From the NCBI GenBank assembly GCA_965230935.1, contig OZ246400.1, positions 438,359 through 502,358 of the forward strand: 64,000 nucleotides of DNA, written 5' to 3'. Positions 1 through 64,000 of this stretch are shown piece after piece (within the stretch, counting starts at the first letter, position 1; every line of letters starts with the position of its first letter). The position numbers and the translations under genes were made by a program. The notes below the pieces were generated by a model that worked only from the letters and a program-made list of their open reading frames with translations, did no database searches and had not been told where the DNA came from. The DNA is from an uncultured Gammaproteobacteria bacterium (GTDB taxonomy: Bacteria > Patescibacteriota > Patescibacteriia > Magasanikbacterales > JBBTQS01).

Positions 1-330
1 GTCCAGCCACCACCAGGCGTTGTACCCGATGACGTTGCGACGCCACCAGATGATCACTTCGGTTTCCGACTGGCGAAACCACGGGATGTTACCTTGGAGC
101 AGCTTCAAAACGCACAAAACTGCCAACGCCAGGCTGAGCACCAGGTACAGGCTGAGCGTCACCAGCAGGAAGCCGGAGAACACATCTGCGCCCTCAAGGT
201 GCAAGTAATGGCCTGCCCAAATCGGTGACACGACATGGAAAAACCCCAGCACCAATCCCACCAAACGCACTCCCAGCCACGGAATCGGCCGGTACTGCTG
301 CAGCTTTGCAAGCTGATCTTTGCTCGTCAT
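1..330 (-). CDS. Partial CDS (N-terminal part; gene continues past window start): multi-TM membrane protein, high-GC (about 58-60%) unlike surroundings
   Basis: ATG at 330..328 (rc) preceded by AGGAGG 6 nt upstream; translation MTSKDQLAKLQQYRPIPWLGVRLVGLVLGFF... hydrophobic; open to window edge. The listed + strand ORFs 20..208 and 225..419 are antisense to it. Confidence 0.45.
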   Translation of the reverse strand, partial: MTSKDQLAKLQQYRPIPWLGVRLVGLVLGFFHVVSPIWAGHYLHLEGADVFSGFLLVTLSLYLVLSLALAVLCVLKLLQGNIPWFRQSETEVIIWWRRNVIGYNAWWWLD

Positions 331-444
331 ACCGGCCTCCTTTGGCTCAAGTAACGTCAATGAACATAGGCGCAAGCGCCCACACCAGAGAATCTGGTGT
401 ACAGGCTTTTGTACCATAGCATCAATATCCTGTCAACACAGGCT

Positions 445-472
445 TGACGAGCTGAGCACGACACGATATACT
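445..472 (+). promoter_or_regulatory. Sigma70-like promoter TTGACG-16nt-TATACT; predicted TSS lies only a few nt before the nrnA ATG (near-leaderless)
   Basis: TTGACG at 445..450, TATACT at 467..472, ATG at 481. Confidence 0.4.
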
Positions 473-480
473 ACATCGCT

Positions 481-1503
481 ATGCATAGACTAGCTGAAAA
501 AATTAATGAACACCTAGATACACGTGCCAAACACGTGTTGTTAGTGTCGCATCCTCGTCCTGATGGCGACACCTTGAGCGCGGCCTGCGCGTTTATGCAA
601 TATTTAAAGACGATCAACACGCAACATCTGCCGTTTTGTACTACGCCAATTTCAGCTGAATTTTTGTTTTTGCCAGAAGCGCACAAAGTAACATTTGATA
701 CAAATATTTTTGAAGAGCATGAATTTGACACGATTTGTGTGTTCGACACCGGTGACCTTAAATATGCTGGCATCGAAGAAATTTTAGAGAAACTTCCGTA
801 CAAGCCGGTAATCATCAATTTTGATCATCATCTGACCAACACCAACTATGGTGATTACAACTTTGTCATTCCCACGGCCGCCTCAACCACTGAAGTGCTC
901 TATACCTACTTCAATCACATCGGTGTTCATATTGATGAACCAACAGCAACGTGTTTGCTTACCGGCCTCATCACTGACACGGGCAACTTTTCAAACCAAG
1001 CAACCACCACTGAGAGTGTTGGGATTGCCGCAGATCTTCTACGTCGTGGCGCGCGGTTTGATACAATCTTAAATAAAACATTTCGCAATAAAAGTGTGCG
1101 CGGCTTGCACATTTGGGGAACTATGCTTTCCCGACTCACGCGCAACGAAGAACATGACATTAGCTATACCTACGTCACGCGCGAGGACTTGCGAGAAGCA
1201 CAAGTTGGTGATGAAGAAATTGACGGTCTGTCTAACTTTTTAAACTCCCTAGGAGAAGGGAAAGCAATTTTGGTTATGCGAGAGATGGAAGACGGAAGTG
1301 TCAAAGGAAGTATGCGAACCACACATGATGACGTTGATGTAAGTGCATGGGCAGTTAAACTTGGTGGAGGCGGACACAAGAAAGCCGCCGGTTTTACCAT
1401 TGCCAATGCGCGAATTGCCACTAGCGATGATGCATGGAATCTGTTTGCCCCGGCATTGACTGACACCACAACTAGCGAAAATGGACAAAGTGCGGTAGAG
1501 TAA
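481..1503 (+). CDS. nrnA: DHH/DHHA1 family phosphoesterase, NrnA-like bifunctional oligoribonuclease/pAp phosphatase
   Basis: [16 protein letters not shown] motif, C-terminal GGGGH (DHHA1) motif; 340 aa. Confidence 0.75.
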
Positions 1504-1516
1504 ATTTGTATCTATA

Positions 1517-2116
1517 TTGCATATGACAGAAACCAAATCACAACTCCTTATCCCAACAGTGATCGAAAAAACACACCATGGTGAGCGTGCATACGATATT
1601 TACTCACGACTACTTAAAGATCGAATCATCTTTTTAGGTACGGCAATTAACGACACCGTAGCGAACACCGTGATCGCGCAATTACTCTTCTTGGATTCGC
1701 AAGATAAAACCCAAGATATTAAACTCTATATCAATTCTCCCGGAGGATCGGTAACTTCTGGTATGGCAATCTATGACACCATGCAATATATTAAAGCCGA
1801 TGTCTCAACTATCTGTATTGGAATGGCAGCCAGCATGTCTGCAACGCTTTTGGCCGCTGGACATAAAGGCAAGCGGTTTATCCTGCCCAATGCTGAGGTG
1901 ATGATTCACCAGGTATTAGGGGGCGCAGAAGGACAAGCAAGTGATATTAAAATCCATGCTGAGCGAATTATTCGCATGAAAGAGCATTTGAACCAAATTT
2001 TGGCTGATTTGACCGGTCAGCAGCTTACTAAAGTGCAGCAAGACACTGACCGAGACAACTTTATGAGCGCTCAGGAGGCAGTGGACTACGGGCTGGTTGA
2101 TAGCATTATTTCTTAG
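1517..2116 (+). CDS. clpP: ATP-dependent Clp protease proteolytic subunit ClpP
   Basis: [19 protein letters not shown], catalytic Ser (GMAASM) and His (MIHQ) context; 199 aa (alternative start at 1523). Confidence 0.9.
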
Positions 2117-2146
2117 ATTTTTCCCTGATTTTGCGGTATTCTTGAC

Positions 2147-2169
2147 AAAAAAATACTACCATGGTAGTA
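2147..2169 (-). terminator. Hairpin (16-bp perfect palindrome TACTACCATGGTAGTA) followed on the minus strand by a U-run; possible terminator in the convergent clpP/VanW-like intergenic region
   Basis: a-run 2147..2153 then palindrome 2154..2169; also overlaps a TTGACA-17-TAGTAT promoter-like arrangement on the + strand. Confidence 0.3.
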
Positions 2170-2319
2170 TGTATCTTCGTAATGCCACTTGGTATCTGCG
2201 TCCACGACAAGCATGGAGATAAATTCTTGGGTGTTTATCTGGCTCCGGCTGGATCCCTCCAAAAATATGTCTTCTTGGGCGCAGGTACTTAGTGGTATTT
2301 TTATTCCTGTTGACGGCTG

Positions 2320-4374
2320 TTAGTCATCTGATTCATTGTCAGACTCAGCGGAATCGTCAGATGACTGATAGGCACTCGGCGGGTCAAGCAAGTCAATCAG
2401 CTCTTGATCAAGAAGTTTTTTTGCTTGTTCTTCTGCCTGGTCTTCTTCAGTAATACCCACAAAACAGATCTTTGGGAGCGGACGATACCGCGATTCATAC
2501 ACGGTCTCATCAAGAGTGCCATCAGCTTGCTCCACGGTGTAGGTAAAACTGGTTACTGCTCCTTGATACGCATGCTGACATTCACGAGTGCCTGGTGCTT
2601 GATCAGTAGTTTTGATCTCCTTTTCCGGTCCTGCCCCAATCCACTTATGGACGACCGGTGGCGTGTAATACCCTTTGCGCCCATCACTTGTCCCCCACAA
2701 AAAATATCGTAACTCACGATTCGGTACGTCAACTTCGGTAGTCATGAGCACATGGTTTGGGGTATCGTTTTTAAACTTAAAATCCAACACCGGATCATAA
2801 ATCGTCGCATCAGTTCCGGGATTACCGTTGGTGAGGTCATTATAATAACTCACTACTAATGAGTGATTGTGCCGCTCCACCACCTCCATACCAGAGTTCA
2901 TTGCCATGCGAAATGAGGTGGTTCCAATCTGACACAATCCTCCACCAACGCCCTTTTCAATCTTGTCTCCTTTGATAATGAGCTCCGGCACATATCCGTT
3001 CTCGCGAGTGATTGGACGAATAAGTGAGACCAATGAAAAAACATCTCCCGGAGCAATCAGTACGCCGTTAAGTTTGGTACTTGCATTTTTAATATTACTG
3101 ATTCGATCAGATGAGCTGCCGACAAATCGAGAAATCCCCGTACCAAGCAACTCTTGAATCCCGAGACTGTTAACATCAGCGGTCTTAATGTGTGGTTCGC
3201 TAACCTCATGCGCCAATGGCACAGCAACTTCAGCAACCCCCTCACCAATAGTGGCTATTGCGAGTCGTTGGTTCATAAATTCGATAACACTATCATAATC
3301 AACCGCGACACCATTGCGGCTTGGTTGAAACTGCTGTGCACGCGAACCATCAGCACTCACACTAAATTTTGCTTCTTGCGGGAGCACTTCAACCGTTGAT
3401 GCGATCGGTTCAAGATATGCTGTAAACTTCTCAGACTCTACACCAAAACGCACGGTATTATCCTCAAGTTTTTGAAACCCAATCCACTGTTTAACATCTT
3501 CTTCGGAAATATCCCATGAAAGTTCTTTACGGATAAAGATGCTATCTTTTTGTGGAATATATTGAATAGTGCTCGGGAACTGTAGTTTGGCTTGTGCATA
3601 CTGGTCCAGTACTTCGCGCGCATCTCGCGCGGTAATCTGCGGCCGGACGACAACGCGCGGCACCTCGATTGGCGCCATGACAAGTTGTTCTAATTGGTCT
3701 TTAGCCACCATAATCGCTGCACCATAATCAAACTCCTCACCAACCTGTTCTAAAACCATGGTTGGCATGTCCGGTGTACTGGTACTAAATACTATCCCGG
3801 CATTACGCATTGGTGTTTGGTATTGTCCAAGATTTACATCAAGCACATCTTCAAACTCCTCCTCAAGCACAATAGTGGACGCGCGTATATGCTTTGGCAC
3901 AAATCGAAGTCGAACTGCATCAACAGCATTTCGCATTGCGTTACCATGACGACCATACTCTAACGCGCGATCAATCGTATCTTCCACATCAATTGACGCA
4001 AAACTAAATGACTGGCCAAGCACCTGGGTATAGACAAGCGGCAATGTTACAAACTTACGATGAGTACCTTGATCATCTTCAAACAAGAACGTAAACCCTT
4101 CCTCAGCGAGCTGAGTATCTTTGCTTTCCAAAAAACTTTGCAACTCGTCCTGCGTTAATCCACCAACATGGTGCTCACCGACGTATACTCCAGGCAACAC
4201 GCGAGCAACACCCTCACTATCAGTAAACTGCGCAACATAGACAAACGGCGCACCTAACAATACCCCTAAGACGACAATGAGAACGGCGCCAGCCAAAAAA
4301 TATCGCCAATGGTTTTTGGGGAGCGTAATGACTTCTTCGATCTTTTCTTCTAAAAAATTTTGGGTGTCCGCCAT
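2320..4374 (-). CDS. VanW-domain protein with N-terminal TM anchor and acidic C-terminal tail
   Basis: N-terminal TM (YFLAGAVLIVVLGVLLGAPFVYV); C-terminal GGGLCQIGTTSFRMAMNSGMEVVERHNHS matches VanW-domain core; 684 aa. Confidence 0.5.
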   Translation of the reverse strand: MADTQNFLEEKIEEVITLPKNHWRYFLAGAVLIVVLGVLLGAPFVYVAQFTDSEGVARVLPGVYVGEHHVGGLTQDELQSFLESKDTQLAEEGFTFLFEDDQGTHRKFVTLPLVYTQVLGQSFSFASIDVEDTIDRALEYGRHGNAMRNAVDAVRLRFVPKHIRASTIVLEEEFEDVLDVNLGQYQTPMRNAGIVFSTSTPDMPTMVLEQVGEEFDYGAAIMVAKDQLEQLVMAPIEVPRVVVRPQITARDAREVLDQYAQAKLQFPSTIQYIPQKDSIFIRKELSWDISEEDVKQWIGFQKLEDNTVRFGVESEKFTAYLEPIASTVEVLPQEAKFSVSADGSRAQQFQPSRNGVAVDYDSVIEFMNQRLAIATIGEGVAEVAVPLAHEVSEPHIKTADVNSLGIQELLGTGISRFVGSSSDRISNIKNASTKLNGVLIAPGDVFSLVSLIRPITRENGYVPELIIKGDKIEKGVGGGLCQIGTTSFRMAMNSGMEVVERHNHSLVVSYYNDLTNGNPGTDATIYDPVLDFKFKNDTPNHVLMTTEVDVPNRELRYFLWGTSDGRKGYYTPPVVHKWIGAGPEKEIKTTDQAPGTRECQHAYQGAVTSFTYTVEQADGTLDETVYESRYRPLPKICFVGITEEDQAEEQAKKLLDQELIDLLDPPSAYQSSDDSAESDNESDD

Positions 4375-4376
4375 AG

Positions 4377-4805
4377 CTATTCATCAACTACTTCAATCGA
4401 GATTGCAGTCGTTGTTTTGGTCTTGGGAATGGTAATTGTGAGAATCCCGTCCTTCATCTTTGCCTTTGCTTTTTCTTTGTGCACCTCGACGGGCAAGATG
4501 ATACTTCGTGAAAATGCACCCCAATAACATTCTTGATAGAAATAATCTTCTGCGGAAAACTTTTGATCGCTATTGCGCGCACCACGGACAGTGAGCACAT
4601 CATGATCAATACTAATGTGAATATCTTCTACCCGTACTCCGGCAATAGCAGCAACGATCACCAAATCTTTTTTGGTCTGCGCCACATCAACCGCCAATTC
4701 GCCTTCTGGTCCAAAATAATCCCAACTAAAAGTATCTGGCGCCTGAGTTGACGCTGATTTTTTCGTACGCGCTTTTGCGCTTTTTCTCGTCAGAGCCTTT
4801 GGCAT
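4377..4805 (-). CDS. Hsp20/alpha-crystallin family small heat shock protein
   Basis: ELAVDVAQTKKDLVIVAAIAGVRVEDIHISIDHDVLTVRG ... DGILTITIPK typical ACD; start reassigned to MPKALTRK (ATG 4805..4803). Confidence 0.8.
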   Translation of the reverse strand: MPKALTRKSAKARTKKSASTQAPDTFSWDYFGPEGELAVDVAQTKKDLVIVAAIAGVRVEDIHISIDHDVLTVRGARNSDQKFSAEDYFYQECYWGAFSRSIILPVEVHKEKAKAKMKDGILTITIPKTKTTTAISIEVVDE

Positions 4806-4845
4806 ACGTAGTATTAGTATACGGTGAAATGATACGTACGTAAAG

Positions 4846-4876
4846 CAAAAACACCTCCATCCGGAGGTGTTTTTTA
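4846..4876 (-). terminator. Rho-independent terminator (ACACCTCC-ATCC-GGAGGTGT hairpin flanked by A-run and T-run, bidirectional in form) downstream of the small Cys-rich gene
   Basis: perfect 8-bp stem 4851..4858 / 4863..4870, T-run 4871..4875, A-run 4847..4850. Confidence 0.55.
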
Positions 4877-4889
4877 CAGACAAGACGGT

Positions 4890-5117
4890 TTATTTGCCAC
4901 CGCATGGGCATACGCCAGAACTTTTGCTCACTGCTAAAGTTAAACTAAAGAGAAACAACATTACTGAACTTGAAAACAACTCTTCCCCCATCATACCGAG
5001 AAATGTTGCATCAGACGCCACCCAATAGCCAATCATCGTGATAAATCCCAACAACAATGCGATAGATGAGAGCCAGCATTTAAGTGCGCCACAACTTCCT
5101 GAACAACTATTTTTCAT
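4890..5117 (-). CDS. Small (75 aa) two-TM membrane peptide with Cys clusters at both ends (CSGSCGALKC ... CPCGG)
   Basis: ATG at 5117 preceded by GGAGGTG SD (ORF-track GTG start 5126 rejected); followed by strong terminator. Confidence 0.45.
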   Translation of the reverse strand: MKNSCSGSCGALKCWLSSIALLLGFITMIGYWVASDATFLGMMGEELFSSSVMLFLFSLTLAVSKSSGVCPCGGK

Positions 5118-5140
5118 ATCGGTCACCTCCTTTCAAAAAA

Positions 5141-6106
5141 TTAAAATACATTAAACAACTTTCCAAGGAAAATTCCATAAAACACCACCAACAACATTCC
5201 CTCGGGCTTAGTCACTTCCCCATCGTCAAGTACGATCCAATACAATGCGACAGTCCCCAACAAGAAAGCCATAAACAATGCGAAAATTTCTTGCCCAATG
5301 TACAACGTCCCAAATAGACCTGCGATTCCACCGCCAGCGAAAATGTTAAACACGTTTGAACCCAAAATATTTCCGGCAAGTAACTCGAATTTACCTTTGC
5401 GTGCCGTAACAACCGTAACCATAATTTCCGGCAGTGACGTACCAATCGCAACTGCAGAGGCAGCAAGCACGGCAGTGCCCAACCCTAAAAGATCAGCGAT
5501 ACTAATGACTGAGTTCACCAAGAGCTTTGAAGAAGCAATGATTCCGATAAGGTTTAATAGGATGATGAAAAAAATCTTGGGCAAATCTTTGCGATTTCCA
5601 CATGCCTTAGCAGGAATTTTGCGACCATTTACCGGAGCGCGTTTGTGGGCAATTGCACTGTAGGCAAAATAGGTTACCAAACCAAATACCAAAATAAGTG
5701 ATTCAAAAATGTTTATCTTCCCATCTGACGCCATAGCTCCCATGATAAGAAGTGCGGCAACGAAAATGGGAAAGTCTTTAAAAAATACTTTTTTGTCTGC
5801 GGTCACCAATTGCTTTGCAGCAAAGGAAGCAAAACCAAGCCCAAGTAAAATATTAGTAATAGCGCTTCCGAAAATGTCACTAATGACAATTTCACTTTCA
5901 TTACTGATTACTGCCATGATTGAGGTAAATAACTCTGGCAACGATGTCCCAACGGCCACAATAACTACACCGACCAAAAATGCCGGCATGCACAAAATTT
6001 TACCGGCGCGTTCTGCAAATTCAGTGAACCAATCCGCTGTCTTAATTAAGACATACATTGATACACTAAAAATAACGATGTTGATCACTAAGAGTTCTGT
6101 CGGCAT
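5141..6106 (-). CDS. CaCA family Na+/Ca2+ exchanger (YrbG-like), paralog 1
   Basis: two internal repeats each with GTSLPE(L/I) alpha-repeat motif; about 10 TM; 321 aa. Confidence 0.7.
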   Translation of the reverse strand: MPTELLVINIVIFSVSMYVLIKTADWFTEFAERAGKILCMPAFLVGVVIVAVGTSLPELFTSIMAVISNESEIVISDIFGSAITNILLGLGFASFAAKQLVTADKKVFFKDFPIFVAALLIMGAMASDGKINIFESLILVFGLVTYFAYSAIAHKRAPVNGRKIPAKACGNRKDLPKIFFIILLNLIGIIASSKLLVNSVISIADLLGLGTAVLAASAVAIGTSLPEIMVTVVTARKGKFELLAGNILGSNVFNIFAGGGIAGLFGTLYIGQEIFALFMAFLLGTVALYWIVLDDGEVTKPEGMLLVVFYGIFLGKLFNVF

Positions 6107-6112
6107 AGATAA

Positions 6113-7075
6113 TTAAAACAACTCGAACAATTTACCAATGAACACAACGTATACGAGTACCAAAAATCCTCCTTCAGCACGAGTAATTTTTCCATCTTTG
6201 AGAATCACCCAATAGAGGAAGTTTACGGCAATTAAGAATGGCAACAAAATCCACAATAGTCCGGGTTCAATAGTCACTGTGCCGATCAAACCAGAAATTG
6301 CGGCAACACCTACAATATTGAACACGTTTGAACCAATAATGTTTCCGGCCAATAACTCAAACTTACCTTTACGAGCCGCAGACGCCGCGACCATAATTTC
6401 GGGAAGTGACGTACCAAGCGCAATGATCGATGCAGCAAGTGCTGCAGTACCAAGGTTCAGTAGTTCAGCAATATTAATTACCGAGTCAACAACATACTTT
6501 GATGCAAGAAATACCCCGACCAAACTCAATAAGGTAAAAAAGATGGTACTGGCCCATGGTTTTTTCCCAGCAGCGATGGGTTTTTTCTTTTTGAGTTTGG
6601 TTGGTGCCTCTTCAGCTTCTTTGTGTGTATGAGCGCTGGCGAAAAAGTACAAAATCAACCCGATAATCAAAATAAGAGACTCAATGCGATTGAGACTTCC
6701 GTCAAGCAACATGAACGTGAACATCAAGATTGCCGCAACAAATACCGGGAAGTCCAAAAAGAAAATGTCGACTTTTGTGGTAATGATTTTTTTCGCAACA
6801 ATTGCTGAGATTCCAAGACCAAGCAAGATATTGGTGATATCAGATCCAAATACGTTACCAAGCACAATCGCACCTTCACCGGAAAGCACGGCTAAAATGG
6901 ATGTCGCAAGCTCTGGGAGCGAGGTGCCAATCGCAATAATAACAACACCGACCAAAAAAGCCGGCATTTTAAGCATGAGACCTAAACGCTCTGCGTATTC
7001 AGTAAACCAATCTGCACTTTTAACCAAAAAGTACGTGGCGATAACAAATACAACGATCCAAGTAATAAGGGTCAT
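6113..7075 (-). CDS. CaCA family Na+/Ca2+ exchanger, paralog 2 (tandem duplicate)
   Basis: GTSLPELATS and GTSLPEIMVA motifs; start moved to MTLITWIVVF (7075) to align with paralog 1 N-terminus. Confidence 0.65.
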   Translation of the reverse strand: MTLITWIVVFVIATYFLVKSADWFTEYAERLGLMLKMPAFLVGVVIIAIGTSLPELATSILAVLSGEGAIVLGNVFGSDITNILLGLGISAIVAKKIITTKVDIFFLDFPVFVAAILMFTFMLLDGSLNRIESLILIIGLILYFFASAHTHKEAEEAPTKLKKKKPIAAGKKPWASTIFFTLLSLVGVFLASKYVVDSVINIAELLNLGTAALAASIIALGTSLPEIMVAASAARKGKFELLAGNIIGSNVFNIVGVAAISGLIGTVTIEPGLLWILLPFLIAVNFLYWVILKDGKITRAEGGFLVLVYVVFIGKLFELF

Positions 7076-7129
7076 ATGAACTGTAAAAAGTATATCATAT
7101 TGTTGACAAACAGCCCACATTGGAGTAGG

Positions 7130-7290
7130 CTACACGTTACCGAACACGGCCTCTTGCCGTGGGGTGTGACGCGCCGGCAGGCGTGAAGGAGGAGAAGCCA
7201 TGGGCACCCCCCATGACGAGCATGCGCAGGAGCGCATCGCTCACAACTGCGGTTTGACCGTAGTCACGACGGCGTACCAGCGCGGTCTTT
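7130..7290 (+). other. Short high-GC patch carrying a strong SD (GAAGGAGGAG) plus ATG (7200) and about 29 high-GC codons that then run into host-like AT-rich DNA; likely remnant 5' end of an acquired gene
   Basis: local GC clearly above flanks; ORF 7200..7400 begins MGTPHDEHAQERIAHNCGLTVVTTAYQRG in GC-rich DNA then continues in AT-rich sequence. Confidence 0.3.
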
Positions 7291-7316
7291 GCATTTTAAG
7301 CATGATTCTGTATGAT
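7289..7316 (+). promoter_or_regulatory. Sigma70-like promoter TTGCAT-16-TATGAT upstream of 7348 gene
   Basis: hexamers at 7289..7294 and 7311..7316. Confidence 0.35.
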
Positions 7317-7347
7317 AGTTGCGTAATCTCCTTAGGTTATTTTTGTT

Positions 7348-7791
7348 ATGAAACACGAATGCTCTACCATTTTGATTCATTGTATGGATTTTCGATTTGA
7401 ACCGGCGATTCACGAATTTATCAAAAAAGAAAATTTATTTTGTGACGCAGATATTGTTGCGGTCGCCGGTGCATCTAAAAATCTTGTCGATGGCGAAAAT
7501 GACGCTGAAAAAGGATATATCATGAAACAAATCGGATTATCTGACAAACTGCACCACATCCGACGAGTAATTTTGATGAACCACATGGACTGCGGTGGAT
7601 ATGGTGGTCATGGGGCATTTGAGTCTCTTGATGCCGAACGCGAAAAACACGCAACCGATATGGCTACTGCTGCAAAAGTGGTTCAGCAGACCCACCCTGA
7701 CCTCGCTGTCGAGCAAGTTCTTGCGCATATTGATGATGATGGCAAAGTCACGTTTGAGAAAATCGCAATACGTGAGGTTACGGCAACGTAA
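7348..7791 (+). CDS. Small protein with beta-carbonic-anhydrase-like metal-site motifs (CxDxR ... HxxCG)
   Basis: HCMDFR (Cys/Asp/Arg) and HMDCGGYGG (His/Cys) with beta-CA-like spacing; only 147 aa so assignment tentative. Confidence 0.35.
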   Translation: MKHECSTILIHCMDFRFEPAIHEFIKKENLFCDADIVAVAGASKNLVDGENDAEKGYIMKQIGLSDKLHHIRRVILMNHMDCGGYGGHGAFESLDAEREKHATDMATAAKVVQQTHPDLAVEQVLAHIDDDGKVTFEKIAIREVTAT

Positions 7792-7842
7792 TAGTAAAAA
7801 TTGACAAAGCAGCATAAAATCTCTACAATAGTGCTGCTAATC

Positions 7843-7914
7843 GCCGCCATCGTCTAGTGGTTAGGACATCAGGTTTTCATCCTGGGAACAGGGGTTCGAT
7901 TCCCCTTGGCGGTA
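7843..7914 (+). tRNA. tRNA-Glu (anticodon TTC)
   Basis: cloverleaf folds by hand: acceptor GCCGCCA/TGGCGGT, D-arm GTCT/GGAC, anticodon stem TCAGG/CCTGG with loop TTTTCAT, T-arm AGGGG-TTCGATT-CCCCT. Confidence 0.85.
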
Positions 7915-7916
7915 CA

Positions 7917-8945
7917 ATGAACATTCTTGGCATTGAAACATCCTGTGATGACACATCCGTAGCACTTGTGTCGCGAGCACAAGATCATTTTGTGGTCCAC
8001 AAGATGATGACGGCATCACAGGTTGATATTCACAAACAATACGGGGGTGTGGTCCCGGAAATCGCCGGACGTGAACATGCAAATAATATTGTTCCCGTAC
8101 TACGCGAGGTGCTGGATCATGCGACCCAACATGATCTTGCACTTGATGCAATTGCCGTAACTGCCGGACCAGGTCTTATCACCAGTTTGGTAGTTGGTGT
8201 TGAAACCGCAAAAGGATTGTCACTTGGATGGGATATCCCTATCGTGCGCACAAACCATATTGAAGGACATATCTACTCTGCGCTCCTCGGCGAACACGCA
8301 CCAGCCGATATTCCCTTTCCAGCTATTGCGCTTGTGGTCTCTGGTGGTCATACCGAGATCATCTTAATGAAAGACCATGGTGTCTATGAGCTCATTGGAA
8401 AAACTCGTGATGATGCAGCGGGTGAGTGTTTTGATAAAGTTGGCAAACTTCTTGGCTTTAGTTATCCTGGCGGGCCGCAAATCTCCCAGGCCGCTGTACA
8501 AGGAAATGGCCAAGCAATCTCCCTTCCACGCCCAATGATCAAAGATGATAATTATGAATTTAGTTTTGCCGGCCTTAAAACTGCTGCGCGTTACCATCTT
8601 GAAAAGAATCCAATTGAGAACGAGAGTCAAAAACATGATTTCTGTGCCAGTTTTGAACAAGCGATTGTTGATGTTCTTGTCGCAAAAACCATCCGAGCTG
8701 CAATACAATATAACGCAGCTGCCATCCTGCTTTCTGGTGGCGTCAGTGCGAATGGTCTTTTACGCGACACACTTTCTCAAGCGACACAAGAACTTCCTCA
8801 CACCCAAATCCTCATCCCGGAAATGAAATACACTACTGACAACGCGGCCATGATTGCCGCAGCAGGATATTTTCATGCAAGCAAAAAAGAGTTTTCCTCA
8901 TGGGAAAACCTCTCTGCTGATCCAGCATGGGAGCTGGTGAACTAG
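7917..8945 (+). CDS. tsaD: tRNA N6-adenosine threonylcarbamoyltransferase TsaD (Kae1/Gcp)
   Basis: MNILGIETSCDDTSVALV N-terminus; start reassigned to ATG 7917 (listed ORF 7857 overlaps tRNA-Glu). Confidence 0.85.
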   Translation: MNILGIETSCDDTSVALVSRAQDHFVVHKMMTASQVDIHKQYGGVVPEIAGREHANNIVPVLREVLDHATQHDLALDAIAVTAGPGLITSLVVGVETAKGLSLGWDIPIVRTNHIEGHIYSALLGEHAPADIPFPAIALVVSGGHTEIILMKDHGVYELIGKTRDDAAGECFDKVGKLLGFSYPGGPQISQAAVQGNGQAISLPRPMIKDDNYEFSFAGLKTAARYHLEKNPIENESQKHDFCASFEQAIVDVLVAKTIRAAIQYNAAAILLSGGVSANGLLRDTLSQATQELPHTQILIPEMKYTTDNAAMIAAAGYFHASKKEFSSWENLSADPAWELVN

Positions 8946-8947
8946 TG

Positions 8948-11900
8948 TTACGCCGGCGCTACTTGAGCATCTTGCAAAATCTGTTGCACTTGTTGTTGCA
9001 CATTGTCATTCCAATCAATGTGCATATTTGATACCACTTTTTTACCCCCCATTTCAAAAATCACCTGGTGCTCTCCCGGATTATTTTCAAACAGTTGTTT
9101 TAATGCGTCGCGCGTGCTCATTGGCAACCCACGCGGAATTGCAATGATCGCCTGTTGCTGATCTGCTGTTTGCGCCCACGCCGGACGCACCCCTCTTCCT
9201 AACCCAAGCACCCCCTGGATCTCTCCTATTGTTTCATCAGAAAGCACATATCCCTTATCAACAAAAACCTTGTTATCTCCTGCCTCTTTCCCTTTGCGCC
9301 CAACCACAACCACCATTTGATCTTCTTGCCAAATATGTTCTTTGCCTTCATACGCACCTGGAAATACCAACAATTCTGTTGTGCCGGTCAAATCCTGCAC
9401 ATTGACAAAGGCCATGACTTTCCCTTTTTTGGTAATCTTCTTTTTAAGAAAACTCACAATACCACCAATCGTTACCCATCCTCCTGGTTCGACCTGCTCA
9501 ACAGTTTCACTAGGACTGGCAATCCCCTCAAGAACATCTGCATACTTTTTATACGGATGACCTGACAAATACAAACCAATTAACTCCTTTTCCCATGCAA
9601 GCCGTTCATCTTCAGTAGCAGCTGGTGAATCTTGCATCGGTACTTTGGTACCAATATCCATTCCTGCCGAAGCAAACAGACTGTCCTGATTACTCGCACT
9701 ACTCTGCTGGAGCTCTTTTGAAAATGAGATAATATTTTCAATGTTGTGAAGCAACTTTCCTCGATCGCCAAATTGCTCCATTGCACCTACGCGAATCAAT
9801 CCATCAAGTGATCGCTTGTTTAAATCTTTGTGTTGTACCCGTTCCAAAAAATCCTCAAGCGAGGCAAACTTGCCGCCTTCCTTCCGCTTGGCAATGATAA
9901 CATCACAAATATTTTCTCCAACATTTTTGATTGCTGCTAATCCAAATCGAATACGCATCGGTTCGCCATCCTTACCTGTTGATACCACGGTAAACTTTTT
10001 AAACGACTCGTTAATATCTGGTGGCAACACTTCAATACCAATTCGATTACACCCGGCAACAATGGCGGCGACTTTATCACTATCTCCACTTTCAGCAGTC
10101 AACACCGAACTCATGTAACACACCGGATAGTGTGCTTTCATGTACGCGGTTTGATATGCCACAATGGCATAACTTGCCGCATGAGCTTTGTTAAATCCAT
10201 ACAAGGCGAAGGGTTCCATGAGCTTCCAAATCTCTGCGATTTTGTCTCGGTCTAACTTACCAAACTCTTTGCACCCATCAAAGAATTTTATCTTTTGTTT
10301 TGCCATTTCTTCTGGAATTTTCTTTCCCATTGCTTTGCGAAGCTTATCTGCTTCAAGCCAGGAATACCCGGCCAGCTTCATAGCCGTAGACATGACATCA
10401 TCTTGATATACCATCACACCAAACGATTTATCCATAACATCTTCAAGGCGTGGTTCTGGATAGGTGACTGGCTTACGGTCATGTTTACGTTCAATATATT
10501 CTGGAATTGAATCCATAGGTCCCGGACGAAACAGTGCCACCATGGCCATGATGTCAAAAATGGTTGACGGCTGAAGCTCTTTAAGATATCGCGTCATTCC
10601 AGATCCAGAAAGTTGAAACACCCCCATGGTCTCCCCGCGCGCAAGCATTTCAAACGTCTTCTGATCATCAAGGGGTAAGGTAAAAATATCAATCTTCTCT
10701 CCATGGACTTGCTCAACCAATGCAACCGAGTTTCCTAAAATCGACAAGTTACGAATTCCCAAAAAATCCATTTTGACCAGTCCAGCATCTTCAACTGATT
10801 TCATCTCGTACTGCGTAGTGATCTTCTCTCCACCGGATTCTTTTTGCACGGGGGTATAGTCAGTGAGTGGGGTTGGTGAAATCACTACCCCGGCAGCATG
10901 CACTGAACAATGCCGCGCATTCCCTTCAATCTTTTGCGCGATGTCTAAAAGTTTTTGCACTTCTTCGTTGCTTTTGTAGAGCTTCTTCAAATCTGGGGCC
11001 TCATTAAGGGCTTTTTCAATAGTCATGGGCATCCCTTGAGCACCTTGCGGAATCACTTTTGCTACTTGATCACAAAACGTGTACGACATGCCAAGTGCAC
11101 GACCAGCATCACGCACTGATGCACGGGCAGCCATAGTTCCAAATGTTACAATCTGTGCCACATGATCTTTACCATATTTGTTGGTCACATATTCAATCAC
11201 TTCATCACGACGATCATCAGCAAAGTCAGTATCAATATCTGGCGCACTTGGCCGCTGGGGATTTAAAAATCGCTCAAAGGGAAGTTTGAAAAATAGCGGA
11301 TCCACTGTGGTGATGTTAAGTGCATACGAAACCAAAGAACCGGCTGCAGAGCCACGAGTAGTTTCAACGATGCCACGTTCTCGCGCCCATTGTACATAAT
11401 CAGCAACTGACAAAAAGTAGGTTGAATATCCTTTATCCTTGATGATTTTTAATTCGTAATCAATGCGCTCTTCAACTTCATCAGTCACTTCCATGAGATT
11501 AGGAATGCGTGCATAGGTTTGCTCGCGTAACATTTCATCTGCAGTTTTCCCTGGCTCAATATCGACCGGGGGGAAATGCCATACCCCAAGTGGGATCTCG
11601 ACATTGCACGCATCAACGATCTTTTGGGTGTTCTCTAATGCTTGAGGTAAATGTTCAAAGCGACTCTCGATTTCTTGCTCAGTGCATAATGAGCGATCAA
11701 CATGCACCATACTAAATCGATTGGAGTCGTTAATCTTACGCCCTGTCTTGATGCAGCTCACAATATCCTGTGCTTGTGCATCATCAGGATCAAGATAATG
11801 CACATCACGGGTGGCAACAATTGGCACATCAAGCTCAGCACCAAGTTCGGCCAACAGATTATTCATGCGCACCTGCCCATCAATTTCTGGATGATCTTGT

Positions 11901-12424
11901 AATTCAAGATACAAATTTCCTTTGCCAAAAATTGATTCGTATTCCTGGATCTCACGCTTCCACACCTCCCGATCATCAGTACTATTGATGACCTGGGGGA
12001 TGATTCCGGCCATACATCCAGATAAGGCAATCAGATTATGTGCATGTTCGCGCAAAATTGTTTTGTCCACACGCGGACGATAATAAAATCCATCAACCTG
12101 GGCGATGGAGATGAGTTTCATGAGACTTTTGTATCCTTCAAAATCTTTTGCGAGCAGCACTACATGATGAACCTTTTGATCAATTTTAGGATCGCGCGAC
12201 TCAATTCCATTTGGGGCAACAAACAATTCAGCGCCCACAATCGGCTTGATTCCTTCTGCTTGGCATGTTTTGACAAACTTAATCATGCCATACAGCGCTG
12301 AATAATCAGTGAGTGCTAGTGCTGAGAATCCTCGCTGTTTTGCGGTCTTCACTAGCGGCTTAATCTGGGGCAAGCCATCTAAGAGTGAGAAATGCGAGTG
12401 AACATGTAAGTGAGTAAACGCCAT
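8948..12424 (-). CDS. dnaE: DNA polymerase III alpha subunit DnaE
   Basis: PHP N-terminus HLHVHSHFSLLDG, polymerase core, OB-fold tail; 1158 aa. Confidence 0.9.
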   Translation of the reverse strand: MAFTHLHVHSHFSLLDGLPQIKPLVKTAKQRGFSALALTDYSALYGMIKFVKTCQAEGIKPIVGAELFVAPNGIESRDPKIDQKVHHVVLLAKDFEGYKSLMKLISIAQVDGFYYRPRVDKTILREHAHNLIALSGCMAGIIPQVINSTDDREVWKREIQEYESIFGKGNLYLELQDHPEIDGQVRMNNLLAELGAELDVPIVATRDVHYLDPDDAQAQDIVSCIKTGRKINDSNRFSMVHVDRSLCTEQEIESRFEHLPQALENTQKIVDACNVEIPLGVWHFPPVDIEPGKTADEMLREQTYARIPNLMEVTDEVEERIDYELKIIKDKGYSTYFLSVADYVQWARERGIVETTRGSAAGSLVSYALNITTVDPLFFKLPFERFLNPQRPSAPDIDTDFADDRRDEVIEYVTNKYGKDHVAQIVTFGTMAARASVRDAGRALGMSYTFCDQVAKVIPQGAQGMPMTIEKALNEAPDLKKLYKSNEEVQKLLDIAQKIEGNARHCSVHAAGVVISPTPLTDYTPVQKESGGEKITTQYEMKSVEDAGLVKMDFLGIRNLSILGNSVALVEQVHGEKIDIFTLPLDDQKTFEMLARGETMGVFQLSGSGMTRYLKELQPSTIFDIMAMVALFRPGPMDSIPEYIERKHDRKPVTYPEPRLEDVMDKSFGVMVYQDDVMSTAMKLAGYSWLEADKLRKAMGKKIPEEMAKQKIKFFDGCKEFGKLDRDKIAEIWKLMEPFALYGFNKAHAASYAIVAYQTAYMKAHYPVCYMSSVLTAESGDSDKVAAIVAGCNRIGIEVLPPDINESFKKFTVVSTGKDGEPMRIRFGLAAIKNVGENICDVIIAKRKEGGKFASLEDFLERVQHKDLNKRSLDGLIRVGAMEQFGDRGKLLHNIENIISFSKELQQSSASNQDSLFASAGMDIGTKVPMQDSPAATEDERLAWEKELIGLYLSGHPYKKYADVLEGIASPSETVEQVEPGGWVTIGGIVSFLKKKITKKGKVMAFVNVQDLTGTTELLVFPGAYEGKEHIWQEDQMVVVVGRKGKEAGDNKVFVDKGYVLSDETIGEIQGVLGLGRGVRPAWAQTADQQQAIIAIPRGLPMSTRDALKQLFENNPGEHQVIFEMGGKKVVSNMHIDWNDNVQQQVQQILQDAQVAPA

Positions 12425-12522
12425 AGTACCCCCAGCTTACCACTGGTTGACATGCAGTGCAAAATGGTGTATTTTGGGGCCACCATGCGGCAAACCAAAG
12501 ACCAAAGAGGAGGGCTACACGC

Positions 12523-13506
12523 ATGAATGATCAACAAGGGTGGTATGCACGGGCGCTACCTCCCTCGTACGTGGAAGGCGGAGGCAGGCTCATTAGAGTA
12601 TGCAGCGACGGATCCCATATGCGTCTTTGCGTGATCTACGTTGCGCACCATCCCAGCGGCATGCCGGGCAAGATCACGCCGGCGGTCTTCACCGCTGAGC
12701 TGGGGGAGGCGCCGAGCGATTTGGCAAGGCAAGTGCGTGCGCTCTACAAGAGCCTTGGGGGAAACCCGAAGGTGTTGGGCGAACATTTCCTGAGCCGGCT
12801 CGCGTCGGAGCTGGAATTCGAACGCTTGTGCGAAGACGTACGAACCCGGCAAATCCCCATGGGCGCGACGCCTGAGGGAGCTGTGGTACACAAGTTCGAT
12901 GAGGATGACGTCGTCATCGACATCACGTTCGCACAAGAGGACGGCGAGGATCCACTCGACGACCGCCACCAAGAGACCGCTACGATTCCTGACGACATTC
13001 CCACCGCAACGCCAATGCGCGCGACGGTGACCCATGCTCGGATTGTCTCGGACTCGCACTATGTGGGACAGGTGGGCTGCCACGACTTTGGCGACATGGA
13101 CTTCCCGGTCGGGCTCGCTATGCTCGTCGAGGGACATCTGCGATCCGCCAGTCCGGGTGGGAAGGCAGTGCTCATGCTGATGAGCAACCAAGTCGGGTCA
13201 GCAGCCACGTACGCCGAGAAGTACCTGGGAGCGATCCCCAACGGGCCGGCTCTGGACGAGGTCACACTCTTCGTGAGTCACATCGACCCCGATGCCTGGG
13301 ACGAGCTCGAGAGGTTGTTGGCCAGCATGCGAGAATGCGGCTTCCCGCTGCAGATAAGCGCGCTGGGTCCAATGCCGGTGAGCAAGCCTGAGGAACGCAC
13401 AACGCCGACGCGCGAGCCGACGCCCAAACCTCAGGATGAGCCGAAGGATACGAGACCGACGTCCTCCGTTGGCTTCATGTGGCAGGGCAACCACAACATT
13501 CAATAA
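12523..13506 (+). CDS. High-GC (about 62%) hypothetical protein, likely horizontally acquired
   Basis: ATG 12523 with GAGGAGG SD 8 nt upstream (listed GTG start 12457 less likely); GC-rich codon usage contrasts with flanking dnaE/pheT; no recognisable domain. Confidence 0.5.
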   Translation: MNDQQGWYARALPPSYVEGGGRLIRVCSDGSHMRLCVIYVAHHPSGMPGKITPAVFTAELGEAPSDLARQVRALYKSLGGNPKVLGEHFLSRLASELEFERLCEDVRTRQIPMGATPEGAVVHKFDEDDVVIDITFAQEDGEDPLDDRHQETATIPDDIPTATPMRATVTHARIVSDSHYVGQVGCHDFGDMDFPVGLAMLVEGHLRSASPGGKAVLMLMSNQVGSAATYAEKYLGAIPNGPALDEVTLFVSHIDPDAWDELERLLASMRECGFPLQISALGPMPVSKPEERTTPTREPTPKPQDEPKDTRPTSSVGFMWQGNHNIQ

Positions 13507-13567
13507 CACAACACCACAACGCAACCCCTCCTTACCAGGAGCGGGTTTTGCAATTACCGCTGTTTCT

Positions 13568-13620
13568 AAAAAAATATAAATAAAGCGGCCGGGCTGTGCC
13601 CGGCCGCAGATAATCTTTTC
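13568..13620. terminator. Bidirectional terminator: GCGGCCGGG-CTGTG-CCCGGCCGC hairpin flanked by A-rich and T-rich runs between convergent genes
   Basis: perfect 9-bp GC stem 13585..13593 / 13599..13607. Confidence 0.55.
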
Positions 13621-13641
13621 TTAAATCACCACCAACACCCA

Positions 13642-13995
13642 CTACTTTTTCTTCTTTACTGTCTTGCGCTTAGTCGCTGTCCGGCGCCGTGCCGTACGCT
13701 TCTTTGGTTTTTCTTCTTCCTCATCCTCATCATCTAATCCAAACTTTGCGCCAACAAATTTGCCAACGTGCTTTGAAAGAAAGCTCATACCACCGGAAAC
13801 AAAATCAATTTTCTCTCGGATAAAATCTAACGCCGAAGCAATGGCATGAATCTTATCGCGAATCTCCTGAATAATCTCGTTCGCGTTTTTAAACATCATG
13901 GCCAAATAATAAATCATCCAGCACAAAAAGATCGTGAGCCACAATACAGAAAAGGCAATCACGATGTACAAAATATCTTTACTTGATTCAAGCAT
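13642..13995 (-). CDS. Small membrane protein (N-terminal TM, coiled-coil, acidic then basic C-terminal tail)
   Basis: YIVIAFSVLWLTIFLCWMIYYL TM; DDEDEEEEKPKKRTARRRTATKRKTVKKKK tail; 117 aa. Confidence 0.5.
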   Translation of the reverse strand: MLESSKDILYIVIAFSVLWLTIFLCWMIYYLAMMFKNANEIIQEIRDKIHAIASALDFIREKIDFVSGGMSFLSKHVGKFVGAKFGLDDEDEEEEKPKKRTARRRTATKRKTVKKKK

Positions 13996-14031
13996 ACCTC
14001 CTTAAATAAATACGAGAACAGTATAACACAC

Positions 14032-16470
14032 TTATGTGCGCAGTGTAATCTTGTGTTTTTGTGTAAGCGTTTTGATTAGCGCCCCATACACCACATCAAC
14101 CTCAGATGCGGTGAGTGTGCGCTCTGGATGTGAAAATTCCAAATGAAAAGCCAAGCTCTTCATGTGTTTGCCTACTGATTTCCCCCGATACACATCAAAG
14201 AGCTCAACATGAGTCAAAAGTGGATCAACACCGACAATGTCGTTCTTAATCCAATCAAATCGAATGTGATCAGGAACAATAAATGCGAGATCACGTTTCA
14301 CTGATGGGAATTTTTGCAGTGGTGTATAGGAAGTCTTTGGTGTGCGCAACTGTGCCAAACGCGTCAAATCCATACTAAAGAATCCGACACGCGATTCAAG
14401 ATCAAACGCAGCCATGTATGCCGGATGCAACTCTGAAATATCTGCAATGCGCTCTTTGCCATGATACACGGTCAATGTACGGCTTGGATGCATCCAATTG
14501 GTTTGGTGTTCATGTGGTTCAACTCGGTATTTAACCCCAAGTGCATCGAGCATACCAAGCGCTGCAGCTTTTGCCGCAAACACCGGTGTCGAATCTGTCT
14601 TACTACTAACAAGTCCAACAACATGATATGGCTGATATGGCAACAACGTCTTAGCATCTGGCCGCGCCTGGTCACCTTTTTCCTCTTTCAAGAATACTTT
14701 TGCAAACTCGCACAACCGCACTTCGGAAAATCCATTAAGATTCTTACTCATCTGATACAACACGTTTGGTACTAGATGACGACGAACATGGGTCTGCTCG
14801 CTGGAAAGCGGGTTTGCAATTTTGATATATTCTTTTTCGTCCAAATCTAATTTATGAAGTGTGTCCTCACTCATGAATGAGTACGACTGCGTCTCAGCAA
14901 ATCCAAATCGATCAACTAACACATTACGCGCACGAGTAATTACTTCACGCTCCGAATTGGCCTCTGGAGGGGTAATCACCATAACCGGCAAATCCTCTGC
15001 AATCTTGTCATAACCATAAACCCGCCCAACCTCTTCGACCAAATCTTCTGGAAACTCGATGTCTCCGGTTGCACGCCAACTTGGGACATCAACCACGAGG
15101 TGATCTTTTTTATTTTGCACACCAAAACCAAGTCGCTGCAAAATACTCATCACCTCTTTTACTGGAATTTCAATACCTAATTTCGCAGTTAGAAATGATA
15201 TATCAAGAGTGATTGGCTGAGTTATTGCAATCTTTTTCCAATCACCATCATCAGCCGTGTTGCTGATCACCGTAGCCTTTGGCATCAATTGTTGAATCAG
15301 CTCAATACACCGTGCCATGGCCACCTCGACCATGTTTGGATCAAGGGCTTTTTCAAATCGAGATGATGCGTCAGTACGTAAGTCCAGTGCCTGAGCAGTT
15401 CGACGAACAGCAAGCGGCTCAAAGTTTGCTGCTTCAAGTACAATTGTCTTAGTTTGACCATTAATTCCAGACTCCTCTCCTCCTTTAACCCCTGCAATCG
15501 CGATTGCTCGTTTCGTATCTGCGATCACACACATGGCATCACTCAACGCAATCTCCTCACGCCCGAGCGGCACAAACTTTTCATTTTTTTTCGCTCGACG
15601 CACAATAATCTCTGGCGTAGTTAATAGGTTGAGGTCAAACGCATGCATAGGTTGACCGAGTTCGAGCATGACGTAGTTGGTAATGTCAACAATATTGTTG
15701 ATTGCACGAACGCCTGCGGCTCGCAAACGTGCTTGCATCCACATTGGCGAAGGCGCAACATTCACCCCATCAACCACCACCCCCATATACCGACGACATA
15801 GCTCCTTTGCCTCAACACGTACTGTGAGATTCATCTTCTTTCCAGGAGTAATTTTGATGTGGGGATATGGTGTAAGTGGCGTGTTGTAAATCGCTGCAAT
15901 CTCTCGCGCTACACCATAATGACTCCATGCATCTGGTCGATTGGTAATCCCCTTATTATCAACATCAAGCGTGATATCGTCTAACAACAAGGCTTTGGCA
16001 AGTGACGTGCCAGGTTTTGCATCAATATCTGACAAATCCATGATCTCACGCTCTGCCTCATGACCAGTTGCCAGACCAATTTCTTCTGCGGCACAAATCA
16101 TGCCTTGTGAAATCACCCCGCGAATTTTGGTGTCTTTGAGTTCTATCAAATCCCCTTCTCCGTGCCAGCACACTTTTGCCCCTGCTTTGCCGAGTGCCAC
16201 TTTCATTCCCTCTCGCAGATTACTCCCTCCACACACAATGGTGTACTCTTTTTTCCCATCCGCTACTTTGGCAACTTGCAACTTGTCAGCATCAGGATGT
16301 TTTTCAAGTTTGGTCAACTCACCGACAACAATATGATCGTACCCCGTTGACCAATCATGATGCCCTTCCAGCTCAAAACTATGCATAGTTAACGCATCCT
16401 GCAACTTTGCCGGAGTTACTCCTTTAGGGAGTTTCACAAAATCTTGTACCCAATTTACTGAGATGTCCAT
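14032..16470 (-). CDS. pheT: Phenylalanine--tRNA ligase beta subunit
   Basis: 812 aa, tRNA-binding N-domain, B3/4 and B5 regions, immediately downstream of pheS. Confidence 0.9.
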   Translation of the reverse strand: MDISVNWVQDFVKLPKGVTPAKLQDALTMHSFELEGHHDWSTGYDHIVVGELTKLEKHPDADKLQVAKVADGKKEYTIVCGGSNLREGMKVALGKAGAKVCWHGEGDLIELKDTKIRGVISQGMICAAEEIGLATGHEAEREIMDLSDIDAKPGTSLAKALLLDDITLDVDNKGITNRPDAWSHYGVAREIAAIYNTPLTPYPHIKITPGKKMNLTVRVEAKELCRRYMGVVVDGVNVAPSPMWMQARLRAAGVRAINNIVDITNYVMLELGQPMHAFDLNLLTTPEIIVRRAKKNEKFVPLGREEIALSDAMCVIADTKRAIAIAGVKGGEESGINGQTKTIVLEAANFEPLAVRRTAQALDLRTDASSRFEKALDPNMVEVAMARCIELIQQLMPKATVISNTADDGDWKKIAITQPITLDISFLTAKLGIEIPVKEVMSILQRLGFGVQNKKDHLVVDVPSWRATGDIEFPEDLVEEVGRVYGYDKIAEDLPVMVITPPEANSEREVITRARNVLVDRFGFAETQSYSFMSEDTLHKLDLDEKEYIKIANPLSSEQTHVRRHLVPNVLYQMSKNLNGFSEVRLCEFAKVFLKEEKGDQARPDAKTLLPYQPYHVVGLVSSKTDSTPVFAAKAAALGMLDALGVKYRVEPHEHQTNWMHPSRTLTVYHGKERIADISELHPAYMAAFDLESRVGFFSMDLTRLAQLRTPKTSYTPLQKFPSVKRDLAFIVPDHIRFDWIKNDIVGVDPLLTHVELFDVYRGKSVGKHMKSLAFHLEFSHPERTLTASEVDVVYGALIKTLTQKHKITLRT

Positions 16471-16471
16471 A

Positions 16472-17500
16472 TTAAAACTGCTTCAAAAACCGCAAATCTC
16501 CGCTCATCAAATGACGAATATCCTCAATACCATACCGCATCATTACCAAACGGGTGAGTCCAAATGCATAGGCAACTCCTTGCCACTTTGCCGGATCAAG
16601 ATCAGCAGCACGCATCACATTCGGATGAATAAGTCCGGCACCCATCATCTCAATCCACCCGCTATATTTACATACCGCACACCCCTTGGCAGCACAAACC
16701 AAACACGCCATATCAAGCTCGACGGATGGTTCGGTAAATGGGAAATAACTTGGTCGCAATCGTACGGTCACCTCTTTATTAAAAAGACGTTGCAACGTGT
16801 GTTTAATAATCCCCTTCAAGTGCCCCATTGAGATGTGCTTATCAACAATCAATGCTTCGTACTGGAAAAACGTATGTTCATGCGATGCATCTGTTGCCTC
16901 GTTTCGAAAGTTCTTTCCTGCATAGGCAACGCGCACTGGTGCACCATATTGCCGCATCAACCGCACCTGCATATTTGACGGGTGTGATCGCATCACCCAA
17001 TCGTGCTTCCCGTCAATATAAAACGTATCCTGCATGTCACGCGCCGGGTGCGACGGCGGGATGTTGAGCGCTTCAAAGTTGTAATAATCAGATTCCAGCT
17101 CTGGCCCATCAATCACGACAAATCCCATGAGCTGGGCAATTTCTTCCATGGTCTCTTGCACTAACGTGTTGGGGTGCTTATGTCCTTGTTGTGCGCCGGA
17201 CAGCACCGGCTCAGTCACATCAACCCACTCACTATCTTTAATATGATCCCACTTCTTACGCTCAAACTCACGCGTTTTGTAGTCAATTGCTTTTTCAATC
17301 GCATCCTTTACCGAATTAAAAGATTTACCATATGACTTTTTTTGTCCCTCGCTCATCTCCTTAAGCCCGGCACGCATTTGCGCAAGCTCACCTTTGCGAC
17401 CTAAAAATTGCACGCGTAGTTTTTCAAGCGCTTCAAGATTTGCCACATGCTCGATTGCCTTGTGGGATTCTTTTTTAATTTTTTCAAGTTCGCTTTTCAT
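16472..17500 (-). CDS. pheS: Phenylalanine--tRNA ligase alpha subunit
   Basis: class II core motifs (FRNE, FTEPSVE, GAGL); 342 aa. Confidence 0.9.
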   Translation of the reverse strand: MKSELEKIKKESHKAIEHVANLEALEKLRVQFLGRKGELAQMRAGLKEMSEGQKKSYGKSFNSVKDAIEKAIDYKTREFERKKWDHIKDSEWVDVTEPVLSGAQQGHKHPNTLVQETMEEIAQLMGFVVIDGPELESDYYNFEALNIPPSHPARDMQDTFYIDGKHDWVMRSHPSNMQVRLMRQYGAPVRVAYAGKNFRNEATDASHEHTFFQYEALIVDKHISMGHLKGIIKHTLQRLFNKEVTVRLRPSYFPFTEPSVELDMACLVCAAKGCAVCKYSGWIEMMGAGLIHPNVMRAADLDPAKWQGVAYAFGLTRLVMMRYGIEDIRHLMSGDLRFLKQF

Positions 17501-17504
17501 GTAA

Positions 17505-18590
17505 TTAGTTTACCAGACGAACAATGTCACGATAGGTCACTAGAATAATCAATCCGATCAATAGAACAAACCCTATCATGTGCACGATGCCCTCGATCTG
17601 CGCACGCACCGGTTTACCGCCACGAATCTTTTCAATCAGCACAAACAAGATGCGACCGCCGTCGAGTGCTGGGATTGGCAAAATATTGATAATCGCCAAA
17701 TTAACTGACAGAAATGCCATAAATTGCAGCAATGCTACAAACCCGAGTTGGGCAACTTCTCCGGTGATTACAGCAATGCCAACTGGTCCGGCAACTGCCT
17801 CGCCCACTGACTCACCAGCGATCATCCGTCGAATCAATCCACCAAGGCCTTCGAAAATCCCAGTGGTCATGTTCCACACTTCGGTCACTCCTTTGTATAG
17901 TGCCACATGAACTGGATACGACACAACCCCGGTTTCATCAACTATTATCCCAAAACCAACTTGATCAGTATCTGGGATTGGCATGGCATTAATCGTGTAG
18001 TTAACAAACATCCCGTCACGTTCAACTACAAGTTTGCGAGCCTTATCAGGGTCTTGAGCCGCCACTTCATGAAGCTGAGCAACCCCAACGTTCCCCTCCA
18101 CTCCTTCGAGCTCGATGAGCAGATCACCCGCTTCAATCCCAACAGCACTCGCGGCACCTCCCTCAACCACCATCACCACTTCAGATTGATGATTGGTAAC
18201 CGTAGCACTCGGGTCAACCGGGCCAGTAATACGACGCTGCACACCAGCACCCATCACAATCTGCATTAACACAACGGCGACCAGAATATTCATAATCACC
18301 CCGGCAGCCAAGATTAATACGCGCTTGCTCGCTGATTTGTGTCCAAAACTATCCTCATCTACTGCCTGCTCGCCATTCTCTCCTTTGATTTTGACAAATC
18401 CGCCAAAGGGCAACCAGTTGAGCGAATATAATGTCTTGCCTTTTTGTACACCAAAAATTCGCGGTGGAAATCCAAACCCAAACTCATCCACTTGGCAGCC
18501 AAAGTACCGCGCGACAATAAAATGCCCAAATTCATGGGCAAGCACCAACAGTGCCAAAATCACGATAAAAATGATAATGGTCGTTACCAT
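17505..18590 (-). CDS. rseP: RIP metalloprotease RseP (site-2 protease, M50) with PDZ domain
   Basis: HEFGHF (HExxH) in first TM, PDZ region, LDGG motif; 361 aa. Confidence 0.8.
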   Translation of the reverse strand: MVTTIIIFIVILALLVLAHEFGHFIVARYFGCQVDEFGFGFPPRIFGVQKGKTLYSLNWLPFGGFVKIKGENGEQAVDEDSFGHKSASKRVLILAAGVIMNILVAVVLMQIVMGAGVQRRITGPVDPSATVTNHQSEVVMVVEGGAASAVGIEAGDLLIELEGVEGNVGVAQLHEVAAQDPDKARKLVVERDGMFVNYTINAMPIPDTDQVGFGIIVDETGVVSYPVHVALYKGVTEVWNMTTGIFEGLGGLIRRMIAGESVGEAVAGPVGIAVITGEVAQLGFVALLQFMAFLSVNLAIINILPIPALDGGRILFVLIEKIRGGKPVRAQIEGIVHMIGFVLLIGLIILVTYRDIVRLVN

Positions 18591-18728
18591 AGTGAGGATA
18601 TTGTACCGCTAATCGTTGGCTGGGGCAATGGTTGTGTGCGCATACGTATTAAATCCTGTTTCTTGACAAAACCACTAATTTAAATTAAAAAGGAGCTTAC
18701 CGGCAATCACGCCGAGGAGGAGGATTCC

Positions 18729-19385
18729 ATGTCACACCGACTGTTATTTGGGGGCACAGCTTTGCTGGCTTTGGTGCTCTTTGGCCCCATCATGTTCTTC
18801 TACGTGGTAGAGGAAAACCCGGAAGCTAAGGTCACCACCTTCAGTGAGGGCCGTGAGCGCACCGATCCGATGCTCTGGAGCGCAGCGATCTGCGCCAACA
18901 CCGGCGGGACCGAGCTGTTGGTGAAGTTCCATCGCAACACCGACTACCCCGAGGCCACACTGCTTCCGGACCCGAAGATCCCTGAGGGGTGGGTGTGCGG
19001 CATGTACCAGAGCCCTTGGCCGGTTGCTGGGGTGGACAAGGAGCTGCTGATCGTTGAGGATCCGCCCAAGGACTTTGCCGGGCTTCTGGTGTGTCCGGAC
19101 ATGGTTCCCAGCCGGGACGATGGTGTTGGGGTGCACCAGACAATGTGCACCGCGCTGACGCGGCAAAGCAACCGACAGGGCGACCTGCACTACGAGCTGT
19201 ACTTCCTGGCCGAAGATCCGGAGCGTGAGGGTCCTCAGCCGCCTATCGTGCGTATCAAGTGCCACGATGTACGCGAGCGTGAGCGTGCTGCAGCACAAGC
19301 AGCGCAAGCGATGACCGGCGACACGCCATCGGAGAGAGACTTGAAGGATCAAGACAACGAACCGGACGAGAGTTCGGTACCGTGA
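18729..19385 (+). CDS. High-GC hypothetical TM-anchored secreted protein (island gene 1 of 2)
   Basis: GAGGAGGAGGA SD upstream; N-terminal TM LLFGGTALLALVLFGPIMFFYVV; GC-rich codons; 218 aa. Confidence 0.5.
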   Translation: MSHRLLFGGTALLALVLFGPIMFFYVVEENPEAKVTTFSEGRERTDPMLWSAAICANTGGTELLVKFHRNTDYPEATLLPDPKIPEGWVCGMYQSPWPVAGVDKELLIVEDPPKDFAGLLVCPDMVPSRDDGVGVHQTMCTALTRQSNRQGDLHYELYFLAEDPEREGPQPPIVRIKCHDVRERERAAAQAAQAMTGDTPSERDLKDQDNEPDESSVP

Positions 19386-19531
19386 TGATCCCACCCGGCA
19401 TGCCGCCGATGAATGATGAGGAGCTCCGCGAGTACCGTGAGACCATGGCAAAATGGGCGCCGCGAGTAGTACTCTTCAACACAGCACTACTACTCATCGG
19501 ATTATGTCTCTGGTACCTCTTCGAGGGGTAA
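19385..19531 (+). CDS. High-GC 48-aa single-TM peptide overlapping upstream stop by 1 nt (TGATG), translationally coupled (not in ORF track because under 60 aa)
   Basis: MIPPGMPPMNDEELREYRETMAKWAPRVVLFNTALLLIGLCLWYLFEG; followed by CA-rich tract and terminator. Confidence 0.35.
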   Translation: MIPPGMPPMNDEELREYRETMAKWAPRVVLFNTALLLIGLCLWYLFEG

Positions 19532-19563
19532 CCTCTCCCACCAACAAACACACAACCAGAAAA

Positions 19564-19606
19564 GCCGCCTGACGATCACTGTGATCGCACACCGACGGCT
19601 TTTTTG
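19564..19606 (+). terminator. Rho-independent terminator ending the high-GC two-gene cassette
   Basis: GCCGCC...GATCACTGTGATC...GACGGC hairpin followed by TTTTTT (19600..19606). Confidence 0.5.
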
Positions 19607-19615
19607 AATCTACCC

Positions 19616-20926
19616 TTATAATTTCGCTACCAACTTTTTAAATAGATCTCCTCGCGCAAATTCATTAATTCGCGGTAACCACGTCAGACCAGGTGAGAGC
19701 AATACCACATCACCTTTGCGCGCCAATCGTGAAGCCAGCAATACCGCCTCTTGTAGATCAACCACTTCAATGCCTTTTGCAAGTTGTCCATTTGCATTTC
19801 CAGGCAACACAATAATCTCTTTTGCTTGACGTTTCATTACCCGTCGCAGCTCAAATAAATCAGAACCTTTAGAATTACCGCCACTAATATGAATGATACG
19901 TCCCTTTGGGAAACTCATCAGCCCGGCGATCGCTCCTTCGGGTGATGTTGCGGTCGAATCATTGTACCACTGCACACCCCGCAACGTTCGAATAAGCTCT
20001 AAGCGATACGGCACCCCAGAGAATCCTTTAACTCCTTTGATAATCGCGGTGTTATTCACTCCATATGCTTGTGCTGCAAGCACCGCCCCCATAATATTTG
20101 CCTCGTTGTGCTGTCCTAATAGTTGGGACGCACGTAGAAATTTGGCAAACCGCTTCGTGTCTCGCTTTGGCGAAAATGGTTGCAACGTGCCCTTGCCGAC
20201 TTTAGCGTGCTTGCGCACCACAGGATCATCTTTATTGATAATTGCCACATCGCCCTCTTGCTGATACGCGAACACTTTTTGCTTATCAGCGATATACTCT
20301 TTCATCCCTTTGTATTTGTTGAGGTGATCAGGATACAAATTAGTCCATACACCGATGTGCGGCGACTTGCGCAAACCGGAAAAGTTATGCAACAAAAAAC
20401 TGGACAACTCGAGCACTACCGGAGTTCCAGACTTAAGTGCGTTTAAAAACGTGAGTGGTGAAACACCGACATTCCCCCCAATCTTGGCGTTTGGATTATG
20501 TTGTAATAGCATTTGATGAATCAGATGCGTTGTGGTCGTCTTTCCGCGCGTACCGGTCACACCAATGACATGCTCCACACCATACAAGCGCAAAAACAAC
20601 GTTACGTCATTATCAACTCGAATCTTGTGCTTGCGAGCCAACGCCAGATATGGACTACTTGCCGGAACATCCGGATTACGTACCACTAAATCGGTTTTGA
20701 TAAAATCCGCTTCTCGATGTCCACCAAGACGATATACAATGTTTGAAAACTTGGCCAAAGATTTGAGTGGTTTTTTAAGCTCATCGCGCGTCTTCATATC
20801 GGTCACAATCAACTTTTTGCACCGAGGTGCTAAAAACTTTGCCGCACTCATCCCACTGCCTTTAGCAAAACTACCAAGCCCCATGAGGGTTATTGTTTTT
20901 CCTACAAATGACTCGGTGTATTTCAT
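19616..20926 (-). CDS. murD: Mur ligase, most like UDP-N-acetylmuramoylalanine--D-glutamate ligase MurD
   Basis: N-terminal LMGLGSFAKGSGMSAAKFL Rossmann-like, GVTGTRGKTTTT P-loop; start reassigned to MKYTESFVGK (20926). Confidence 0.55.
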   Translation of the reverse strand: MKYTESFVGKTITLMGLGSFAKGSGMSAAKFLAPRCKKLIVTDMKTRDELKKPLKSLAKFSNIVYRLGGHREADFIKTDLVVRNPDVPASSPYLALARKHKIRVDNDVTLFLRLYGVEHVIGVTGTRGKTTTTHLIHQMLLQHNPNAKIGGNVGVSPLTFLNALKSGTPVVLELSSFLLHNFSGLRKSPHIGVWTNLYPDHLNKYKGMKEYIADKQKVFAYQQEGDVAIINKDDPVVRKHAKVGKGTLQPFSPKRDTKRFAKFLRASQLLGQHNEANIMGAVLAAQAYGVNNTAIIKGVKGFSGVPYRLELIRTLRGVQWYNDSTATSPEGAIAGLMSFPKGRIIHISGGNSKGSDLFELRRVMKRQAKEIIVLPGNANGQLAKGIEVVDLQEAVLLASRLARKGDVVLLSPGLTWLPRINEFARGDLFKKLVAKL

Positions 20927-20927
20927 A

Positions 20928-22307
20928 TTATTTAGTAATGACCTGCACAAGCTCATCAAATAATTGTTGGACCACTTCTTGACTCTCCCCCTCCACATTC
21001 ACGCGTAACTTTGGCTCGGTATTTGAACCGCGGATATTACACCACACATCACCAAAATCAAAACTTACCCCATCAAGGGTGTCTGGTTCACCGCGATCTT
21101 TGAAGTGATCCACTATTGTCGCAAGTGACTCTGCAACATCTTTGACCACAAAATTATGTTCTCCAGAATGCGCATACTTGGCAAAGGGTGCGACAAGTTC
21201 TGCAAGTGATTTGCCAGTTCGTGCCATCTCTTCCATCACCAAGAGCACAACAGTGGTGATTGAATCAAACACCCCGTAGTCAAAGGCAAAAAAGAAATGA
21301 CCACTGTTTTCTCCACCAAACACACCATCACTTTCAATAATCTTTTCCTTAAAAAAGGAATGGCCAACACGAGTTAATACTGCTGCCCCACCAGCCTGCT
21401 CAATAACATCTTTCGTGATCTTTCCAGGACGCACATCATAGATAACCGCCGTGCCAGGATATTTGCGCAACATGATTTGTGCCAACAAGGTTCGCAACAA
21501 CACACCGGAAACCAATTCTCCTTCATGCGTCACCATAGTGATACGATCACCATCACCATCAAGTGCAAACCCAAAATCAGCGCCAATCGCTTTTACCTTC
21601 TGCTGTGTTGGCACGCAATTCTCTGGTTTAAATGGGTCGGCTTCATGCGCTGGAAAAGTCCCGTCAAGTTCCCAGTTCAATCGCACCAGCTCACAATTGA
21701 GCTGAGAGAAAATCGCATCCATGTCAGGCCCACCAGTGCTGTTTGCGGCATCGACCACAACTGTGAGTTCTGGATATGCAGACGCGCTCACATATGCAAA
21801 CACTGCTTCAGCTGCAGCTTGTGTCATCCCTTCTTTTGACTCAAGCGCACCCTCTGACCCAAATGCATCAGGCAACTTTCCACTCTTAACTAGATCCCGC
21901 AAATTCTGAATGCCACTATCACCACTCACCGGGATACCACGCTCACGCACAATCTTCATGCCACTATACTCCTTGGGATTGTGTGATGCACTTACAATAA
22001 TTCCACCATCATATCCGCCGTCTGCCACCGCATAATAAAACGTCGGCGTTGAGGTCAGCCCAATATCAACCACATTGACACCTTGCTCGCGAAACCCGCG
22101 AATTACGGCATCGGCGATCATGGGTGAGCTCAATCGCATATCACGTGCCACTACTAAGGTAATGCCAGTGGTTTTTTCCAACTCTTTCCCGCGCATATGC
22201 GCAAACCAACGCGCCGTAGCATAGGCGCGTTCTTCATTTAAGTCAGTCGGATAAATACCCCGAATATCGTAGGCTTTAAAAATGTGATCTGGAAAACTCA
22301 TAACCAT
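20928..22307 (-). CDS. Phosphomannomutase/phosphoglucomutase (alpha-D-phosphohexomutase family)
   Basis: FKAYDIRGIYP N-motif, active-site SASHNP, GDGDR; start reassigned to MVMSFPD (22307). Confidence 0.75.
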   Translation of the reverse strand: MVMSFPDHIFKAYDIRGIYPTDLNEERAYATARWFAHMRGKELEKTTGITLVVARDMRLSSPMIADAVIRGFREQGVNVVDIGLTSTPTFYYAVADGGYDGGIIVSASHNPKEYSGMKIVRERGIPVSGDSGIQNLRDLVKSGKLPDAFGSEGALESKEGMTQAAAEAVFAYVSASAYPELTVVVDAANSTGGPDMDAIFSQLNCELVRLNWELDGTFPAHEADPFKPENCVPTQQKVKAIGADFGFALDGDGDRITMVTHEGELVSGVLLRTLLAQIMLRKYPGTAVIYDVRPGKITKDVIEQAGGAAVLTRVGHSFFKEKIIESDGVFGGENSGHFFFAFDYGVFDSITTVVLLVMEEMARTGKSLAELVAPFAKYAHSGEHNFVVKDVAESLATIVDHFKDRGEPDTLDGVSFDFGDVWCNIRGSNTEPKLRVNVEGESQEVVQQLFDELVQVITK

Positions 22308-22380
22308 TGACAAAGGCCTTGATTCAGGCCATACTTTAGCTACACCATACGCTATTTTGGCGTAGTAATCAAACATTTCT

Positions 22381-22953
22381 ATGGGAACTCTTGCCTGGAT
22401 TATTCTGGCAGTTGTCGTGCTCATTATCCTTTGGATCATTGGCGCATACAACAGCTTGATTCGACTTAAAAATCGCACAGACGAAGCATGGTCTGACATC
22501 GACGTGCAACTCAAACGTCGCTATGATCTGATTCCTAACCTGATTGAGGCAGTAAAGGGCGCAACCAAGCACGAAGCGCAAACACTTCAAAAAGTTACCG
22601 AAGCTCGTACTGCGGCTATGAGCGCACATGATGCTAAAGACGCATCGCTTGAAGACAAGCTCAAAGCAGAAAACATGTTGTCTTCAGCGCTCAAATCAAT
22701 TTTTGCACTTGCAGAAAACTACCCAGATCTCAAAGCAAACCAAAACTTTTTGCAACTGCAAGACGAACTTTCTGACACCGAGAATAAAATCCAAGCATCA
22801 CGCCGATTTTATAATGGAAACGTCCGTGACTTTAATACCAAAATCGAAACCTTCCCGAGCAATATGATTGCTGGCATGTTCGGCTTCAAAATTCGTGAAT
22901 TCTTTGAAGTTGCTGATGCTAAAGAACGTGAAAACGTAAAAGTCTCATTCTAA
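22381..22953 (+). CDS. LemA family protein
   Basis: N-terminal TM then IGAYNSLIRLKNRTDEAWSDIDVQLKRRYDLIPNL typical LemA; 190 aa. Confidence 0.75.
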   Translation: MGTLAWIILAVVVLIILWIIGAYNSLIRLKNRTDEAWSDIDVQLKRRYDLIPNLIEAVKGATKHEAQTLQKVTEARTAAMSAHDAKDASLEDKLKAENMLSSALKSIFALAENYPDLKANQNFLQLQDELSDTENKIQASRRFYNGNVRDFNTKIETFPSNMIAGMFGFKIREFFEVADAKERENVKVSF

Positions 22954-22965
22954 CCACTCCACGCC

Positions 22966-23862
22966 ATGTACGATCACATTGCGGTAAATAAACGCAAAAC
23001 CCGTATTTTAATTGCCATGTTTGTGGTGGTGGTACTTATGATTGGTGCTGCTGCCGGTATGGTGCAAGGTATGGATCCAGTTGCCACAATTGGTATTGCA
23101 GCAGCGTTTTCGATCGTCATGGCACTCGTTGGCTACTTTAAAGGCGACAAAGTGGCGCTTGCCAGCTCTCGCGCACGCAAAATCACCAAAGCGGACAATC
23201 CATATGTATATCGCATGGTTGAAAACCTTTGCATTACCGCCGGAATCAAAACCATTCCTGCGCTCTACATTATTAACGATCCGGCCATTAACGCGTTTGC
23301 CACTGGTCGCGACCCGGAGCACTCCTCAATTGCCGTGACAACCGGTGCGATTGAAAAACTAGAAAACGAAGAGTTAGAAGGGGTACTTGCTCATGAGTTG
23401 TCCCATGTACAAAACTACGACATCAGAATCATGACCATTGTCATTGTGTTGGTGGGCATGATCTCACTTATTGCCGACCTCTTTTTGCGCGGCATGATTT
23501 TTGGTGGTCGCGGACGAAGCAGTGACAGTCGCGGTGGCGGCATTCTGGCAGTCGTCGGCATTGTACTTATTGTACTCTCCCCAATCATCGCCAAACTGAT
23601 TCAAATGGCAGTCTCACGTAAACGGGAGTACTTAGCTGACGCAAGTGGATCACTGCTCACGCGGTATCCAGAAGGTTTGGCGCGGGCGCTTGAGAAAATC
23701 AAAGCACATAATCAACCGATGCGAGCAGCAAATCATGCTACGGCACACCTCTTTTTAGAATCCCCTTTTCGTCGCTCGCGAGGTGGTAAAGTCAAAACAT
23801 CCTGGTTTGATACGCACCCACCAATTGACGATCGTATTGCCAAACTCCGTAGCATGGCGTAA
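22966..23862 (+). CDS. htpX: Zinc metalloprotease HtpX (M48)
   Basis: HELSHV (HExxH), 4 TM topology; 298 aa. Confidence 0.8.
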   Translation: MYDHIAVNKRKTRILIAMFVVVVLMIGAAAGMVQGMDPVATIGIAAAFSIVMALVGYFKGDKVALASSRARKITKADNPYVYRMVENLCITAGIKTIPALYIINDPAINAFATGRDPEHSSIAVTTGAIEKLENEELEGVLAHELSHVQNYDIRIMTIVIVLVGMISLIADLFLRGMIFGGRGRSSDSRGGGILAVVGIVLIVLSPIIAKLIQMAVSRKREYLADASGSLLTRYPEGLARALEKIKAHNQPMRAANHATAHLFLESPFRRSRGGKVKTSWFDTHPPIDDRIAKLRSMA

Positions 23863-23874
23863 TATCCACTCTCT

Positions 23875-26352
23875 ATGGATTTAATTGATCGCATGAGTTC
23901 ACATCTTAAGGCATCGCTGAAACACGCGATTGTCTTAGCGACTCGCCAAGGATATTCAATTGTCTACCCTGAACATCTTTTACTTGGCCTACTCTCCCAA
24001 CGTGGATCAGTAGCCACAGAACTTTTGCGTAAGTATCAGTGCAACAAACGGGCACTCACCCAATACGCACTACGCCATCGCAAACACAAAAACCTGAAGC
24101 CCATTCCAGAACTTTCAAAAGAGTCGATTCAAAGTGTGGAGCGAAGCGTGATGATTGGTGCGCAATACGGCCACAATGCAATTGGTACTGAGCATGTGCT
24201 CCTCGCCATGATTGAAAGCAACACCAAAAGCATCCAACGAGCCATTGCTGCAACTAAGATAGAGCAACCACAAGAGCTTGCGGCCTATTTGCGCGTCATT
24301 CTTAAAAGCACAAGTAAGTTTCAGGAAATGCGCGGAGCGCTTGAACAACAACAAGATGGTAGTTCATCTTCGGAAAGTTCCCATACTCCAGCAGAACTTT
24401 CTGCACTTACCCACACCCAACCACACAGTAAAGTCCAGTTGCACAATTTTGTGCGAAACCTTACTGATCCTGAAGTCCAAAAAGCCATTGATCCGGTAAT
24501 TGGTCGAGAGGCAGAGATTGCGCGCTTGATTCATATTCTGTGCCGCAAAACCAAAAATAATCCTTTGCTCCTTGGCGACCCTGGTGTTGGAAAAACTGCA
24601 ATTGTTGAAGGGCTTGCCAAACGAATTGTGCATGGTGATGTGCCCCACCCACTTCGCAACAAGAAAATTCTTGCGTTAGATATGGGGCTGTTGATTGCCG
24701 GAACCATGTACCGCGGTGAGTTTGAATCACGACTCAAAGCTATTATTGATCAAATCAAACGCGATCCCAATACTATTGTTTTTATTGATGAAGTACACAT
24801 GATTGTTGGGGCCGGCGCAACTTCAGGATCACTTGACGCTGCAAACCTGCTCAAACCTGCTTTGGCTCGTGGCGAGCTCCGTTGTATTGGAGCAACCACC
24901 TATCCTGAATACAAAAAACACATTGAGCATGACAGTGCGCTTGACCGCCGGTTTGCGAAAATCATGGTTGAAGAGCCGACCATGGAGAAAACGCGCGCTA
25001 TTCTTGACGGCCTTAAACCAACATATGAACAGTACCATAACGTAACCATCAGTGATGACGCGCTTCGCGCAGCAATTGAAAGTGCAAAACGGTATCTCCC
25101 AGAATATCATTTTCCAGATAAAGCAATTGATCTATTGGATGAAGCTGCAGCAGCATTTCGTGCCTCAGCACCGCAACACCCCCTTGATGCTAAAATCATA
25201 CAAACTGAAGAGGCGCTACGTGCAATTGTCAGTGAAAAACACCAAGCAGTTCTTGCCGAGGACTTTGAGCGTGCCCTACGCGCAAAAGAGCATCAGCAAG
25301 CACTTGAGAGAACCCGTGAGCAACTGATCAATCGCCGAGAAAAACGTGGCCAAAGTAAGCACCAAATCACTGCTACTAACATTGCCCACGTGATCGCTCG
25401 GCGTATTGGCGCACCGGTGTCCTCAATTACCTTTACCGGTGAACATCGACTTACTGCTGTCACGGATCACATCAATTCGCGCATCGTTGGCCAATCACGT
25501 GCCAAAACTCACATCCATAATACCCTCACCAAAGGGCTTCTTGATCTACACACGCGCAAACGTCCGATGGCATCACTCCTCTTTGCCGGACCAAGTGGAA
25601 CTGGTAAAACCCATAGCGCTCATGTGATTGCCCAAGCATTGTATGGTGAACAAAACAATTGTGTGGTGATCAATATGGCAGACTTTAAAGAACCGCATGC
25701 TGTAGCTAAATTAATCGGCTCCCCTGCTGGATATGTGGGATATAAAGATGCCACCACCATTGCAGATACGATCAAACGCCAACCATTTAGTGTCTTACTT
25801 TTTGACGAGGTCGACAAAGCACATACTGACATGCGCAATATCTTACTGCAGATGCTCGACACTGGCGTGCTTACTGATGCGAGCGGCCGCGCAATTGATG
25901 TAACCAACAACACCGTCATTATGACCACCACTGCTGGGAGTACGCATCTTGCTGGTGGGAACATTGGATTTGGTTCTCCTGATACAAAAAATACAAACGC
26001 GCGGCTTCGGCGCACCCTTGAAGAACGCTTTGGAAAAGAATTTTGCAATCGTGTTGATACGCTGGTGCTGTTTGACTCACTTTCCCAGACCGACCTCGAA
26101 CACATTGCGAAACGAGAGCTCACCCAATATCTGAAAAAAATTACAAAACGAGGAGTTGATTTGCGTATTGACGACTCAATCGCAAAATGGATCGCTCGCA
26201 CTGCCAAAGACTCGCCACAAATGGGTAGAACAGTGTATACTATTATCGAGACAAAGATCCTTCCAGTGATCACATCGCATGTGATTGCAGGGAATGCAAG
26301 CGCGCCACATATTCTTCGTCGCGTTGGTAACCAGATCAAGCTCTCAGCATAA
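23875..26352 (+). CDS. clpC: Clp/Hsp100 AAA+ ATPase, ClpC-type (Clp_N repeats, two AAA modules, UVR-like linker)
   Basis: GDPGVGKTAIVEGLA (D1 Walker A), GPSGTGKTHSAHVIAQAL (D2 Walker A), EDFERALRAKEHQ UVR-like; 825 aa. Confidence 0.7.
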   Translation: MDLIDRMSSHLKASLKHAIVLATRQGYSIVYPEHLLLGLLSQRGSVATELLRKYQCNKRALTQYALRHRKHKNLKPIPELSKESIQSVERSVMIGAQYGHNAIGTEHVLLAMIESNTKSIQRAIAATKIEQPQELAAYLRVILKSTSKFQEMRGALEQQQDGSSSSESSHTPAELSALTHTQPHSKVQLHNFVRNLTDPEVQKAIDPVIGREAEIARLIHILCRKTKNNPLLLGDPGVGKTAIVEGLAKRIVHGDVPHPLRNKKILALDMGLLIAGTMYRGEFESRLKAIIDQIKRDPNTIVFIDEVHMIVGAGATSGSLDAANLLKPALARGELRCIGATTYPEYKKHIEHDSALDRRFAKIMVEEPTMEKTRAILDGLKPTYEQYHNVTISDDALRAAIESAKRYLPEYHFPDKAIDLLDEAAAAFRASAPQHPLDAKIIQTEEALRAIVSEKHQAVLAEDFERALRAKEHQQALERTREQLINRREKRGQSKHQITATNIAHVIARRIGAPVSSITFTGEHRLTAVTDHINSRIVGQSRAKTHIHNTLTKGLLDLHTRKRPMASLLFAGPSGTGKTHSAHVIAQALYGEQNNCVVINMADFKEPHAVAKLIGSPAGYVGYKDATTIADTIKRQPFSVLLFDEVDKAHTDMRNILLQMLDTGVLTDASGRAIDVTNNTVIMTTTAGSTHLAGGNIGFGSPDTKNTNARLRRTLEERFGKEFCNRVDTLVLFDSLSQTDLEHIAKRELTQYLKKITKRGVDLRIDDSIAKWIARTAKDSPQMGRTVYTIIETKILPVITSHVIAGNASAPHILRRVGNQIKLSA

Positions 26353-26372
26353 TTTGTCTTGACATAGACACT

Positions 26373-27611
26373 ATGGACAAACGAAAATTGTTTGGCCTTA
26401 TTGGACTTATCGTTGGTTCAATAGGTATTGCTATTGCGATTTATTTCGTATTTTTTAAATCAGACACGCCCGAACCTACTCCAATCACTGATGAAACCGG
26501 AACCATCACTGGGTTTATCACTGCTGATGGTGAGCGCGTCCCGGTTGGCCCTGATGGCGAACCAATTATCACTCCGGACGCATTTCCTGAATCAGAAGCA
26601 CGGCCGCCATCGGCAGTTGCGGACGGTGGCCCAACAGCAACCCAAATCCTTGTTCCATCAGATGCACGCGATCTTAAATTCAACCCAAACGCAAAATCCC
26701 TACAATACTACGATCCCATCACCGGACTATTCCACCGCATTGGTGCTGATGGCGAAATTACCACACTCAACGACACGCCACTGGTAAATGCACGGGATGT
26801 TGCCTGGGCCAATGGAACTGACAAAGCAATCGTTGAATTTCCTGATGGGGCAAATGTGTTTTATGATTTTAAAACCCAGGAACAACGCACCTTACCAAGT
26901 CACTGGACTGAGTTTGAATTTTCTCCACAAGACGAAAGTATTGCCGCGAAAAAACTTGGCTTCTCCCCGGAGAACCGTCATTTGATTATTGCGAACCCGG
27001 ACGGGACGGCAGAACGCGCGGTTACCTTTCTTGGAAAGAACGCTCACAAACTTGATGTATCATGGTCACCGAATGATCAAGTGATCGGGTTTGCCCACAC
27101 CGGACGCAAACTTGGTCTTGGTCGCGAAGAAGTACTGCTGGTTGGTAAACATAACGAAAACTTTCCATCCTTAATTGTTGAAGGGCTTAAATTTCAACCA
27201 AAATGGTCTACCAAAGGTGATGCATTACTCTACAGCTCAATTAGTAGCAATAACGATCTGCAACCAGAATTATGGTTGGTCAATGCAGATACTGACAGTG
27301 TTGGCGAACAACGCATTCCACTTGGACTCACCACTTGGGCAGATAAATGTACCTTTAGTAATAATGAGAACATCTACTGTGCCGTACCAAATCCAGATCG
27401 ACTCCCATTTGGCATTGGATTTCGTCCAGACATGGCCAACAATACCGACGATACGATTTACCAAATCAACTTGAATACCGGAACAACCTCCATCGTCGGC
27501 AAACCGGATAAAAGTGTAACTGTTGATAGTTTGGTTGTTTCTGATGACAACTCGTTGCTGTACTTTACCGAGAAAAATACCGGCACCTTACACCAAATGA
27601 TCCTCAAGTAA
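26373..27611 (+). CDS. TM-anchored PD40/TolB-like beta-propeller repeat protein (paralog 1)
   Basis: N-terminal TM; repeated xxSWSPNDQ / FSPQDESIA / PDG motifs typical of PD40 blades; 412 aa. Confidence 0.5.
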   Translation: MDKRKLFGLIGLIVGSIGIAIAIYFVFFKSDTPEPTPITDETGTITGFITADGERVPVGPDGEPIITPDAFPESEARPPSAVADGGPTATQILVPSDARDLKFNPNAKSLQYYDPITGLFHRIGADGEITTLNDTPLVNARDVAWANGTDKAIVEFPDGANVFYDFKTQEQRTLPSHWTEFEFSPQDESIAAKKLGFSPENRHLIIANPDGTAERAVTFLGKNAHKLDVSWSPNDQVIGFAHTGRKLGLGREEVLLVGKHNENFPSLIVEGLKFQPKWSTKGDALLYSSISSNNDLQPELWLVNADTDSVGEQRIPLGLTTWADKCTFSNNENIYCAVPNPDRLPFGIGFRPDMANNTDDTIYQINLNTGTTSIVGKPDKSVTVDSLVVSDDNSLLYFTEKNTGTLHQMILK

Positions 27612-27612
27612 T

Positions 27613-28257
27613 ATGCAACGGCAAGAGACAGTTATTCTGTTGGTGGGAGGACTTGCAATCATTGCTATTTTCGCTTGGGGACTCTTGGCGCTCTATCAAC
27701 CAACGCCAGAAAAAACTCCGGTCACCTATCGCAGTGGCGCACCCGAAGTCTTTGCGGACGATCCATTCTTAGGGCCGGCTGATGCCAAAACAACAGTCGT
27801 TATGTACAGTGATGTTGGCTGCCTTGCTTGTGCGCGACAACTCGATATTATCGAAGATCTTCACAAGAGACTACCAGAGGTAAAGTTCGTCTGGAAAGAT
27901 CTCCCTGATCGGGGCATCATTATCCCAGAATATATGCAAGCCCATGTTGCAGCGCGATGTGCCCATGGGTATGGTAAGTTTTGGGAATACGCCCGTGAAT
28001 TGTTGATCAATCGCAATACCTTGATTGAATTTGATCATATTGGATTTGCCGGCACACTTGGGATTCCTTCAGTGCCATTTAGCCAATGTATGGGATCAGA
28101 CGCTGCAGCGCAAAGTGTAACCGCGAGTCTGCAACAAGGACGAGAGTTTGGCGTCTTCTCTACTCCGTATCTATTTGTAAACGAACGTCGCATTGATGGG
28201 GTTATTCCAATCAATCGACTCTTCCAAATTATTTTTGAAGCGAATGCGCGCTCATAA
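27613..28257 (+). CDS. DsbA/BdbD-like thiol:disulfide oxidoreductase, membrane-anchored
   Basis: TTVVMYSDVGCLACARQ (CxxC in thioredoxin context), N-terminal TM; 214 aa. Confidence 0.65.
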   Translation: MQRQETVILLVGGLAIIAIFAWGLLALYQPTPEKTPVTYRSGAPEVFADDPFLGPADAKTTVVMYSDVGCLACARQLDIIEDLHKRLPEVKFVWKDLPDRGIIIPEYMQAHVAARCAHGYGKFWEYARELLINRNTLIEFDHIGFAGTLGIPSVPFSQCMGSDAAAQSVTASLQQGREFGVFSTPYLFVNERRIDGVIPINRLFQIIFEANARS

Positions 28258-28261
28258 GAAT

Positions 28262-29863
28262 ATGAAAAGTAACAGTCTTTCAGCTCGAACATACTCAATC
28301 ACCCCACTTGGCATAGTGCTCCTGGCAAGCACGGTACTGAGCCTAGCGATTGTACCTTCACACGCCCAAGCACAATCAGATGGTGAACTCACCAAAACCG
28401 GAAAACAAACCGAGGCGATTACCAAACAAAAACAAGAGCTCAAACCAATACAGCCAAACCTAAACATCGACATTCCGGATCTACGCTTTACTGATCCTAG
28501 CACCTTGAGCGCCAAGATCAAAAACGGCGCCAAAGGATTTAGTATCCCGTTTCTTGGTGAATATATTTCTGGAATCTACACTTATGGCGTGGGGATCATT
28601 TCGATTTTAGGAATGATCGCACTAGTCGTTGGTGGAATTATGTACGCTGCCGCTGCTGGAAATAGCGAGCGCGTTGAGTTGGCAAAAAGTATCATTACTA
28701 ATTCATTTATTGGTATTGGTATTGCTGCCGGGAGCTACTTGTTACTGTATATTATTGATCCCAATCTCGTGGAGCTTAAAAACGTGGGAATTACTGTCGT
28801 TGAAAAAGAAGAGTTTGATTATGATACCGAAGAAATGGAACAACTTTCAGCTGATAGTCCGGTAACTGCTGCGGATAAAGTTGAAAACCCTACCGGGACA
28901 GACCATGGTTCTGCTGCATCTGCAGGTACCACTACCGGCACCACTGAATTTGTAACAAAAATAGTTCCATATTATGGAAAAACAGTTGAAGCGTGGACAA
29001 GTAGGTCAAAAAGCAAGACCATGACTGTCAATATCCCTAGCGCAATACCAGAATTTCTCCCAGCTGATCCTAGTGATTCTGCTTTACCAGCAGGATTTAC
29101 CAGTGTGAATCAGTTTAACAATAAAATGGCCATGATTGGGTACACCTTTGGTGATACGTCACTGAGTGCCAAAACATTTTGTAATCTCAAGGCAGCGAAT
29201 AAATCAACAAATTTTTCTGCAAGCGCATTTGCTGATTCCAAATATTTTGGCGCACTTGATTGCGCTGGAAACTACGGACCACGAAGTTCGATCAACTATC
29301 TTGTGCTTCACAATGCCGGTGCCAGTGCTTTCACCACAACCAAAAACTGGCGCCAAGGTAGTATTGGAAGATACAAAAAGAAAAAAGATGGAACCTGGTA
29401 TTATTGGAGAAAGCCGATCGCATCACACTTTTTTATCGAGGCAAGTGGCAAAACCTACCAACTTGCAGATACCAAACTCCACCTTCGGCACTGTTGTGGG
29501 AAAAATAAAACCTCTGTAGGTGTTGACTTACAACCCAACATTTACAAAGTAAAAGGTGGACCCAAAGGAATCAAAGGCAAAAAATTCAACTGGTACAAGC
29601 AAAGTGCCTACAACAAAATCAAAAAAATCGCTGACCTGGTTGGGGTTCCAATGACTAATGACACCATTATTTCTCATTGTGGTGAGTCTCCTGGACGACG
29701 CGTTGATCCAAATTATTTCTCCTGGGAAGCCATTGGCCTAAACACGAATCACGCAAAACATAAATGTACTTGGAGCGCACAAAAAGTGAACATCGCCAAA
29801 CAAGTCAAAGCAGAAGTTGGTGATGCCAAGTTTGAAGAAATGTGTCCTAAGTGTCCAATCTAA
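28262..29863 (+). CDS. Secreted peptidoglycan hydrolase: signal peptide, central 2-helix membrane-hairpin module, Ser/Thr-rich linker, C-terminal N-acetylmuramoyl-L-alanine amidase (Amidase_2/PGRP-like) domain
   Basis: signal MKSNSLSARTYSITPLGIVLLASTVLSLAIVPSHAQA; hairpin LNIDIPDLRFT...AAAGN...IIDP; amidase motifs LVLHNAG, SHFFIEASGKTYQLAD, SHCGESPGRRVDP. Confidence 0.6.
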   Translation: MKSNSLSARTYSITPLGIVLLASTVLSLAIVPSHAQAQSDGELTKTGKQTEAITKQKQELKPIQPNLNIDIPDLRFTDPSTLSAKIKNGAKGFSIPFLGEYISGIYTYGVGIISILGMIALVVGGIMYAAAAGNSERVELAKSIITNSFIGIGIAAGSYLLLYIIDPNLVELKNVGITVVEKEEFDYDTEEMEQLSADSPVTAADKVENPTGTDHGSAASAGTTTGTTEFVTKIVPYYGKTVEAWTSRSKSKTMTVNIPSAIPEFLPADPSDSALPAGFTSVNQFNNKMAMIGYTFGDTSLSAKTFCNLKAANKSTNFSASAFADSKYFGALDCAGNYGPRSSINYLVLHNAGASAFTTTKNWRQGSIGRYKKKKDGTWYYWRKPIASHFFIEASGKTYQLADTKLHLRHCCGKNKTSVGVDLQPNIYKVKGGPKGIKGKKFNWYKQSAYNKIKKIADLVGVPMTNDTIISHCGESPGRRVDPNYFSWEAIGLNTNHAKHKCTWSAQKVNIAKQVKAEVGDAKFEEMCPKCPI

Positions 29864-32538
29864 CTATGTTTCTTCGTTCCTTTTTGATAATCAGTAGCAT
29901 CTTTATCTCGGGCATGGGATTATTTGTGTTTCCTACCACCACTTCTGCTGATCCAGCAACTCCTAAAATAACCAGTCAAGCACAGCATGACGGCTCAACT
30001 GTCTATAACTATACGTCGACCTGCGACAATGCCGATGCACTTATGACCAGTGCAAAAAACTCCGGTGGGGCGAAAAATTGGCTCAAGGCAAATTCAAAAT
30101 TCAAAGACGAGTACATCACCTCCAAACGTGGGATTATTGTTTCAGACGGTGTTTCCAACATTGATCGAATTTACATCTGGTGGCATGGCATTGATGGCTG
30201 GAACAACAGCCCGGAAAAAATGTGTAATGGTACAGTCTCATTGTGTAAGCATGCCAAAACCATTAAAGACGCCGGAGTTAATGCGGCAATCTTGACTCCC
30301 ATTACCGTCAATGCTGGATCAGGTTCTCAAGTACTCAAGCAACCGGAGATCGATTGTTTTATCAATGAGGCGCGAGAAATTTTGAAAAATGAAATCAACG
30401 TGACCGGTGGTGATAGCGCACCAATTCTCGTAAGCGGACATAGTGGTGGTGGTGAGTTTGTTATGGGGTACTCAAAACTGTACCCTACTTCGCAGGCGCT
30501 CTTTTTTGATGCCTGCTATGGCAATACCTGCAAAAAGACAGCGGCACTATCCAATGTATCTCACGCTTCCTTCTATGCCCGACCGGGAGGAAAAGAAGCA
30601 AAAGGTTCAAAAAAAGGATATGACGAAGCACCGGACAAAACCAAATTTGCTACGCTGAAAAGTGGAGTGAGTCACTATGGTGTGGTGAAATATTGTTTTG
30701 CCGAACATGTGGTAGGTGGGCTTTGTGAAAACAGGGTGAAAGAGGAAAAAATGTTAGGGGTCGATCCATCTGGCAATCCTGTTGGATCAGGGCCTGCATC
30801 TGATCCAGGGACACCACCGCCGCCCACCGAAGGGTGTGTCTGTACCGGTGAAGCATCGATTGCACCGGCACACGTTGCATTGCTCGCAGTCGCAGGGAAA
30901 GAAGTGGAGATAGAAAAAGGATGTACTGACGAGTTGCACGGCAACTACTCCAACGGGGCTTGTTCAAGTATCAACTTTCAAATATCAGCACTGAGCAACA
31001 CCCAATGTGCGCAAAAAAGTGCTGCCATTGCTCCAACAGTGATCTCGAAATACATTGGTGCCGATGCTTCTCAAGCACTTCAAGATGCCACAACAATCTC
31101 AACATCATGCACCTGGTCACCAGTACCAGGTGGAGCAGGGAGTGCAGGTGCAGGCACTTCAGGAGCAAGCGGCACCGGCTCAGGTGGGGCAACACTTGTC
31201 GAAGCTTCTGAACCAGCAAAACCACTCGCAATCGCACCTCAGCTAAACATTGATATTCCCGGTCTTGAGTTCACTGAAGTGAAAGGTCTGGCCGGGGGAA
31301 GCACAGTGAATGTTCCGTTTATTGGTCAATATGTTGTTGGAATATATGAATATGCAATTGGGGTAATCACGATCATTGCATTGGTTGTTGTTATTATTGC
31401 CGGTGCCCGATATACCCTGGCCGCAGGAAATGCCGCAGCTGTCAAGCAAGCCAAAGAAATGGTTGGTGGTGCAGTAGTTGGTGTGCTTATTGCATTTGGT
31501 TCATACAGTATTTTAGCGATTATTGATCCGGGAACACTTCGGTATGATCCGCTCGGTGTTCAAGTGGTCGAGCGTATTGAGATCGAATTTCCTGACGATG
31601 ATTTGCCAGAGGAGTATGCAGCTCTTGCAGAGAAAGATGTACAAGAAAAAATACAAGCAGTGGCACTCGGTGAGATACCTCCACAAAAAGGAACCTTTGC
31701 ACAAAAAAAATTCTATGACAAATGTGGCGATCCGGCCACGATGATTGCAATTGCCGATAAATTTTTGGCGCAACCACTCTGCCAAGGGCCATGTCACTGC
31801 GCACCAACCATTCAACGGTGGCTTATTCAAAGTGGATGTGATCCTGCTGCACTTAAGGGTGCCGGACTGGTACGAAAAATGAAAGGACTATTGTATGCCA
31901 TGACTCATCCTGACGGAAGTCCAATGTATGTTGAGCGTTCAGGAGATGATACCGCGAATCTCAGCCCAGGAGATATCTTGTTTATTAAAAATGGCCATGT
32001 CGGCATGTACTATGGAGATGGATATACTGTTGACTCCGGTACAGGTCGGCAAAATCAAAAAACCTGTTTTTCAGATGGGTGCCCACGAAAAATTTGGGAT
32101 TCATACGGCACATCCAAATGCACCTCTTGCGGATTGATCAAAAAACATACTCCAGCAGATTGGTATTGGGCACGGGGTCAACTACAAAAAGATCTTACCA
32201 GTGGAAATGTCACCAATAACATCTGTTACAAAATCTGGCACGGTACTGCTACCACAGCCGAACGAAAAGTTATCGGGGAAAAAGTACAACAGAAAGCCGA
32301 CAAAACCTCATACGCGAAAACAAAGGCAAAATATCAAGCACTTGCCACAACACTCCTAACCGGTGGCACACTTACCCAAGCAGATAAAAAAACCGCACTC
32401 AAGTTTGCACCGAGCTATTGTACCAGTTGTGTCGGCAACCAATGTATCGCAAAAAACAAATGGAAAGGCCGACCAAAGGGAAGCAAAAAATATGGCTATG
32501 ACACCTATGCAGACTACCAACCACCATCAGGAACGTAA
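29851..32538 (+). CDS. Secreted multi-domain hydrolase: N-terminal alpha/beta-hydrolase (esterase/lipase-like GHSGGG) domain, Gly/Ala/Ser linker, same 2-helix membrane-hairpin module, C-terminal CHAP/NlpC-P60-like cysteine peptidase
   Basis: signal peptide; WWHGIDGW + VSGHSGGG; hairpin LNIDIPGLEFT...LAAGN...IIDP (about 50% identical to neighbour); CHCAPTIQ ... GDILFIKNGHVGMYYGDG (Cys/His CHAP-like). Confidence 0.55.
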   Translation: MSNLTMFLRSFLIISSIFISGMGLFVFPTTTSADPATPKITSQAQHDGSTVYNYTSTCDNADALMTSAKNSGGAKNWLKANSKFKDEYITSKRGIIVSDGVSNIDRIYIWWHGIDGWNNSPEKMCNGTVSLCKHAKTIKDAGVNAAILTPITVNAGSGSQVLKQPEIDCFINEAREILKNEINVTGGDSAPILVSGHSGGGEFVMGYSKLYPTSQALFFDACYGNTCKKTAALSNVSHASFYARPGGKEAKGSKKGYDEAPDKTKFATLKSGVSHYGVVKYCFAEHVVGGLCENRVKEEKMLGVDPSGNPVGSGPASDPGTPPPPTEGCVCTGEASIAPAHVALLAVAGKEVEIEKGCTDELHGNYSNGACSSINFQISALSNTQCAQKSAAIAPTVISKYIGADASQALQDATTISTSCTWSPVPGGAGSAGAGTSGASGTGSGGATLVEASEPAKPLAIAPQLNIDIPGLEFTEVKGLAGGSTVNVPFIGQYVVGIYEYAIGVITIIALVVVIIAGARYTLAAGNAAAVKQAKEMVGGAVVGVLIAFGSYSILAIIDPGTLRYDPLGVQVVERIEIEFPDDDLPEEYAALAEKDVQEKIQAVALGEIPPQKGTFAQKKFYDKCGDPATMIAIADKFLAQPLCQGPCHCAPTIQRWLIQSGCDPAALKGAGLVRKMKGLLYAMTHPDGSPMYVERSGDDTANLSPGDILFIKNGHVGMYYGDGYTVDSGTGRQNQKTCFSDGCPRKIWDSYGTSKCTSCGLIKKHTPADWYWARGQLQKDLTSGNVTNNICYKIWHGTATTAERKVIGEKVQQKADKTSYAKTKAKYQALATTLLTGGTLTQADKKTALKFAPSYCTSCVGNQCIAKNKWKGRPKGSKKYGYDTYADYQPPSGT

Positions 32539-33586
32539 TTGGTTTAGCTCCATCGTAGCGTTTGTGGTGGTAATACTCTTTGGACTTTTTATTTTGTATT
32601 TTTACCTAAACATTACCCCACCAGGACCAACGACCCATCAACCTATCGCATTGGTTTCAAGCACAATCAACAGCGTAAAGTTTAATCCGGTTCATCGCAC
32701 CATCACCTATCGTGATACTGATGGTTTTCACCTGCTTGATATTCAACAAAAGAAGATGGGAGAATTGCCAATGCCTTTTTCGATCGACCCTGATGCAGAA
32801 TACATTTTTTCTCCAAACTACCACTTTGCTGCAGTAGTTGATAGTTCTCGTGATCTGTATCTGCGCGATCTGACCAATGGAGAACAGATGTGGTTGGGTA
32901 GCCAACCGACCAGTATTGACTGGGCAGTTGATGAATCCACATTACTTTATGCGCTTTTGGAAGAATCAGAAGATGATGAGGACACCACCGCCATAGAGTA
33001 TGTCCATGTGTTTGATACTGAAACACAAGAGGATACATTACTGCGAGAACTGCTTGTACGTGATGATGAATCAGTATCACTTGGCTACTCAGAGCGACCT
33101 AATCATATTATCTATTCTTCTGATGATGGAGATTTTGGGTATAGCTATTTCGAAGTCAATCTGAACGAACCCGATGATGAAGACGTCTATCTTGATGATC
33201 TCAACATCTATTCACTCAGTTACTCACCATCAAATCGTTATCTTATTTACCTTCCATTTACATTCGAACTCGATGAATCATACCGCATCAAAGATTTTAA
33301 AACCGGAGAGGAAAAAGAAGTCCCATTTGAATTTGAAGGGTATGATTGTACGTGGGACACTCGTGAAGAAAACATGTACTGTGTGGATTATTCTGATCCA
33401 AATAACCCTTTACTCCCGATTCAGCACTATAACTTACCGGCCGGCACATCTACGACAATCGCTCACCTGAATGCTGAAGATTACACTACCAATGGAGTAA
33501 TGATCAACGATGATCAGGAGCTCTTTTTCATGAATCTCAACGACAACAGACTCTACGGTATGCAACTCTCAGGTGTGGTAAGATAG
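32492..33586 (+). CDS. TM-anchored PD40-like beta-propeller repeat protein (paralog 2)
   Basis: same architecture as 26373 gene (TM then SIDPDAEYIFSPNYHF / SLSYSPSNRYLIY blades); start chosen at ATG 32492 with AAGGGAAG SD (listed 32363 start overlaps upstream gene by 175 nt). Confidence 0.45.
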   Translation: MAMTPMQTTNHHQERNWFSSIVAFVVVILFGLFILYFYLNITPPGPTTHQPIALVSSTINSVKFNPVHRTITYRDTDGFHLLDIQQKKMGELPMPFSIDPDAEYIFSPNYHFAAVVDSSRDLYLRDLTNGEQMWLGSQPTSIDWAVDESTLLYALLEESEDDEDTTAIEYVHVFDTETQEDTLLRELLVRDDESVSLGYSERPNHIIYSSDDGDFGYSYFEVNLNEPDDEDVYLDDLNIYSLSYSPSNRYLIYLPFTFELDESYRIKDFKTGEEKEVPFEFEGYDCTWDTREENMYCVDYSDPNNPLLPIQHYNLPAGTSTTIAHLNAEDYTTNGVMINDDQELFFMNLNDNRLYGMQLSGVVR

Positions 33587-33610
33587 GACAACCATCCTAA
33601 ATACAATCAC

Positions 33611-34933
33611 ATGCCAAAACCAAAACTCATATTTTCGTGCTCATATTGCGACGCACAATTTCCTAAATGGATTGGGCGCTGCGAACAATGCGGTAAGTGG
33701 GGCACCATCAATAGTACACCCACTCCCCCGCCAGCATCGAGCCCGTTACCAACCACAGCTACTGTAGCTGCTAAAAAACCAACCAGCCTTACTACGGTGA
33801 CAGACACACATGTCGAACGTATCAGCAGCGGACATACGCAAATTGATGAAGTGCTTGGTGGTGGTTTTGTCGCTGGATCATTAACGCTGCTGGGTGGCGA
33901 TCCGGGAGTTGGTAAATCAACCTTAGCTCTAGCAATCAGTGCGCATATACCCAACTCACTCTATATTTCCGCAGAAGAATCACTTGCACAAATCAGTCTG
34001 CGGGCAAAACGACTCGGAGTCACTACATTATCACTCCTCCACGAGACACAGTGTGAGACACTTGTCGCAACCATTGCCAAAGAACAACCACCATTGGCGA
34101 TTATTGATTCTATTCAAACAATTTCGTCACGTGCTGCCAGTGGCGAGGTTGGGAGTGTTTCGCAAATTAAAGCATGCACTGCGCAAATTCTTGAGATAGC
34201 AAAGCGTACCGGTGTTGCCGTACTCCTGATTGGTCATGTGACCAAAGATGGTGCCGTAGCAGGACCAAAAACATTAGAACATTTGGTTGATACCGTACTG
34301 TACCTCGAAGGTGATGAGCAGCGTGATGTTCGTATTTTGCGCAGTACCAAACACCGATTCGGAGCAACTGACACCATTGGTATTTTTGCCATGCAAGAAA
34401 ACGGTTTACAGCCGATACTCAATCCTACCGCTGCATTTTTACCAGATCAACGAGCACACACTCCAGGTGTTGTGTTAAGTGTCACCATGGATGGTAAACA
34501 ACCACTGGTAATTGAGGTACAAGCACTTACTACCAAAACCACATTTGGGTACCCCCAACGACGAGTCAGTGGCTGCGATCTCAATCGATTGCAAGTACTC
34601 TTGGCTGTACTCATTGAACGAGCCAAGCTTCCGCTTGCTCAATATGACGTGCACGTCAATATTGTTGGTGGAATCACGGTAAAAGAACCAGCGGTTGATC
34701 TAGCGATTGCACTTGCGATTATCAGCAGCCTCAAAAATATCGCGCTACCACGTGACACCGTAGCATTTGGAGAAGTTGGATTGGGTGGCGAAATTCGACC
34801 AATACGATATCTGGAAAAACGAATTGCAGAATCAACAAAAATGGGATTTGGAACTATCTTTTCTCCTCAACACTCCCTCCCTGCAAAAACTACTCAGCTG
34901 CTCACCATTACGGACGCATTGAATCATCTCTAA
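33611..34933 (+). CDS. radA: DNA repair protein RadA (Sms)
   Basis: N-terminal zinc finger CSYCDAQFPKWIGRCEQCGKW, GDPGVGKST Walker A, KNRFG, Lon-like C-domain; 440 aa. Confidence 0.9.
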   Translation: MPKPKLIFSCSYCDAQFPKWIGRCEQCGKWGTINSTPTPPPASSPLPTTATVAAKKPTSLTTVTDTHVERISSGHTQIDEVLGGGFVAGSLTLLGGDPGVGKSTLALAISAHIPNSLYISAEESLAQISLRAKRLGVTTLSLLHETQCETLVATIAKEQPPLAIIDSIQTISSRAASGEVGSVSQIKACTAQILEIAKRTGVAVLLIGHVTKDGAVAGPKTLEHLVDTVLYLEGDEQRDVRILRSTKHRFGATDTIGIFAMQENGLQPILNPTAAFLPDQRAHTPGVVLSVTMDGKQPLVIEVQALTTKTTFGYPQRRVSGCDLNRLQVLLAVLIERAKLPLAQYDVHVNIVGGITVKEPAVDLAIALAIISSLKNIALPRDTVAFGEVGLGGEIRPIRYLEKRIAESTKMGFGTIFSPQHSLPAKTTQLLTITDALNHL

Positions 34934-34994
34934 AATCAAAACGACCCGACTGTTTGTCGAGCCATCCTGGTTGTGTTGTGTAATGTAGTGCGGC

Positions 34995-35294
34995 TTACCG
35001 CGTGCGGGCGCGGGTGCCGGACTTGATTCCCTGACCAGCGTGAAGCGTGTCGGTCAGGTTGTACCCGGCGAGCTGTGGGAACCGATCGGTGTACTGCTTG
35101 GCCACCAGAGTACGGCGCTCCAGTGGAGCCCGACGCACCTGCGAGCGTGCCAGCAGAGCCGCGGCCTTGACTCGGCCGTTGTCGATCTCGCGCCTGATGG
35201 CGCCACCCATGGCAATCACGGTCTGTGTATTGCCACCGACACGCTGCTCACGGGTGAGCCGCTCGTCTACCGGTAGTGGGATACGTGCTCCCAT
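34995..35294 (-). CDS. High-GC small basic protein B (100 aa) of a two-gene overlapping cassette
   Basis: MGARIPLPVDERLTREQRVGG...; ATG overlaps upstream stop (TGATG); downstream CA-rich tract ACACAACACAACCAGG + hairpin + T-run. Confidence 0.4.
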   Translation of the reverse strand: MGARIPLPVDERLTREQRVGGNTQTVIAMGGAIRREIDNGRVKAAALLARSQVRRAPLERRTLVAKQYTDRFPQLAGYNLTDTLHAGQGIKSGTRARTR

Positions 35295-35551
35295 CAGATC
35301 TTCCCCCTCATGCGTCGACGCCCAGCGCGACCGGCCTGTACTGGTGCCGGCGGCGCCATGCGCTGCAGGTGCCGCTCCAGCCGATCGGCCTCGCGATCGT
35401 TGCCGCACGCCCGAAGCCGCTCGATCACCGCGTTCCCCGAGACACGCTCGGTACGCAGCGACATCGCCGAAGGGAGCGATCGTGGCGCCTCCCCATGTGC
35501 CGCGCCTCCAGCAACTGGACCGCGGCTATGCCCAATGGATTCTTCACCCAT
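35294..35551 (-). CDS. High-GC small protein A (85 aa) of two-gene cassette; possible TA/regulatory pair (unassigned)
   Basis: ATG 35551 with GAGGAG SD 9 nt upstream; MGEESIGHSRGPVAGG...RLERHLQRM; GC-rich. Confidence 0.4.
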   Translation of the reverse strand: MGEESIGHSRGPVAGGAAHGEAPRSLPSAMSLRTERVSGNAVIERLRACGNDREADRLERHLQRMAPPAPVQAGRAGRRRMRGKI

Positions 35552-35671
35552 GGTTGTTTCTCTCCTCTTACTCTTTTTGATGTAAAGACTTCATGTCTAA
35601 ACGAAAACAGCGAGCGTTCCTCATGTAACCCGCTGGAAAAAGTATACTAATATTATAAAAAAAGTCAAGTA

Positions 35672-37744
35672 TCACTCCAAATGAATATTAACGTGGATAT
35701 TGCCAAAGTGTGTTGTACCCATGCGCCCTAAATCCCAGCCAGAAGCATGCATTTTTTGAGCAATCTCTTGAGTAAGTTCAAGTAATACCATATCTGAAAG
35801 CCGCGCAATGGTAAATTGCAAAAAACCACTTTGCGCCTTGCCATATACCTCCCCAGGACCACGCGTTGCTAAATCATGTTGAGCAAGCGCAAATCCATCC
35901 AAGGTTTGTTCAAAAAAACTCAATCGCTCAAGTGCGGCAGCCTGCGCAGCATCTGCATCTACAAAACAATACGATTGATGTTCTCCTCTGCCAACACGTC
36001 CGCGAAACTGATGGAGTTGCGCTAAACCAAACCGATGCGCGTCCTCAATAACCATTACGGTTGCATTTGGAATATCAACTCCCACTTCAATAACTGAGGT
36101 TGAAACTAACATGTCTGTTTCCCCAGAAGCAAACGTGTCCATGATTTGTTGCTTCTGATCACTTTTCATTTTCCCATGCAACATTACCACACGATACTGG
36201 GCAAATTCTTGCTGGAGCTTTTCAAATTCAGCAGTTACTGATTTTACCTCTAGTGAATCTGATTCATCAATCAGCGGACAAATCACAAATGCTTGTCGTC
36301 CGGTATTAAGTTGTTTGCGAATAAACTGATATGCTTTGGTACGATTCTTTTGGGTAAGTATGCGAGTAATAATTGGTTTGCGTCCAGCTGGCAATGTGCC
36401 AATAACTGACACTTCAAGATCACCGTACAGCAAAAGAGCAAAAGATCGTGGGATTGGCGTAGCAGTTAATGACAAAAAGTGAGGTGTTACGCCTAAACTT
36501 TTCTGCAGGAGTGCTTGCCGTTGATTCACCCCAAATCGATGCTGCTCATCAACAATGGTTAACGCCACCTCTGGCATCACGACGTCTGGTTGGAGCACGG
36601 CGTGGGTTCCGATCACAATATCGACTTTACCTTGTGCAATAGCTTTTTTTAGTGATGCCTTGGTACGTTTATGATCTGTTGTGCCGTCGTAGCAATATGC
36701 ATGCGCACTACTTAAGAAAGCGACGGAGACCGGAAATGAGGCAAACAATTTTTGAAACGAGACATAGTGTTGTCGTGCAAGCACTTCGGTTGGCGCCATT
36801 ACCATGACCCGCTTTTCATTGGTAATGGCATGCCAACTTGCCAGCGCTGCAACAACGGTTTTCCCAGAACCAACATCACCTTGGACCAGTCGCCGCATGG
36901 GAGCGGACTCCTGCATTTGCTGGATGATTTTCCAGGCTGTTTTTTTCTGATCCGCGGTAAGAGTAAAAGGAAGTGCATCAACAAATGCCTTAATCCTTGA
37001 CTCATCAAATGCAAGTGGAATGGCTTTTGCCGATTGATAGGTCTGTGCATTGATAATTGACGAAAAGAGAATGGGAAACAACTCTTCAAAACCAAGACGT
37101 CGCCGCGCCGCTTCAAGTTCTGATTGATCCTTTGGAAAATGAATCGTACGCAGCGCGTCTTGTAATGAGATAAGTTTGTGCTGAGTACGAATGTGCCCAG
37201 GCAACCAATCATCAATTTGGTCGATTGCTGATAATGATTGTGTTACTAAATATCGGAGGTGTTTAACAGTCACCCCAGCAGTGGTTGAATAAACCGGAAC
37301 CAGACGGCCAGTATGAGCACCTGTTTTTCCAGGCTGCATCTTTTCGTATTGGGGAGCGCTAAAGAGTAGACCGATAGAATCTTCTCTCACCTTTCCGGCA
37401 ACGGCAATCGCATCTCCTTGAGTAATACTGCGGCTTAAGTACGGCTGGTTAAACCAAAAGATTCGTATACTTCCGGTATCATCCTCAAGTAATGCCTCGG
37501 TGACACTCTTACGAGATCGCCAGCCGCGTCGATTTTGGATCATCATCACCTTACCAGTGACGGTCACCACTTGGTCCTGTTTCAGAGTATCGATCGAAAC
37601 CGTGTTTTGAAAATCATCGTAGCGATACGGTAAATAATAGATAAGGTCTTCAACCGTATGCAAACCCAAATATCCCAAGCGTTTGACCAAGGTTTTACCT
37701 ACAGTTTTAAGTTCTCCAACCGGAGTATCAAGACGAATACTCAT
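35672..37744 (-). CDS. recG: ATP-dependent DNA helicase RecG
   Basis: wedge/OB N-domain, GDVGSGKT Walker A, DEQH box, TATPIPR, QLHQFRGRVGRG; 690 aa. Confidence 0.9.
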   Translation of the reverse strand: MSIRLDTPVGELKTVGKTLVKRLGYLGLHTVEDLIYYLPYRYDDFQNTVSIDTLKQDQVVTVTGKVMMIQNRRGWRSRKSVTEALLEDDTGSIRIFWFNQPYLSRSITQGDAIAVAGKVREDSIGLLFSAPQYEKMQPGKTGAHTGRLVPVYSTTAGVTVKHLRYLVTQSLSAIDQIDDWLPGHIRTQHKLISLQDALRTIHFPKDQSELEAARRRLGFEELFPILFSSIINAQTYQSAKAIPLAFDESRIKAFVDALPFTLTADQKKTAWKIIQQMQESAPMRRLVQGDVGSGKTVVAALASWHAITNEKRVMVMAPTEVLARQHYVSFQKLFASFPVSVAFLSSAHAYCYDGTTDHKRTKASLKKAIAQGKVDIVIGTHAVLQPDVVMPEVALTIVDEQHRFGVNQRQALLQKSLGVTPHFLSLTATPIPRSFALLLYGDLEVSVIGTLPAGRKPIITRILTQKNRTKAYQFIRKQLNTGRQAFVICPLIDESDSLEVKSVTAEFEKLQQEFAQYRVVMLHGKMKSDQKQQIMDTFASGETDMLVSTSVIEVGVDIPNATVMVIEDAHRFGLAQLHQFRGRVGRGEHQSYCFVDADAAQAAALERLSFFEQTLDGFALAQHDLATRGPGEVYGKAQSGFLQFTIARLSDMVLLELTQEIAQKMHASGWDLGRMGTTHFGNIHVNIHLE

Positions 37745-37776
37745 AGTGAGGGTATTGTAGCATAGCCAGTATATTC

Positions 37777-37805
37777 ATTGACAAGAACGTGTCTGTCTCC
37801 TATAC
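37777..37805 (+). promoter_or_regulatory. Sigma70-like promoter TTGACA-17-TATACT driving tRNA-Arg
   Basis: TTGACA 37777..37782, TATACT 37800..37805, tRNA starts 37818. Confidence 0.45.
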
Positions 37806-37817
37806 TATTGCTGCATT

Positions 37818-37889
37818 GCTCTCGTCGTTCAACGGATAGGACGCCAGTTTGCGGAACTGGTAATGTAGGTTCGATTCCTGCCGAGAGCA
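37818..37889 (+). tRNA. tRNA-Arg (anticodon GCG by manual fold)
   Basis: acceptor GCTCTCG/CGAGAGC, anticodon stem CCAGT/ACTGG loop TTGCGGA, T-arm GTAGG-TTCGATT-CCTGC, discriminator A. Confidence 0.7.
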
Positions 37890-37896
37890 CATCATA

Positions 37897-38028
37897 AAAA
37901 TACTCATTAAGATACGTTCGTCCCGCCAGCGCGAGACTTCACTATGCATTCGGCAAATCGCTGCACTTCGTGCAGACCATGCCGATTTGTCTCATGAATA
38001 TCTTAATGAGTATTTTTTATTCCGTAAT
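37897..38028 (+). ncRNA. Structured RNA-like element: 19-bp perfect terminal inverted repeat (AAAAATACTCATTAAGATA / TATCTTAATGAGTATTTTT) enclosing nested stems including CTGCAC-UUCG-GUGCAG tetraloop hairpin, followed by U-run; function unknown (tRNA 3' trailer/terminator, sRNA, or MITE-like)
   Basis: inverted repeats 37897..37915 and 38008..38028; inner GGCAAATCG/CGATTTGTC and GAGAC/GTCTC pairings; UUCG loop only on + strand. Confidence 0.35.
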
Positions 38029-38043
38029 AAGCTCTTCGAGACG

Positions 38044-38553
38044 CTAAATACGTAGCCACTGGCCAAAACGATCTGAAAATGGCATTTTTTGCTCTTCTGG
38101 GTCGTGCTCAATATAAAACGCAAGTAACGCACGAACATCATCTATTCCCTCACGAGCCATTGGCACGGCAATACGAGGACGTACGACATTGGTAAAATCA
38201 ACATACACAATCGCATCCTCCGGATGCGTCACGATCCAAAATCGCTCAATGTTTTGAAATGGAAAAAAGGTATCCTCAAGAACCAACCCTTTATTACTAA
38301 CGCCAAAAAACACCTGACGTGGTTCTTTAACTTCATGAAACGCAACAATAATAGCAACAAAAATAGTTACCACCGCAAAAAAGTAATTTTGATCAGCAAG
38401 CGCATAAATCAACAACGCCAATACCAGCAATCCTGCACCAATATACCACCACCGATTACGATCATGTTTATGAAATTCAGGAATCTGCCATCCGGCCAAC
38501 ATGTCATCCTCTGCAACCCCTTTGGGGAGGATAATCTCTATTTGGTCTGCCAT
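38044..38553 (-). CDS. Hypothetical membrane protein (2 TM then soluble domain)
   Basis: start reassigned to MADQIEIILPKG (38553) because listed N-extension overlaps upstream gene; WWYIGAGLLVLALLIYALADQNYFFAVVTIFVAIIVAF TMs. Confidence 0.45.
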   Translation of the reverse strand: MADQIEIILPKGVAEDDMLAGWQIPEFHKHDRNRWWYIGAGLLVLALLIYALADQNYFFAVVTIFVAIIVAFHEVKEPRQVFFGVSNKGLVLEDTFFPFQNIERFWIVTHPEDAIVYVDFTNVVRPRIAVPMAREGIDDVRALLAFYIEHDPEEQKMPFSDRFGQWLRI

Positions 38554-38647
38554 ATGCTTATAGTATACCATTGCTGATACGGCACAACAATATACAACGA
38601 ACAAACCCAGCCTACCGGCCGGGTTTGTGATTGTATGAAACTTTTTT

Positions 38648-39208
38648 CTATGAACTCGCTGCCCTGGACTCAAAAAATAATTTTGCCTGAACAAATGCCG
38701 CCACCACTTGGATAGAAAACATCAAAAGAAATAACGTGGTAAACCCCCATTGATTAACAATAAATGTTCCGATGAACACTGCGAATCCTACCACAATCAT
38801 TGTCCCACCATTATCCAGACCCCATTGTAAGCCTGCGTTATCCTTCTGGATGTACTGAGCATACAACGCATTTAATGGTGCTGAAAGACATGCAACTGCT
38901 AATGCAAAAAGGATTTGAAGTAAAAATAACTGCCAAGGATTCTGTATCACCAAATACCCTAAACTCCCAAGTGCATAAAGAAGATACCCAATCACAGTAA
39001 TCAATTCCTTATTAAGACTGTCAGAGATTTTTCCAATGACTATCATTAAGACACCTGCCGCCAAACTAAACACGGCTGTGGTGTATCCAATGTCTAAAAT
39101 ACTCCCCCCTATTTGTTCTACAAAAACTGCGTAAAAAGGCCCGATGAGATTCCCACCAAGATTTGCAATCAAACCTGCCAAAAGCAGTATCTTATATTCT
39201 CTTCTCAT
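38648..39208 (-). CDS. 6-TM protein resembling one half of an MFS transporter (possible truncated/half transporter)
   Basis: 186 aa, six hydrophobic helices with MFS-like short loops; no partner half nearby. Confidence 0.4.
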   Translation of the reverse strand: MRREYKILLLAGLIANLGGNLIGPFYAVFVEQIGGSILDIGYTTAVFSLAAGVLMIVIGKISDSLNKELITVIGYLLYALGSLGYLVIQNPWQLFLLQILFALAVACLSAPLNALYAQYIQKDNAGLQWGLDNGGTMIVVGFAVFIGTFIVNQWGFTTLFLLMFSIQVVAAFVQAKLFFESRAASS

Positions 39209-39259
39209 ACTCTATACTTATACGAAGAGATGTGATTTAAACCTAATTTACATTACAAC

Positions 39260-39790
39260 TCAAGACTCCGAACCAAATATCATTTTGTACCCTTGAATAT
39301 ACATAAAACTTAACTGACCCAATAATTCCTGTTGCTTCATTGGCACATGAGAATATTGGCGCTCGTACTCCTCTTGCTTCGACAGAATATAACTATTTAA
39401 TTTCTCAAATGCTTCCGCTTGTTCAGGACTAACTCGATCCATGGACGCCACCTCTCGTTTTTTACTGGAAAGCAGCATTCTAATTCTCTGTGTCATTGCT
39501 ATTTGCAACATGTCTCCAGTCGTAAACTCTAAACCCCGATGAGGAGATTCATCACCAAACTGTTCAACAGGGGTATCCTCTATACGAGTTAACCCATCCT
39601 CCAACAATGCAATCAACACCGCTTCCTTGGGGACACCTCTCCTCTCATGTGCTTCTGCATCGTCTCGCACTAAAGAATTGGAACTCTCTACTAATATTTC
39701 ATTACAACATTCCCTCCTATTACCCACAAGATTCCCATGCTGACAATATCCCTCTCCCATCCCGGGCTTTCTTTCTAGTTTGTCATTCAT
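39260..39790 (-). CDS. Hypothetical cytoplasmic protein
   Basis: 176 aa, no recognisable motif; Cys pair near N-terminus (CQHGNLVGNRRECC). Confidence 0.45.
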   Translation of the reverse strand: MNDKLERKPGMGEGYCQHGNLVGNRRECCNEILVESSNSLVRDDAEAHERRGVPKEAVLIALLEDGLTRIEDTPVEQFGDESPHRGLEFTTGDMLQIAMTQRIRMLLSSKKREVASMDRVSPEQAEAFEKLNSYILSKQEEYERQYSHVPMKQQELLGQLSFMYIQGYKMIFGSES

Positions 39791-39845
39791 AAGTCATAAA
39801 GTGAACTTTGCTCTCCAATATTATAGATAGTACACCCTTTCTTCA

Positions 39846-39872
39846 GAAAAAACCACCTCTCGGTGGTTTTCT
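39846..39872. terminator. Bidirectional terminator AACCACC-TCTC-GGTGGTT flanked by A6 and T-run, ends the tRNA-Ser transcript
   Basis: perfect 7-bp stem, A-run 39846..39851, T-run 39869..39872. Confidence 0.55.
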
Positions 39873-39897
39873 TATTTATATAATCATACAAGTTTTG

Positions 39898-39983
39898 CGG
39901 AGAGGGAGGGATTCGAACCCTCGAGGGCTATTAACCCTGCCGGTTTTCAAGACCGGTGCATTCAACCGCTCTGCCACCTCTCC
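39898..39983 (-). tRNA. tRNA-Ser (anticodon TGA), long variable arm
   Basis: rc reads GGAGAGGTGGCAGAGCGGTTGAATGCACCGGTCTTGAAAACCGGC...GGTTCGAATCCCTCCCTCTCCG. Confidence 0.8.
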
Positions 39984-40006
39984 GTGTTTTTTGTTATTCA
40001 ATTGTG

Positions 40007-40097
40007 CGGAGAGGGGGGGATTCGAACCCCCGATACGGCAAAATAACCGTATAACGGATTAGCAATCCGCCGCTTTCAACCGCTCAGCCACCTCTCC
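40007..40097 (-). tRNA. tRNA-Ser (anticodon GCT), long variable arm
   Basis: rc reads GGAGAGGTGGCTGAGCGGTTGAAAGCGGCGGATTGCTAATCCGTT...GGGGGTTCGAATCCCCCCCTCTCCG. Confidence 0.8.
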
Positions 40098-40180
40098 ATT
40101 GATTCTGCAGGAAGGTGGTGCGCTCGCCTCGCGCTTTCAGCGCTTGCTCACGGTCAGCCACCTCTCCATTGATTTCAAAA
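40098..40180 (-). repeat. Direct duplication of the tRNA-Ser(GCT) 5' end plus 9 nt of upstream flank (AATCAATGGAGAGGTGGCTGA), forming a tRNA-like long hairpin in the transcript leader
   Basis: 40085..40106 vs 40155..40176 near-identical; intervening sequence pairs GGAGAGGTGG with CCACCTTCC and has inner GCGC hairpins. Confidence 0.5.
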
Positions 40181-40189
40181 TGCGTGTGT

Positions 40190-40218
40190 AGTGTATGTGA
40201 TTTTATCCTTATTGTCAA
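40190..40218 (-). promoter_or_regulatory. Sigma70-like promoter TTGACA-17-TACACT for the tRNA-Ser cluster
   Basis: rc hexamers at 40218..40213 and 40195..40190. Confidence 0.4.
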
Positions 40219-40221
40219 CAA

Positions 40222-40845
40222 TTATCCACGCGCCAGCGCCACATACCAAATCTGCTTTGTCCCAGCCCCAACAAGGGCTTGGGCGCATGCCTGGATTGTA
40301 GCTCCGGTAGTGATGACATCATCCACAAGCACAACTTTTTCTGGAGCGATCCCTCGACACACAAACGCCTCATGCACATTACCCAACCGCGCGGATCGAG
40401 AAAGTTGCGCTTGAGCTTTTGTGTGTCGAGTCCGAAACAACACATCGGTCCTTACCTCCAATTGAGTTACCTCTCCCACTGCATGTGCTACAATTTCTGC
40501 TTGATTAAAATCACGCACCACATATCGTTTTGCATGCAATGGAACCGGCACTACCGCAGGACGCAAGGCATTAATCTCTTGCGTCACCACTTCTCCCAAT
40601 GCATGACCAAGTCGACGTGCAATAGATTCAATAAACCCGAACTTAATCTCATGAATCGCCCGGCGCACTATCGGGTGTGCATGTGTAGCATACGTCAACA
40701 TACGCGCATCAACTTGCACATCTCGCACCTGTACCACACACGCATTACAAATACCACTTCCCTCTTGGTTACACCCAACACAAAAAAGTGGAAAAAGTGA
40801 ATCCAAAACTATATTCTTGAATTGTGCGATGATTCCTAAGCGCAC
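40222..40845 (-). CDS. comF: ComF family protein (ComFC-type phosphoribosyltransferase, competence)
   Basis: N-terminal CxxC...CxxC zinc finger (CVGCNQEGSGICNAC), PRTase motif VLVDDVITTGAT; start overlaps upstream gene stop by 1 nt. Confidence 0.7.
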   Translation of the reverse strand: MRLGIIAQFKNIVLDSLFPLFCVGCNQEGSGICNACVVQVRDVQVDARMLTYATHAHPIVRRAIHEIKFGFIESIARRLGHALGEVVTQEINALRPAVVPVPLHAKRYVVRDFNQAEIVAHAVGEVTQLEVRTDVLFRTRHTKAQAQLSRSARLGNVHEAFVCRGIAPEKVVLVDDVITTGATIQACAQALVGAGTKQIWYVALARG

Positions 40846-41528
40846 TACAGTACCCCTTCTTCACCCCAATCAACACGATTCACCAACCAATCATCTCCTG
40901 ATTTAAGTACACTTACCTCGGCTCGTTGATATACCGTATCACTTTGTCCGAGCGCTGTTTTTTCTTTTTGGGTAGTAACCACAATCAGTGCTGATTCAGC
41001 ATCCAAGTCCAATACCTCTGATGAAAGTGGATTTACTTTAATCGAGAGCGTCTGATCACTTGGAGTCCCACCACTCGCCACAACACCTTTTGCCCAATTG
41101 CGCATATCAACCGTCATCAGTGGATACAAGGCTTTCAAATTTGTATAATTACTATCTGCAGAATAACTTCCCATACGCTCCACAAATGATTCAGCAAACT
41201 TTCCTAAGCTAATCTGCAACTCTTCATCAGTGCTCAAATCCACAGGATCACTGGACAACGTCGGTGTAGTATTATTTTCAGCAATCTCCTCAACTAGCTC
41301 TTCAGTAGTGACGTCAGATTCCAACGTTCGTACTCCAACCTCTGCTGCTTCTATATCAGTGCTGGTATCAAACGCTGATCGATCCGGTTGCTCTGGTGTA
41401 ACCGTGACATCAGTTTCCGGTGGCGCACTCTCAGGACTTGAACTACTCAGCACACGCCATAATTGCATCCCAACCAAAATCACGACGATAAGCACTATTA
41501 CCCCAATTGCTATTTTTTTTGTTTGCAT
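40845..41528 (-). CDS. TM-anchored extracytoplasmic protein in T4SS-like operon (VirB8/TcpC-like position; unassigned)
   Basis: N-terminal TM IAIGVIVLIVVILVGM, Ser/Thr/acidic linker, globular C-domain; 227 aa. Confidence 0.35.
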   Translation of the reverse strand: MQTKKIAIGVIVLIVVILVGMQLWRVLSSSSPESAPPETDVTVTPEQPDRSAFDTSTDIEAAEVGVRTLESDVTTEELVEEIAENNTTPTLSSDPVDLSTDEELQISLGKFAESFVERMGSYSADSNYTNLKALYPLMTVDMRNWAKGVVASGGTPSDQTLSIKVNPLSSEVLDLDAESALIVVTTQKEKTALGQSDTVYQRAEVSVLKSGDDWLVNRVDWGEEGVL

Positions 41529-41540
41529 ATGTTTTTGTGA

Positions 41541-43430
41541 TTAAACTTCTCCACCTTCACCTTCTTGCGCTGCTTGGAGCTCTTTACGCGCCTCTTCAAT
41601 CTCAATCAGCTGACGTGGGTCAGTAGTAATAATTTGATCTTCAGTATACGAAGCGACGATTTTAATAGCCGCATGACGCGAACCGGCAAAAAAGATTCCT
41701 TCACCAACACCGCCCTCGAGCAACAAATACTTCTCCCCTTCAGTGAGCAAAAACGTCTTTTGCACCAAATCAATTGATGCCGGAGATTGTCGCAATAGCA
41801 ACTGGAGCTGCGAGTTCGTCACAATGGCTTGACCGTAGACCGAAGTCAAAAAGTCGTTTACATCCTGGGTAATGGTAGTCACGCCCAAGAAATACTTTCG
41901 AGCGCGCTTGGCCAGCGCGAAGATGAACTTGGCTGAATCTTCGTGTTGCATCAACCACCACGCCTCATCAATCACGAGAATACGTCGCTTTACCTCTGAT
42001 CGTACCACATTCCAAATAAAGTTAATAATGTTGTACACCGCGATTGGACGCAGTTCATCTTCCAGATCACGAACACTAAAAATCATCAATCCGTTATTAA
42101 TATCAACGGTTGTCGGTGAGTTGAGCAACCCGGAAAACGTACCGGTGGTATATTTTTCAAGTTTCGTAATCAAACTATCACTCCCTTCCATACCACTTAA
42201 GATATCGGCCAAATCTTGCATAATAGGAGGTTCAACTGTAGCAATATCTGCATCAGGAGTAATATCCTTTTTGGCATAGGTCTCAAGCAAGGCACGATCC
42301 AGCATAGAATCTTCCTCAGGAGTCAGATTCCCTAACATAATCCGCATCATGCCCTTAACCGTAATCACGGCACTACGAATAATATCTTCCATGTCAATTT
42401 GCTGCCCAACCGGACGTGGCAAATCAAACGGGTTAACTTTAGACTCCGAAGCAAGTGAGATATTAATGTACGTTCCACCAACTGCTTCTGCCAAATGCTT
42501 ATACTCCATCTCCGGATCAATAATGATCACATCAGTCCCAAGCATCAAACTCCGCAAAACCTCAAGCTTAATCGCATAACTTTTTCCAGCACCTGAAGTC
42601 GCAAATACGACTGAGTTTGCATTTTGCAATGAGAACCGATCAAACAAAATCAGACTGTTATTATGGCGGTTAATCCCGTACAAAATTCCATTCTCTGAGG
42701 TTAGCTCAGCTGAGATAAACGGAAATGATGCAGCAATTGGTGAGCTGTTCATATTAAAGGTCACCATCAACTCATCATTACCAAGTGGCAACGTTGAGTT
42801 AAATCCTTGCTCTGCTTGATAAAATACGCGCTTGGAATAAATCAACTTAGCACCAAACACATTTTCAACATCTCCGGAAATACGATCTAACTCATCCTTG
42901 CTCTTTGCATAAATCGTAATGTACAGCGCGAATTGGAAAAATTTTTCAATCCCTTGGGTGAGGGCATCACGCAATTGCTCGATATCGCGCAAAGCAGTCT
43001 CACGAATCGGATCGCGGGGCGCGCCCTTCTCAGCATCGGAGAGAATCTGCGCTTCCATAACACCGGATTGATTTTTGAGCTGTTTTAATACCACGGCAGT
43101 TTTCACCGGATAAAAGAACATGGCAATATCCAGTGTGTTGGAAAAATTAATAATCGGCGCAAACCACCCAACGGTAATATAGCGTGGATATGCCACCACA
43201 AACATGGTACGCACAAACGTATCCCCCAAGAGCACGTGCGAGGGGTTGATTTTCATGGCTGCCGGCGCAATCAAATCACGGATGTTCACCACCCCGGTAC
43301 GAAAGACCTTTTCCTCGGCCAACGTCCCCAAAGCCTCACGAGTATCTTTTGCGCGTTTTGATTCTTGTTTTTGTGCCTTGGCTTTCAGCCCTTCGGTCGC
43401 TTGTTTTTGTGAAATTGGTTTAAAGGCCAT
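41541..43430 (-). CDS. virB4: VirB4/TrbE/PrgJ-family type IV secretion ATPase
   Basis: Walker A FATSGAGKSY, DPEMEY, Walker B ILVIDEAWWL, GVTTITQ; 629 aa. Confidence 0.8.
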   Translation of the reverse strand: MAFKPISQKQATEGLKAKAQKQESKRAKDTREALGTLAEEKVFRTGVVNIRDLIAPAAMKINPSHVLLGDTFVRTMFVVAYPRYITVGWFAPIINFSNTLDIAMFFYPVKTAVVLKQLKNQSGVMEAQILSDAEKGAPRDPIRETALRDIEQLRDALTQGIEKFFQFALYITIYAKSKDELDRISGDVENVFGAKLIYSKRVFYQAEQGFNSTLPLGNDELMVTFNMNSSPIAASFPFISAELTSENGILYGINRHNNSLILFDRFSLQNANSVVFATSGAGKSYAIKLEVLRSLMLGTDVIIIDPEMEYKHLAEAVGGTYINISLASESKVNPFDLPRPVGQQIDMEDIIRSAVITVKGMMRIMLGNLTPEEDSMLDRALLETYAKKDITPDADIATVEPPIMQDLADILSGMEGSDSLITKLEKYTTGTFSGLLNSPTTVDINNGLMIFSVRDLEDELRPIAVYNIINFIWNVVRSEVKRRILVIDEAWWLMQHEDSAKFIFALAKRARKYFLGVTTITQDVNDFLTSVYGQAIVTNSQLQLLLRQSPASIDLVQKTFLLTEGEKYLLLEGGVGEGIFFAGSRHAAIKIVASYTEDQIITTDPRQLIEIEEARKELQAAQEGEGGEV

Positions 43431-43432
43431 AC

Positions 43433-44131
43433 CTATTGTTGGTCAAGTCGAATCTTACTTACCTCACCCATCTTTTCACTCATAAATACATCAGGATTGT
43501 ACACATTGTAATACAGCTCGATCAGGCTTTGGGTATCGAGGCGCGCAGTCTCCAAACTCATCCCACCCAGACCAGAGATTACTTTGCGCAATCGCATGTC
43601 GAGCTCTTCTTTTCGCTTGCGAAACTTTTCACTGCGCAACTTAAGGGTGAACGCTGGTTTTGCCGCTTCTTTGAGTCGGGTAAAGTATCCTTTACGCTTG
43701 TTGGACAACGGATCATACGGCACCACCACAAAAAATCGTTTACTCATAATCTCACCAAGATCAACCAGCTCTTTTACAAACGATCGGTAATCAGCGATTT
43801 GCATCTTGAGTAATTCATTGGGCTGCTCTTTTTCGGCTTCTGATAAACGATTCATGTACCCTTCAATGTTGAGTTTTCGTGATTGAATCACAATCTGCAA
43901 CGGAAAATCCAAACTATTTAAAAATCCAACATACGAGCTGATCAGTGCATTTTGCTCATCTTCTGATTTGAGCGAAAAGTTAACACTGGAAACCAACAAC
44001 ACCGCGCGCAGTGTTCCGTCTTTGAGTACCACAACATCATCTTTGATCTCAGCAATATCCAAAAACTTCTGCGTAGTAGTTTTAATTGTCTTCTTGGCCA
44101 ATTTTTTTGACTGCATACTATTGCTGATCAT
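43433..44131 (-). CDS. Hypothetical protein in T4SS-like operon (232 aa, soluble, Lys-rich)
   Basis: no motif recognised; tightly packed between VirB3-like and VirB4. Confidence 0.45.
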   Translation of the reverse strand: MISNSMQSKKLAKKTIKTTTQKFLDIAEIKDDVVVLKDGTLRAVLLVSSVNFSLKSEDEQNALISSYVGFLNSLDFPLQIVIQSRKLNIEGYMNRLSEAEKEQPNELLKMQIADYRSFVKELVDLGEIMSKRFFVVVPYDPLSNKRKGYFTRLKEAAKPAFTLKLRSEKFRKRKEELDMRLRKVISGLGGMSLETARLDTQSLIELYYNVYNPDVFMSEKMGEVSKIRLDQQ

Positions 44132-44573
44132 CAGGGCGATACACCCCGCCAGTGTTTACCACAAGTGATAAATCGGAAAGTCGACTCTTGCTTGCAGGCT
44201 TTTTTTCTACGATCTGCGCTCGCTGCGCCTGCAACTCTGCTTCGCGCTTTTCTTTTTTTGTTGGCTTTGGTGGTTGTATTGTATCATCTTTACCCTTCAT
44301 CCACACGCGGATTCCCGGCTTACGCATGGTTTGAAAAAAATTCAGGATAAAATAGTGAAACCGCTGACCGCGCACTTTGACAAACGCCAGGACAATGGCA
44401 AAAAAAATCAACGGAATTCCAGTGGTTAAAAACAGTGCAAAGTCAAAGAGTTTAAAAAAAATAAACTCAAACATACCAGCTACCAATAAAATCATAAACT
44501 GGCGGCCGGTGATAGGCCCGATAATCTTTGCTTCCTCATCAATAAATTGTGGAATCACAAATCGATCAGCCAT
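44118..44573 (-). CDS. Small 2-TM hairpin membrane protein, VirB3/PrgI-like by size, topology and position immediately upstream of VirB4
   Basis: FMILLVAGMFEFIFFKLFDFALFLTTGIPLIFFAIVLAFV hydrophobic hairpin; 151 aa. Confidence 0.4.
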   Translation of the reverse strand: MADRFVIPQFIDEEAKIIGPITGRQFMILLVAGMFEFIFFKLFDFALFLTTGIPLIFFAIVLAFVKVRGQRFHYFILNFFQTMRKPGIRVWMKGKDDTIQPPKPTKKEKREAELQAQRAQIVEKKPASKSRLSDLSLVVNTGGVYRPDDQQ

Positions 44574-44574
44574 A

Positions 44575-46284
44575 CTACCAACTCTCTAATACTTGGTTAC
44601 CGGCAATAATTTGAAACAACTCGTCATCATCAAGTACTTGTTTGCGCGCTTTTACCTGCTCTTTAACAAACTCGCCAATGGATTTGCGCTCTTGCAATGC
44701 CTCTACAATCATTTTCTCGTACAACTGATACGGCTCACTGCGACGCCACGCATAAATCGCTTGAATTTTATCAGGATAGGATTCTTCACCAATACGTGCG
44801 ATGGCAGACAGAATTTTTTCCATGCGAATCTCAGGCTGCGGCGAGCTGCGACGAAAATCGACCAACCGCAATTGCTCGATCTCTTGCACCGGTCCGGTGA
44901 GTGCCTGGCCGGCTGGACGCACATCAGTCATAGTCGGCTCTGGAGCTTGCGGTGCTTTTACCGGCACATCAGCTACTGCAGATGGTGGTGCCGTTTTTCC
45001 AGACACTGCGGCAACTTTTGGCGCTTGTAACCCACCGGAGATTGCGGCATTACCCCCCGGAATCTCAAAGTGTGGTGCCGTGCGCAATGTATCCTCATGT
45101 GTAGCACCGATTTCATGTTCGGGATTGAGATCTGGTTTGCGCTGTTCTGATTTCTTTTGCGTTTTCTTAGCTCTTCCTACGACTTTGGTAAATGTTGTAT
45201 CAGCAGTAGCCTGAGCTGCTTCTTTCTTTTTGGGCGCTGCCTCTTTCTTCTTTTGTACTAGAGCATCTGCTGTTTTATACTTGGCCATTGCCTCTTCAAC
45301 AATCTCTACAATTGCCATGGCAAGCTCAGCGCTCAACGCGGCTCCTCCTTGATCAGCGGCGCGCATAAGTGTCTCACTCAGGGCACGCGTATCACGTGCA
45401 CCGCCAACACGAGAGCTGATCACTGATCGAAGTGATTCAGGATCTACATCACGAATCGTATGATTAATCTCTGTGAGTATTTCATCAAGTAATTGAGTGC
45501 GTTGTGGTTGATGTGCTCCGGCGCCTGCTCCAAGCGTTTTGCGCATCGCGCGCTTTGCTTTTTTTACATCATGCGCAATTGCTTTTTCATCCTCTGACTT
45601 GCCCTTACGTCGTCGGCGTACGGTGACATTCGAGACATCAACAAGACCATCGCGCTTTGCCACACGCATACTATTGGTACCAGCAAACGCTTGTTTAATA
45701 GCAAGAGCTGCACTGTGCGCATCATCTTCTGAAAGTTGCAGCTTCTCTTGCAGTGTTTGCATAACCTGCTGTTCATTAAACGACGAGCGGCCTGCTTTGA
45801 CCACTTGTTGCGCTAATTCAATAAACGCGGCCTTGGTTCGTGGATTTTTCACTGATGGCGGGCAAAGCGATGCAATCTGTGCGGTCATCTGTGTATCGGA
45901 AAACGCTGGGATACTAAAATGCTTTCCGGTTGAGTCATACGTTTTGGTTGCTGCCTTTGCATCCCACTTGGCAACCTCTTTGTGTACCGGCCCTAAGTAA
46001 TCCCGTGCCGGGAAAAATAACCGCATACCAATTTCAGCTGCCAGTGGTGTTGTTTGCGCCACTGACTTTCCAAGCGCTTTAGCTAAGGTGCTTGGAAATT
46101 GCTTCAGTGATGTCTTACCCAAAAACACTTCAAGAACCGTGAGCAGCATTGCCCGTTGTTGCTCTGTTTTATCTAGTCCATAATGCGCGAAGAGTGACTC
46201 ATTAACTTGAGTCACTTCTACGCTACGCAAATATGCTTGAACATTTTGCGGGAGCTGCTTAAGTGTAGCAAACACAATCGGCAT
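44575..46284 (-). CDS. Hypothetical 569-aa soluble protein in T4SS-like operon (Ala/Lys-rich, no P-loop)
   Basis: no TM, no Walker motif; sits between VirB6-like and VirB3-like genes. Confidence 0.45.
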   Translation of the reverse strand: MPIVFATLKQLPQNVQAYLRSVEVTQVNESLFAHYGLDKTEQQRAMLLTVLEVFLGKTSLKQFPSTLAKALGKSVAQTTPLAAEIGMRLFFPARDYLGPVHKEVAKWDAKAATKTYDSTGKHFSIPAFSDTQMTAQIASLCPPSVKNPRTKAAFIELAQQVVKAGRSSFNEQQVMQTLQEKLQLSEDDAHSAALAIKQAFAGTNSMRVAKRDGLVDVSNVTVRRRRKGKSEDEKAIAHDVKKAKRAMRKTLGAGAGAHQPQRTQLLDEILTEINHTIRDVDPESLRSVISSRVGGARDTRALSETLMRAADQGGAALSAELAMAIVEIVEEAMAKYKTADALVQKKKEAAPKKKEAAQATADTTFTKVVGRAKKTQKKSEQRKPDLNPEHEIGATHEDTLRTAPHFEIPGGNAAISGGLQAPKVAAVSGKTAPPSAVADVPVKAPQAPEPTMTDVRPAGQALTGPVQEIEQLRLVDFRRSSPQPEIRMEKILSAIARIGEESYPDKIQAIYAWRRSEPYQLYEKMIVEALQERKSIGEFVKEQVKARKQVLDDDELFQIIAGNQVLESW

Positions 46285-46301
46285 ATAGATAGGATGTACG
46301 A

Positions 46302-49154
46302 TTACTCATCAAACTGAGCAAAACTTCCAGCACTTGGCGGCTCTGATGCTTTGAACTCTGCAACCACTTCCGGCTTACTCTTTTCAATTGCGCTGAGCAC
46401 TTGTTGCATGCTTACTCCTGCTTGTCCGGCATTGCCTTTACCAATGGCCTTGACCATTGCCTTTTGCAACACCTTCAATGCTTTGACCGTTCCAACACTA
46501 TCGCTAAATCCTTGTTGTGCTGTAGGTGAGCTATTGATTGCAGACATGGCAGCATCTCCTTGTCCAGCAGCGATCAACTTACCAAGATTTTCGCCCACAC
46601 TTGCGGCATCTGGTTTTGCTCCACCGACCGCCTTTTCAAATACGTCTTGGAAATCTTTTGGATTGGTGACATGGACACTGAGTACGCCACTTTTCTCCTT
46701 GTCATCTTTCTCTTCACCCTCTTCTTTGCCACCTGATGCTGGTTTTTCAGTCTTCGGTGCCGCCTTTGGTTCGGCCTTTGGCGCACCTTTCACACCTGCT
46801 GCTTCAGTTGGTTCAGCTGCTTCTTCTGGTTTTTTCCCTGGTTTGCGACGTGATCCTACCCCACTTGTTGGACGTTTTGCTTTGCCAGTAGGTGGCGCCT
46901 CTTCAGCTGCACCCTCCTCTGGTGCAGCAGCAGCCGCATCAGCTGGTGGTGGAGTTGGTTTTGGTCGACGACGAGCTCCTGATCCTACACCACTGGTTGG
47001 TCGTTTTGCTTTGCCAGCTGGCGGCTCAGTAGGCTCAGGTGGTTCTGGACGATCATGTGAGCCGGCATCAACATCTTGGTCTTGGCCAGGACGTTGGGTT
47101 GGAGCACCACCGCCACCGGCAGCTCCTCCACCGCCTGCGGCGCCTCCTCCTGCACCACCTGCGCCAGCTGCACCACCACCGGCAGCTCCGCCTCCTCCTG
47201 CACCACCTGCACCGCCGCCAGGACCTGGTGCCGGACGACCAGCAGCACTGCCATGGAATCGGGTGTTCCATGCGTCTCTTTCTGCTCTTGAGTCATCACC
47301 TTTGTTTCGTTTCATGTACTCTTTCTCCATAGCAGCAAAGTCAACAACCTTATCGTATGTATCATCATTTACACCAGGAGCAAGTTGATTCTGATGTGCA
47401 GGAGTTGATCCAGCAGGGAACTTGCGACCTGCCTCTGTCAAAAGTTCGGTATCATCAAAGTCAGTGTAGTCTTTTTGCTTATCAGCAACCGCCCCACGAA
47501 TCTCTTTACGCGCACCATCAGTCGGATTAGTGGTTCCGCGCTCTTGTACTTGTCGCTTGTTGTATGCCTCTTTAACATCTGACTGTTTCTCATCACCACT
47601 CTTAAAGAAGAAACCTCCAACTGTACCGAAATCTTTTGCACCTTTGCGCGCAGAATAAATCTGAGACCCGTCTTTTAAGAATGGAATTTGTGCTTTTCCT
47701 GATGCCACATCTTTTGATGCAGACTTCAAAAAGTTAACCCCTTTATTAACCGTATTCCCAACAGTCTGCTGAGTAAGCTGTTTAGTATAGCCATATCCTT
47801 TATCCACTCCAGCACGCGCATATCCGGCAATCTTCGCGGCAACAGTAGCCGCAGCCCCGCTCATCCCACCGGCATATTTAATTCCTCCAATGAGCACAAC
47901 ACTACTCACAATAAAGGCAGCCATGTTATTCCAGGTCGAAATCTCAGTATTCGTAATACTTGGTGTGTCTTTAAATGCTTTCCCTTCTCCACCAAGTGCA
48001 TCAACGACCACTTTTACGGAATCAGAATTCATCAAATCAAAAGCAGCCTCATTTTGCTGAACCGAAGTTAAGGCAAGCCAGACAAAAAATACCAAGATTG
48101 GACCAACCGTAATTTGTTTCACCAAATGATCTACCCACTTACTAAAGTATTGTCTAGTTGCAGGAAGCACGGCAAACAAAAATGCCAAAGGAGATAGAAT
48201 AATCAAAATCCAAATGCCAACAATTCGAAAAACAATCACCAGCAACAAGGTAAGCGCGATCGTCAACGCAAAAGTAGAAATAATTAACGTCAAGCTCAAC
48301 CCAATCCAGTTTTGAATAAAGTCATAACTTACAAACGACGCTGCGATTTGGGTGCCAATTTCTGCAAGTGCGCTCCCTGTTGCTTCACCTTCGGCCTTTC
48401 CAACAGTGTCCTGAACGGCAATAGCCGCTTGATCGATCAATGGTTTAAGCTTGAGCCAAGAATCAATACGCAATAAGTTAACAAAGTTTCTTCCTGCACT
48501 GTCATATAAGGCACTGGAGAATGTCAACATGACCACTTGTGCAGCATCAAGAAGTAGTCCAATAATGGTTCTACTGAAGTTCACCAAAAAGATTGCCAGG
48601 ATCAATCGTGGAATCAATTGTTGATATTGATATGAAGCAATCCGAAAGACCGTTGCAAAAGCGATCACCAACAATACCACCACAAAAAACATGTTTGCTA
48701 CATCCCGGATTGTTGCCCAACCGCTATTAACAAACTCATTATCCAAAAAGTTATTGTACTGGATCATCAAGATAAACGTATTCCATGACCAAATCAGCAC
48801 CCCATTTACCAATTGACTAAACGATTGAATAATAATGTCAAAAAGCAAAAAGAACACATAGAGCATGAAACCTTCGCCAGCCAAACCAACAGCACCTGAC
48901 GCCAAACCACCGAGCAATGCTGCTCCGGTCGCCCCTAAAAACTTTCCAATCTTGGCAACTTTTACCCCTTCAGAATAGTCAGCAACATCACTGTTGAGCA
49001 CCACTGATGTATCTGTTGCGGTGTATGGCACATTGACTGCGGCTTGTGCCTGCGCCATGCCAAGCGAACCAAACAATGAAGACAAGGTAAATACAAAAAG
49101 ACACGCGCCCACAATCGCTTTTCTTAATGAAAGATGTCTATATATGCTTTGCAT
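46302..49154 (-). CDS. Polytopic membrane protein, VirB6/PrgH/TcpH-like by topology and operon position, with long Gly/Ala- and Pro-rich low-complexity region and charged C-terminal domain
   Basis: signal peptide + at least 6 TM in first 450 aa; PAPGPGGGAGGAGGGGAAGGG... stretch; 950 aa. Confidence 0.45.
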   Translation of the reverse strand: MQSIYRHLSLRKAIVGACLFVFTLSSLFGSLGMAQAQAAVNVPYTATDTSVVLNSDVADYSEGVKVAKIGKFLGATGAALLGGLASGAVGLAGEGFMLYVFFLLFDIIIQSFSQLVNGVLIWSWNTFILMIQYNNFLDNEFVNSGWATIRDVANMFFVVVLLVIAFATVFRIASYQYQQLIPRLILAIFLVNFSRTIIGLLLDAAQVVMLTFSSALYDSAGRNFVNLLRIDSWLKLKPLIDQAAIAVQDTVGKAEGEATGSALAEIGTQIAASFVSYDFIQNWIGLSLTLIISTFALTIALTLLLVIVFRIVGIWILIILSPLAFLFAVLPATRQYFSKWVDHLVKQITVGPILVFFVWLALTSVQQNEAAFDLMNSDSVKVVVDALGGEGKAFKDTPSITNTEISTWNNMAAFIVSSVVLIGGIKYAGGMSGAAATVAAKIAGYARAGVDKGYGYTKQLTQQTVGNTVNKGVNFLKSASKDVASGKAQIPFLKDGSQIYSARKGAKDFGTVGGFFFKSGDEKQSDVKEAYNKRQVQERGTTNPTDGARKEIRGAVADKQKDYTDFDDTELLTEAGRKFPAGSTPAHQNQLAPGVNDDTYDKVVDFAAMEKEYMKRNKGDDSRAERDAWNTRFHGSAAGRPAPGPGGGAGGAGGGGAAGGGAAGAGGAGGGAAGGGGAAGGGGAPTQRPGQDQDVDAGSHDRPEPPEPTEPPAGKAKRPTSGVGSGARRRPKPTPPPADAAAAAPEEGAAEEAPPTGKAKRPTSGVGSRRKPGKKPEEAAEPTEAAGVKGAPKAEPKAAPKTEKPASGGKEEGEEKDDKEKSGVLSVHVTNPKDFQDVFEKAVGGAKPDAASVGENLGKLIAAGQGDAAMSAINSSPTAQQGFSDSVGTVKALKVLQKAMVKAIGKGNAGQAGVSMQQVLSAIEKSKPEVVAEFKASEPPSAGSFAQFDE
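47040..47260. repeat. GC-rich low-complexity tandem-like repeats (GGn/GCn codons) encoding Gly/Ala/Pro tract inside VirB6-like gene
   Basis: ccaccgcc / gcaccacc / ggagc iterations; generates long spurious antisense ORF 46351..47388. Confidence 0.5.
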
Positions 49155-49206
49155 ATACTCTGCAAAGAGTATACCATTTTTTATTAACGATGCCCACGTA
49201 TTTTTG

Positions 49207-49248
49207 TGTAAAAAAAGAAGAACCCCACAATCGTGATGATCGTGGGGG
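49207..49248 (-). terminator. Terminator for SPFH-like gene: CA-rich tract then CCCCAC...GTGGGG hairpin then U-run (minus strand)
   Basis: rc reads ...CACAACAACGGGGACCCCCACGATCATCACGATTGTGGGGTTCTTCTTTTTTT. Confidence 0.45.
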
Positions 49249-49290
49249 TCCCCGTTGTTGTGACTCGGCGAAGAAGCGTTCGAAGAGTGG

Positions 49291-50226
49291 CTAGCTCCTC
49301 TTTTTCTTCTTGCGTGAGCCGCCGCCCTTGCCCCGGAACGCCGCCATGAGCTTCATGCGGTTCTCCAGCGAGATGTCGGCCCACTTCTCGTCGGTCATCA
49401 TCTCGGCGAAGGCTTTGAAGTCGGCCATCTTCTCCGGCGTCATGTCCCCCACGTGAGCCGGAGTGGTGGAGCGAGGCTTCGCGGTCTGCTTGTGCTCGGT
49501 CTGCACCGCCACCACGCGAAACCCGCAGGTCTTGGGCAGTGGATCACGGCCGTCCACCACACCCGGATCCGGGTCGCTGGTGTTGCAGCCACTGACCACG
49601 GCGGCCTTGAGCGTGTCGTCCATGGCCTGGAGCTCGTCCAGCGTCGGCTTCTTGTCCAGACCGTCGATGAACCGCTTGAGCTCGAACGCCGCCTTACGCC
49701 AGGCCGCGTCCACGATGGCCGCCTTGCCGTTGTCGCCCTTCTTGACGTCGGCGTGGTTCATCAGGTACTTGGCGCACTGCGCCATGGCCGGACCATCACC
49801 TGTGTTGAGCCGCACGCTGAACTTGATCGCCGCCGTAACGTTGGACCCGTCGTGCGCCACGTACTTGATGTGCGCCAGGCAGGCGAACATCCAGTTGTTG
49901 GGACACACGAAGGTCTGGTGACGCAACATCGCGCCGCCAGGCACGAAGTGCTTGCCCCGACCACCGGTGTTGCTCTGGAACGGCCGCACCAGGTCGCCAT
50001 CGCTGTCCACCGCGATCCCCATCTTGCCCGACGGGATGATGAACTCGGACTTGAAGTAGTAGCTGATCGCCAGGATGATCCCGAAGATCGCAATGCCGTA
50101 CCCGGGGACGTCCGGGCTGATCCAGCCCTTCCAGGCGCCAAGCACTGCTGCGATCGCCGTCACGACGAACGCGGTGAAGTAGCTGCGCCAGTCCCATCCC
50201 TCTTTCTTGCTCAAGATGCTCTGCAT
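49291..50226 (-). CDS. High-GC membrane protein with SPFH/band-7-like core (tentative), 2 N-terminal TM, basic tail
   Basis: IIPSGKMGIAVDSDGDLVRPFQSNTGGRGKHFVPGGAMLRHQ...AAIKFSVRLNTGDGPAMAQ resembles SPFH beta-rich core; GKGGGSRKKKKRS tail; 311 aa. Confidence 0.35.
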   Translation of the reverse strand: MQSILSKKEGWDWRSYFTAFVVTAIAAVLGAWKGWISPDVPGYGIAIFGIILAISYYFKSEFIIPSGKMGIAVDSDGDLVRPFQSNTGGRGKHFVPGGAMLRHQTFVCPNNWMFACLAHIKYVAHDGSNVTAAIKFSVRLNTGDGPAMAQCAKYLMNHADVKKGDNGKAAIVDAAWRKAAFELKRFIDGLDKKPTLDELQAMDDTLKAAVVSGCNTSDPDPGVVDGRDPLPKTCGFRVVAVQTEHKQTAKPRSTTPAHVGDMTPEKMADFKAFAEMMTDEKWADISLENRMKLMAAFRGKGGGSRKKKKRS

Positions 50227-50682
50227 CTTATCCTCCCTCTGTGTGTGGTGTGTAGTGAATCTTCTTCGCCGATCTGCATTGTTTAAAGAGCTGCTTCTGC
50301 AGCAAACAATGAAGTTTGTCGCTTCTGCAACCGTATATCATATCATAATTTGGTGTTTTTGTCAATATTAATTTAGCTAAAATAAGATAAAATCCTAAAA
50401 TAAGTCACAAACTATGCACAGAAAAGCCTTTGTTTGCTGGGTTTTCTATTGACAGAGGGGTACTGTTTTGCTACTGTAAAAGTGACTAAATGTGTCAAAT
50501 AGTTCTTTGTAAAAAGTTGCAAAATCGCACCGGAATGAGGAGTGCAAGCTCATCACTCTAGCGCGATTTTGCAACCAAGAGGGAAAGCCAACCACTTGTA
50601 GTCGTTCTGCTGGAGGTCCCGGGTGGGGCCTGCGACAGGAGTTGCGCCAGGCCACACTCAGACCTATCGGGGGAAAGAAACG

Positions 50683-51531
50683 ATGAAGACCAGGACCCTT
50701 TCGACCATGGCCGTGCTGGCGGCTCTGGTGCTCGCGGGCTGCGCCGCTGAGGCGCCGACCGACGGCAACATGACGCCGGACCAGCAGATCGACCAAAAGA
50801 CGTTCACCGTGGAGGTGGTCGTCGAGCACGCCCAGAATCGTGTGGGCAACGCCGAGGTCACGGCGATGACGCACGGCGCGGTGGCGTACACCGACCACAA
50901 CGGGGTGGCGACGTTCGACAGTCTGCCGGCCGGGCCGGAGACGTTCAAGGTGGACGCGCCGACCATCGAGAAGCCGCTGTACGTGGACGTGAACGTGGGC
51001 GAGGACGACGCGCCGATCACGACCGAGACCGTCACGATCGACCCGGCCGACGCCACCGACACGCCGACGCCGAGTGACGACACCTCGCCCATCGCCGGGC
51101 TGGATCCGGAGCTGGACGAGTACGTCAAGATCGGGTGGGCCACGTGGCTGAGCTTCGACGCCGAAGGCGCGCAAATGGCCGGCGGTGGGCCGAACGACTG
51201 GTACGAGATCGGGTACAACGCCAAGCAGGGCGCGTACAAGATCTACGACCAGGGTCATCCGTTCAGCACCAACTACATCGACACGATCGCCTGCTTCGTG
51301 GAGGTCAAGTCGGACTGCGGTGCTGAGGCGTGCCTGTCGTGCGAGGACCTGATGGTCGGCAACAAGGGGTTCTACTACTCCACCATCGGCACGGTGAGCG
51401 AGAACGGCCACAAGTTCGAGTTTAGCTCAACCAAGACCACGGGAAGTGGGACCGATCCGGTCGGAACAGACGTGTTCACCCTGGAGACCGACCCGGACGG
51501 GAACTACTTCGAGGGCTACGGCGACGAGTAG
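50683..51531 (+). CDS. High-GC secreted lipoprotein A (lipobox LAGC) with N-terminal Thr/Asp/Pro-rich region and 141-aa C-terminal 4-Cys domain shared with lipoprotein B
   Basis: MKTRTLSTMAVLAALVLAGCAAEA; start reassigned to ATG 50683. Confidence 0.5.
   Translation: MKTRTLSTMAVLAALVLAGCAAEAPTDGNMTPDQQIDQKTFTVEVVVEHAQNRVGNAEVTAMTHGAVAYTDHNGVATFDSLPAGPETFKVDAPTIEKPLYVDVNVGEDDAPITTETVTIDPADATDTPTPSDDTSPIAGLDPELDEYVKIGWATWLSFDAEGAQMAGGGPNDWYEIGYNAKQGAYKIYDQGHPFSTNYIDTIACFVEVKSDCGAEACLSCEDLMVGNKGFYYSTIGTVSENGHKFEFSSTKTTGSGTDPVGTDVFTLETDPDGNYFEGYGDE
51101..51525 (+). repeat. Direct repeat copy 1 (425 bp, identical to 51866..52290), encodes shared C-terminal domain
   Basis: read base-by-base against copy 2; identical protein-level ORFs also appear in all overlapping frames of the ORF track. 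Confidence 0.85.
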
Positions 51532-51585
51532 TCCCTGAAGACCTGGCCTGGTCAACTCCCTCACACAACTAACACACAACAAGAA

Positions 51586-51619
51586 AACCCCCAGCAGACT
51601 GCTGCGGGTGTTCTTTTTT
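51586..51619 (+). terminator. Rho-independent terminator CAGCAG-A-CTGCTG + T9 after lipoprotein A (preceded by CA-rich ACACAAC tract)
   Basis: perfect palindrome 51591..51603, T-run 51611..51619. Confidence 0.55.
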
Positions 51620-51628
51620 TAGTAAACT

Positions 51629-51657
51629 ATTGCATTTACAATCGCTTTTATCTACAA
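51629..51657 (+). promoter_or_regulatory. Sigma70-like promoter TTGCAT-17-TACAAT for lipoprotein B (AT-rich segment inside high-GC island)
   Basis: hexamers 51629..51634 and 51652..51657; AAGGAGG SD before ATG 51691. Confidence 0.4.
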
Positions 51658-51690
51658 TCACCTAAGGCACAGGCAAAGGAGGAAACAGCC

Positions 51691-52299
51691 ATGCCATACC
51701 GATATGCGATGGGCTTCGTGCTCATGATGCTCTTGAGCACCTGCGCAGACACGACGTCCAATGAGGATGGGCGTCCTCATGGACTGACCTCTGATCCCGG
51801 CCTGTTTACGAACGAAGACGCCCGACCATGGTCACCCAGCCTCACCGGCAATCCGATTGATGGCATGGATCCGGAGCTGGACGAGTACGTCAAGATCGGG
51901 TGGGCCACGTGGCTGAGCTTCGACGCCGAAGGCGCGCAAATGGCCGGCGGTGGGCCGAACGACTGGTACGAGATCGGGTACAACGCCAAGCAGGGCGCGT
52001 ACAAGATCTACGACCAGGGTCATCCGTTCAGCACCAACTACATCGACACGATCGCCTGCTTCGTGGAGGTCAAGTCGGACTGCGGTGCTGAGGCGTGCCT
52101 GTCGTGCGAGGACCTGATGGTCGGCAACAAGGGGTTCTACTACTCCACCATCGGCACGGTGAGCGAGAACGGCCACAAGTTCGAGTTTAGCTCAACCAAG
52201 ACCACGGGAAGTGGGACCGATCCGGTCGGAACAGACGTGTTCACCCTGGAGACCGACCCGGACGGGAACTACTTCGAGGGCTACGGCGACAACCAGTAG
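51691..52299 (+). CDS. High-GC secreted lipoprotein B (LLSTC lipobox-like) with the same 141-aa C-terminal 4-Cys domain
   Basis: MPYRYAMGFVLMMLLSTCADTT; perfect AAGGAGG SD; 202 aa. Confidence 0.5.
   Translation: MPYRYAMGFVLMMLLSTCADTTSNEDGRPHGLTSDPGLFTNEDARPWSPSLTGNPIDGMDPELDEYVKIGWATWLSFDAEGAQMAGGGPNDWYEIGYNAKQGAYKIYDQGHPFSTNYIDTIACFVEVKSDCGAEACLSCEDLMVGNKGFYYSTIGTVSENGHKFEFSSTKTTGSGTDPVGTDVFTLETDPDGNYFEGYGDNQ
51866..52290 (+). repeat. Direct repeat copy 2 (425 bp identical to 51101..51525); downstream about 80 bp also about 90% similar including terminator
   Basis: see copy 1. Confidence 0.85.
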
Positions 52300-52403
52300 T
52301 CCTTGAAGGCCTGGCCTGGTCAACTCCCTCACACAACCCAACACACAACAAGAAAACCCCAGCGAACTGCTGAGGGATTTCTTTTTTGTAAAGAGTTTTA
52401 TGA

Positions 52404-55400
52404 TTACTTTTCTTCTTTGACAATAATCAACCCTTCAAAATGCGCTGATGCATAATTAAAGTTTTTTGGATCTTTACAATCACCCTTATCTGGGTTGGCT
52501 GCAACTTCTTGCCATGCACCTGTTGATCCATTATGGGAAATACCAGACTGATTCCATTCCATATCAGATCCAGCACCCTTGGCATTACACCAATTCCAAT
52601 TATCCATAATCTGCACTCTTGGCCGAAAAGCGCAATACCTGTCTCCCGTCAAAAAGCCATACTTCTCCGGTTCAAATGCAATCGGTGTTTGAGAACCATC
52701 AGGATTCTCAATATAAGGCACATCCCCAGATCCAACCACGTACAATCCATCATTCTGATCATCTACCAAGCCGGTATTAGACGTACCAGCACCTTCTCCA
52801 GCACAATCACCAAATGAGTAATAATGGATAAACTGATAAAATCCATCAGAACATGCATCAGGATGTGCACCAAATTTATCACCCTCATCAGAACAACTTG
52901 GCACACGGTTTTTATATTTACCGGCAAATCGATCTACATCCGCGTATATGATATTACCATTTTCTTCATAGTCACTATTCCACTTCACTGCCATCTCAGT
53001 AATTGGCATTTGGTTATCAGCAACATCAGCATAAAACTCTACACTTGCCACCATGGACGAACCATTGGAAACAATAAAGCCTTTTTCCTGCCCATTCACT
53101 CCCACTGCCTTGTCATCGCCCTTTTGACATCCTGACGCAGTACAAATCACAGCATTCACACGTGGCGGATGAATAGGCGTCTTTGGACCACCTTGTCCTA
53201 TCGCCTCATTGCTAATGCCGTGGTTTAAGAATCCATTTTCATTTGAAACAATCTTTCGTGCCAAAAATGGATCAACAACACTTGATGGATTGGTCTGTAC
53301 ATACTTATTATCCTGCCATGTCCAGACGTTGTATACCCGCGCAAAAATGTTTTGTAGCATTTGTCGTGCATCTGCCTTTTCGATCGTACCTGATTCTGGT
53401 GCATCATCATTTGTAGGACCAAGTTTATCAAGATCAACGCGACCAATATGCACATCTGTATTGGCATCACCTAGTGGGATCCCCATACACACACCGGAGT
53501 CAACAATAAGCATACCGTCCATGGTCTCAAGAGTCTTTGGTGGACACTGCTCTTGTGAGTTACAAAATGCACCATGATGCTCTCCACCAATACACATACT
53601 TGCACGACAACTATCCCGATCTTGCACAAAGGCCATTGTTCTTTTATCCCCATCTACAAACATGGAGTTATCTATATTATGCGTATAGTTATTCTGACAA
53701 GATAATGGAGACCCGGCATTCAAATACTCAAGTCCTGCACCTTGAATCACCTCGGTCGAATCAGTTGCCACATACCATGGTACGGCATACTCGAGTGATG
53801 ATAATGCCGGATGTGGTGTTGTCTGCACGAGTTGCGGCGGACCACTTTCACTTAAATCTTTAATTGGTGGCGAGGTTGCATGTGCTGAACCAAATGGCAA
53901 AAAGTCCTGATCAAAGGAATACGATGGTCCAAATGCACCAACATCCAAAACCGCAGGTGGGCCAAGCCAAAACGTAGAATATGAATTTACTCGATCAGTC
54001 CATGCAAGATTAGTCTTGTTGTCACTATCTGTACTCAGTGGCGCCTCAGGGTCATACACCTGTGCCACCTCAGTACAATACTCACGCAGATAGAAAATTA
54101 CCGCAAAGTTTACATTAGCATCTCCATTACCAGCATCACACATACGGTGCTCAATTGCAGTAAGTTTTCCGGTGTTGGCATCAAACACTACATCCACTAA
54201 CATGCGATGCCAATCAGGATCACCGGTTGGACAGAATCCTTTTCCTACATTGGCATGTGCATTTGGATGCATCTTAGTCTTGAGTATTGTCTCATCCATG
54301 GTAAATACATAATCGTTTTCCCAGAACCAACGCAATCGGATTGTTTTGTCTTCTTCCCAATCCCACTCATCACCGTCTGGGATTAAGTCGGCATCATCCA
54401 CTACCACCATCTGACTCATCCAACGTCCTGGTGCTACAGGACCACTTCCTTCTTCATGTACCCCATTAAATCGCCCATCAGTGAATATTGCCATTGGGGT
54501 GTCAGTTGGTAGATAGTCATGAGAGCTTCCTCCTCTGGCAACACGAGATTCCGGATCGATATAAATCTCTACTCGCTCAACATCTTCAAATCGCAAATTC
54601 GCATCATCCAGAATCCCACTATAATATGTAGGATGATCTTCATCATCAGCATGGACGCGTGAGTAACAATCAGTTCCACAAGCACCAAGATTAAATTTAC
54701 GCGGCAATCCACCTGGCGATCCCCAGCCTAGGTGATTCACCACCATCTTATACGATGCCGAGTTCAAATAAGGTCGATTCCCTGCATTTTTGTATTCCGG
54801 ATTTGAGGTTTTTACATGTGTTTCATAAACAAGCTCTCCCCCGTAGTCATCCTTGGCATCAAAAACAGATCCCGCAACATACGTAAAGTCATTCCAATCC
54901 CGATGCGCCCCTGCACGCCAGGCATTACCACTGGACTCTACACAATAATATTGCCCACCCTGACCTACCGGCAACTGATACCCTGCCTCATCATATTGGT
55001 TAAAGATATCACTACTCCCCGAAAGTAAGGTTGCCGGATACCACGTCTGACACGCATGAGTAAATTGATTGGCATTAACTGATGTCGACAAATCCTCTTC
55101 TAAACAATACCCTTGTGCACCAAATACCTTTTGTGTGCTCTTCAGATACCGACAGGTGCCGTGTTCGCGATCTGAATCATGTTCAAATCCACCCCGATCA
55201 TCAGTACAATCAGACTTGTGATCACATGCTTGGCCATCACGGGATTGCTCATCCGGACTAAATCCACCGCTACAGACCCCAACAGGTAACACGCCGGTCA
55301 AATCGTAATATCGCGGCGCACTATTTTTAGCACCAAATGACGCCTTTTGATAGGCACAGGCATTACACGCTTGCAGATTACCGTTAGCATCGAACTTCTG

Positions 55401-58400
55401 GCAAGTGTTTACATTTTGATGAGAAGTAAACTTTTCAATCGCGTCCCCGGCCTGGGAGTATGACACCACCACCGATGGTGGGAATGGACTATCTTCTTCT
55501 GGATACATGCGACAACTTTGCGCCACCAAATCCTCTGCCTCTGCATTGATTCCAATGACACATCGTCCAGAATAACAATACCCATTTACCGGAAGATTTG
55601 GCTGCCCATCAAGGGGTAAGTTATACGAACAGGCAGTACCATCACTTTGTCCGGCACAACTTCCACTCGCACCAAGATTTGCAGCATTTTTATGACGGAA
55701 TCCCATGGAGACCTCATTCTTCAGTGCATCAACAACCACCGGCTCGAGATCTGCAGCTTGAAACTTATTAAAGATGGAGTACCCACTATAATCAGCTGCT
55801 GCCCATGACGTGTCGCGACCGGTGTAGAGTGCTTTGGTCAAAATTTGATTATAGGTATCATTTTTCTTCTCCACCCATCGAGTACACTCGCCTGATGTTT
55901 GATCACCTTTCCATTCTGCACACACACCAACATTGGTACACACATCTCGTTCTTCTCCTGCACGATTGTCCCACGCTTTAAATGATGACTTACATGAGAG
56001 CCACTCACTACACACACGATCACGGTTAACCTTCAAGATAATGTTACTGTTGTTCACTCCACATTTTGTTCGTGACTTAAACAAGATACGCTCCAACACT
56101 CCCTCAAGCTCATAAAAGTTGTCCGGTAAAGTGTCTTGAGTTGCAGCATCAAGATAATCTCGACAAAGTTGTGCAGTCGCATTGTACGCTTGTAACCCTG
56201 TTACCTGCTCTGCCCCATCAAAGACAGCTTTATACCCTGCTTGTGCTTCACAAAAATCAACAACCCCGGACTTTACACTCTCAGTACACCGAACACCAAA
56301 GGTCACCTCATCTCCAGCTCCTCCAATCAAATCTCCGACTGCGGTTGGAGTAAAGGTTTCTACTGTGGTCACTTTCACCTCAGTTAATTTTTCCCAACAC
56401 GCTTGAAATTTAGGCTCACAGTTACTATCTGCTACCCATACAAAATCATTAATATCGATCGCTCCTGGAGCATATTGTTTCACCTGCGGACACCCACCAG
56501 ACAAATCAAGATATTCTGCACATTCAATCGGTGTTCCATTAAACGTTGCACCCAAATCTGATGATGCAAGTGGTTCGTGCGGTTGTGGGGCTACCGGATT
56601 ACCGTTATTCTGCGCTGATGCGGCATAGGTCATTTGCGTACTCCACTTTTTCGTGAGATTCGCGGTATCATCAAACAGCACACATCCGTCTTCAAGACTC
56701 ACTTGTCCGGCACAACTGGTGGCATCTAATGCTTCATCATTTAAGAAGTAGTATGGCTTACCAAGAGGCATGCTGTCACTGACATCATTACGGTCAACAA
56801 AGGCGGTACAGCCACCATAAATAGACTTACATTCACCTACCGTACCATCATAGAGCGCATCACCATTTTTCCAAATACCAAACACATTGCCCGCTTCAAC
56901 ATACCCGTCATAACACGGCTCCGGCTGACCAGAATCAGTCACTGATTTAAACCATCCATCGCGAGTCGTACCATCTGGCATGACCACTTTTTCTTGATAG
57001 GTACATCGGTTTGGCCCAGGATCTTTAAAGTAGAAAGTTTGTGTTTGGTTTGAATATGAATCACATCCATTTTCAAACACCTTACACATCTGCGTTACAT
57101 ATTGATCTGGCAAATTATTCAAATATATTGTGTCAACACTACCATTTGCCTTAGTTTCACCAAACGCCTGACACCCTTTTTGCTCGGCCACACACGCAAA
57201 CTCAGGATTATTGACTACATAAATTGCTTGATCTTCAGGAACCACAACGTCATCCTCCGGATTACTGGTGTTGGTTTGCGGATCAATACCGTCATTGAAG
57301 ACCTGGGAACTTACCGATGCGGAGTTTTGCGTATTAATAAACGCCTGACATCCCACCACTTCTTCACGACATACCCGATTAAACCCGGTCAAGAACTGTT
57401 GCTCACCAAGTTCAGTGCTATATTGCTGACAACCAAGCGCCACACCAGGTAAGTTATCATTTGGGTTACTATCACATGCTACCGGCGTATTCCAAGAATC
57501 TTTAATCAAATAATGTACGCCATTTGCCTCTTTCACAAACAACTTATCAATAAAGTACGTTGGCTCGCCCCCACCAACAGCATTCAAGAGCATCCGCCCG
57601 GTCACCACCTGAGTATTATCAACGGTGATTGGGCCAACGGTGTACTGTCGCCATACGGCATCAAGACTTGCTGAATGTGCACCACTGCTGCCTGAGATTA
57701 CTTGACCGGCCTTGTCTTCGAGCTCTAGATCGAATGACACACCGCTGGCACCTTTACCCCAGAAGGTAATGGTATAGGCATTTGCATGTTGCAATACAAA
57801 CCGAGGGGACACAATACCGGTTGCTCCGCCTTCTAACGCATGATCTCCCACAGTCACCGCCTCAGTTGAAAGTGATGCATTTTCCCAATCAATAACGCCG
57901 GCACCACCTTCAAAATCAACTTCATAGATAATGTTTCCTGATGCTGATGCTGCACCGGTATATTCTCGACAAAGATTCTCTCCAGCATCACACTTGTGAC
58001 TCATAGATGGAAGTGCTTTGTACAAACATGCACCGTCAAGCGAGACAGTTCCTCCGGTCTCAGTACATACATCCGCTGCAATTGCTTCGTTTCGACGAAG
58101 TGGTGCACATGAATCAGAAACAATAATCAACTGGGAAATAAATCGATAATACGCATCACCTTCACTGCCAAACAATTCACGACAATCCGGATTGTAGTTT
58201 GGATCAGTATCGCGATTTGCATAAATCGTCGCATTACAGGTTGAAGCAAACTCTGCTAACACCGCAGCGTCATCAGTAAGATATTTTGGCGCATCGGCGT
58301 CCAGTACAAAATCAAAGGACTTGAGCTGGAATCCAACGGTATCAGATCCCTCCCAGGTGTAGAACAGATCATGACCATCCGGACCAACATCAGCCGGTTT

Positions 58401-60782
58401 TACACAGTGTTGTAAATCAGTATAGTACTCAACCTTCTCTCCTCCACTCTCTGCTGAGTCTAAATTCGTAAAACTAGTACACCCAACTGACTCTGCAGCG
58501 CAGGCTACAGCAGTCTCAGGAATAAAGTAATCAATCTCCTCAAGCGGATGGAGAGATGATGCGCTTTGGGCAAATTGCGCATACCCAACACACTCCGCAT
58601 CACAGACATTATTTTGTGATGCAATTGCCGGGACGTCAGGATCGCCATTTGCCGGGGTATACATAGAACATCCCACATCAGCTAAGGTACACAATTGTGC
58701 ATAATCCCCACACTCAAATGGATCAGTGAGTGGATCGCCGGTACATCCAAGATAGTCCGGCGGAATACGCAAATAATTAATGTTGTCCCCTAGCCCCTGT
58801 TGTAAGGCAGTACACCCGGCAGCAGCCTCACTACACGTCCCCACATCTTTATTAAAGAAAATTTGCTTGCCGGCAGTATCCCAACTACCAGACTCAACTT
58901 GATCAGTAAAGTACCCGCGACAACCAACATTTGCCTCAGTACAATACTCATTATTGATGGTACTTGCCAAGTACGATACATTGGCACCGGAGCGAGCCGT
59001 TAAATTGGTACATGATTCATAGTATGCCGGACAACTATTTCCTTTGAAATCCCACGCATTTTTCTCTCGCAAACAATATCCCCATGCACCAACGCACTCG
59101 CCATTTTCATTGGTAACCACACAGGTCGGATCATCAACACAGGCTTCTTGTCTAACAGCCCCGCGATCTGATTGCAATACCGGCCCATATACTTTGGCGC
59201 GACATTGCATCAGAGGAGCAATCAACAACCAATCCGGATCAATCAAGTGACAATATGGATGATTATCATCAGCTACTCCGTCCGGGAAACTTGAGTCGTC
59301 ATAATTACAATCATCAAAACCATCGACGACTGTCTGGAGTGAGACTCCAGCGATTGGCGCCTCAAGTGCTGCGATTTCCCACCCAATTGGCAAAATACGT
59401 GCGCGACGAAGTTTTACTAAATTACTATAACAATACGCCTCGGACCAACAAGAGTTCTGGGAATTTTGCGCAGAATTTGGCGGGAGGAGCAGCCAATCGC
59501 CGTGAATCAAATCTTGTTCTATTGCTTGGGCAACCGTCATTGCTGACTGACTCAAATCAGCTCGAATGGCCTGGGCAAATTTTTCATCAATTGTACAGTT
59601 ATTCTGTTGTGGAAATTCGTCAGGACACGCCAAAAACTCAGTTACAATATCAACACTATTTACACTTTTAACTTCAGCCGTATAAATGTCTGCATACGTT
59701 GCTTCAAATGCTTGCTTTCCTGCTGACGGTTGTGAAAACTGATTAAATGCCAAAGATGATGCTGCAGGAGCTGCTGGAACTGGAGTCTGTCCTTTGGTAA
59801 ACCACTGCTCAATCAACTTATCAGCCAATGTACTTAAAAATGTCCCGGCAATTGAGGCAACAATCCCTTCACCACTGGCGACAAATGCATTAAAGGTGTC
59901 ATTCTGACGCTCATTAGCCGCTTTTGGACCGGAGATCGATGCGGTTTCTTCAACTGATGCCGCTGGTGTCACCACTCGTTCGGAAACTTGATCAGTCACT
60001 GGCTTAAATGAATTGCTTGCCCGTCGTGTAAGTTCTGCTTCTTTTTGCGCATTGAGCACATCAAGCTGTGCTTGGAATTGTGTAAAGTTAGAAAGACTCA
60101 AGTCATTGGAAAGCGGATCAAATGCTTTTTTGTACTCTGCCAAAAAGACACTTGGCTCGTTTTCTTCTGCAAAGGTCTCCCAATTATCGATAATGTCACG
60201 AAAATCACATCGTTGTTGTAACTTGGTTTCACTTGGAGTACCAAAACCACTACCACCTCCCCCACCTAAAATATTCCCCACTTCAAAACCACTAAACAGT
60301 GCCGCTGGAATACCATAAAGCAGATACGGCGCATCCGGAGAACATAGACTTAATCGCCGTGTTGAACCATCTGAAAACTCACCCAAAAAACTATCTCCGA
60401 TTGACTCGACCGCTTCACCTGCTGCACCATAGGCAGCATTTTCCAAATACTCACCCCAATCTACTTCAAACGCCAATGGTGTTTGTCCCCACTCACCAGT
60501 AGCAATATAGGTTGCGGTATCAGCAGCCAACTTATTTCCATATTGTGATGCTAAGTTGACCAGTGCAACCGTTCCGGCTTGCAATAAGAATTCAGCAATG
60601 TTTGTGACTACTCGTTCCCAAATATTGTTTCCTACGGTGATTCCCTCAAGCACCGGCGCGGTAACTGCAAATTGCGCATGTGCTGGTTGTGCCGGAACCA
60701 TGCCCATCACGGTGAGTGCAACCGCAAAAACACCAAGCAGTGTTTTCTTTATCCATGACGATTGTGAACGTGGTGTATGCAT
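52404..60782 (-). CDS. Giant (2792 aa) secreted cysteine-rich cell-surface protein (adhesin/pilus-like candidate) of the T4SS-like operon
   Basis: signal peptide MHTPRSQSSWIKKTLLGVFAVALTVMGMVPAQPAHAQ; very high Cys content throughout; single uninterrupted ORF. Confidence 0.55.
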   Translation of the reverse strand: MHTPRSQSSWIKKTLLGVFAVALTVMGMVPAQPAHAQFAVTAPVLEGITVGNNIWERVVTNIAEFLLQAGTVALVNLASQYGNKLAADTATYIATGEWGQTPLAFEVDWGEYLENAAYGAAGEAVESIGDSFLGEFSDGSTRRLSLCSPDAPYLLYGIPAALFSGFEVGNILGGGGGSGFGTPSETKLQQRCDFRDIIDNWETFAEENEPSVFLAEYKKAFDPLSNDLSLSNFTQFQAQLDVLNAQKEAELTRRASNSFKPVTDQVSERVVTPAASVEETASISGPKAANERQNDTFNAFVASGEGIVASIAGTFLSTLADKLIEQWFTKGQTPVPAAPAASSLAFNQFSQPSAGKQAFEATYADIYTAEVKSVNSVDIVTEFLACPDEFPQQNNCTIDEKFAQAIRADLSQSAMTVAQAIEQDLIHGDWLLLPPNSAQNSQNSCWSEAYCYSNLVKLRRARILPIGWEIAALEAPIAGVSLQTVVDGFDDCNYDDSSFPDGVADDNHPYCHLIDPDWLLIAPLMQCRAKVYGPVLQSDRGAVRQEACVDDPTCVVTNENGECVGAWGYCLREKNAWDFKGNSCPAYYESCTNLTARSGANVSYLASTINNEYCTEANVGCRGYFTDQVESGSWDTAGKQIFFNKDVGTCSEAAAGCTALQQGLGDNINYLRIPPDYLGCTGDPLTDPFECGDYAQLCTLADVGCSMYTPANGDPDVPAIASQNNVCDAECVGYAQFAQSASSLHPLEEIDYFIPETAVACAAESVGCTSFTNLDSAESGGEKVEYYTDLQHCVKPADVGPDGHDLFYTWEGSDTVGFQLKSFDFVLDADAPKYLTDDAAVLAEFASTCNATIYANRDTDPNYNPDCRELFGSEGDAYYRFISQLIIVSDSCAPLRRNEAIAADVCTETGGTVSLDGACLYKALPSMSHKCDAGENLCREYTGAASASGNIIYEVDFEGGAGVIDWENASLSTEAVTVGDHALEGGATGIVSPRFVLQHANAYTITFWGKGASGVSFDLELEDKAGQVISGSSGAHSASLDAVWRQYTVGPITVDNTQVVTGRMLLNAVGGGEPTYFIDKLFVKEANGVHYLIKDSWNTPVACDSNPNDNLPGVALGCQQYSTELGEQQFLTGFNRVCREEVVGCQAFINTQNSASVSSQVFNDGIDPQTNTSNPEDDVVVPEDQAIYVVNNPEFACVAEQKGCQAFGETKANGSVDTIYLNNLPDQYVTQMCKVFENGCDSYSNQTQTFYFKDPGPNRCTYQEKVVMPDGTTRDGWFKSVTDSGQPEPCYDGYVEAGNVFGIWKNGDALYDGTVGECKSIYGGCTAFVDRNDVSDSMPLGKPYYFLNDEALDATSCAGQVSLEDGCVLFDDTANLTKKWSTQMTYAASAQNNGNPVAPQPHEPLASSDLGATFNGTPIECAEYLDLSGGCPQVKQYAPGAIDINDFVWVADSNCEPKFQACWEKLTEVKVTTVETFTPTAVGDLIGGAGDEVTFGVRCTESVKSGVVDFCEAQAGYKAVFDGAEQVTGLQAYNATAQLCRDYLDAATQDTLPDNFYELEGVLERILFKSRTKCGVNNSNIILKVNRDRVCSEWLSCKSSFKAWDNRAGEERDVCTNVGVCAEWKGDQTSGECTRWVEKKNDTYNQILTKALYTGRDTSWAAADYSGYSIFNKFQAADLEPVVVDALKNEVSMGFRHKNAANLGASGSCAGQSDGTACSYNLPLDGQPNLPVNGYCYSGRCVIGINAEAEDLVAQSCRMYPEEDSPFPPSVVVSYSQAGDAIEKFTSHQNVNTCQKFDANGNLQACNACAYQKASFGAKNSAPRYYDLTGVLPVGVCSGGFSPDEQSRDGQACDHKSDCTDDRGGFEHDSDREHGTCRYLKSTQKVFGAQGYCLEEDLSTSVNANQFTHACQTWYPATLLSGSSDIFNQYDEAGYQLPVGQGGQYYCVESSGNAWRAGAHRDWNDFTYVAGSVFDAKDDYGGELVYETHVKTSNPEYKNAGNRPYLNSASYKMVVNHLGWGSPGGLPRKFNLGACGTDCYSRVHADDEDHPTYYSGILDDANLRFEDVERVEIYIDPESRVARGGSSHDYLPTDTPMAIFTDGRFNGVHEEGSGPVAPGRWMSQMVVVDDADLIPDGDEWDWEEDKTIRLRWFWENDYVFTMDETILKTKMHPNAHANVGKGFCPTGDPDWHRMLVDVVFDANTGKLTAIEHRMCDAGNGDANVNFAVIFYLREYCTEVAQVYDPEAPLSTDSDNKTNLAWTDRVNSYSTFWLGPPAVLDVGAFGPSYSFDQDFLPFGSAHATSPPIKDLSESGPPQLVQTTPHPALSSLEYAVPWYVATDSTEVIQGAGLEYLNAGSPLSCQNNYTHNIDNSMFVDGDKRTMAFVQDRDSCRASMCIGGEHHGAFCNSQEQCPPKTLETMDGMLIVDSGVCMGIPLGDANTDVHIGRVDLDKLGPTNDDAPESGTIEKADARQMLQNIFARVYNVWTWQDNKYVQTNPSSVVDPFLARKIVSNENGFLNHGISNEAIGQGGPKTPIHPPRVNAVICTASGCQKGDDKAVGVNGQEKGFIVSNGSSMVASVEFYADVADNQMPITEMAVKWNSDYEENGNIIYADVDRFAGKYKNRVPSCSDEGDKFGAHPDACSDGFYQFIHYYSFGDCAGEGAGTSNTGLVDDQNDGLYVVGSGDVPYIENPDGSQTPIAFEPEKYGFLTGDRYCAFRPRVQIMDNWNWCNAKGAGSDMEWNQSGISHNGSTGAWQEVAANPDKGDCKDPKNFNYASAHFEGLIIVKEEK

Positions 60783-60785
60783 AGC

Positions 60786-61523
60786 TTACTGTGACTGGAG
60801 TACTGCTTGTTGAAGCAATTGAAATACCTCTTCATCTGAAAGAGCGGCGACCTCTGCTGGATCCATACCTGATTCAACTAAAATCTTACGAACATCAGCA
60901 ATGGTCTGCGTGCTATCTTGCCCGGCGATCGAACCACTCACCAAACCGCCAGGGCTCGCTGTTGGACTCTCGGCAATCGTCTCGTTGTACAACTCAAGCA
61001 GTTGCGCATCATCAACACTATCTAGAATCTCATCACTGACGCCAGCATCGCGAAGCGCGGCGCGAAGCCCAAGTACATCCACACCAGCAGCACTCTCACT
61101 CACTGATGACTCAGGAGCATACGCATCTGCTTCGGCACTGGGCAAAAACCCGAAACAGGTTTCGCCCTTTGGACAGTTTGGATTTTCTCCGTCAGCAATC
61201 TCTTTGGCATCGCTCTCTCCATCTGAATCTGAGTCCGTAAGATAGGGACTGGTCTTATACAAATTGATCTCATCAAAATCTGATAGCCCATCCTTATCGG
61301 TGTCCTCGGCTTTGAGAATTGCTTCGATCTCATCGGCTTCAAGTCGGGACAAATCAAACTCTGCTGATGATGGCGTAGCTGGTTCTTGCGGGCCATAAAA
61401 AATTCGAGACTTGATTTGAGAAAATCCTAAAAAGAGCGCAGAGATACCAAACAACGCGAGCACCATCGCGCTTATTCTCTCATATCGCGATAACCGCCCA
61501 ATTGCTGAGCGAAATTCTTGCAT
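60786..61523 (-). CDS. TM-anchored acidic protein with thrombospondin-type-3-like Ca-binding repeats (DTDKDGLSDFDE, DSDSDGESD), first gene of operon
   Basis: N-terminal TM ISAMVLALFGISALFLGF; DxDxDG motifs; stop 4 nt before giant gene start. Confidence 0.45.
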   Translation of the reverse strand: MQEFRSAIGRLSRYERISAMVLALFGISALFLGFSQIKSRIFYGPQEPATPSSAEFDLSRLEADEIEAILKAEDTDKDGLSDFDEINLYKTSPYLTDSDSDGESDAKEIADGENPNCPKGETCFGFLPSAEADAYAPESSVSESAAGVDVLGLRAALRDAGVSDEILDSVDDAQLLELYNETIAESPTASPGGLVSGSIAGQDSTQTIADVRKILVESGMDPAEVAALSDEEVFQLLQQAVLQSQ

Positions 61524-61534
61524 GAGCGTTGTGG

Positions 61535-62347
61535 TTAGTGCGCTAAGTATACCACAATTTTACACCAATCTGCGAGGGAAAGTTCTTGTGGACGAATTGA
61601 GAAGATGAGACCGGCGTTTTCAAATGCCGCTTCAAGTGTTTTTCTGGGGGCAACACCGGCTTTTGCGAGTGTGCTAAGGAGCTGCTTTCGCTTATGTAAA
61701 AATCCAATTTTTGCCAGTTGATGAACCGCAGCAAATTCCTTTTGATCAATAGGATTACATTCAAGCGCAAGTACTTTGGAATCAATTTCCGGCTGTGGCC
61801 AAAACGACTGTGGGGTGCTGGTCAGTACGGCAGTGAGTTTCCCAAGCATTTGCATGGTGATTGCTAACAGATTCATCTGAGGCGGATGGGCAAGCATGCG
61901 GTCGGCCACTTCTTTTTGTACCATGAGTACTGCGCGAGTAGGTCGTGGGCCGCGTTGCAAAAAATGTTCAATCAATGGAGAGGTAATGTTGTATGGGAGA
62001 TTGCCCACCAAGATATATTGATCGGGAATGTGTTTGGCAATATCAAAACGAAGTGCATCTTGATTGTGCAAAACAAAATTCTGGTGCCCTTCTACTGTAT
62101 CGCTAAGGTACTGCGCTAACTTTCGATCTTTCTCAATCGCAATCACCGTGGCGCCACTGGCGATAAGTACACCGGTCAAGGCGCCAAATCCCGGACCAAT
62201 CTCAACCACGGTATCCTTAGCAGAAATCTGTGCAGCATCTACAATCGCCTGCACTACACGATCATCAACTAAAAAATTCTGGCCCATCTTTTTGGTCGGC
62301 CGCACACCATATTGCTCACTTAATGCTTTGACCTCGCTGGACTTCAT
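61535..62347 (-). CDS. rsmA: 16S rRNA (adenine1518/1519-N6)-dimethyltransferase RsmA/KsgA
   Basis: GQNFL, EIGPGFGALT, NLPYNI motifs; 270 aa. Confidence 0.85.
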   Translation of the reverse strand: MKSSEVKALSEQYGVRPTKKMGQNFLVDDRVVQAIVDAAQISAKDTVVEIGPGFGALTGVLIASGATVIAIEKDRKLAQYLSDTVEGHQNFVLHNQDALRFDIAKHIPDQYILVGNLPYNITSPLIEHFLQRGPRPTRAVLMVQKEVADRMLAHPPQMNLLAITMQMLGKLTAVLTSTPQSFWPQPEIDSKVLALECNPIDQKEFAAVHQLAKIGFLHKRKQLLSTLAKAGVAPRKTLEAAFENAGLIFSIRPQELSLADWCKIVVYLAH

Positions 62348-62934
62348 ACCACAACGCTCCCTTGCCGCAGAACATCAATCTTCTTATCTCGCACCCGCAC
62401 AATGGTGGTTGATGGGATCATCTCAAGTTCACCAGCATCAAGGTAGGCAGCAATCGCCACATCAGCAAACTGTCGCTGAACACCATCAATGGTGTAACAA
62501 CTTGGCTTGTTTGAAATGTTAGCGCTGGTGGAGATAATCGGCTTACCAAGTGCAGCGCATAGTGCTTGGGCAATTGGTGATCCAGATACCCGTAGCGCGA
62601 TAGAACCATCATCGGCAATCACATGCGGCGAGATGCCGGTACCTTTTTTGGCCGGCAATACCAATGTCAATGGACCTGGCCAATGTGCATCAATGATCTT
62701 TTGCGCTGACGCGCTGATATTAACAATTTGTTTTGCCATGGCAAGATTAGCGACAATAACCGGCAACGTAACTCCTTCTGATCGTTGTTTTGCGGCAAAA
62801 ACTTTTTGTACTGCTTCGTGATTAAACGCATTTGCTCCAAGACCATACGAGGTCTCGGTTGGATACACCACCAATTCCCCGGCACTCAAGTGCGCCGCAG
62901 CATTGACAATGTCTTGCTGTTGGATATCAGTCAT
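62344..62934 (-). CDS. tsaC: L-threonylcarbamoyladenylate synthase, YrdC/TsaC family
   Basis: VVYPTETSYGLGANAF YrdC signature; 196 aa; 4-nt overlap with rsmA. Confidence 0.75.
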   Translation of the reverse strand: MTDIQQQDIVNAAAHLSAGELVVYPTETSYGLGANAFNHEAVQKVFAAKQRSEGVTLPVIVANLAMAKQIVNISASAQKIIDAHWPGPLTLVLPAKKGTGISPHVIADDGSIALRVSGSPIAQALCAALGKPIISTSANISNKPSCYTIDGVQRQFADVAIAAYLDAGELEMIPSTTIVRVRDKKIDVLRQGSVVV

Positions 62935-62938
62935 AGGA

Positions 62939-64000
62939 TTATAAATTTGTATTTTTGTTTTCTTGTGCGGCTGTCCACTTCAGATAGTGTTCGACAAATT
63001 GATCAAGCTTTCCATCAAGTACCGCTTGTGTATCTGCAGTTTCATACTCTGTGCGGTGATCTTTAACGAGCTGATACGGATGCAGCACATACGAGCGCGC
63101 CTGATTCCCCCATTGGGCACTTTGATATTCGCCACGCAACATTTCTTTTTCTTCTTGAAGTTGTTGTTGTTGCAACTGGTGTAATCGCGAGCGCAAAATC
63201 TTCATTGCGGTTTCTTTATTCTGGGTTTGTGAACGTTCGTTTTGGCAGGTGACGGTAATCCCAGTGGGTTCATGAACAATGCGCACCGCTGAATAGGTAG
63301 TATTTACTGACTGACCACCATGCCCACCACTCATATACGTATCGATGCGTAAATCTTTTGGATCAATCTCTACCGTGGTGTGTTCTGTCAGCTCCGGAAG
63401 AACCTCGACCAATGCAAATGAGGTGTGGCGCATTTTTTCAGCGTCGAATGGAGAGATGCGTACCAGCCGATGCACTCCATGCTCACTTTTTAAATATCCA
63501 TACGCATAGTCCCCATGGACATGCACCACCACACTTTTAATTCCGGCTTCATTGCCCCGAGACTCAGAGATGATTTTCATTTTCCAGTCATGAGCCTCAA
63601 CATACCGACTATACATGCGCAGCAACATCTGCGCCCAATCTTGTGCCTCAGTTCCACCAGCTCCTGCATGAATCGCTACAATAGCATTGCTGCGATCATG
63701 TTCAGCGGAGAGGAGTACTTGAAATTCAAATTTTTCAAAACGCGTGACGATATCATGATACTGCTTTGCAACATCATCTTTGAGGGTATGCACATCGTCT
63801 TCTGAACTTTCGTTGATAAAGGCGATCAACGAGCCGACTTCTTCTTGAAGTGCGCTCCATTGACTTACCTCTTGGCTTAAACCGGCATGTTGTTGAGAGA
63901 CCTCTTGTGCTTCTTGGGCATTATCCCAAAACGTTGGTTCTTGCATTTGCACCTCAAGCGCATGCATATGTGCAGTCTTTTTTTCCACATCAATAATCTG
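62939..64000 (-). CDS. prfB: Peptide chain release factor 2 (partial; N-terminus and presumed programmed +1 frameshift site lie beyond window end)
   Basis: SPF tripeptide motif and GGQ (SGGHGGQSVNTT); reading frame stays open upstream of listed GTG start to position 64000. Confidence 0.8.
   Translation of the reverse strand, partial: QIIDVEKKTAHMHALEVQMQEPTFWDNAQEAQEVSQQHAGLSQEVSQWSALQEEVGSLIAFINESSEDDVHTLKDDVAKQYHDIVTRFEKFEFQVLLSAEHDRSNAIVAIHAGAGGTEAQDWAQMLLRMYSRYVEAHDWKMKIISESRGNEAGIKSVVVHVHGDYAYGYLKSEHGVHRLVRISPFDAEKMRHTSFALVEVLPELTEHTTVEIDPKDLRIDTYMSGGHGGQSVNTTYSAVRIVHEPTGITVTCQNERSQTQNKETAMKILRSRLHQLQQQQLQEEKEMLRGEYQSAQWGNQARSYVLHPYQLVKDHRTEYETADTQAVLDGKLDQFVEHYLKWTAAQENKNTNL

Follow-up and report, generated by a model that had tools for sequence, protein, structure and literature searches.

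GC-rich coding islets with a CACAAC box ahead of their terminators in a Patescibacteria genome

The phage morons of Juhala and Hendrix are said to be extra genes lying between genes that are adjacent in relatives, each with its own promoter and factor-independent terminator; reportedly they deviate in base composition and often encode membrane proteins or lipoproteins. Mobile DNA is usually AT-richer than its host, and the bacterial ORFans of Daubin and Ochman are said to be typically AT-rich and short. Integron cassettes hold unrelated ORFs, each with an attC site (a short conserved motif plus an imperfect palindrome), and do not themselves carry a mobility gene. Sharma et al. in 2007 reportedly found that C/A-rich elements in enterobacterial mRNAs enhance translation and are targeted by the G/U-rich seed of GcvB; the G/U-rich seed of DapZ also targets such elements. 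Patescibacteria are reported to show horizontal gene transfer and to have genomic islands (PMC12455944). Genomic islands (Hsiao et al. 2005, cited in that paper) are said to hold compositionally deviant, lineage-restricted genes of unknown function.

Here we describe small GC-rich islets in a 64,000-nt stretch (the window; 46.6% GC overall) of a 931-kb contig. The organism is a member of the Patescibacteria (CPR), an earlier note on this DNA having supposed it CPR-like: the best identities of DnaE (57%) and RadA (65%) are both to Patescibacteria MAGs. The GC-rich patches listed by that note were borne out by computation, at 1–330 (57–58% GC), 7101–7300 (60%), 12541–13520 (61%), 18781–19500 (61%), 34941–35580 (64.5%), 49221–50240 (63%), 50541–51600 (63%) and 51681–52360 (60%). 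They fall in islet units A–H (57–69% GC, GC3 0.65–0.92), and the description of them as compositionally foreign coding units between housekeeping genes held. GC3 was 0.65–0.95 in islet ORFs versus 0.32–0.48 in 26 native genes, the ranges being disjoint (Mann–Whitney p = 1e-6). Islet and native genes also differed in their use of AAG (88% versus 37%), ATC (86% versus 27%) and CTG (45% versus 12%), and since their amino-acid makeup is broadly alike, the difference is one of synonymous codon choice. Expression-linked codon bias was ruled out, because GC3 of the highly expressed native GroEL and S16 genes is only 0.32–0.39. The GC excess ends with the CDS, leaders and spacers being about 43% GC (intergenic 50227–50682). 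Islet promoters and terminators look native, the foreign look being confined to the ORF body. A further patch, absent from the earlier list, at 46841..47300 (− strand, 62% GC), was rejected as an islet; it is a Gly/Ala/Pro low-complexity segment of a native 950-aa membrane protein (46302–49154) that belongs to a T4SS-like cluster.

It is barely credible that the islets are artefacts, whether chimeric joins, contaminating high-GC fragments or GC-rich structured RNA genes taken for islands. In favour of this, the DNA comes from a metagenome, a megahit contig breaks off within a repeat shared by islets G and H, and genomes of low GC have GC-rich structured RNAs. Against it, three assemblers or assemblies and two samples agree, the megahit and Logan sequences being 100% identical over A, B, E and F and the sequence on either side of each, and the 424-bp exact G/H repeat accounts for the contig break. 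The codon-position periodicity (GC3 far above GC2) and the ORFs filling the units show that these are coding, no Rfam family matched within the islets even at E ≤ 1, and the promoter and terminator modules suit their flanks.

An islet consists of its own promoter (sigma-70, TTGACA-type), a strong SD, an orphan CDS, a C/A tract with the hexamer CACAAC and an intrinsic terminator; promoter, terminator, TM and lipoprotein calls are consensus-level predictions. The strong SD sites noted earlier are indeed present, but native genes carry strong SDs too. Only the 5′ part of islet A (1..436, − strand, CDS start 330) lies in the window, with promoter TTGACA-17-TACAAA at 436–408 and SD AAAGGAGG. The complete gene of 441–470 aa extends beyond it (locus L083, 8525–9937; GC 0.59, GC3 0.74) and encodes a predicted membrane protein, Trp-rich with N-terminal TM helices; its 3′ end in L083 reads AAACACAATTCAAACAACCACTT followed by a CCCCGC...GCGGGG hairpin. 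Islet B (7103..7290, + strand; GC 0.60–0.65, fold z = −2.3) has a promoter (TTGACA-17-TAGGCT, 7103–7131), a GC-rich leader, SD GAAGGAGGAG and an ATG at 7200, from which about 30 GC-rich codons run into the promoter of the following native gene. Neither CA box nor terminator was found at 7103..7290, and we read B as a 3′-truncated remnant; possibly it is a small leader instead. Islet C (12447..13549, + strand) has its promoter at 12447–12475, SD AGAGGAGGG, a CDS of 327 aa with no TM helix (12523–13506, GC3 0.73), a C/A tract at 13501–13528 (ACACAACACCACAACGCAA) and a hairpin with T-run at 13525–13549. Islet D (18663..19605, + strand; promoter TTGACA-17-TAAAAA at 18663–18691, SD GAGGAGGAGG) has two genes overlapping at TGATG, D1 (18729–19385, 218 aa, N-terminal TM) and D2 (19385–19531, 48 aa, C-terminal TM); after the C/A tract at 19535–19563 (CAACAAACACACAACCAGAAAA) stands a bidirectional terminator (19564–19605) common to the convergent murD. 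Islet E (34934..35671, − strand; promoter 35668–35641, SD AAGAGGAGAG) occupies the entire radA–recG gap, and also has two genes with a TGATG overlap, both for Arg-rich proteins, E1 (35294–35551, 85 aa) and E2 (34995–35294, 99 aa), then a C/A tract ACATTACACAACACAACCAGG at 34986–34966 and a terminator at 34965–34934.

The other three islets are close together. Islet F (49210..50365, − strand; GC3 0.90, K/(K+R) 0.67) has promoter TTGACA-17-TATGAT at 50365–50337, a 110-nt leader that ends in CACACCACACACAGAGGGAGG, and a CDS at 49291–50226 encoding 311 aa with two N-terminal TM helices and a Lys-rich tail; the box TCACAACAAC is at 49263–49254, and the terminator with T-run spans 49253–49210. Islet G (50449..51617, + strand; GC3 0.92, Arg 0.7%) has promoter TTGACA-17-TACTGT at 50449–50477 and, after it, a structured leader (50478–50682, about 205 nt). 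Its 282-aa product (CDS 50683–51531) has a lipoprotein signal LAGC, an Ig-like domain and a Cys-rich C-terminal domain, and the C/A tract at 51562–51587 (CACACAACTAACACACAACAAGAAAA) is followed by a terminator at 51588–51617. Islet H (51630..52391, + strand), with promoter TTGCAT-17-TACAAT at 51630–51658 and SD AAAGGAGGAA, encodes 202 aa (51691–52299) with lipoprotein signal LSTC and the same C-terminal domain as G, ending in a C/A tract (52326–52356) and a bidirectional terminator (52357–52391) common to a convergent 2792-aa ORF. G and H are 100% identical over 424 bp of coding sequence and about 90% identical in the 3′UTR.

The CACAAC box lies 3–7 nt 5′ of the terminator stem, after every islet CDS with a visible 3′ end (8/8 independent cases). 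These cases take in three units outside the window (the 3′ end of A, I83 and I86), which were predicted first and then found. The earlier observation of a CA-rich tract followed by a GC-hairpin and T-run was accurate, its four quoted tracts being where it had placed them. None of about 10 native terminators (S16, KhpA, GroEL, upstream of GroES, tRNA-Ser, tRNA-Arg and others) has the box (Fisher p = 1e-5 for islet versus native). Among the C/A-only tracts of the window, both strands counted, the four longest are the 3′UTRs of H, G, D and C. ACACAAC is not over-represented window-wide (14 copies versus 13.2 expected), and 8 of the 14 fall within five islet 3′UTRs; by unbiased 5-mer counts, ACAAC and CACAA are in 8/8 independent islet 3′UTRs, about 21- to 27-fold enriched (p ~1e-13). 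Terminators are bidirectional between convergent genes (D/murD, H/giant ORF, E/radA, I83/trmD), and islets followed by a co-directional gene (A, F, G, I86) have the C/A tract as well. The relative L152 and islets C and F also carry a C/A tract just 5′ of the SD. Terminator-stem probability was at least as high with the native C/A tract as with coding-like 20-mers in 8/9 units (combined p = 0.003). This insulation effect is modest: any G-poor spacer would pass, and the specific CACAAC sequence is left unexplained by it.

The islets form two compositional classes. Class I (F, G, H, I83) has GC3 of 0.83–0.95, GC1 of 0.53–0.58 and K/(K+R) of 0.45–0.85, its proteins being Lys-rich, Arg-poor and native-like in amino-acid composition; class II (A, C, D, E, I86) has GC1, GC2, GC3 and K/(K+R) values that a ~62% GC genome could have. 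Two classes make a single donor unlikely, and class I does not fit a ~72% GC or actinobacterial proteome. At a GC3 of 0.90, the Lawrence–Ochman regressions are said to predict a GC1 of about 71%, and amelioration is expected to lower GC3 first; class I is thus not explained by simple import from a high-GC proteome.

The earlier note proposed that all islets share one donor of high GC, speculating that an epibiotic CPR cell took them from its actinobacterial host, with the C/A tract and terminator as the donor's signature. These results tell against that proposal, which we now consider very unlikely. Actinobacteria do support the growth of Saccharibacteria, which have natural competence (PMC11665869), and class II values suit the proposal. 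But F and H had no homologue, actinobacterial or other, among 5.8 billion clusters (F: its self-hit alone), nor had C in a full HMMER search against 1.84 billion representatives. Ten islet proteins (H being left out as a near-duplicate of G) were unmatched in phage, plasmid and IMG/VR collections, five (A, C, D1, F, G) were unmatched among PDB sequences, and none matched Pfam, NCBIfam or PADLOC. The box, moreover, is in both classes and is rare elsewhere: at other loci only 5/232 terminator-like sites had such a hexamer, and the box was upstream of 1/66 such sites in non-CPR loci (Actinomycetes included) and of 2/142 in other CPR loci. CAAC(C/A)AG-like tracts adjoin unrelated GC-elevated ORFs in relatives of 51–55% GC and recur in the 5′ leader of the L152 units (36% GC), and islet promoters are of the perfect TTGACA type, as native ones are. 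Since it occurs in both classes and in relatives of differing GC, the box reads as a lineage-level 3′UTR element of the recipient or of resident units rather than a donor mark.

The radA–recG gap is closed in relatives L151 and L153, where the genes overlap by 9 nt. Unrelated GC-elevated small ORFs lie in it in five lineages (the window, L145, L147/148, L149/150 and L152), and in the relatives whole-gap GC follows genome GC (genome to gap: 36 to 49%, 51 to 58%, 52 to 59%, 55 to 60%), sub-segments reaching 62–67%. Such tracking could reflect an intrinsic GC offset rather than import. It favours a reading that we judge unlikely, yet worth more weight than the single donor: an endogenous family of hypervariable cassettes, long resident in this Patescibacteria family in recombination-prone slots, in which the regulatory modules (leader, CACAAC box, terminator) would stay in place as ORF bodies are swapped or diverge very fast, and synonymous GC would be raised by GC-biased gene conversion or mRNA selection rather than by a GC-rich donor. 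L152 has two tandem units with the leader about 95% and the terminator 100% shared around unalignable ORFs, L147 and L149 have homologous slot ORFs whose GC remains elevated, and the 100% G/H tract beside a more diverged 3′UTR, the native-like amino acids of class I at extreme GC3, and the distribution of the box all agree with it. Counting against import, no donor was found for any islet in a protein collection that includes assemblies from the same samples, where recent transfer from a co-occurring organism should leave a homologue. Against the cassette reading, biased conversion should also lift neutral non-coding sites, whereas the excess stops at the CDS, and GC3 would have to rise from 0.40 to 0.90–0.95, far above bacterial biased-conversion effects, the GC3 differences attributed to which are small. 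Class II fits an ordinary donor at all three codon positions, no two window islets have a leader in common, and the slot is simply missing in two relatives.

Box and hairpin together might instead be a recombination site, of integron attC or IS200/IS605 type, mobilised in trans by a recombinase elsewhere in the 931-kb genome. The box is at the insert/hairpin junction, at fixed distance after unrelated ORFs; by our reading of the sequences, AAC precedes and GTT follows the stem in 6/9 units; L152 keeps leader and terminator around swapped ORFs; and, as noted before, no integrase or transposase was found nearby, in the Pfam results for scanned ORFs or in precomputed gene calls. This idea is nonetheless highly improbable. 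The hairpins are unrelated between units and so offer no common recognition structure, the 5′ junction has no matching box or repeat (SD alone being enriched there), sequence outside the stem has no attC R″/R′-type pairing, every unit carries a promoter, the units lie scattered instead of forming an array, and Pfam results spanning about 82 kb of genome contain no integrase domain.

The explanation that we prefer, with about even confidence, is that these are small accessory islets, moron-like and without an integrase, that came from several sources and mostly encode envelope proteins. Each holds one or two genes and sits in a gap that separates conserved operons; the Patescibacteria genome is streamlined, at ~0.93 Mb. 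The islets would have entered it by several separate horizontal transfers, from two or more sources of different composition, with no element-encoded recombinase involved. The most plausible route seems to be that DNA was taken up and then recombined, either illegitimately or with the help of homology, given Patescibacteria competence machinery and the T4SS-like cluster in the window; Saccharibacteria have natural competence and a conserved T4SS, and transfer is mostly among Patescibacteria (PMC11665869, PMC12455944). Later turnover may have included replacement of islets, tandem duplication accompanied by gene conversion (G/H) and deletion, as in B. By sequence inspection, 7/11 islet proteins are predicted to be in the envelope (TM proteins A, D1, D2, F and I83; lipoproteins G and H), so the islets likely serve variable cell-surface or host-interface functions. 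The terminator would shield neighbouring housekeeping genes from read-through. The role of the CACAAC box is the weakest step; at best we would guess that this unstructured platform, free of G and U, stops a GC-rich message from interfering with folding of the terminator stem, and/or that an RNA-binding factor or a G/U-rich RNA recognises it as a shared handle.

Compared with known systems, the islets resemble phage morons in being self-contained extra units of deviant composition, often encoding membrane proteins or lipoproteins. They differ in lying in a housekeeping chromosome, not a (pro)phage, in being GC-richer than the host and in having a common CACAAC box before the terminator. With genomic islands and ORFans they share deviant composition, lineage-restricted genes and variable slots; unlike islands, they are 0.2–1.6 kb single-gene units with no integrase, tRNA target or flanking repeats, and unlike typical ORFans their ORFs are GC3-rich and reach 441–470 aa. 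Like integron cassettes, they are unrelated ORFs followed by a conserved motif and a palindrome, with no mobility gene of their own, but they lack IntI, an array and R″/R′ pairing, their stems are unrelated, they have their own promoters, and the palindrome is a predicted terminator with a T-run. The single-stranded C/A-only tracts (ACACAAC) in untranslated regions recall the enterobacterial C/A elements, although the islet box is at the 3′ end by the terminator and not at the ribosome-binding site. Finally, as in bidirectional intrinsic terminators, an A-tract, GC stem and T-tract are common to the islet and the convergent native gene, but the islet C/A tract reaches past the A-tract and also stands before co-directional genes.

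Sliding windows across the window (46.6% GC overall) gave eight blocks of 57–64.5% GC, at 1–340, 7101–7300, 12541–13520, 18781–19500, 34941–35580, 49221–50240, 50541–51600 and 51681–52360, in agreement with the high-GC patches that an earlier note had placed by eye. The GC-rich units of one or two genes in these blocks are called islets A–H, with D1/D2 and E1/E2 as the gene pairs of D and E. The composition of the islets differed from that of their flanks, with GC3 of 0.65–0.95 for islet ORFs versus 0.32–0.48 for native genes, and the two ranges were disjoint (Mann–Whitney p = 1e-6). The native range also holds for the highly expressed GroEL, GroES and S16; the low GC3 of GroEL and S16 rules out expression-linked codon bias as the cause of the high islet values. 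Islet and native proteins were alike overall in amino-acid composition, and the contrast lay in the synonymous codons, with AAG, GAG, ATC, CTG and GGC favoured in the islets. Because codon positions followed the periodicity GC3 > GC1 > GC2 and the ORFs fill the blocks, the islets are real coding sequences and not structured RNAs; no Rfam family matched within them, and the structured-RNA reading was dropped.

One further GC-rich patch (46841–47300) is not an islet but a Gly/Ala/Pro low-complexity stretch in a native 950-aa ORF. All compositional outliers in the whole window were GC-rich: the lowest 300-nt window was not below 36.7% GC, and there were no AT-rich islands of the type usual for acquired DNA. 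Acquired DNA is generally AT-richer than its host.

The islets are not an assembly artefact, a possibility that the earlier note had raised. ENA megahit contigs (ERR2281801 and ERR2281800, two samples) and Logan contigs were 100% identical to the window at A, B, E and F and through both flanks. One megahit contig stops within an exact 424-bp repeat shared by G and H, and it is this repeat that breaks it.

Each block was read together with its flanks, the promoters and terminators being predictions from sequence. The order within a unit was promoter, leader, strong Shine–Dalgarno (SD) sequence, one or two ORFs, C/A-rich tract, and GC hairpin with T-run, and unit size was 0.2–1.6 kb. The predicted −35 element was a perfect TTGACA in seven of eight units, followed after ~17 nt by a −10 box. 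Both gene pairs, D1/D2 and E1/E2, are coupled via TGATG overlaps. Fold z-scores for the terminator hairpins of C, D, E and F were −4 to −6, and terminators with both an A-tract and a T-tract face a convergent native gene at D/murD, E/radA and H/2792-aa ORF. Unit B, which has a promoter, leader, SD and about 30 GC-rich codons before the next native promoter begins, is read as a truncated unit. On inspection by eye, made without a prediction program, A, D1, D2 and F were membrane proteins, G and H were lipoproteins (signal motifs LAGC and LSTC, respectively), and C and the Arg-rich E1/E2 had no transmembrane segment.

The strong SD sequences had been claimed before, as had insertion among housekeeping genes and the lack of an accompanying integrase or transposase, and all three claims held. 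The flanking genes encode a DHH phosphoesterase, ClpP, Na/Ca exchangers, TsaD, DnaE, PheS/PheT, an M50 protease, a MurD-like ligase, phosphoglucomutase, LemA, ClpB, RadA, RecG and a type IV secretion system (T4SS)-like cluster, and also include smc. No integrase or transposase domain was found in Pfam scans or in precomputed gene calls (over ~82 kb for integrase). Only islet B has a tRNA gene within ~550 bp. In the islet 5′UTRs the SD was the sole enriched 5-mer signal, and neither the box described below nor any repeat was seen at the 5′ junctions, which excludes flanking direct repeats.

About 9 kb was added on each side of the window by exact-protein look-ups, and the islets occupy ~8.6 kb, roughly 10%, of the 82 kb examined. 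On the flanking sequence L083, the 3′ end of islet A reads AAACACAATTCAAACAACCAC followed by a hairpin, and a further unit, I83 (1440–1832), encodes a 130-aa membrane protein with a GC3 of 0.95 and ends in CAACATCACAACCACAA and a hairpin. On the other flanking sequence, L086, unit I86 (1267–1536) encodes an 89-aa protein and ends in CATCACAACAAGA and a hairpin. Also on L083, in the rpsP–khpA interval ~4–5 kb past the window start (4615–5525, minus strand), lie two promoter-headed GC-rich units (0.59–0.62), neither with a convincing ORF. The second has a fold z-score of −4.8, many local hairpins, and an end consisting of ACAACACAC, a hairpin and a T-run. Neither unit was matched by Rfam or ARAGORN; possible identities are decayed islets and hitherto unknown ncRNAs. 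L083 1–927 (minus strand), ~8.6 kb past the window start, carries a 911-nt 5′ portion of a 16S rRNA gene (Rfam SSU_rRNA_bacteria, 842 bits).

The C/A-rich tract lies ahead of the terminator in the islet 3′UTRs. In unbiased 5-mer counts, ACAAC and CACAA were present in all eight independent islet 3′UTRs, with ~21- to 27-fold enrichment (p ~1e-13), and the four longest C/A-only tracts on both strands of the window were the 3′UTRs of H, G, D and C. Over the whole window the heptamer ACACAAC was about as frequent as expected (14 versus 13.2 copies); 8 of these 14 copies lay within five islet 3′UTRs. Alignment of the 3′UTRs revealed a CACAAC(C/A)AG-like box that ends 3–7 nt ahead of terminator stems which are themselves unrelated among islets. 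This CACAAC box was found at 9/9 islet terminators (H counted) versus 0 of ~10 native ones, taken after rpsP, khpA, groEL, tRNA-Ser, tRNA-Arg and others (Fisher p = 1e-5), and at other loci such a hexamer lay within 22 nt upstream in only 5 of 232 terminator-like sites. The C/A tract is thus not common after native genes, and the 3′ signature reported earlier is islet-specific. Strand skew does not account for the tract, as E and F have theirs on the minus strand, opposing the skew of the window.

Two related sequences occur outside the islets. At 18628–18640 (plus strand), just 5′ of the M50 protease promoter and to the left of islet D, the box occurs in inverted orientation as GGTTGTGTGCGC. 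A native gene at 13642–13995 (minus strand) has a mirror G/T-rich tract, TGGGTGTTGGTGGTG, at 13623–13645 (plus strand) in its 3′UTR, ahead of a strong terminator of its own.

The role of the tract as a spacer was examined by swapping the 20 nt ahead of each stem for 20-mers from the islet's own coding sequence. With the swap, the terminator stem was predicted to form with lower probability in 8/9 units (combined p = 0.003), and C, D and H each reached significance singly. These folding predictions are consistent with the tract being an unstructured spacer that would protect terminator folding after a GC-rich message. Such protection does not explain the specific CACAAC sequence. The targets of the small RNA GcvB are C/A-rich, and by analogy the box may alternatively be a common site to which a protein or G/U-rich RNA binds.

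By composition the islet genes fall into two classes. Class II (A, C, D1, D2, E1, E2 and I86) has GC3 of 0.65–0.74, K/(K+R) of 0.06–0.36 and low FYMINK, and at all three codon positions matches an equilibrium gene of a ~62% GC genome; it is compatible with a donor of about that GC content. Class I (F, G, H and I83) has GC3 of 0.83–0.95, GC1 of only 0.53–0.58, FYMINK of 0.22–0.29 and K/(K+R) of 0.45–0.85; protein G contains 0.7% Arg. The Lawrence–Ochman regressions reportedly predict a GC1 of ~71% for a GC3 of 0.90. During amelioration GC3 is expected to decay first, which is at odds with class I being an ameliorating import, nor does class I resemble an actinobacterial proteome. It pairs extreme GC3 with proteins of low-GC type, a combination that import and amelioration both fail to explain. 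Because there are two compositional classes, one donor for all islets is unlikely.

Homology searches gave no donor. Islet proteins had no matches in Pfam, PHROGs, PADLOC or NCBIfam. In a word-indexed search of 5.8 billion clusters, F matched only itself and H had no match; a full HMMER run with C against 1.84 billion representatives returned C alone. In tblastn with ten concatenated islet proteins, no match was obtained among 50,697 phage records or 72,556 plasmids. No match was found for A, C, D1, F and G among PDB sequences, or for F, G and C in IMG/VR. The searches with A, D, E and G were confined to Pfam, NCBIfam, PADLOC, phages and plasmids, with PDB in addition for A, D1 and G, and IMG/VR for G. 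Structures modelled for F and C by AlphaFold2 from single sequences were unusable, with pLDDT values of 40–41. The literature searched contained general reports of horizontal gene transfer (HGT) in Patescibacteria, and islet architecture of this kind was not found there. The earlier note had proposed a common high-GC donor, plausibly an actinobacterial host. Its view of the islets as foreign, integrase-less insertions remains reasonable; the donor it proposed is not supported, since the large searches with F, H and C returned self at most and no actinobacterial homologue, and a shared source is unsupported given the two classes and the unlikeness of class I to an actinobacterial proteome.

The slot filled by islet E could be followed in relatives, where the gene block ClpB, thioredoxin, peptidase, RadA and RecG is conserved. 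Synteny around dnaE is not conserved in the nearest genomes (57% identity), and the slot comparison thus covers islet E and not B, C or D. At the relatives' loci L151 and L153 a 9-nt overlap between radA and recG leaves no slot, while in the window the radA–recG gap is 738 bp and consists of islet E. Different small ORFs, encoded on the same strand as recG, occupy the gap at L145, L147/148, L149/150 and L152. In each of these relatives gap GC exceeds genome GC (~60 versus 55%, 58 versus 51%, 59 versus 52% and 49 versus 36%), and sub-segments reach 62–67% GC. The slot ORFs of L147 and L149 are homologous (E = 3e-6), the sole such pair; the rest are unrelated. Several of these units end in a CAAC-rich tract and terminator: the L145 unit ends in CCCAACACACGCAACAG ... 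GAACAAGAGA and a stem, and the 148-aa unit of L147 in CAAACAACAACTGAG and a stem. In L152 (7385–8262), from the relative of 36% GC, two tandem units have leaders ~95% identical and terminators 100% identical around small ORFs that contain Cys but are unrelated and unalignable; in these units the C/A tract is in the 5′ leader, with CACAAACAACCAGCAAGAGAGG right ahead of the SD.

The coding sequences of islets G and H are 100% identical over 424 bp (51107–51530 versus 51865–52288), and the stretch just upstream and the 3′UTRs are only ~90% identical, a pattern that indicates gene conversion between tandem paralogues. A diversity-generating retroelement target is excluded, the repeat being identical throughout and not adenine-variable; no reverse transcriptase domain was present in the ORFs scanned. 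The ~205-nt leader of islet G (50478–50682, plus strand; fold z-score −4.9) has one hairpin of 13 perfectly paired bp, GUUGCAAAAUCGC...GCGAUUUUGCAAC, and another GC-rich stem close to the SD. It matched no Rfam family and may be a regulatory leader.

We take the CACAAC box to belong to the accessory units of the recipient lineage and not to be a donor signature, because it accompanies class I and class II alike, is also found in relatives, and at G and H belongs to 3′UTRs that differ in history from the coding tract.

The best DnaE matches among 185,579 species genomes and JGI metagenomes were 56–57% identical, the close ones all from Patescibacteria, and the best RadA match was 65% identical; a RadA protein exactly like that of the window is encoded on a 931-kb contig. 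The organism probably lives attached to a host cell. Its T4SS-like cluster is of Gram-positive type and includes a VirB4/TraG-like ATPase (41541–43430), a PrgI-like protein (44118–44573) and the 950-aa polytopic membrane protein (46302–49154), all on the minus strand. The T4SS-like cluster lies at 40845–49154; after it come islets F–H and then the 2792-aa ORF (52404–60782, minus strand), which had no Pfam match. Relatives L152 and L153 bear the same VirB4-like and TraC-like genes. A cluster of this type has been described as conserved in Saccharibacteria (PMC11665869). Competence machinery is enriched in Patescibacteria, natural transformation has been shown in Saccharibacteria, and HGT in Patescibacteria reportedly occurs mostly among Patescibacteria (PMC11665869, PMC12455944).

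The truncated B, the G/H duplication with conversion, and a slot that is filled differently from relative to relative all point to turnover. The most parsimonious route to the islets would be repeated uptake of foreign DNA and recombinase-independent integration, and units well insulated by a terminator might then have been selected. A more radical reading, which we consider improbable, is an integrase-less 'expression-slot' system in this family of Patescibacteria, in which regulatory frames are kept and the ORF is swapped or rewritten. The frames would be the promoter and leader on the 5′ side and the CACAAC box and terminator on the 3′ side, giving rise to ever new orphan envelope proteins, encoded by GC3-rich genes, at set positions between core operons. 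The box would then be a functional handle, either a recombination junction or a post-transcriptional control site of the accessory set, and the pairing of extreme GC3 with a native-like amino-acid content would arise incidentally from the exchange.

Whatever their route, orphan single-gene units with foreign codon usage make up ~10% of 82 kb from a supposedly streamlined genome of <1 Mb. Most encode envelope proteins, and in an organism probably attached to a host they are prime candidates for a variable host-interface or defence repertoire. Three properties go beyond ordinary HGT islands: every outlier is GC-richer, where acquired DNA is usually AT-richer than the host; terminators that are otherwise unrelated have a position-specific box ahead of them; and class I combines extreme GC3 with low-GC-type proteins. 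Should the box serve as a shared handle for regulation or recombination, it would provide a simple sequence tag for the accessory genes of these uncultured bacteria, an idea amenable to the genetic system that now exists for Saccharibacteria.

Among known systems, integrons have IntI, attC sites with paired R″ (RYYYAAC) and R′ (GTTRRRY), and promoterless cassettes in an array. An integron cassette with attC was rejected, because ACACAAC does not fit RYYYAAC, there is no R″/R′-like pairing outside the stem, ~82 kb holds no integrase, and the units are dispersed, with their own promoters and unrelated stems. The unrelated stems also speak against an IS200/IS605-type or MITE-like element, and only G and H share flanks, via duplication. 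Classical genomic islands encode an integrase or other mobility gene, target a tRNA gene, lie between direct repeats and exceed 10 kb; the islets show none of these traits and measure 0.2–1.6 kb. The closest likeness is to phage morons. Like these, the islets have their own predicted promoter (TTGACA in 7/8) and intrinsic terminator, and a base composition unlike that of flanking genes (GC3 0.65–0.95 versus 0.32–0.48), and one of them, E, sits between genes that are adjacent in relatives L151 and L153. Unlike morons, they lie in the chromosome among housekeeping genes and have no PHROG, phage or IMG/VR matches. By this analogy the islets would behave like phage morons moved to the chromosome. 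They are moron-like genomic islets, a known kind, from which the 3′ box and the composition of class I stand apart.

Follow-up and report, generated by a model that had tools for sequence, protein, structure and literature searches.

An orphan, GC-rich gene pair inserted between rseP and murD in a Patescibacteria chromosome, with non-coding signals in common with neighbouring islands

Little is understood of how the tiny, host-dependent CPR/Patescibacteria gain new surface functions and bring them to expression. Patescibacteria are known to contain genomic islands and to have undergone gene transfer (PMC12455944), and the locus described here raises the question in a compact form: within the 64-kb stretch of a small-genome CPR chromosome that was analysed (64,000 nucleotides, hereafter the window), a complete foreign expression unit stands between two essential genes and carries a ribosome-binding signal nearly unused by the genes of the host. 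What is this unit, by which route might it have arrived, and what could its products do? The unit, the second of four islands in the window and called island 2 in the following, is a GC-rich insert of ~0.97 kb with two open reading frames (18.70-19.50 kb). It lies between two minus-strand genes, rseP (17505..18590), which encodes an M50 site-2 protease, and murD (19616..20926), is oriented opposite to both and runs convergently to murD; pheS, pheT and a PGM-family gene (phosphoglucomutase/phosphomannomutase) form the outer flanks. The GC content is 0.61 in island 2 versus ~0.46 in the flanking genes. Along the locus it amounts to 0.38-0.43 at 18550-18750, to 0.60-0.66 at 18800-19450 and to ~0.40 past 19550, with the rise confined to the coding part.

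Both junctions of the island, on the rseP side and on the murD side, were recovered at 99.9-100% identity in three samples, which belong to one project and were each assembled separately, and the sequence of island 2 is identical across them. An assembly chimera is ruled out as its origin, since the junctions are reproduced in independent assemblies. Two of the three assemblies break within gene 1, at 19155-19219; the gap measures only ~18 nt, and no alternative sequence was found at these breaks in the three assemblies. The breaks, together with the orphan status of the proteins and a weak -10 box (see below), could be cited in favour of decaying or silenced foreign DNA without current function, or of an assembly or binning artefact. 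We regard this as very unlikely, because both reading frames are intact and carry a strong coding signal, the Shine-Dalgarno (SD) sequence and the terminator are intact as well, and the identity of the three samples, the independently assembled junctions and the short gap all speak for real DNA.

Comparison with related loci identifies island 2 as a foreign insert. CPR/Patescibacteria assemblies come nearest to this genome; several of them are mislabelled, Falkowbacteria, Magasanikbacteria and Buchananbacteria being the labels that are informative. The best RseP identity reaches only 60% in genome contigs and 45% in metagenome contigs. The gene order murD-rseP-pheS-pheT is kept in three related loci (L002, L003 and L004), with the PGM-family gene first where the contig reaches that far. 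In L002, the closest of them, the gap between murD and rseP is an AT-rich stretch of 264 bp without a convincing gene, as against ~1,025 bp in the window. At this site, L003 has an ORF of 194 aa on the host strand that is unrelated and looks cytoplasmic. L004 has a different, mildly GC-enriched cassette of ~930 bp on the strand opposite to rseP, comprising a TTGACA box, GGAGG sites, a terminator and membrane ORFs of 81, 33 and 42 aa, which carry single or double membrane helices. The composition of the coding part of island 2 also departs from that of the host: GC at third codon positions (GC3) is 0.73 in gene 1 and 0.65 in gene 2, compared with 0.41±0.04 (range 0.35-0.48) in the host genes of the window. 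Moreover, when the 20 nt before the start were scored with the final 3 nt excluded, an SD 5-mer was present in four of six island genes versus one of 33 host genes (Fisher p = 9e-4). In several host genes, TACAAT stands 9-15 nt upstream of the ATG, a placement that looks like leaderless or very short-leader mRNAs.

The first-pass annotation had proposed homology searches, and these yielded no relative of either gene in the databases searched. A word-indexed search of a collection of 5.8 billion proteins returned the query alone for both proteins, an exhaustive phmmer search of 1.84 billion representatives with the gene 1 protein returned only itself, and both proteins sit in single-member clusters. 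Neither matched a Pfam, PHROG or NCBIfam family, a PADLOC defence model at E <= 1 or a PDB sequence, and Rfam recognized only four tRNAs in the window, with no match to island 2 at E <= 1. Nothing similar to island 2 was found in viral contigs at the protein level, in phage and plasmid records by blastn or in phages by tblastn, so that the phage, plasmid and viral collections offered no candidate donor. Likewise, no homologous cassette in which conservation of the small ORF could be followed was present in the databases searched.

Gene 1 (18729..19385, plus strand) starts with the ATG at 18729, stops with the TGA at 19383-19385 and encodes 218 amino acids. Its GC contents at codon positions 1, 2 and 3 are 0.66, 0.44 and 0.73, and a codon model for which the other island genes served as training set scored +0.19 per codon in the annotated frame, compared with -0.17 to -0.52 in the other five. 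An antisense ORF of 235 aa was considered as the true gene and rejected on account of its GC1 > GC3 shadow-frame pattern and of the codon model. The protein begins with MSHR, followed by a hydrophobic helix of 23 residues (residues 5-27, by hydropathy) and the residues EENPE. Its middle part of ~150 residues has a net charge of -12, 10% proline and five cysteines; according to low-confidence models this domain is beta-rich and is followed by a helix and an acidic, disordered tail. Hydropathy bore out the first-pass annotation in assigning a membrane segment to both products, with the helix at the N-terminus of this protein and at the C-terminus of the product of gene 2, but the annotation had also called the larger protein secreted. 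As the hydrophobic stretch of 23 residues has no small-residue cleavage motif, it looks like a signal anchor in N-in/C-out orientation and not like a signal peptide that is cleaved off, and the acidic, cysteine-containing domain is predicted to be located outside the cell while remaining attached to it. AlphaFold2 predictions from the single sequence reached a pLDDT of 47.6 for the full-length protein and of 49.2 for the ectodomain only, and a Foldseek comparison of these low-confidence models with the PDB gave a best E of 1.0.

Gene 2 (19385..19531, plus strand; ATG at 19385-19387) encodes 48 amino acids and is joined to gene 1 by a TGATG stop/start overlap at 19383..19387 in which 1 nt is used by both genes; a GTG at 19382, in the same frame, could also serve as the start. 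The first-pass annotation had described this pair with exactly these coordinates, and both of its frames read as coding. It had further expected the smaller gene to be missed by routine annotation, which is wrong because the public gene calls of the ENA/NCBI contigs list it; the protein collection holds it too. The peptide consists of MIPPGMPPMNDEELREYRETMAKWAPR, a 19-residue helix and the terminal residues EG. Its 27 N-terminal residues are proline-rich and charged, with K23 and R27 close to or directly before the helix, which spans residues 28-46 and has a hydropathy of 2.24 in a 19-residue window. The positive charges on the N-side of the helix point to an N-terminus in the cytoplasm, and the peptide is thus probably tail-anchored in N-in/C-out orientation. 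No separate SD sequence is present in the start context of gene 2, and its translation therefore most likely depends on ribosomes that terminate on gene 1.

Is this small frame a gene at all? One could argue that only gene 1 is real and that gene 2 is a chance open frame in a 3' UTR of ~170 nt, without a functional peptide. Forty-eight codons after a given ATG are not rare at 55% GC (about 0.2 by our own estimate), the frame has neither an SD sequence of its own nor a homologue, and its likeness to the 81-aa protein of L004 is not significant against a realistic background. The latter similarity (pairwise BLASTP, E = 4e-4) was rejected as unproven homology, because the 81-aa protein was not among the top phmmer matches in 28,157 six-frame ORFs. 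However, the overlap is exact, and the codon model scored the annotated frame best of all six, with +0.02 per codon as against -0.11 to -0.61; merely 0.2% of nucleotide shuffles of gene 2 matched the real score. The GC contents at its codon positions (0.59/0.39/0.65) and the clean C-terminal helix with a positive N-side likewise speak for a gene, the terminator is placed after gene 2 and not after gene 1, and a two-gene layout coupled by TGATG is repeated in island 3. Therefore, we consider a chance frame rather unlikely and treat gene 2 as coding.

The signals around the two genes suggest a self-contained transcription unit. A candidate promoter on the plus strand (18663..18691) consists of a perfect -35 box, TTGACA (18663-18668), a 17-nt spacer and a weak -10 box, TAAAAA (18686-18691), in surroundings with a GC content of 0.38-0.40. 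A consensus promoter scan made no call at this site, and the TTGACA promoter is best regarded as plausible; the same kind of scan found no promoter-like site on the minus strand within island 2. The promoter of rseP diverges from that of the cassette, the two standing back to back with ~35 nt between them. The strong SD sequence GAGGAGGAGGA (18714..18724, plus strand) ends 4 nt upstream of the gene 1 ATG, in agreement with the first-pass annotation, which had pointed out a strong SD behind AT-rich upstream sequence. Downstream of gene 2, a C/A-rich 3' UTR element (19535..19563, plus strand) with ACACAAC at 19550-19556 leads into an intrinsic terminator hairpin (19557..19606, plus strand) that has A-tract and T-tract flanks and is bidirectional in form. 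Its folding energy of -21 kcal/mol (z = -6.0) was equalled by none of 200 shuffles. The hairpin begins 26 nt past gene 2, and 10 nt separate its end from the stop codon (19616) of the convergently oriented murD; it is absent from the first-pass description. A perfect inverted repeat of 10 nt brackets the island: its left arm TGGTTGTGTG (18629..18638, plus strand) lies immediately next to the -35 box of the divergent rseP promoter and is reverse-complementary to CACACAACCA at 19549-19558. A flanking inverted repeat as long as this one appeared in 4 of 300 shuffles, and its significance is uncertain.

Taken together, these features make it reasonably probable, in our judgement, that island 2 is a horizontally acquired, self-contained unit resembling a phage moron, with an accessory role in the cell envelope as its most likely function. 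According to this model, the accessory unit would have been inserted into the murD-rseP spacer, where its TTGACA-type promoter and strong SD sequence would give rise to a single bicistronic mRNA that ends at the intrinsic terminator. Ribosomes completing gene 1 would restart at the overlapping ATG and thereby produce the 48-aa peptide in a fixed ratio to the larger protein. Both products would enter the cytoplasmic membrane in N-in/C-out orientation, the gene 1 product exposing its acidic, beta-rich, cysteine-containing domain at the cell surface and the gene 2 product serving as its putative tail-anchored membrane partner. An accessory function of the cell envelope, for example in contact with the host cell or in the exclusion of phages or foreign DNA, appears to be the most likely role. 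One property of the locus is at odds with a straightforward version of this history: the promoter region and the UTRs are AT- or CA-rich and the coding part alone is GC-rich, and simple transfer of a whole donor segment therefore does not explain island 2.

Small bacterial membrane proteins such as AcrZ, MgrB and CydX partner larger membrane proteins. The gene 2 peptide is similar to them in its size of ~50 residues, its single helix and its predicted co-expression with a larger membrane protein; it differs in that it has no sequence relationship to these proteins, its helix is C-terminal and its presumed partner is itself an orphan. Hydrophobic peptides of less than 60 aa with a membrane helix are also found in type I toxin-antitoxin systems, but gene 2 is presumably coupled in translation to an upstream gene, and neither an antisense promoter nor an Rfam match was found in island 2. 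Furthermore, the helix of classic type I toxins is N-terminal, in contrast to the C-terminal one of gene 2.

The resemblance to morons is closer. A moron is defined as an obvious addition between otherwise conserved genes that deviates in GC content and has its own promoter and terminator, and morons often encode small membrane proteins, such as the phage-exclusion protein HK97 gp15 (PMC3594210). Similarly, island 2 is an addition between genes that are adjacent in relatives, its GC content departs from that of the flanks, it has a strong terminator of its own and a candidate promoter with a poor -10 box, and its predicted products are small membrane proteins of presumably accessory function. 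Unlike a phage moron, it is located on the chromosome between murD and rseP with no phage genes nearby, has neither viral relatives nor a PHROG match, and carries a recurrent CACAAC 3' element. To our knowledge, an element of the CACAAC type has not been described for morons.

A more specific proposal, close to the immunity- or chaperone-like module suggested by the first-pass annotation, is that the pair constitutes a conflict module, which either excludes phages or foreign DNA or combines a toxin with an immunity or regulator partner; the peptide might then neutralize or regulate the larger exposed protein or be a membrane-active toxin itself. A foreign, variable unit of moron-like character in which a larger exported or anchored protein is closely coupled to a small membrane protein would fit such a role, and small inner-membrane proteins of the HK97 gp15 type encoded by morons block superinfection (PMC3594210). 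Nonetheless, there was no match to PADLOC (up to E = 1), PHROG, Pfam or NCBIfam models, and signs of a toxin domain, a double-glycine leader, a transporter or an antisense RNA were not found, to which the position of the gene 2 helix discussed above has to be added. We thus consider a conflict module unlikely and retain the more general assignment to an accessory envelope function.

The adjacency to rseP suggests yet another interpretation, in which both proteins are substrates or modulators of the divergently encoded RseP and the murD-rseP spacer is a site favoured by small membrane proteins. Substrates of S2P/RseP proteases are expected to be single-spanning type II (N-in/C-out) membrane proteins, and RseP-type proteases generally cleave such proteins and degrade small membrane proteins (PMC10470546). 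Judged by hydropathy and charge only, both products are predicted to have exactly this single-pass topology. The different set of small membrane-helix ORFs in L004 (81, 33 and 42 aa), which occupies this site on the same strand, and the two back-to-back promoters ~35 nt apart are also in line with a connection to rseP. On the other hand, L002 has nothing at this site, the 194-aa ORF of L003 is unrelated, cytoplasmic-looking and on the other strand, and the other islands with the same non-coding frame adjoin unrelated genes (dnaE, radA/recG and a TrbL-like gene). The adjacency to rseP is therefore most simply understood as an accident of insertion, and a functional link to the protease seems highly improbable to us.

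Considered alone, island 2 would be one uncharacterized pair of orphan genes, and such outcomes are common. Within 64 kb, though, at least three further orphan cassettes have the same frame of non-coding signals. Island 1 (12.47-13.57 kb) lies between dnaE and a DUF948 gene, island 3 (34.91-35.62 kb) between radA and recG, and island 4 (49.2-52.4 kb) comprises three genes (4a, 4b and 4c) and adjoins a TrbL-like gene and an ORF of 2,792 aa. Apart from two paralogues in island 4, the proteins encoded by the islands are mutually unrelated, and they match no known families; for three of them (those of islands 1, 4b and 4c), look-ups or searches in large protein collections gave no relatives. A TTGACA or TTGACT box is present upstream in islands 1, 2, 3, 4a and 4c and was not identified for 4b. 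The four strong SD sequences among the six start contexts belong to islands 1, 2, 4b and 4c, those of 4a and of the coupled 48-aa ORF having none, and AGAGGAGA precedes the first ORF of island 3. The latter island contains the second pair of ORFs coupled by TGATG (85 and 99 aa).

The most distinctive component of the frame is located at the 3' end. In the island units, one or two copies of CACAAC follow the stop codon and precede the terminator hairpin, and of the 14 occurrences of ACACAAC on both strands of the window, eight fall within ~360 nt of island 3' UTR. In counts that rest on a crude terminator finder, CACAAC preceded all four detectable island terminators, none of the 34 other terminator-like sites of the window and three of 970 such sites in 155 related loci. 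The 17-mer at 19547-19563 of island 2 (AACACACAACCAGAAAA) is found again 3' of island-4 genes; written as AACACACAAC[C/A]AGAAAA, it has exactly three occurrences, 3' of island 2 and of both lipoprotein paralogues of island 4. A phage origin of the 3' motif was considered and rejected: a 22-mer had no match in viral contigs, and the 99 viral-contig matches of the 17-mer, none of them in a terminator context, fit chance. GC3 varies among the islands (0.73 versus 0.83-0.92) although the 3' element is the same, which argues for a common vector, a common step of installation or processing, or local adaptation, rather than for one donor.

A far-reaching interpretation would be that the four islands, and probably also the cassettes of L003 and L004, derive from one hitherto undescribed process of cassette delivery or cassette domestication in a CPR lineage. 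We advance it as a speculation that is more likely wrong than right by a wide measure. Such a process would install unrelated foreign ORFs, mostly for envelope proteins, between housekeeping genes and in a standard expression frame consisting of a TTGACA promoter, a strong SD sequence (in a genome with hardly any other use of SD), the CACAAC element and a terminator; the island-2 proteins would be one payload among others, and CACAAC might be a recombination, processing or regulatory signature of the process. If a single mechanism were responsible, it would represent a new route of gene addition in streamlined genomes, and the frame would offer a handle on accessory envelope genes that are invisible to protein homology.

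Known systems resemble this arrangement in part. Like integron cassettes, the islands are short, contain one or two ORFs that are orphans unrelated from unit to unit, and end in a conserved, structured 3' element, but most of them have their own TTGACA/TTGACT box, and they are scattered among housekeeping genes at 12.5, 18.7, 35 and 49-52 kb, whereas integron cassettes are promoterless and form arrays beside intI/attI. Inspection of 19532-19615 for the attC core sites RYYYAAC and GTTRRRY found neither RYYYAAC nor any GTT on the coding strand, and in contrast to an attC site, the hairpin of island 2 is simply a terminator with a T-run behind it. With the genomic islands described in Patescibacteria (PMC12455944), island 2 has in common that it is compositionally deviant, lineage-specific DNA in a streamlined CPR genome. 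It is distinguished from them by its length of ~0.97 kb with two genes, its GC content above that of the host, and its lack of an integrase, a tRNA and direct-repeat boundaries; moreover, it is one of several mini-cassettes that have non-coding signals in common and encode dissimilar proteins. No mobility gene, tRNA or direct repeat was found at the boundaries of island 2, and no integrase was detected among the 16 window proteins, a subset of the genes in the window, that were scanned against Pfam. Terminal inverted repeats were also considered as a common signature of a mobile element. A perfect inverted repeat of 12 nt brackets island 4c, but its sequence differs from that of the island 2 repeat and no flanking inverted repeats were found at the remaining islands, for which reasons this signature was rejected. 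Island 1 is missing at the syntenic site of L003, and comparable GC-rich segments are rare in related loci, the other 1.3 Mb of which contain 11, all weaker.

All GC-rich island units of the window carry the motif CACAAC or ACACAAC between the stop codon and the terminator hairpin, at 13506-13520, 19547-19563, 51562-51587 and 52330-52356 and, on the minus strand, at 34967-34981 and 49250-49262. All four detectable island terminators have CACAAC upstream, versus none of the window's 34 other terminator-like sites; in related loci it stands upstream of 3 of 970 such sites. Several island 3' UTRs also hold CCUCC-like stretches (CCCCTCCT, CCTCTCCC, CTCCCTC and CACCTC), located in the window at 13525-13535, 19532-19545 and 51548-51560 and, in the related CPR locus L004, at about 745-760 on the minus strand. 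These stretches are complementary to strong Shine-Dalgarno (SD) sites within their own units, and through them 5'/3' UTR pairing or anti-SD mimicry is possible.

Island genes and host genes, i.e., those of the window outside the islands, differ in their translation starts. Strong AGGAGG sites are present in four of six GC-rich island genes, whereas an SD site was found in 1 of 33 host gene starts (Fisher p = 9e-4), examples of the host starts scored being 18590 (rseP), 37744 (recG), 33611 (radA) and 62934. Several host genes have a TACAAT/TATAAT box 9-15 nt upstream of the ATG, which suggests that their mRNAs are leaderless or have a very short leader.

Island 1 (12457-13567), flanked by dnaE and a DUF948 gene, encodes an acidic orphan protein of 327 aa with a third-codon-position GC (GC3) of 0.73. 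It is missing from the matching site in the related locus L003 (10694-11320), so that island 1, like island 2, is a lineage-specific insertion. Island 3 (34934-35671, minus strand) is a self-contained GC-rich unit between radA and recG. On the minus strand it has promoter-like boxes (TTGACT-17-TATACT), the SD AGAGGAGA and two ORFs joined by a TGATG overlap (35551..35294, 85 aa; 35294..34995, 99 aa), with ACACAACACAACCAGG and a terminator downstream of them. Both proteins are Arg-rich; Pfam, the sole search, gave no match for either, and no membrane helix was evident by eye.

Island 4 (49291-52299) has a TrbL/VirB6-like 950-aa gene on one side and a 2,792-aa ORF on the other. Its three genes are orphans with GC3 of 0.83-0.92, and one of them encodes a 311-aa product with hydrophobic segments near the N-terminus. 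The remaining two (50683..51531 and 51691..52299) are lipoprotein-like paralogues with a common 495-bp 3' part that is 98% identical, 3' UTR included. The island-4a gene has a leader of about 200 nt with a hairpin at 50516-50575 (27-nt arms, 81% complementary, 6-nt loop), which found no match in a whole-window Rfam scan at the gathering threshold and may represent a regulatory leader.

Two units are flanked by a perfect inverted repeat: island 2 by one of 10 nt (18629-18638/19549-19558; 4 of 300 shuffles), and the gene of island 4c by one of 12 nt (49265-49276/50261-50272; 0 of 300 shuffles). None brackets the other islands of the window, and the two repeats differ in sequence.

At the murD-rseP site, L004 contains a cassette of different content (733-1663), on the strand opposite to rseP. 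Besides a TTGACA box and GGAGG sites, the cassette contains four ORFs: one of 81 aa with two membrane helices, two of about 20 aa and 33 aa, and one of 42 aa that begins MIIPP and has a single helix; similarity of the cassette to the 48-aa peptide of island 2 is not significant. Its 3' UTR contains CAACTAACAC, a 10-mer identical to one in island 4a, and a terminator is present.

Within the 218-aa gene of island 2, contigs break at 19155-19219 in two of three sample assemblies; in ERZ930061, one contig stops at 19155 and the next begins at 19173. Three non-synonymous differences (R149P, Q150P and Y155S) cluster at this ERZ930061 contig end and reflect either local microdiversity or a contig-end error. 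The sole further variant is synonymous (18911 C>T).

Follow-up and report, generated by a model that had tools for sequence, protein, structure and literature searches.

VirB2/TrbC-type pilins of Patescibacteria, such as those of Ca. Southlakia epibionticum and the TM7x arrays, are proteins of about 100 aa (mature roughly 70-130 aa), made with a signal peptide and consisting essentially of a two-helix hairpin with a short loop. The literature that we found on these VirB2 homologues treats them as small pilins and does not mention enzyme fusions. The pilins of S. epibionticum are essential (PMC12102498, PMC10633639), and the patescibacterial T4SS with its pilin array, which lacks a relaxase or coupling protein and whose role is unknown, is essential for epibiotic growth (PMC10633639, PMC12857230). 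Most genomes with VirB2-like pilins appear to have no VirB1 (PMC12102498, PMC10633639), and the T4SS loci of the class ABY1 contain comF, recG, and radA (PMC12102498). In monoderm bacteria, the wall hydrolases PrgK (pCF10), TraG (pIP501), and CwlT (ICEBs1), which are membrane-tethered and multi-domain, combine glycosidase, CHAP or NlpC/P60, and LytM/M23 domains and breach the wall of the donor itself to make way for the secretion apparatus (PMC12102498, and partly general knowledge); VirB1 is likewise a wall hydrolase. We describe here a gene cluster in which two predicted exported enzymes carry a predicted hairpin that resembles these pilins, and compare it with the systems above.

Organization of the cluster

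The cluster comprises five genes, O1 to O5, all on the + strand at positions 26373-33586 of the window, by which we mean the whole 64-kb stretch of DNA that was analysed. According to the gene calls, its features and those of its conserved neighbours are the following:

26373..27611, + strand: O1, TM helix and seven-bladed beta-propeller
27613..28257, + strand: O2, membrane-anchored DsbA/MdbA/ScsC-like thiol-disulfide oxidoreductase (Thioredoxin_4)
28262..29863, + strand: O3, 533 aa, signal peptide, pilin module, Cys-rich linker, and Amidase_2
28427..28846, + strand: pilin module of O3, aa 56-195 (similarity to the O4 module; module HMM)
29285..29710, + strand: Amidase_2 domain (N-acetylmuramoyl-L-alanine amidase) of O3, aa 342-483 (Pfam)
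29866..32538, + strand: O4, 890 aa, signal peptide, esterase-like domain, linker, pilin module, and NlpC/P60-like domain
29941..30870, + strand: N-domain of O4, aa ~26-335, putative serine esterase/lipase (alpha/beta-hydrolase motifs)
31216..31605, + strand: pilin module of O4, aa 451-580 (similarity to the O3 module; module HMM)
31618..32535, + strand: C-domain of O4, aa ~585-890, putative papain-like domain, divergent NlpC/P60 type (conserved motifs)
32498..33586, + strand: O5, 362 aa, TM helix and very acidic beta-propeller
33611..34933, + strand: RadA, conserved downstream neighbour (Pfam; synteny)
35672..37744, - strand: RecG, conserved convergent neighbour (RecG_wedge and helicase Pfams; synteny)

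The gaps between genes are 1 nt (O1/O2), 4 nt (O2/O3), and 2 nt (O3/O4), O4 and O5 overlap by 41 nt, and the five genes belong to a longer same-strand run, LemA-M48-ClpC-...-RadA, in which all gaps are at most 24 nt. This spacing suggests an operon; promoter and terminator scans of the cluster gave nothing above chance.

A preliminary description of this DNA had read the five genes as propeller, DsbA-like protein, amidase hydrolase, esterase/CHAP hydrolase, and propeller, on one strand with short gaps or overlaps. The gene calls bear out this order and spacing, and the assignments of the second and third genes hold, with a Thioredoxin_4 match (6e-13) and a CLAC motif in O2 and an Amidase_2 domain above the curated cut-off in O3. 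For the fourth gene, homologues and conserved motifs back an alpha/beta-hydrolase N-domain and an NlpC/P60-like C-domain, although O4 itself has no significant Pfam match. The 2792-aa Cys-rich surface protein to which the description had also drawn attention is present, with 96 Cys and a signal peptide. The pilin module common to O3 and O4 and the T4SS locus downstream, described below, did not appear in it.

A predicted VirB2-like hairpin in both hydrolases

O3 and O4 each have a signal peptide (Sec) and two hydrophobic helices (hydrophobic segments at aa 11-36, 102-134, and 144-167 in O3, and at aa 1-25, 489-522, and 532-558 in O4). The two helices lie in a module of 130 aa that the proteins share with 34% identity (E 3e-29). 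In O3, the module consists of P-x-L-N-I-D-I-P-x-L-x-F, TM1, a short loop with a conserved Lys, TM2, and I-D-P-x-L-V, and the inter-helix loop AAGNxxxVxxAK is conserved in the module alignment, a pattern that points to a membrane hairpin. An HMM built from 66 modules matched only O3 (1e-43) and O4 (4e-43) in the window, and this search found no other pilin-like gene there.

The putative VirB2/TrbC-type assignment of the module is based on the family rather than on the scores of O3 and O4 themselves. O3 matches PF18895 (T4SS_pilin) with 22.3 bits (E 1.4e-4), below the cut-off of 26.6, and O4 gives no match to this model; in the family, PF18895 is matched by 60 of 69 syntenic proteins (best 4.3e-12) and by 89 of 105 library representatives (best 9.8e-28). 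TrbC (PF04956) is also matched, by five syntenic proteins and two library representatives, and a sequence search with the module found no solved pilin structure. The family numbers 20,858 cluster representatives in public data, and the best 150 of these 20,858 library matches are all 221-891 aa long.

The fusions resemble the patescibacterial VirB2 pilins in their signal peptide and predicted two-helix hairpin with a short loop, in the family-level HMM match, in their occurrence as tandem, sequence-divergent arrays of 1-4 genes, and, in ABY1, in their location near virB4 with comF, recG, and radA. They differ from these pilins in carrying catalytic domains N- and/or C-terminal of the hairpin, which account for proteins of 533 and 890 aa here, and in having the extra conserved external motifs PxLxIxIPxLxF and INPxLV. 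The pilin-hairpin-hydrolase design is widespread and apparently undescribed.

Enzyme domains of O3 and O4

The Amidase_2 domain of O3 is recognized at about 1.2e-7 to 1.3e-7 with 32.5 bits (Pfam cut-off 26), and it matches the AmpD NCBIfam at 1.8e-4. In the alignment with AmpDh2 (PDB, E 0.11) the motif H..PGRxVDP is conserved, and the Zn-site H and D of O3 'SHCGESPGRRVDP' are aligned with those of AmpDh2 'GHSDIAPGRKVDP'; the first Zn-binding His of O3 ('LVLH') was assigned by inspection only. O3 shares the Zn-site motif H...PGRxVDP with the AmpDh2/AmpD family; the overall similarity is very low, as the PDB E value indicates, and O3 has in addition a Cys-rich insertion and the fusion to the pilin hairpin.

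The N-domain of O4 has no Pfam or PDB match itself. It contains the motifs WHG, GHSGG, FFDAC, and SHYG in alpha/beta-hydrolase order, all conserved in the homologues of loci L078 and L044, and the L078 homologue matches LCAT at 1.1e-3, below the cut-off; at the level of motifs, the domain is a putative serine esterase or lipase. A Cys-rich and Gly/Ser-rich linker follows before the pilin module. The C-domain, which ends in a Cys-rich tail, scores 13.6 bits against NlpC/P60 (E 0.067), below the cut-off of 23, and the homologue in L020, aligned to aa 456-731 of O4, scores 32.9 bits (6.5e-8), above it. The pattern GPCHC ... GHVG is kept in O4 and its homologues in L004, L005, L017, and L044, in a register that is uncertain relative to the canonical DCSG of L020.

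The DsbA-like protein and the distribution of cysteines

In actinobacteria, pilus assembly depends on MdbA, and TrbB and TraF of the F plasmid are T4SS-linked thioredoxin-fold proteins. O2 resembles the MdbA/BdbD/DsbA oxidoreductases in its TM-anchored thioredoxin fold, CxxC, and cis-Pro loop, and also, as in the MdbA/DsbA systems, in being encoded beside Cys-rich exported putative clients; unlike MdbA and TrbB/TraF, it is linked to pilin-hydrolase fusions and not to sortase pili or F-pili. It matches Thioredoxin_4 at 6.1e-13 (49.7 bits, cut-off 23.2) and the ScsC and DsbA proteins of the PDB at 8e-7 to 6e-5. The active site is C70-L-A-C73, with the CxxC kept in 49 of 50 orthologues, and the TP of 'FSTPYLF', in the cis-Pro loop, is aligned with the TP of ScsC. 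A TM-like segment at aa 3-29 suggests that the thioredoxin-like domain is external. Among the scanned proteins of the window, no DsbB or VKOR partner was seen.

All 39 Cys of the cluster products other than the DsbA lie in predicted external parts, including the 8 of O3, which are all C-terminal to the hairpin, and the 27 of O4. Across the loci, the median Cys content of the pilin fusions is 16 residues (3.0%), compared with 0.4-0.7% in their ClpC and RecG neighbours, and the fusions are equally Cys-rich in loci without an adjacent DsbA.

The propellers

O1 is composed of a TM helix (aa 4-31), a disordered Pro-rich linker (aa ~40-73), and a propeller (aa ~85-412), whose AF2 model (pLDDT 89.8) has about 28 strands in seven blades and is matched by Foldseek to seven-bladed structures of the WD40 and WDR5 types (2.6e-11). 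The Cys326/Cys336 pair is invariant in the alignment columns, and 68 of 80 orthologues have exactly two Cys. Among the 168 homologues of O1, many are named Ca. Uhrbacteria. With the TolB/PD40 proteins O1 shares the character of an extracytoplasmic beta-propeller, and PD40 matches occur in many of its homologues (precomputed PF07676 on about a third of those among the matches listed). The TolB propeller has six blades, whereas O1 has a predicted seven, an N-terminal TM anchor, and no TolB N-domain; the TolB model scored 15.8 bits on the cluster propeller, against a cut-off of 343, and the organism is a monoderm without Tol-Pal.

O5 is very acidic (64 D+E vs 19 K+R). Its AF2 model is of low confidence (pLDDT 63), with Foldseek propeller matches at 6e-9, and its orthologues match beta-propeller Pfams at 7e-8. 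We found one homologue in 5.8 billion proteins, plus those in loci L004 and L005; in the synteny survey O5 is present in 2 of the 65 informative related loci, and it is limited to the three closest relatives. Between O1 and O5, BLASTP gives E 0.003 and the profile-profile comparison (hhalign) E 1.3e-4 with a probability of 54%; the latter alignment is collinear across 293 columns and brings the two Cys into register. O5 is possibly, and at best, a remote paralogue of O1.

The preliminary description had the cluster bracketed by paralogous, TM-anchored PD40 propellers and saw in it a co-functional secreted module. The anchored propeller fold stands for O1 and, with a weaker model, for O5, but the PD40 label does not: the PD40 HMM matched neither O1 nor O5 at E <= 0.1 (one O5 orthologue reached E 0.2), an outcome that the description itself had named as speaking against it. 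Paralogy is reduced to the remote relationship given above, and the bracketing is found in this locus and is lineage-specific. What survives of the module is the set of same-strand extracytoplasmic wall hydrolases with a DsbA-type folding helper; the arrangement from propeller to propeller is not a conserved unit.

Conservation of the cassette and exchange of its domains

Our survey covered about 110 related loci; the counts below are from 65 informative O1-anchored loci and 32 independently sampled pilin-anchored loci. The conserved unit consists of the propeller O1, DsbA, and then one to four pilin-module proteins with interchangeable enzyme domains. The order O1-DsbA-pilin protein(s) is found in 38 of the 65 O1-anchored loci, with RadA next in 30 of those 38, and a further 7 of the 65 have pilin-module genes with no DsbA detected; in the pilin-anchored set, DsbA is in the pilin genes' own string in 22 of 32 loci. 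O1 is a conserved core protein of the neighbourhood, present without the rest of the cassette in at least 15 loci, and elsewhere it adjoins ComF and a type IV pilus operon, without DsbA or hydrolases.

The domains fused to the module include Amidase_2, VanY/M15, SLT, M23, NlpC/P60, 3D, lysozyme, GH18, and glucosaminidase; almost all are peptidoglycan hydrolases, with a few lipases and one nuclease. They differ even among the four closest genomes, and the copy number varies from 1 to 4. The enzyme domains at the cassette position are exchanged rapidly between related genomes, and the position of the cassette on the chromosome is fixed across orders.

The T4SS neighbourhood

A T4SS locus lies 6.6-15.6 kb downstream of the cluster on the opposite strand:

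40222..49154, - strand: T4SS locus (Pfam), with ComF-like, h227, VirB4, h232, PrgI/VirB3, h569, and VirB6/TrbL-like genes
40222-40845, - strand: ComF-like, member of the T4SS locus
41541-43430, - strand: VirB4 (TraG P-loop Pfam, 2.1e-27)
44118-44573, - strand: PrgI/VirB3 (PrgI Pfam, 1.8e-7)
46302-49154, - strand: VirB6/TrbL-like (TrbL Pfam, 7.2e-5)

RadA, RecG, an MFS transporter gene, and tRNA genes separate the cassette from the T4SS genes, and the exported Cys-rich protein of 2792 aa adjoins the T4SS locus. The T4SS context of the cluster is the arrangement published for ABY1-class Patescibacteria (PMC12102498), and the order RecG-ComF-h227-VirB4 follows the cassette in eight other loci (L014, L016, L025, L074, L084, L087, L089, and L130). 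The T4SS linkage of the cassette is not universal: 14 pilin-anchored loci are free of T4SS genes over a distance of 10 kb, and in the annotated example of these, L100, the fusion genes stand in a DsbA-POR-...-RecJ context.

In contrast with the described pilins, O3 and O4 are encoded on the strand opposite virB4 and at this distance of 6.6-15.6 kb from it. As for PrgK, TraG, and CwlT, the SLT, M23, and NlpC/P60 domains are all present in the pilin-fusion family. However, those proteins have a single N-terminal TM anchor where O3 and O4 have a predicted pilin-like hairpin, their genes stand within the T4SS operon whereas those of O3 and O4 are located near it, and their catalytic types are SLT plus CHAP, as against Amidase_2 and a putative esterase plus an NlpC/P60-like domain in the window.

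Interpretation of the locus

We prefer, tentatively and with slightly less than even confidence, to read the cluster as a cassette of exported enzymes that are serviced by the DsbA and individually tethered to the cytoplasmic membrane by a VirB2/TrbC-type hairpin, within the conserved envelope/T4SS/competence neighbourhood of an ABY1-class (Uhrbacteria-like) patescibacterium. Sec would export O3 and O4 via cleavable signal peptides, and their two helices would sit in the membrane as a hairpin whose short loop with the Lys faces inward and whose flanks both face outward. Judging from adjacency and Cys distribution, the membrane-anchored O2 may oxidise their Cys-rich ectodomains and likewise the Cys pairs of both propellers. 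Near the membrane, the ectodomains would cleave the stem peptides of peptidoglycan and perhaps acyl or lipid esters as well. The pilin hairpin would place the enzymes beside the VirB3/VirB4/VirB6 machine (in sister lineages the neighbouring machine is a type IV pilus), and by this placement the hydrolases may do the wall-opening job of VirB1, PrgK, TraG, or CwlT. O1, on a flexible linker of ~55 residues, could be a wall-level scaffold or regulator, which is a guess, and O5 would be a recent, lineage-specific, acidic offshoot. The cassette reading is supported by the homology between the O3 and O4 modules, the PF18895 matches of the family, the signal peptides and hydrophobic helices, the predominance of peptidoglycan hydrolases among the fused domains, the DsbA linkage with its conserved CxxC and the high Cys content of the fusions, the presence of VirB4, PrgI, and VirB6 in the window, the RecG-ComF-h227-VirB4 order in eight other loci, and the published features of the ABY1 T4SS loci and the pilins; against it count the pilin scores of O3 and O4 themselves, the search that found no solved pilin, the strand and spacing relative to the T4SS, the T4SS-free loci, the Cys-rich fusions without an adjacent DsbA, and the occurrence of O1 without DsbA or hydrolases.

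Part of this contrary evidence would suit ordinary autolysins of growth and division, which had exapted a pilin-like hairpin as a plain membrane anchor and stand among ClpC and RadA simply as core genome. The cassette lies within a housekeeping string (LemA-HtpX-ClpC...RadA) at a chromosomal position fixed across orders, the family is very large (20,858 representatives), amidase, endopeptidase, and carboxypeptidase activities meet the own needs of a wall-bearing cell, and there is the second recurrent context, that of the 14 loci with no T4SS gene within 10 kb (in L100: DsbA-POR subunits-pilin fusions-RecJ). We nevertheless consider this rather unlikely: domain swaps among the four closest genomes and copy numbers of 1-4 are unusual for essential one-to-one orthologues, lipase and nuclease domains are also found, the anchor looks specifically like a homologue of T4SS pilins, complete with further conserved motifs on the external side, rather than like a generic TM segment, and in this lineage VirB4, VirB3, and VirB6 are nearby, with no other pilin candidate in the window. 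Less probable again, and in fact very improbable, is the unit of the preliminary description, in which the five genes form one dedicated machine and two paralogous PD40 propellers work with DsbA and the two hydrolases. The common strand, the minimal spacing, and two TM-anchored propellers with an aligned Cys pair at the ends agree with it, but it is largely contradicted by the synteny data, given the near absence of O5 elsewhere (2 of the 65 loci contain it, and 5.8 billion proteins yielded a single homologue) and the loci, at least 15, with O1 without the rest; moreover, neither propeller matches the PD40 HMM, and the co-directional string, LemA to RadA, is much longer than these five genes.

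Between these two in probability, and hence quite unlikely, is a weapon or feeding tool acting in trans. VirB4 would extract the hairpin from the membrane as for VirB2, the fusions would be polymerised into a T4SS pilus, exposed on it, or set free, and their hydrolase, lipase, and nuclease heads would break through the wall and membrane of the bacterium that carries the epibiont, with domain swapping as adaptation to different host walls. The module is apparently pilin-homologous; the amidases, endopeptidases, muramidases, lipases, and nuclease parallel antibacterial effector sets and turn over fast at one locus; and the exported Cys-rich 2792-aa protein stands beside the T4SS locus. In the F-pilus structure both pilin termini are on the filament exterior, which would allow a terminal pilin fusion, but a VirB2-type helical filament could hardly accommodate, for steric reasons, a globular head of 300-450 residues on each subunit. 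Furthermore, we saw no gene for immunity or self-protection, and T4SS genes do not always lie close to the fusions. The essentiality of the patescibacterial T4SS and pilins for epibiotic growth, without a relaxase or coupling protein, would agree with this use (PMC10633639, PMC12857230). We give a slightly lower probability still to the bolder claim that the fusions are themselves true subunits of a T4SS pilus, or substrates that mimic pilins, extracted from the membrane by VirB4/VirB6 and mounted on, or ejected through, a conjugation-type pilus.

Significance

A large part of bacterial diversity belongs to the Patescibacteria, which live attached to other microbes. In the one species examined, both the T4SS and its VirB2-like pilins are essential, and the function of the system is described as unknown (PMC11665869, PMC10633639). 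According to our analysis, a very large subfamily of such "pilins", with at least 20,000 sequence clusters, consists of 200-900-residue fusions to peptidoglycan-cleaving enzymes, usually partnered with DsbA and often beside T4SS, type IV pilus, or competence genes. For annotation this is a pitfall, because HMM-based counts of "VirB2 pilins" include enzymes. If the claim of pilus subunits or substrates were true, Patescibacteria would build an "enzyme-armed" pilus, with interchangeable amidase, peptidase, muramidase, lipase, and nuclease heads that drill into the host wall; this would account for the essential role of the T4SS and pilins in epibiotic growth in the absence of a relaxase or coupling protein. 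The fusions may also explain the apparent absence of VirB1 from most genomes with VirB2-like pilins, and they provide a concrete, testable hypothesis of wall opening by these cells, whether the wall is their own or that of the host.

Organization of the gene cluster

The cluster, on DNA of an uncultured patescibacterium, comprises five co-directional genes encoding a propeller (O1), a DsbA-like protein (O2), two hydrolases (O3 and O4) and a second propeller (O5). The packing noted in the preliminary description is real, with gaps of 1, 4 and 2 nt followed by a 41-nt overlap and with flanking gaps of 20 and 24 nt, but the five genes are only a segment of a longer string that extends from LemA to RadA. 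Each gene of this string is supported by an ORF and by an independent gene call.

Genes of the LemA-to-RadA string, and RecG
22381-22953, + strand: LemA
22966-23862, + strand: M48/HtpX
23875-26352, + strand: ClpC
26373-27611, + strand: O1
27613-28257, + strand: O2
28262-29863, + strand: O3
29866-32538, + strand: O4
32498-33586, + strand: O5
33611-34933, + strand: RadA
35672-37744, convergent to the + string: RecG

Consensus promoter and terminator scans of the cluster performed no better than shuffles, so no operon boundaries can be taken from them. A mobile element or ICE was rejected: the cluster keeps its place among core genes from order to order, and the window contains neither an integrase nor a relaxase.

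Outside the cluster lie a wall-associated protein of 684 aa with VanW and PG_binding_4 domains (2320-4374, - strand) and tandem paralogous Na+/Ca2+ exchanger genes (5141-6106 and 6113-7120, - strand) whose nucleotide sequences are 67-74% identical over some stretches. Sharp islands of 60-70% GC, in a background of ~45%, are located at 12500-13400, 18700-19300, 34900-35500, 49200-50100 and 50500-52100. Every one of them includes ORFs lacking a Pfam match, such as those for a 349-aa protein and for TM proteins of 218 and 311 aa, and they may represent horizontally acquired genes. The island at 34900-35500 occupies the RadA-RecG gap, which is missing in some relatives (e.g. locus L025); an Rfam search of this stretch gave no match.

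A pilin module shared by O3 and O4

A pilin module common to both hydrolases had been overlooked in the preliminary description. O3 and O4 share a segment of ~130 residues (34% identity, E 3e-29), in which a conserved external motif, PxLNIDIPxLxF, precedes two hydrophobic helices with AAGNxxxVxxAK between them; I-D-P-x-L follows. The matches of O3 to Pfam T4SS_pilin (PF18895; 1.4e-4) and to the NCBIfam "pilin-like conjugal transfer protein" (7e-4) score below the curated cut-offs. The DsbA-to-RadA interval of related genomes yielded 69 proteins; T4SS_pilin was matched by 60 (best 4e-12) and TrbC/VirB2 by five. When 1.84 billion cluster representatives were scanned in full (HMMER, two-sequence module profile), 20,858 proteins reached E <= 1e-3, of which 5,179 also passed E <= 1e-10; lengths run from 221 to 891 aa among the 150 top-ranking ones, all of which carry the module internally. 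T4SS_pilin was also matched by 89 of 105 proteins sampled from these 150 (best E 1e-27). Judged by these profile matches, the T4SS_pilin assignment is solid at the family level.

A PDB search with a 50-sequence module profile found no solved pilin, only chance TM-hairpin matches (sensory rhodopsin transducer, E > 0.6), and the module HMM detected no pilin-like ORF in the 64-kb window besides O3 and O4. Both proteins would be exported by Sec, with the two helices predicted to form a membrane hairpin. Several library representatives (P0125, P0126, P0129-P0131, P0134, P0137 and P0254) contain 3-6 separate module matches, that is, tandem hairpins in one polypeptide.

Enzyme domains fused to the pilin module

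Peptidoglycan hydrolases account for the overwhelming share of the fused domains, both in the syntenic proteins and in the library sample.

Domains fused to the pilin module (number of proteins)
Syntenic set, 69 proteins: VanY 8, Peptidase_M15_4 7, Amidase_2 6, M23 6, SLT 5, GDSL lipase 3, NlpC/P60 3, phage lysozyme 1, C39_2 1, Exo_endo_phos 1
Library sample, 105 proteins: Amidase_2 13, VanY 13, M15 12, SLT 11, C39_2 7, NlpC/P60 5, 3D 4, M23 2, GH18 1, CHAP 1, glucosaminidase 1

The Amidase_2 domain of O3 scores 32.5 bits, above the cut-off, and its H..PGRRVDP aligns with the Zn site of AmpDh2. A word-indexed search with full-length O4 recovered O4 itself only, low-complexity and TM words having probably swamped it, and its homologues were drawn from syntenic loci. 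The O4 N-domain and two homologues keep HG / GHSGG / D / H in the alpha/beta-hydrolase order; one homologue matches LCAT at 1e-3, and a PDB sequence search with this domain gave no match. The C-domain and four homologues keep GPCHC...GHVG; NlpC/P60 is matched at 6.5e-8 by another homologue. The enzyme domains of O3 and O4 would be expected to act on peptidoglycan.

The domains turn over rapidly, and cassette content already differs among the four closest genomes.

Cassette content in the four closest genomes
Window: Amidase_2; esterase plus NlpC-like
L004: M15_4; NlpC-like
L005: Amidase_2; NlpC-like without esterase
L006: M15_4; an unknown domain

In another related locus, L044, the cassette protein at 12046-14487 joins an N-terminal Exo_endo_phos nuclease/phosphatase domain (1.5e-14) to an O4-like C-domain; no T4SS_pilin Pfam match is listed for it, and BLAST and the module HMM place the module at aa ~424-553. 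The fused heads are therefore not limited to wall hydrolases.

DsbA and the conservation of the gene string

O2 matches Thioredoxin_4 at 6e-13. Its N-terminus is TM-like, C70-L-A-C73 forms a CxxC motif that 49 of 50 syntenic orthologues keep, a TP loop is present as well, and its relatives in the PDB belong to the ScsC and DsbA proteins. O3 and O4 are enriched in cysteine (8 and 27 residues, respectively). None of these residues falls within the hairpin: all are in parts with a predicted external location, where O2 would oxidise the ectodomains. Speculatively, the odd count in O4 could reflect 13 disulfides and a single unpaired catalytic thiol. Median cysteine content was 3.0% for fusions adjacent to DsbA vs 3.9% for the others (one-sided p = 0.96), a comparison that is uninformative rather than negative, since a DsbA gene may lie at some other place in the genomes concerned.

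O1 served as anchor for 80 genome loci, and the 65 that reach at least 2.5 kb downstream form the informative set.

Gene order downstream of O1 in the 65 informative loci
O1-DsbA-pilin protein(s): 38 loci, RadA next in 30 of them
O1-ComF: 9 loci
O1-pilin protein(s)-RadA, DsbA not detected: 7 loci
None of DsbA, pilin protein, ComF or RadA detected: 6 loci
O1-DsbA, pilin protein not detected: 4 loci
O1-RadA: 1 locus

In an independent sample, which took the pilin module as its anchor and covered 32 metagenome loci no shorter than 8 kb, the same string includes DsbA in 22, RadA in 12 and O1 in 11, whereas VirB4 lies within 10 kb in four. DsbA and the pilin-fusion genes thus form the most robust partnership, and the link of the fusions to type IV secretion (T4SS) is lineage-dependent. 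In fourteen of the 32, BLAST shows the pattern DsbA-pilin-pilin, and neither O1, RadA nor any T4SS gene occurs within 10 kb. In the only annotated one (L100, 5274-10864), the order is DsbA-POR gamma-POR alpha-pilin protein-POR beta-pilin-VanY, followed by a convergent RecJ. This interleaving of pilin-module genes with those for pyruvate:ferredoxin oxidoreductase (POR) subunits is odd; the DsbA-pilin-pilin pattern itself recurs in 13 further metagenome loci (e.g. L096, L099, L135, L137 and L147).

The propellers O1 and O5

The PD40 label given to both propellers is unsupported: neither O1 nor O5 matches PD40 in Pfam or NCBIfam, and O1 has no Pfam match at all, so the propeller claim was settled through structure prediction and homologues. 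O1 has 168 homologues, and about one third of those listed carry precomputed PD40 matches. The named ones belong mostly to Candidatus Uhrbacteria, Magasanikbacteria and Falkowbacteria, all lineages of GTDB class ABY1; ERR2281800 (PRJEB17505) has metagenome contigs that encode an identical protein. In the AF2 model of O1 (36 sequences, pLDDT 89.8) a TM helix is followed by a disordered linker (aa 40-73) and by ~28 strands that make up an all-beta domain; Foldseek matched the model to 7-bladed WD40 propellers at 2.6e-11. The cysteine count is exactly two in 68 of 80 orthologues, and Cys326 and Cys336 are invariant.

O5 has one homologue in an index of 5.8 billion proteins, plus copies in L004 and L005 that match beta-propeller Pfams at 7e-8. 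Its AF2 model is weak (two sequences, pLDDT 63), showing a TM helix and repeated four-strand units, and it matches the same PDB propellers as O1, at 6e-9. O1 and O5 align by BLASTP at E 0.003, and their profiles match collinearly across 293 columns with both cysteines aligned, though with E 1.3e-4 and a probability of 54% remote paralogy is plausible rather than established. The preliminary description is confirmed in part: its five genes and the propeller folds stand. Its bracketing of the module by propellers is lineage-specific, O5 being present in only two of the 38 O1-DsbA-pilin loci. A role for O5 as an immunity protein or inhibitor of the hydrolases, with acidic O5 facing basic enzyme tails, was dropped as unsupported; O5 is missing from nearly all loci.

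Upstream of O1 lies LemA-M48-ClpC or, in 26 other genome loci, a divergent (~100 nt) type IV pilus (T4P) operon, PilM-PilN/O-like-PilB-PilC (among them L015, L027, L031, L039, L041-L043, L046, L048, L051-L053, L055, L058, L063, L064, L068, L070, L075, L079 and L081). Its place beside this operon or, in nine loci, beside ComF suggests that O1 is tied to the envelope-spanning pilus and DNA-uptake machinery and not to the hydrolases as such. One could speculate that it is a wall-level scaffold or regulator.

The T4SS neighbourhood and a possible role of the fusions

A T4SS locus (40222-49154, - strand) contains, in order, ComF-like, h227, VirB4, h232, PrgI/VirB3, h569 and VirB6/TrbL-like genes, and a gene for a giant protein lies beyond it.

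T4SS genes and giant protein
40222-40845, - strand: ComF-like
41541-43430, - strand: VirB4 (TraG P-loop 2e-27)
44118-44573, - strand: PrgI/VirB3
46302-49154, - strand: VirB6/TrbL-like, 950 aa
52404-60782, - strand: giant protein, 2792 aa, signal peptide, 96 Cys (3.4%), no Pfam domain

In three metagenome loci (L100, L112 and L122), a relative of the giant protein at BLAST level is encoded upstream of a DsbA-pilin cassette. Between the giant protein and the T4SS locus lie two GC-rich paralogues (50623-51531 and 51691-52299), predicted to be lipoproteins or secreted; their C-terminal halves are 95% identical in amino acids and correspond to a 530-bp direct repeat (51101-51626 and 51866-52392, 97% identity).

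RecG-ComF-h227-VirB4 follows the cassette in eight other loci, and the window agrees with published ABY1 T4SS loci, which commonly contain comF, recG and radA (PMC12102498). According to the same paper, 1135 assemblies have VirB2-like pilins close to virB4, the pilins form arrays of 2-11, and most VirB2-bearing genomes are without VirB1 (PMC12102498). In Ca. Southlakia epibionticum the T4SS and pilins are essential, and coupling protein and relaxase are not recognisable (PMC10633639, PMC12857230); the 64-kb window showed neither a stand-alone pilin nor a relaxase or coupling protein.

The genes appear to be organised as a DsbA-partnered cassette of wall hydrolases, predicted to be anchored by VirB2-type hairpins, within an ABY1 T4SS/competence neighbourhood. 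The proposed secreted module for wall remodelling or attack is supported in part: it keeps its DsbA linkage and its wall-hydrolase repertoire, and its propeller bracket is nearly confined to one lineage. The fusions may be functionally coupled to machines of the T4SS or T4P type and open the wall in the manner of VirB1. The main rival, that they are ordinary autolysins with an exapted pilin-like anchor, is favoured by the POR/RecJ context, but domain turnover and pilin homology both speak against it, and we consider it rather unlikely. That they form an enzyme-armed T4SS pilus, or are pilin-mimicking effectors aimed at a host wall, seems to us quite improbable. The DsbA-partnered cassette combines known ingredients, namely patescibacterial VirB2-like pilins, T4SS-associated hydrolases and DsbA-type oxidoreductases, and the pilin-hydrolase fusion itself is apparently undescribed: none was found by full-text searches of open-access papers, where absence is no proof. 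The architecture is abundant and bears directly on the function of the essential patescibacterial T4SS.
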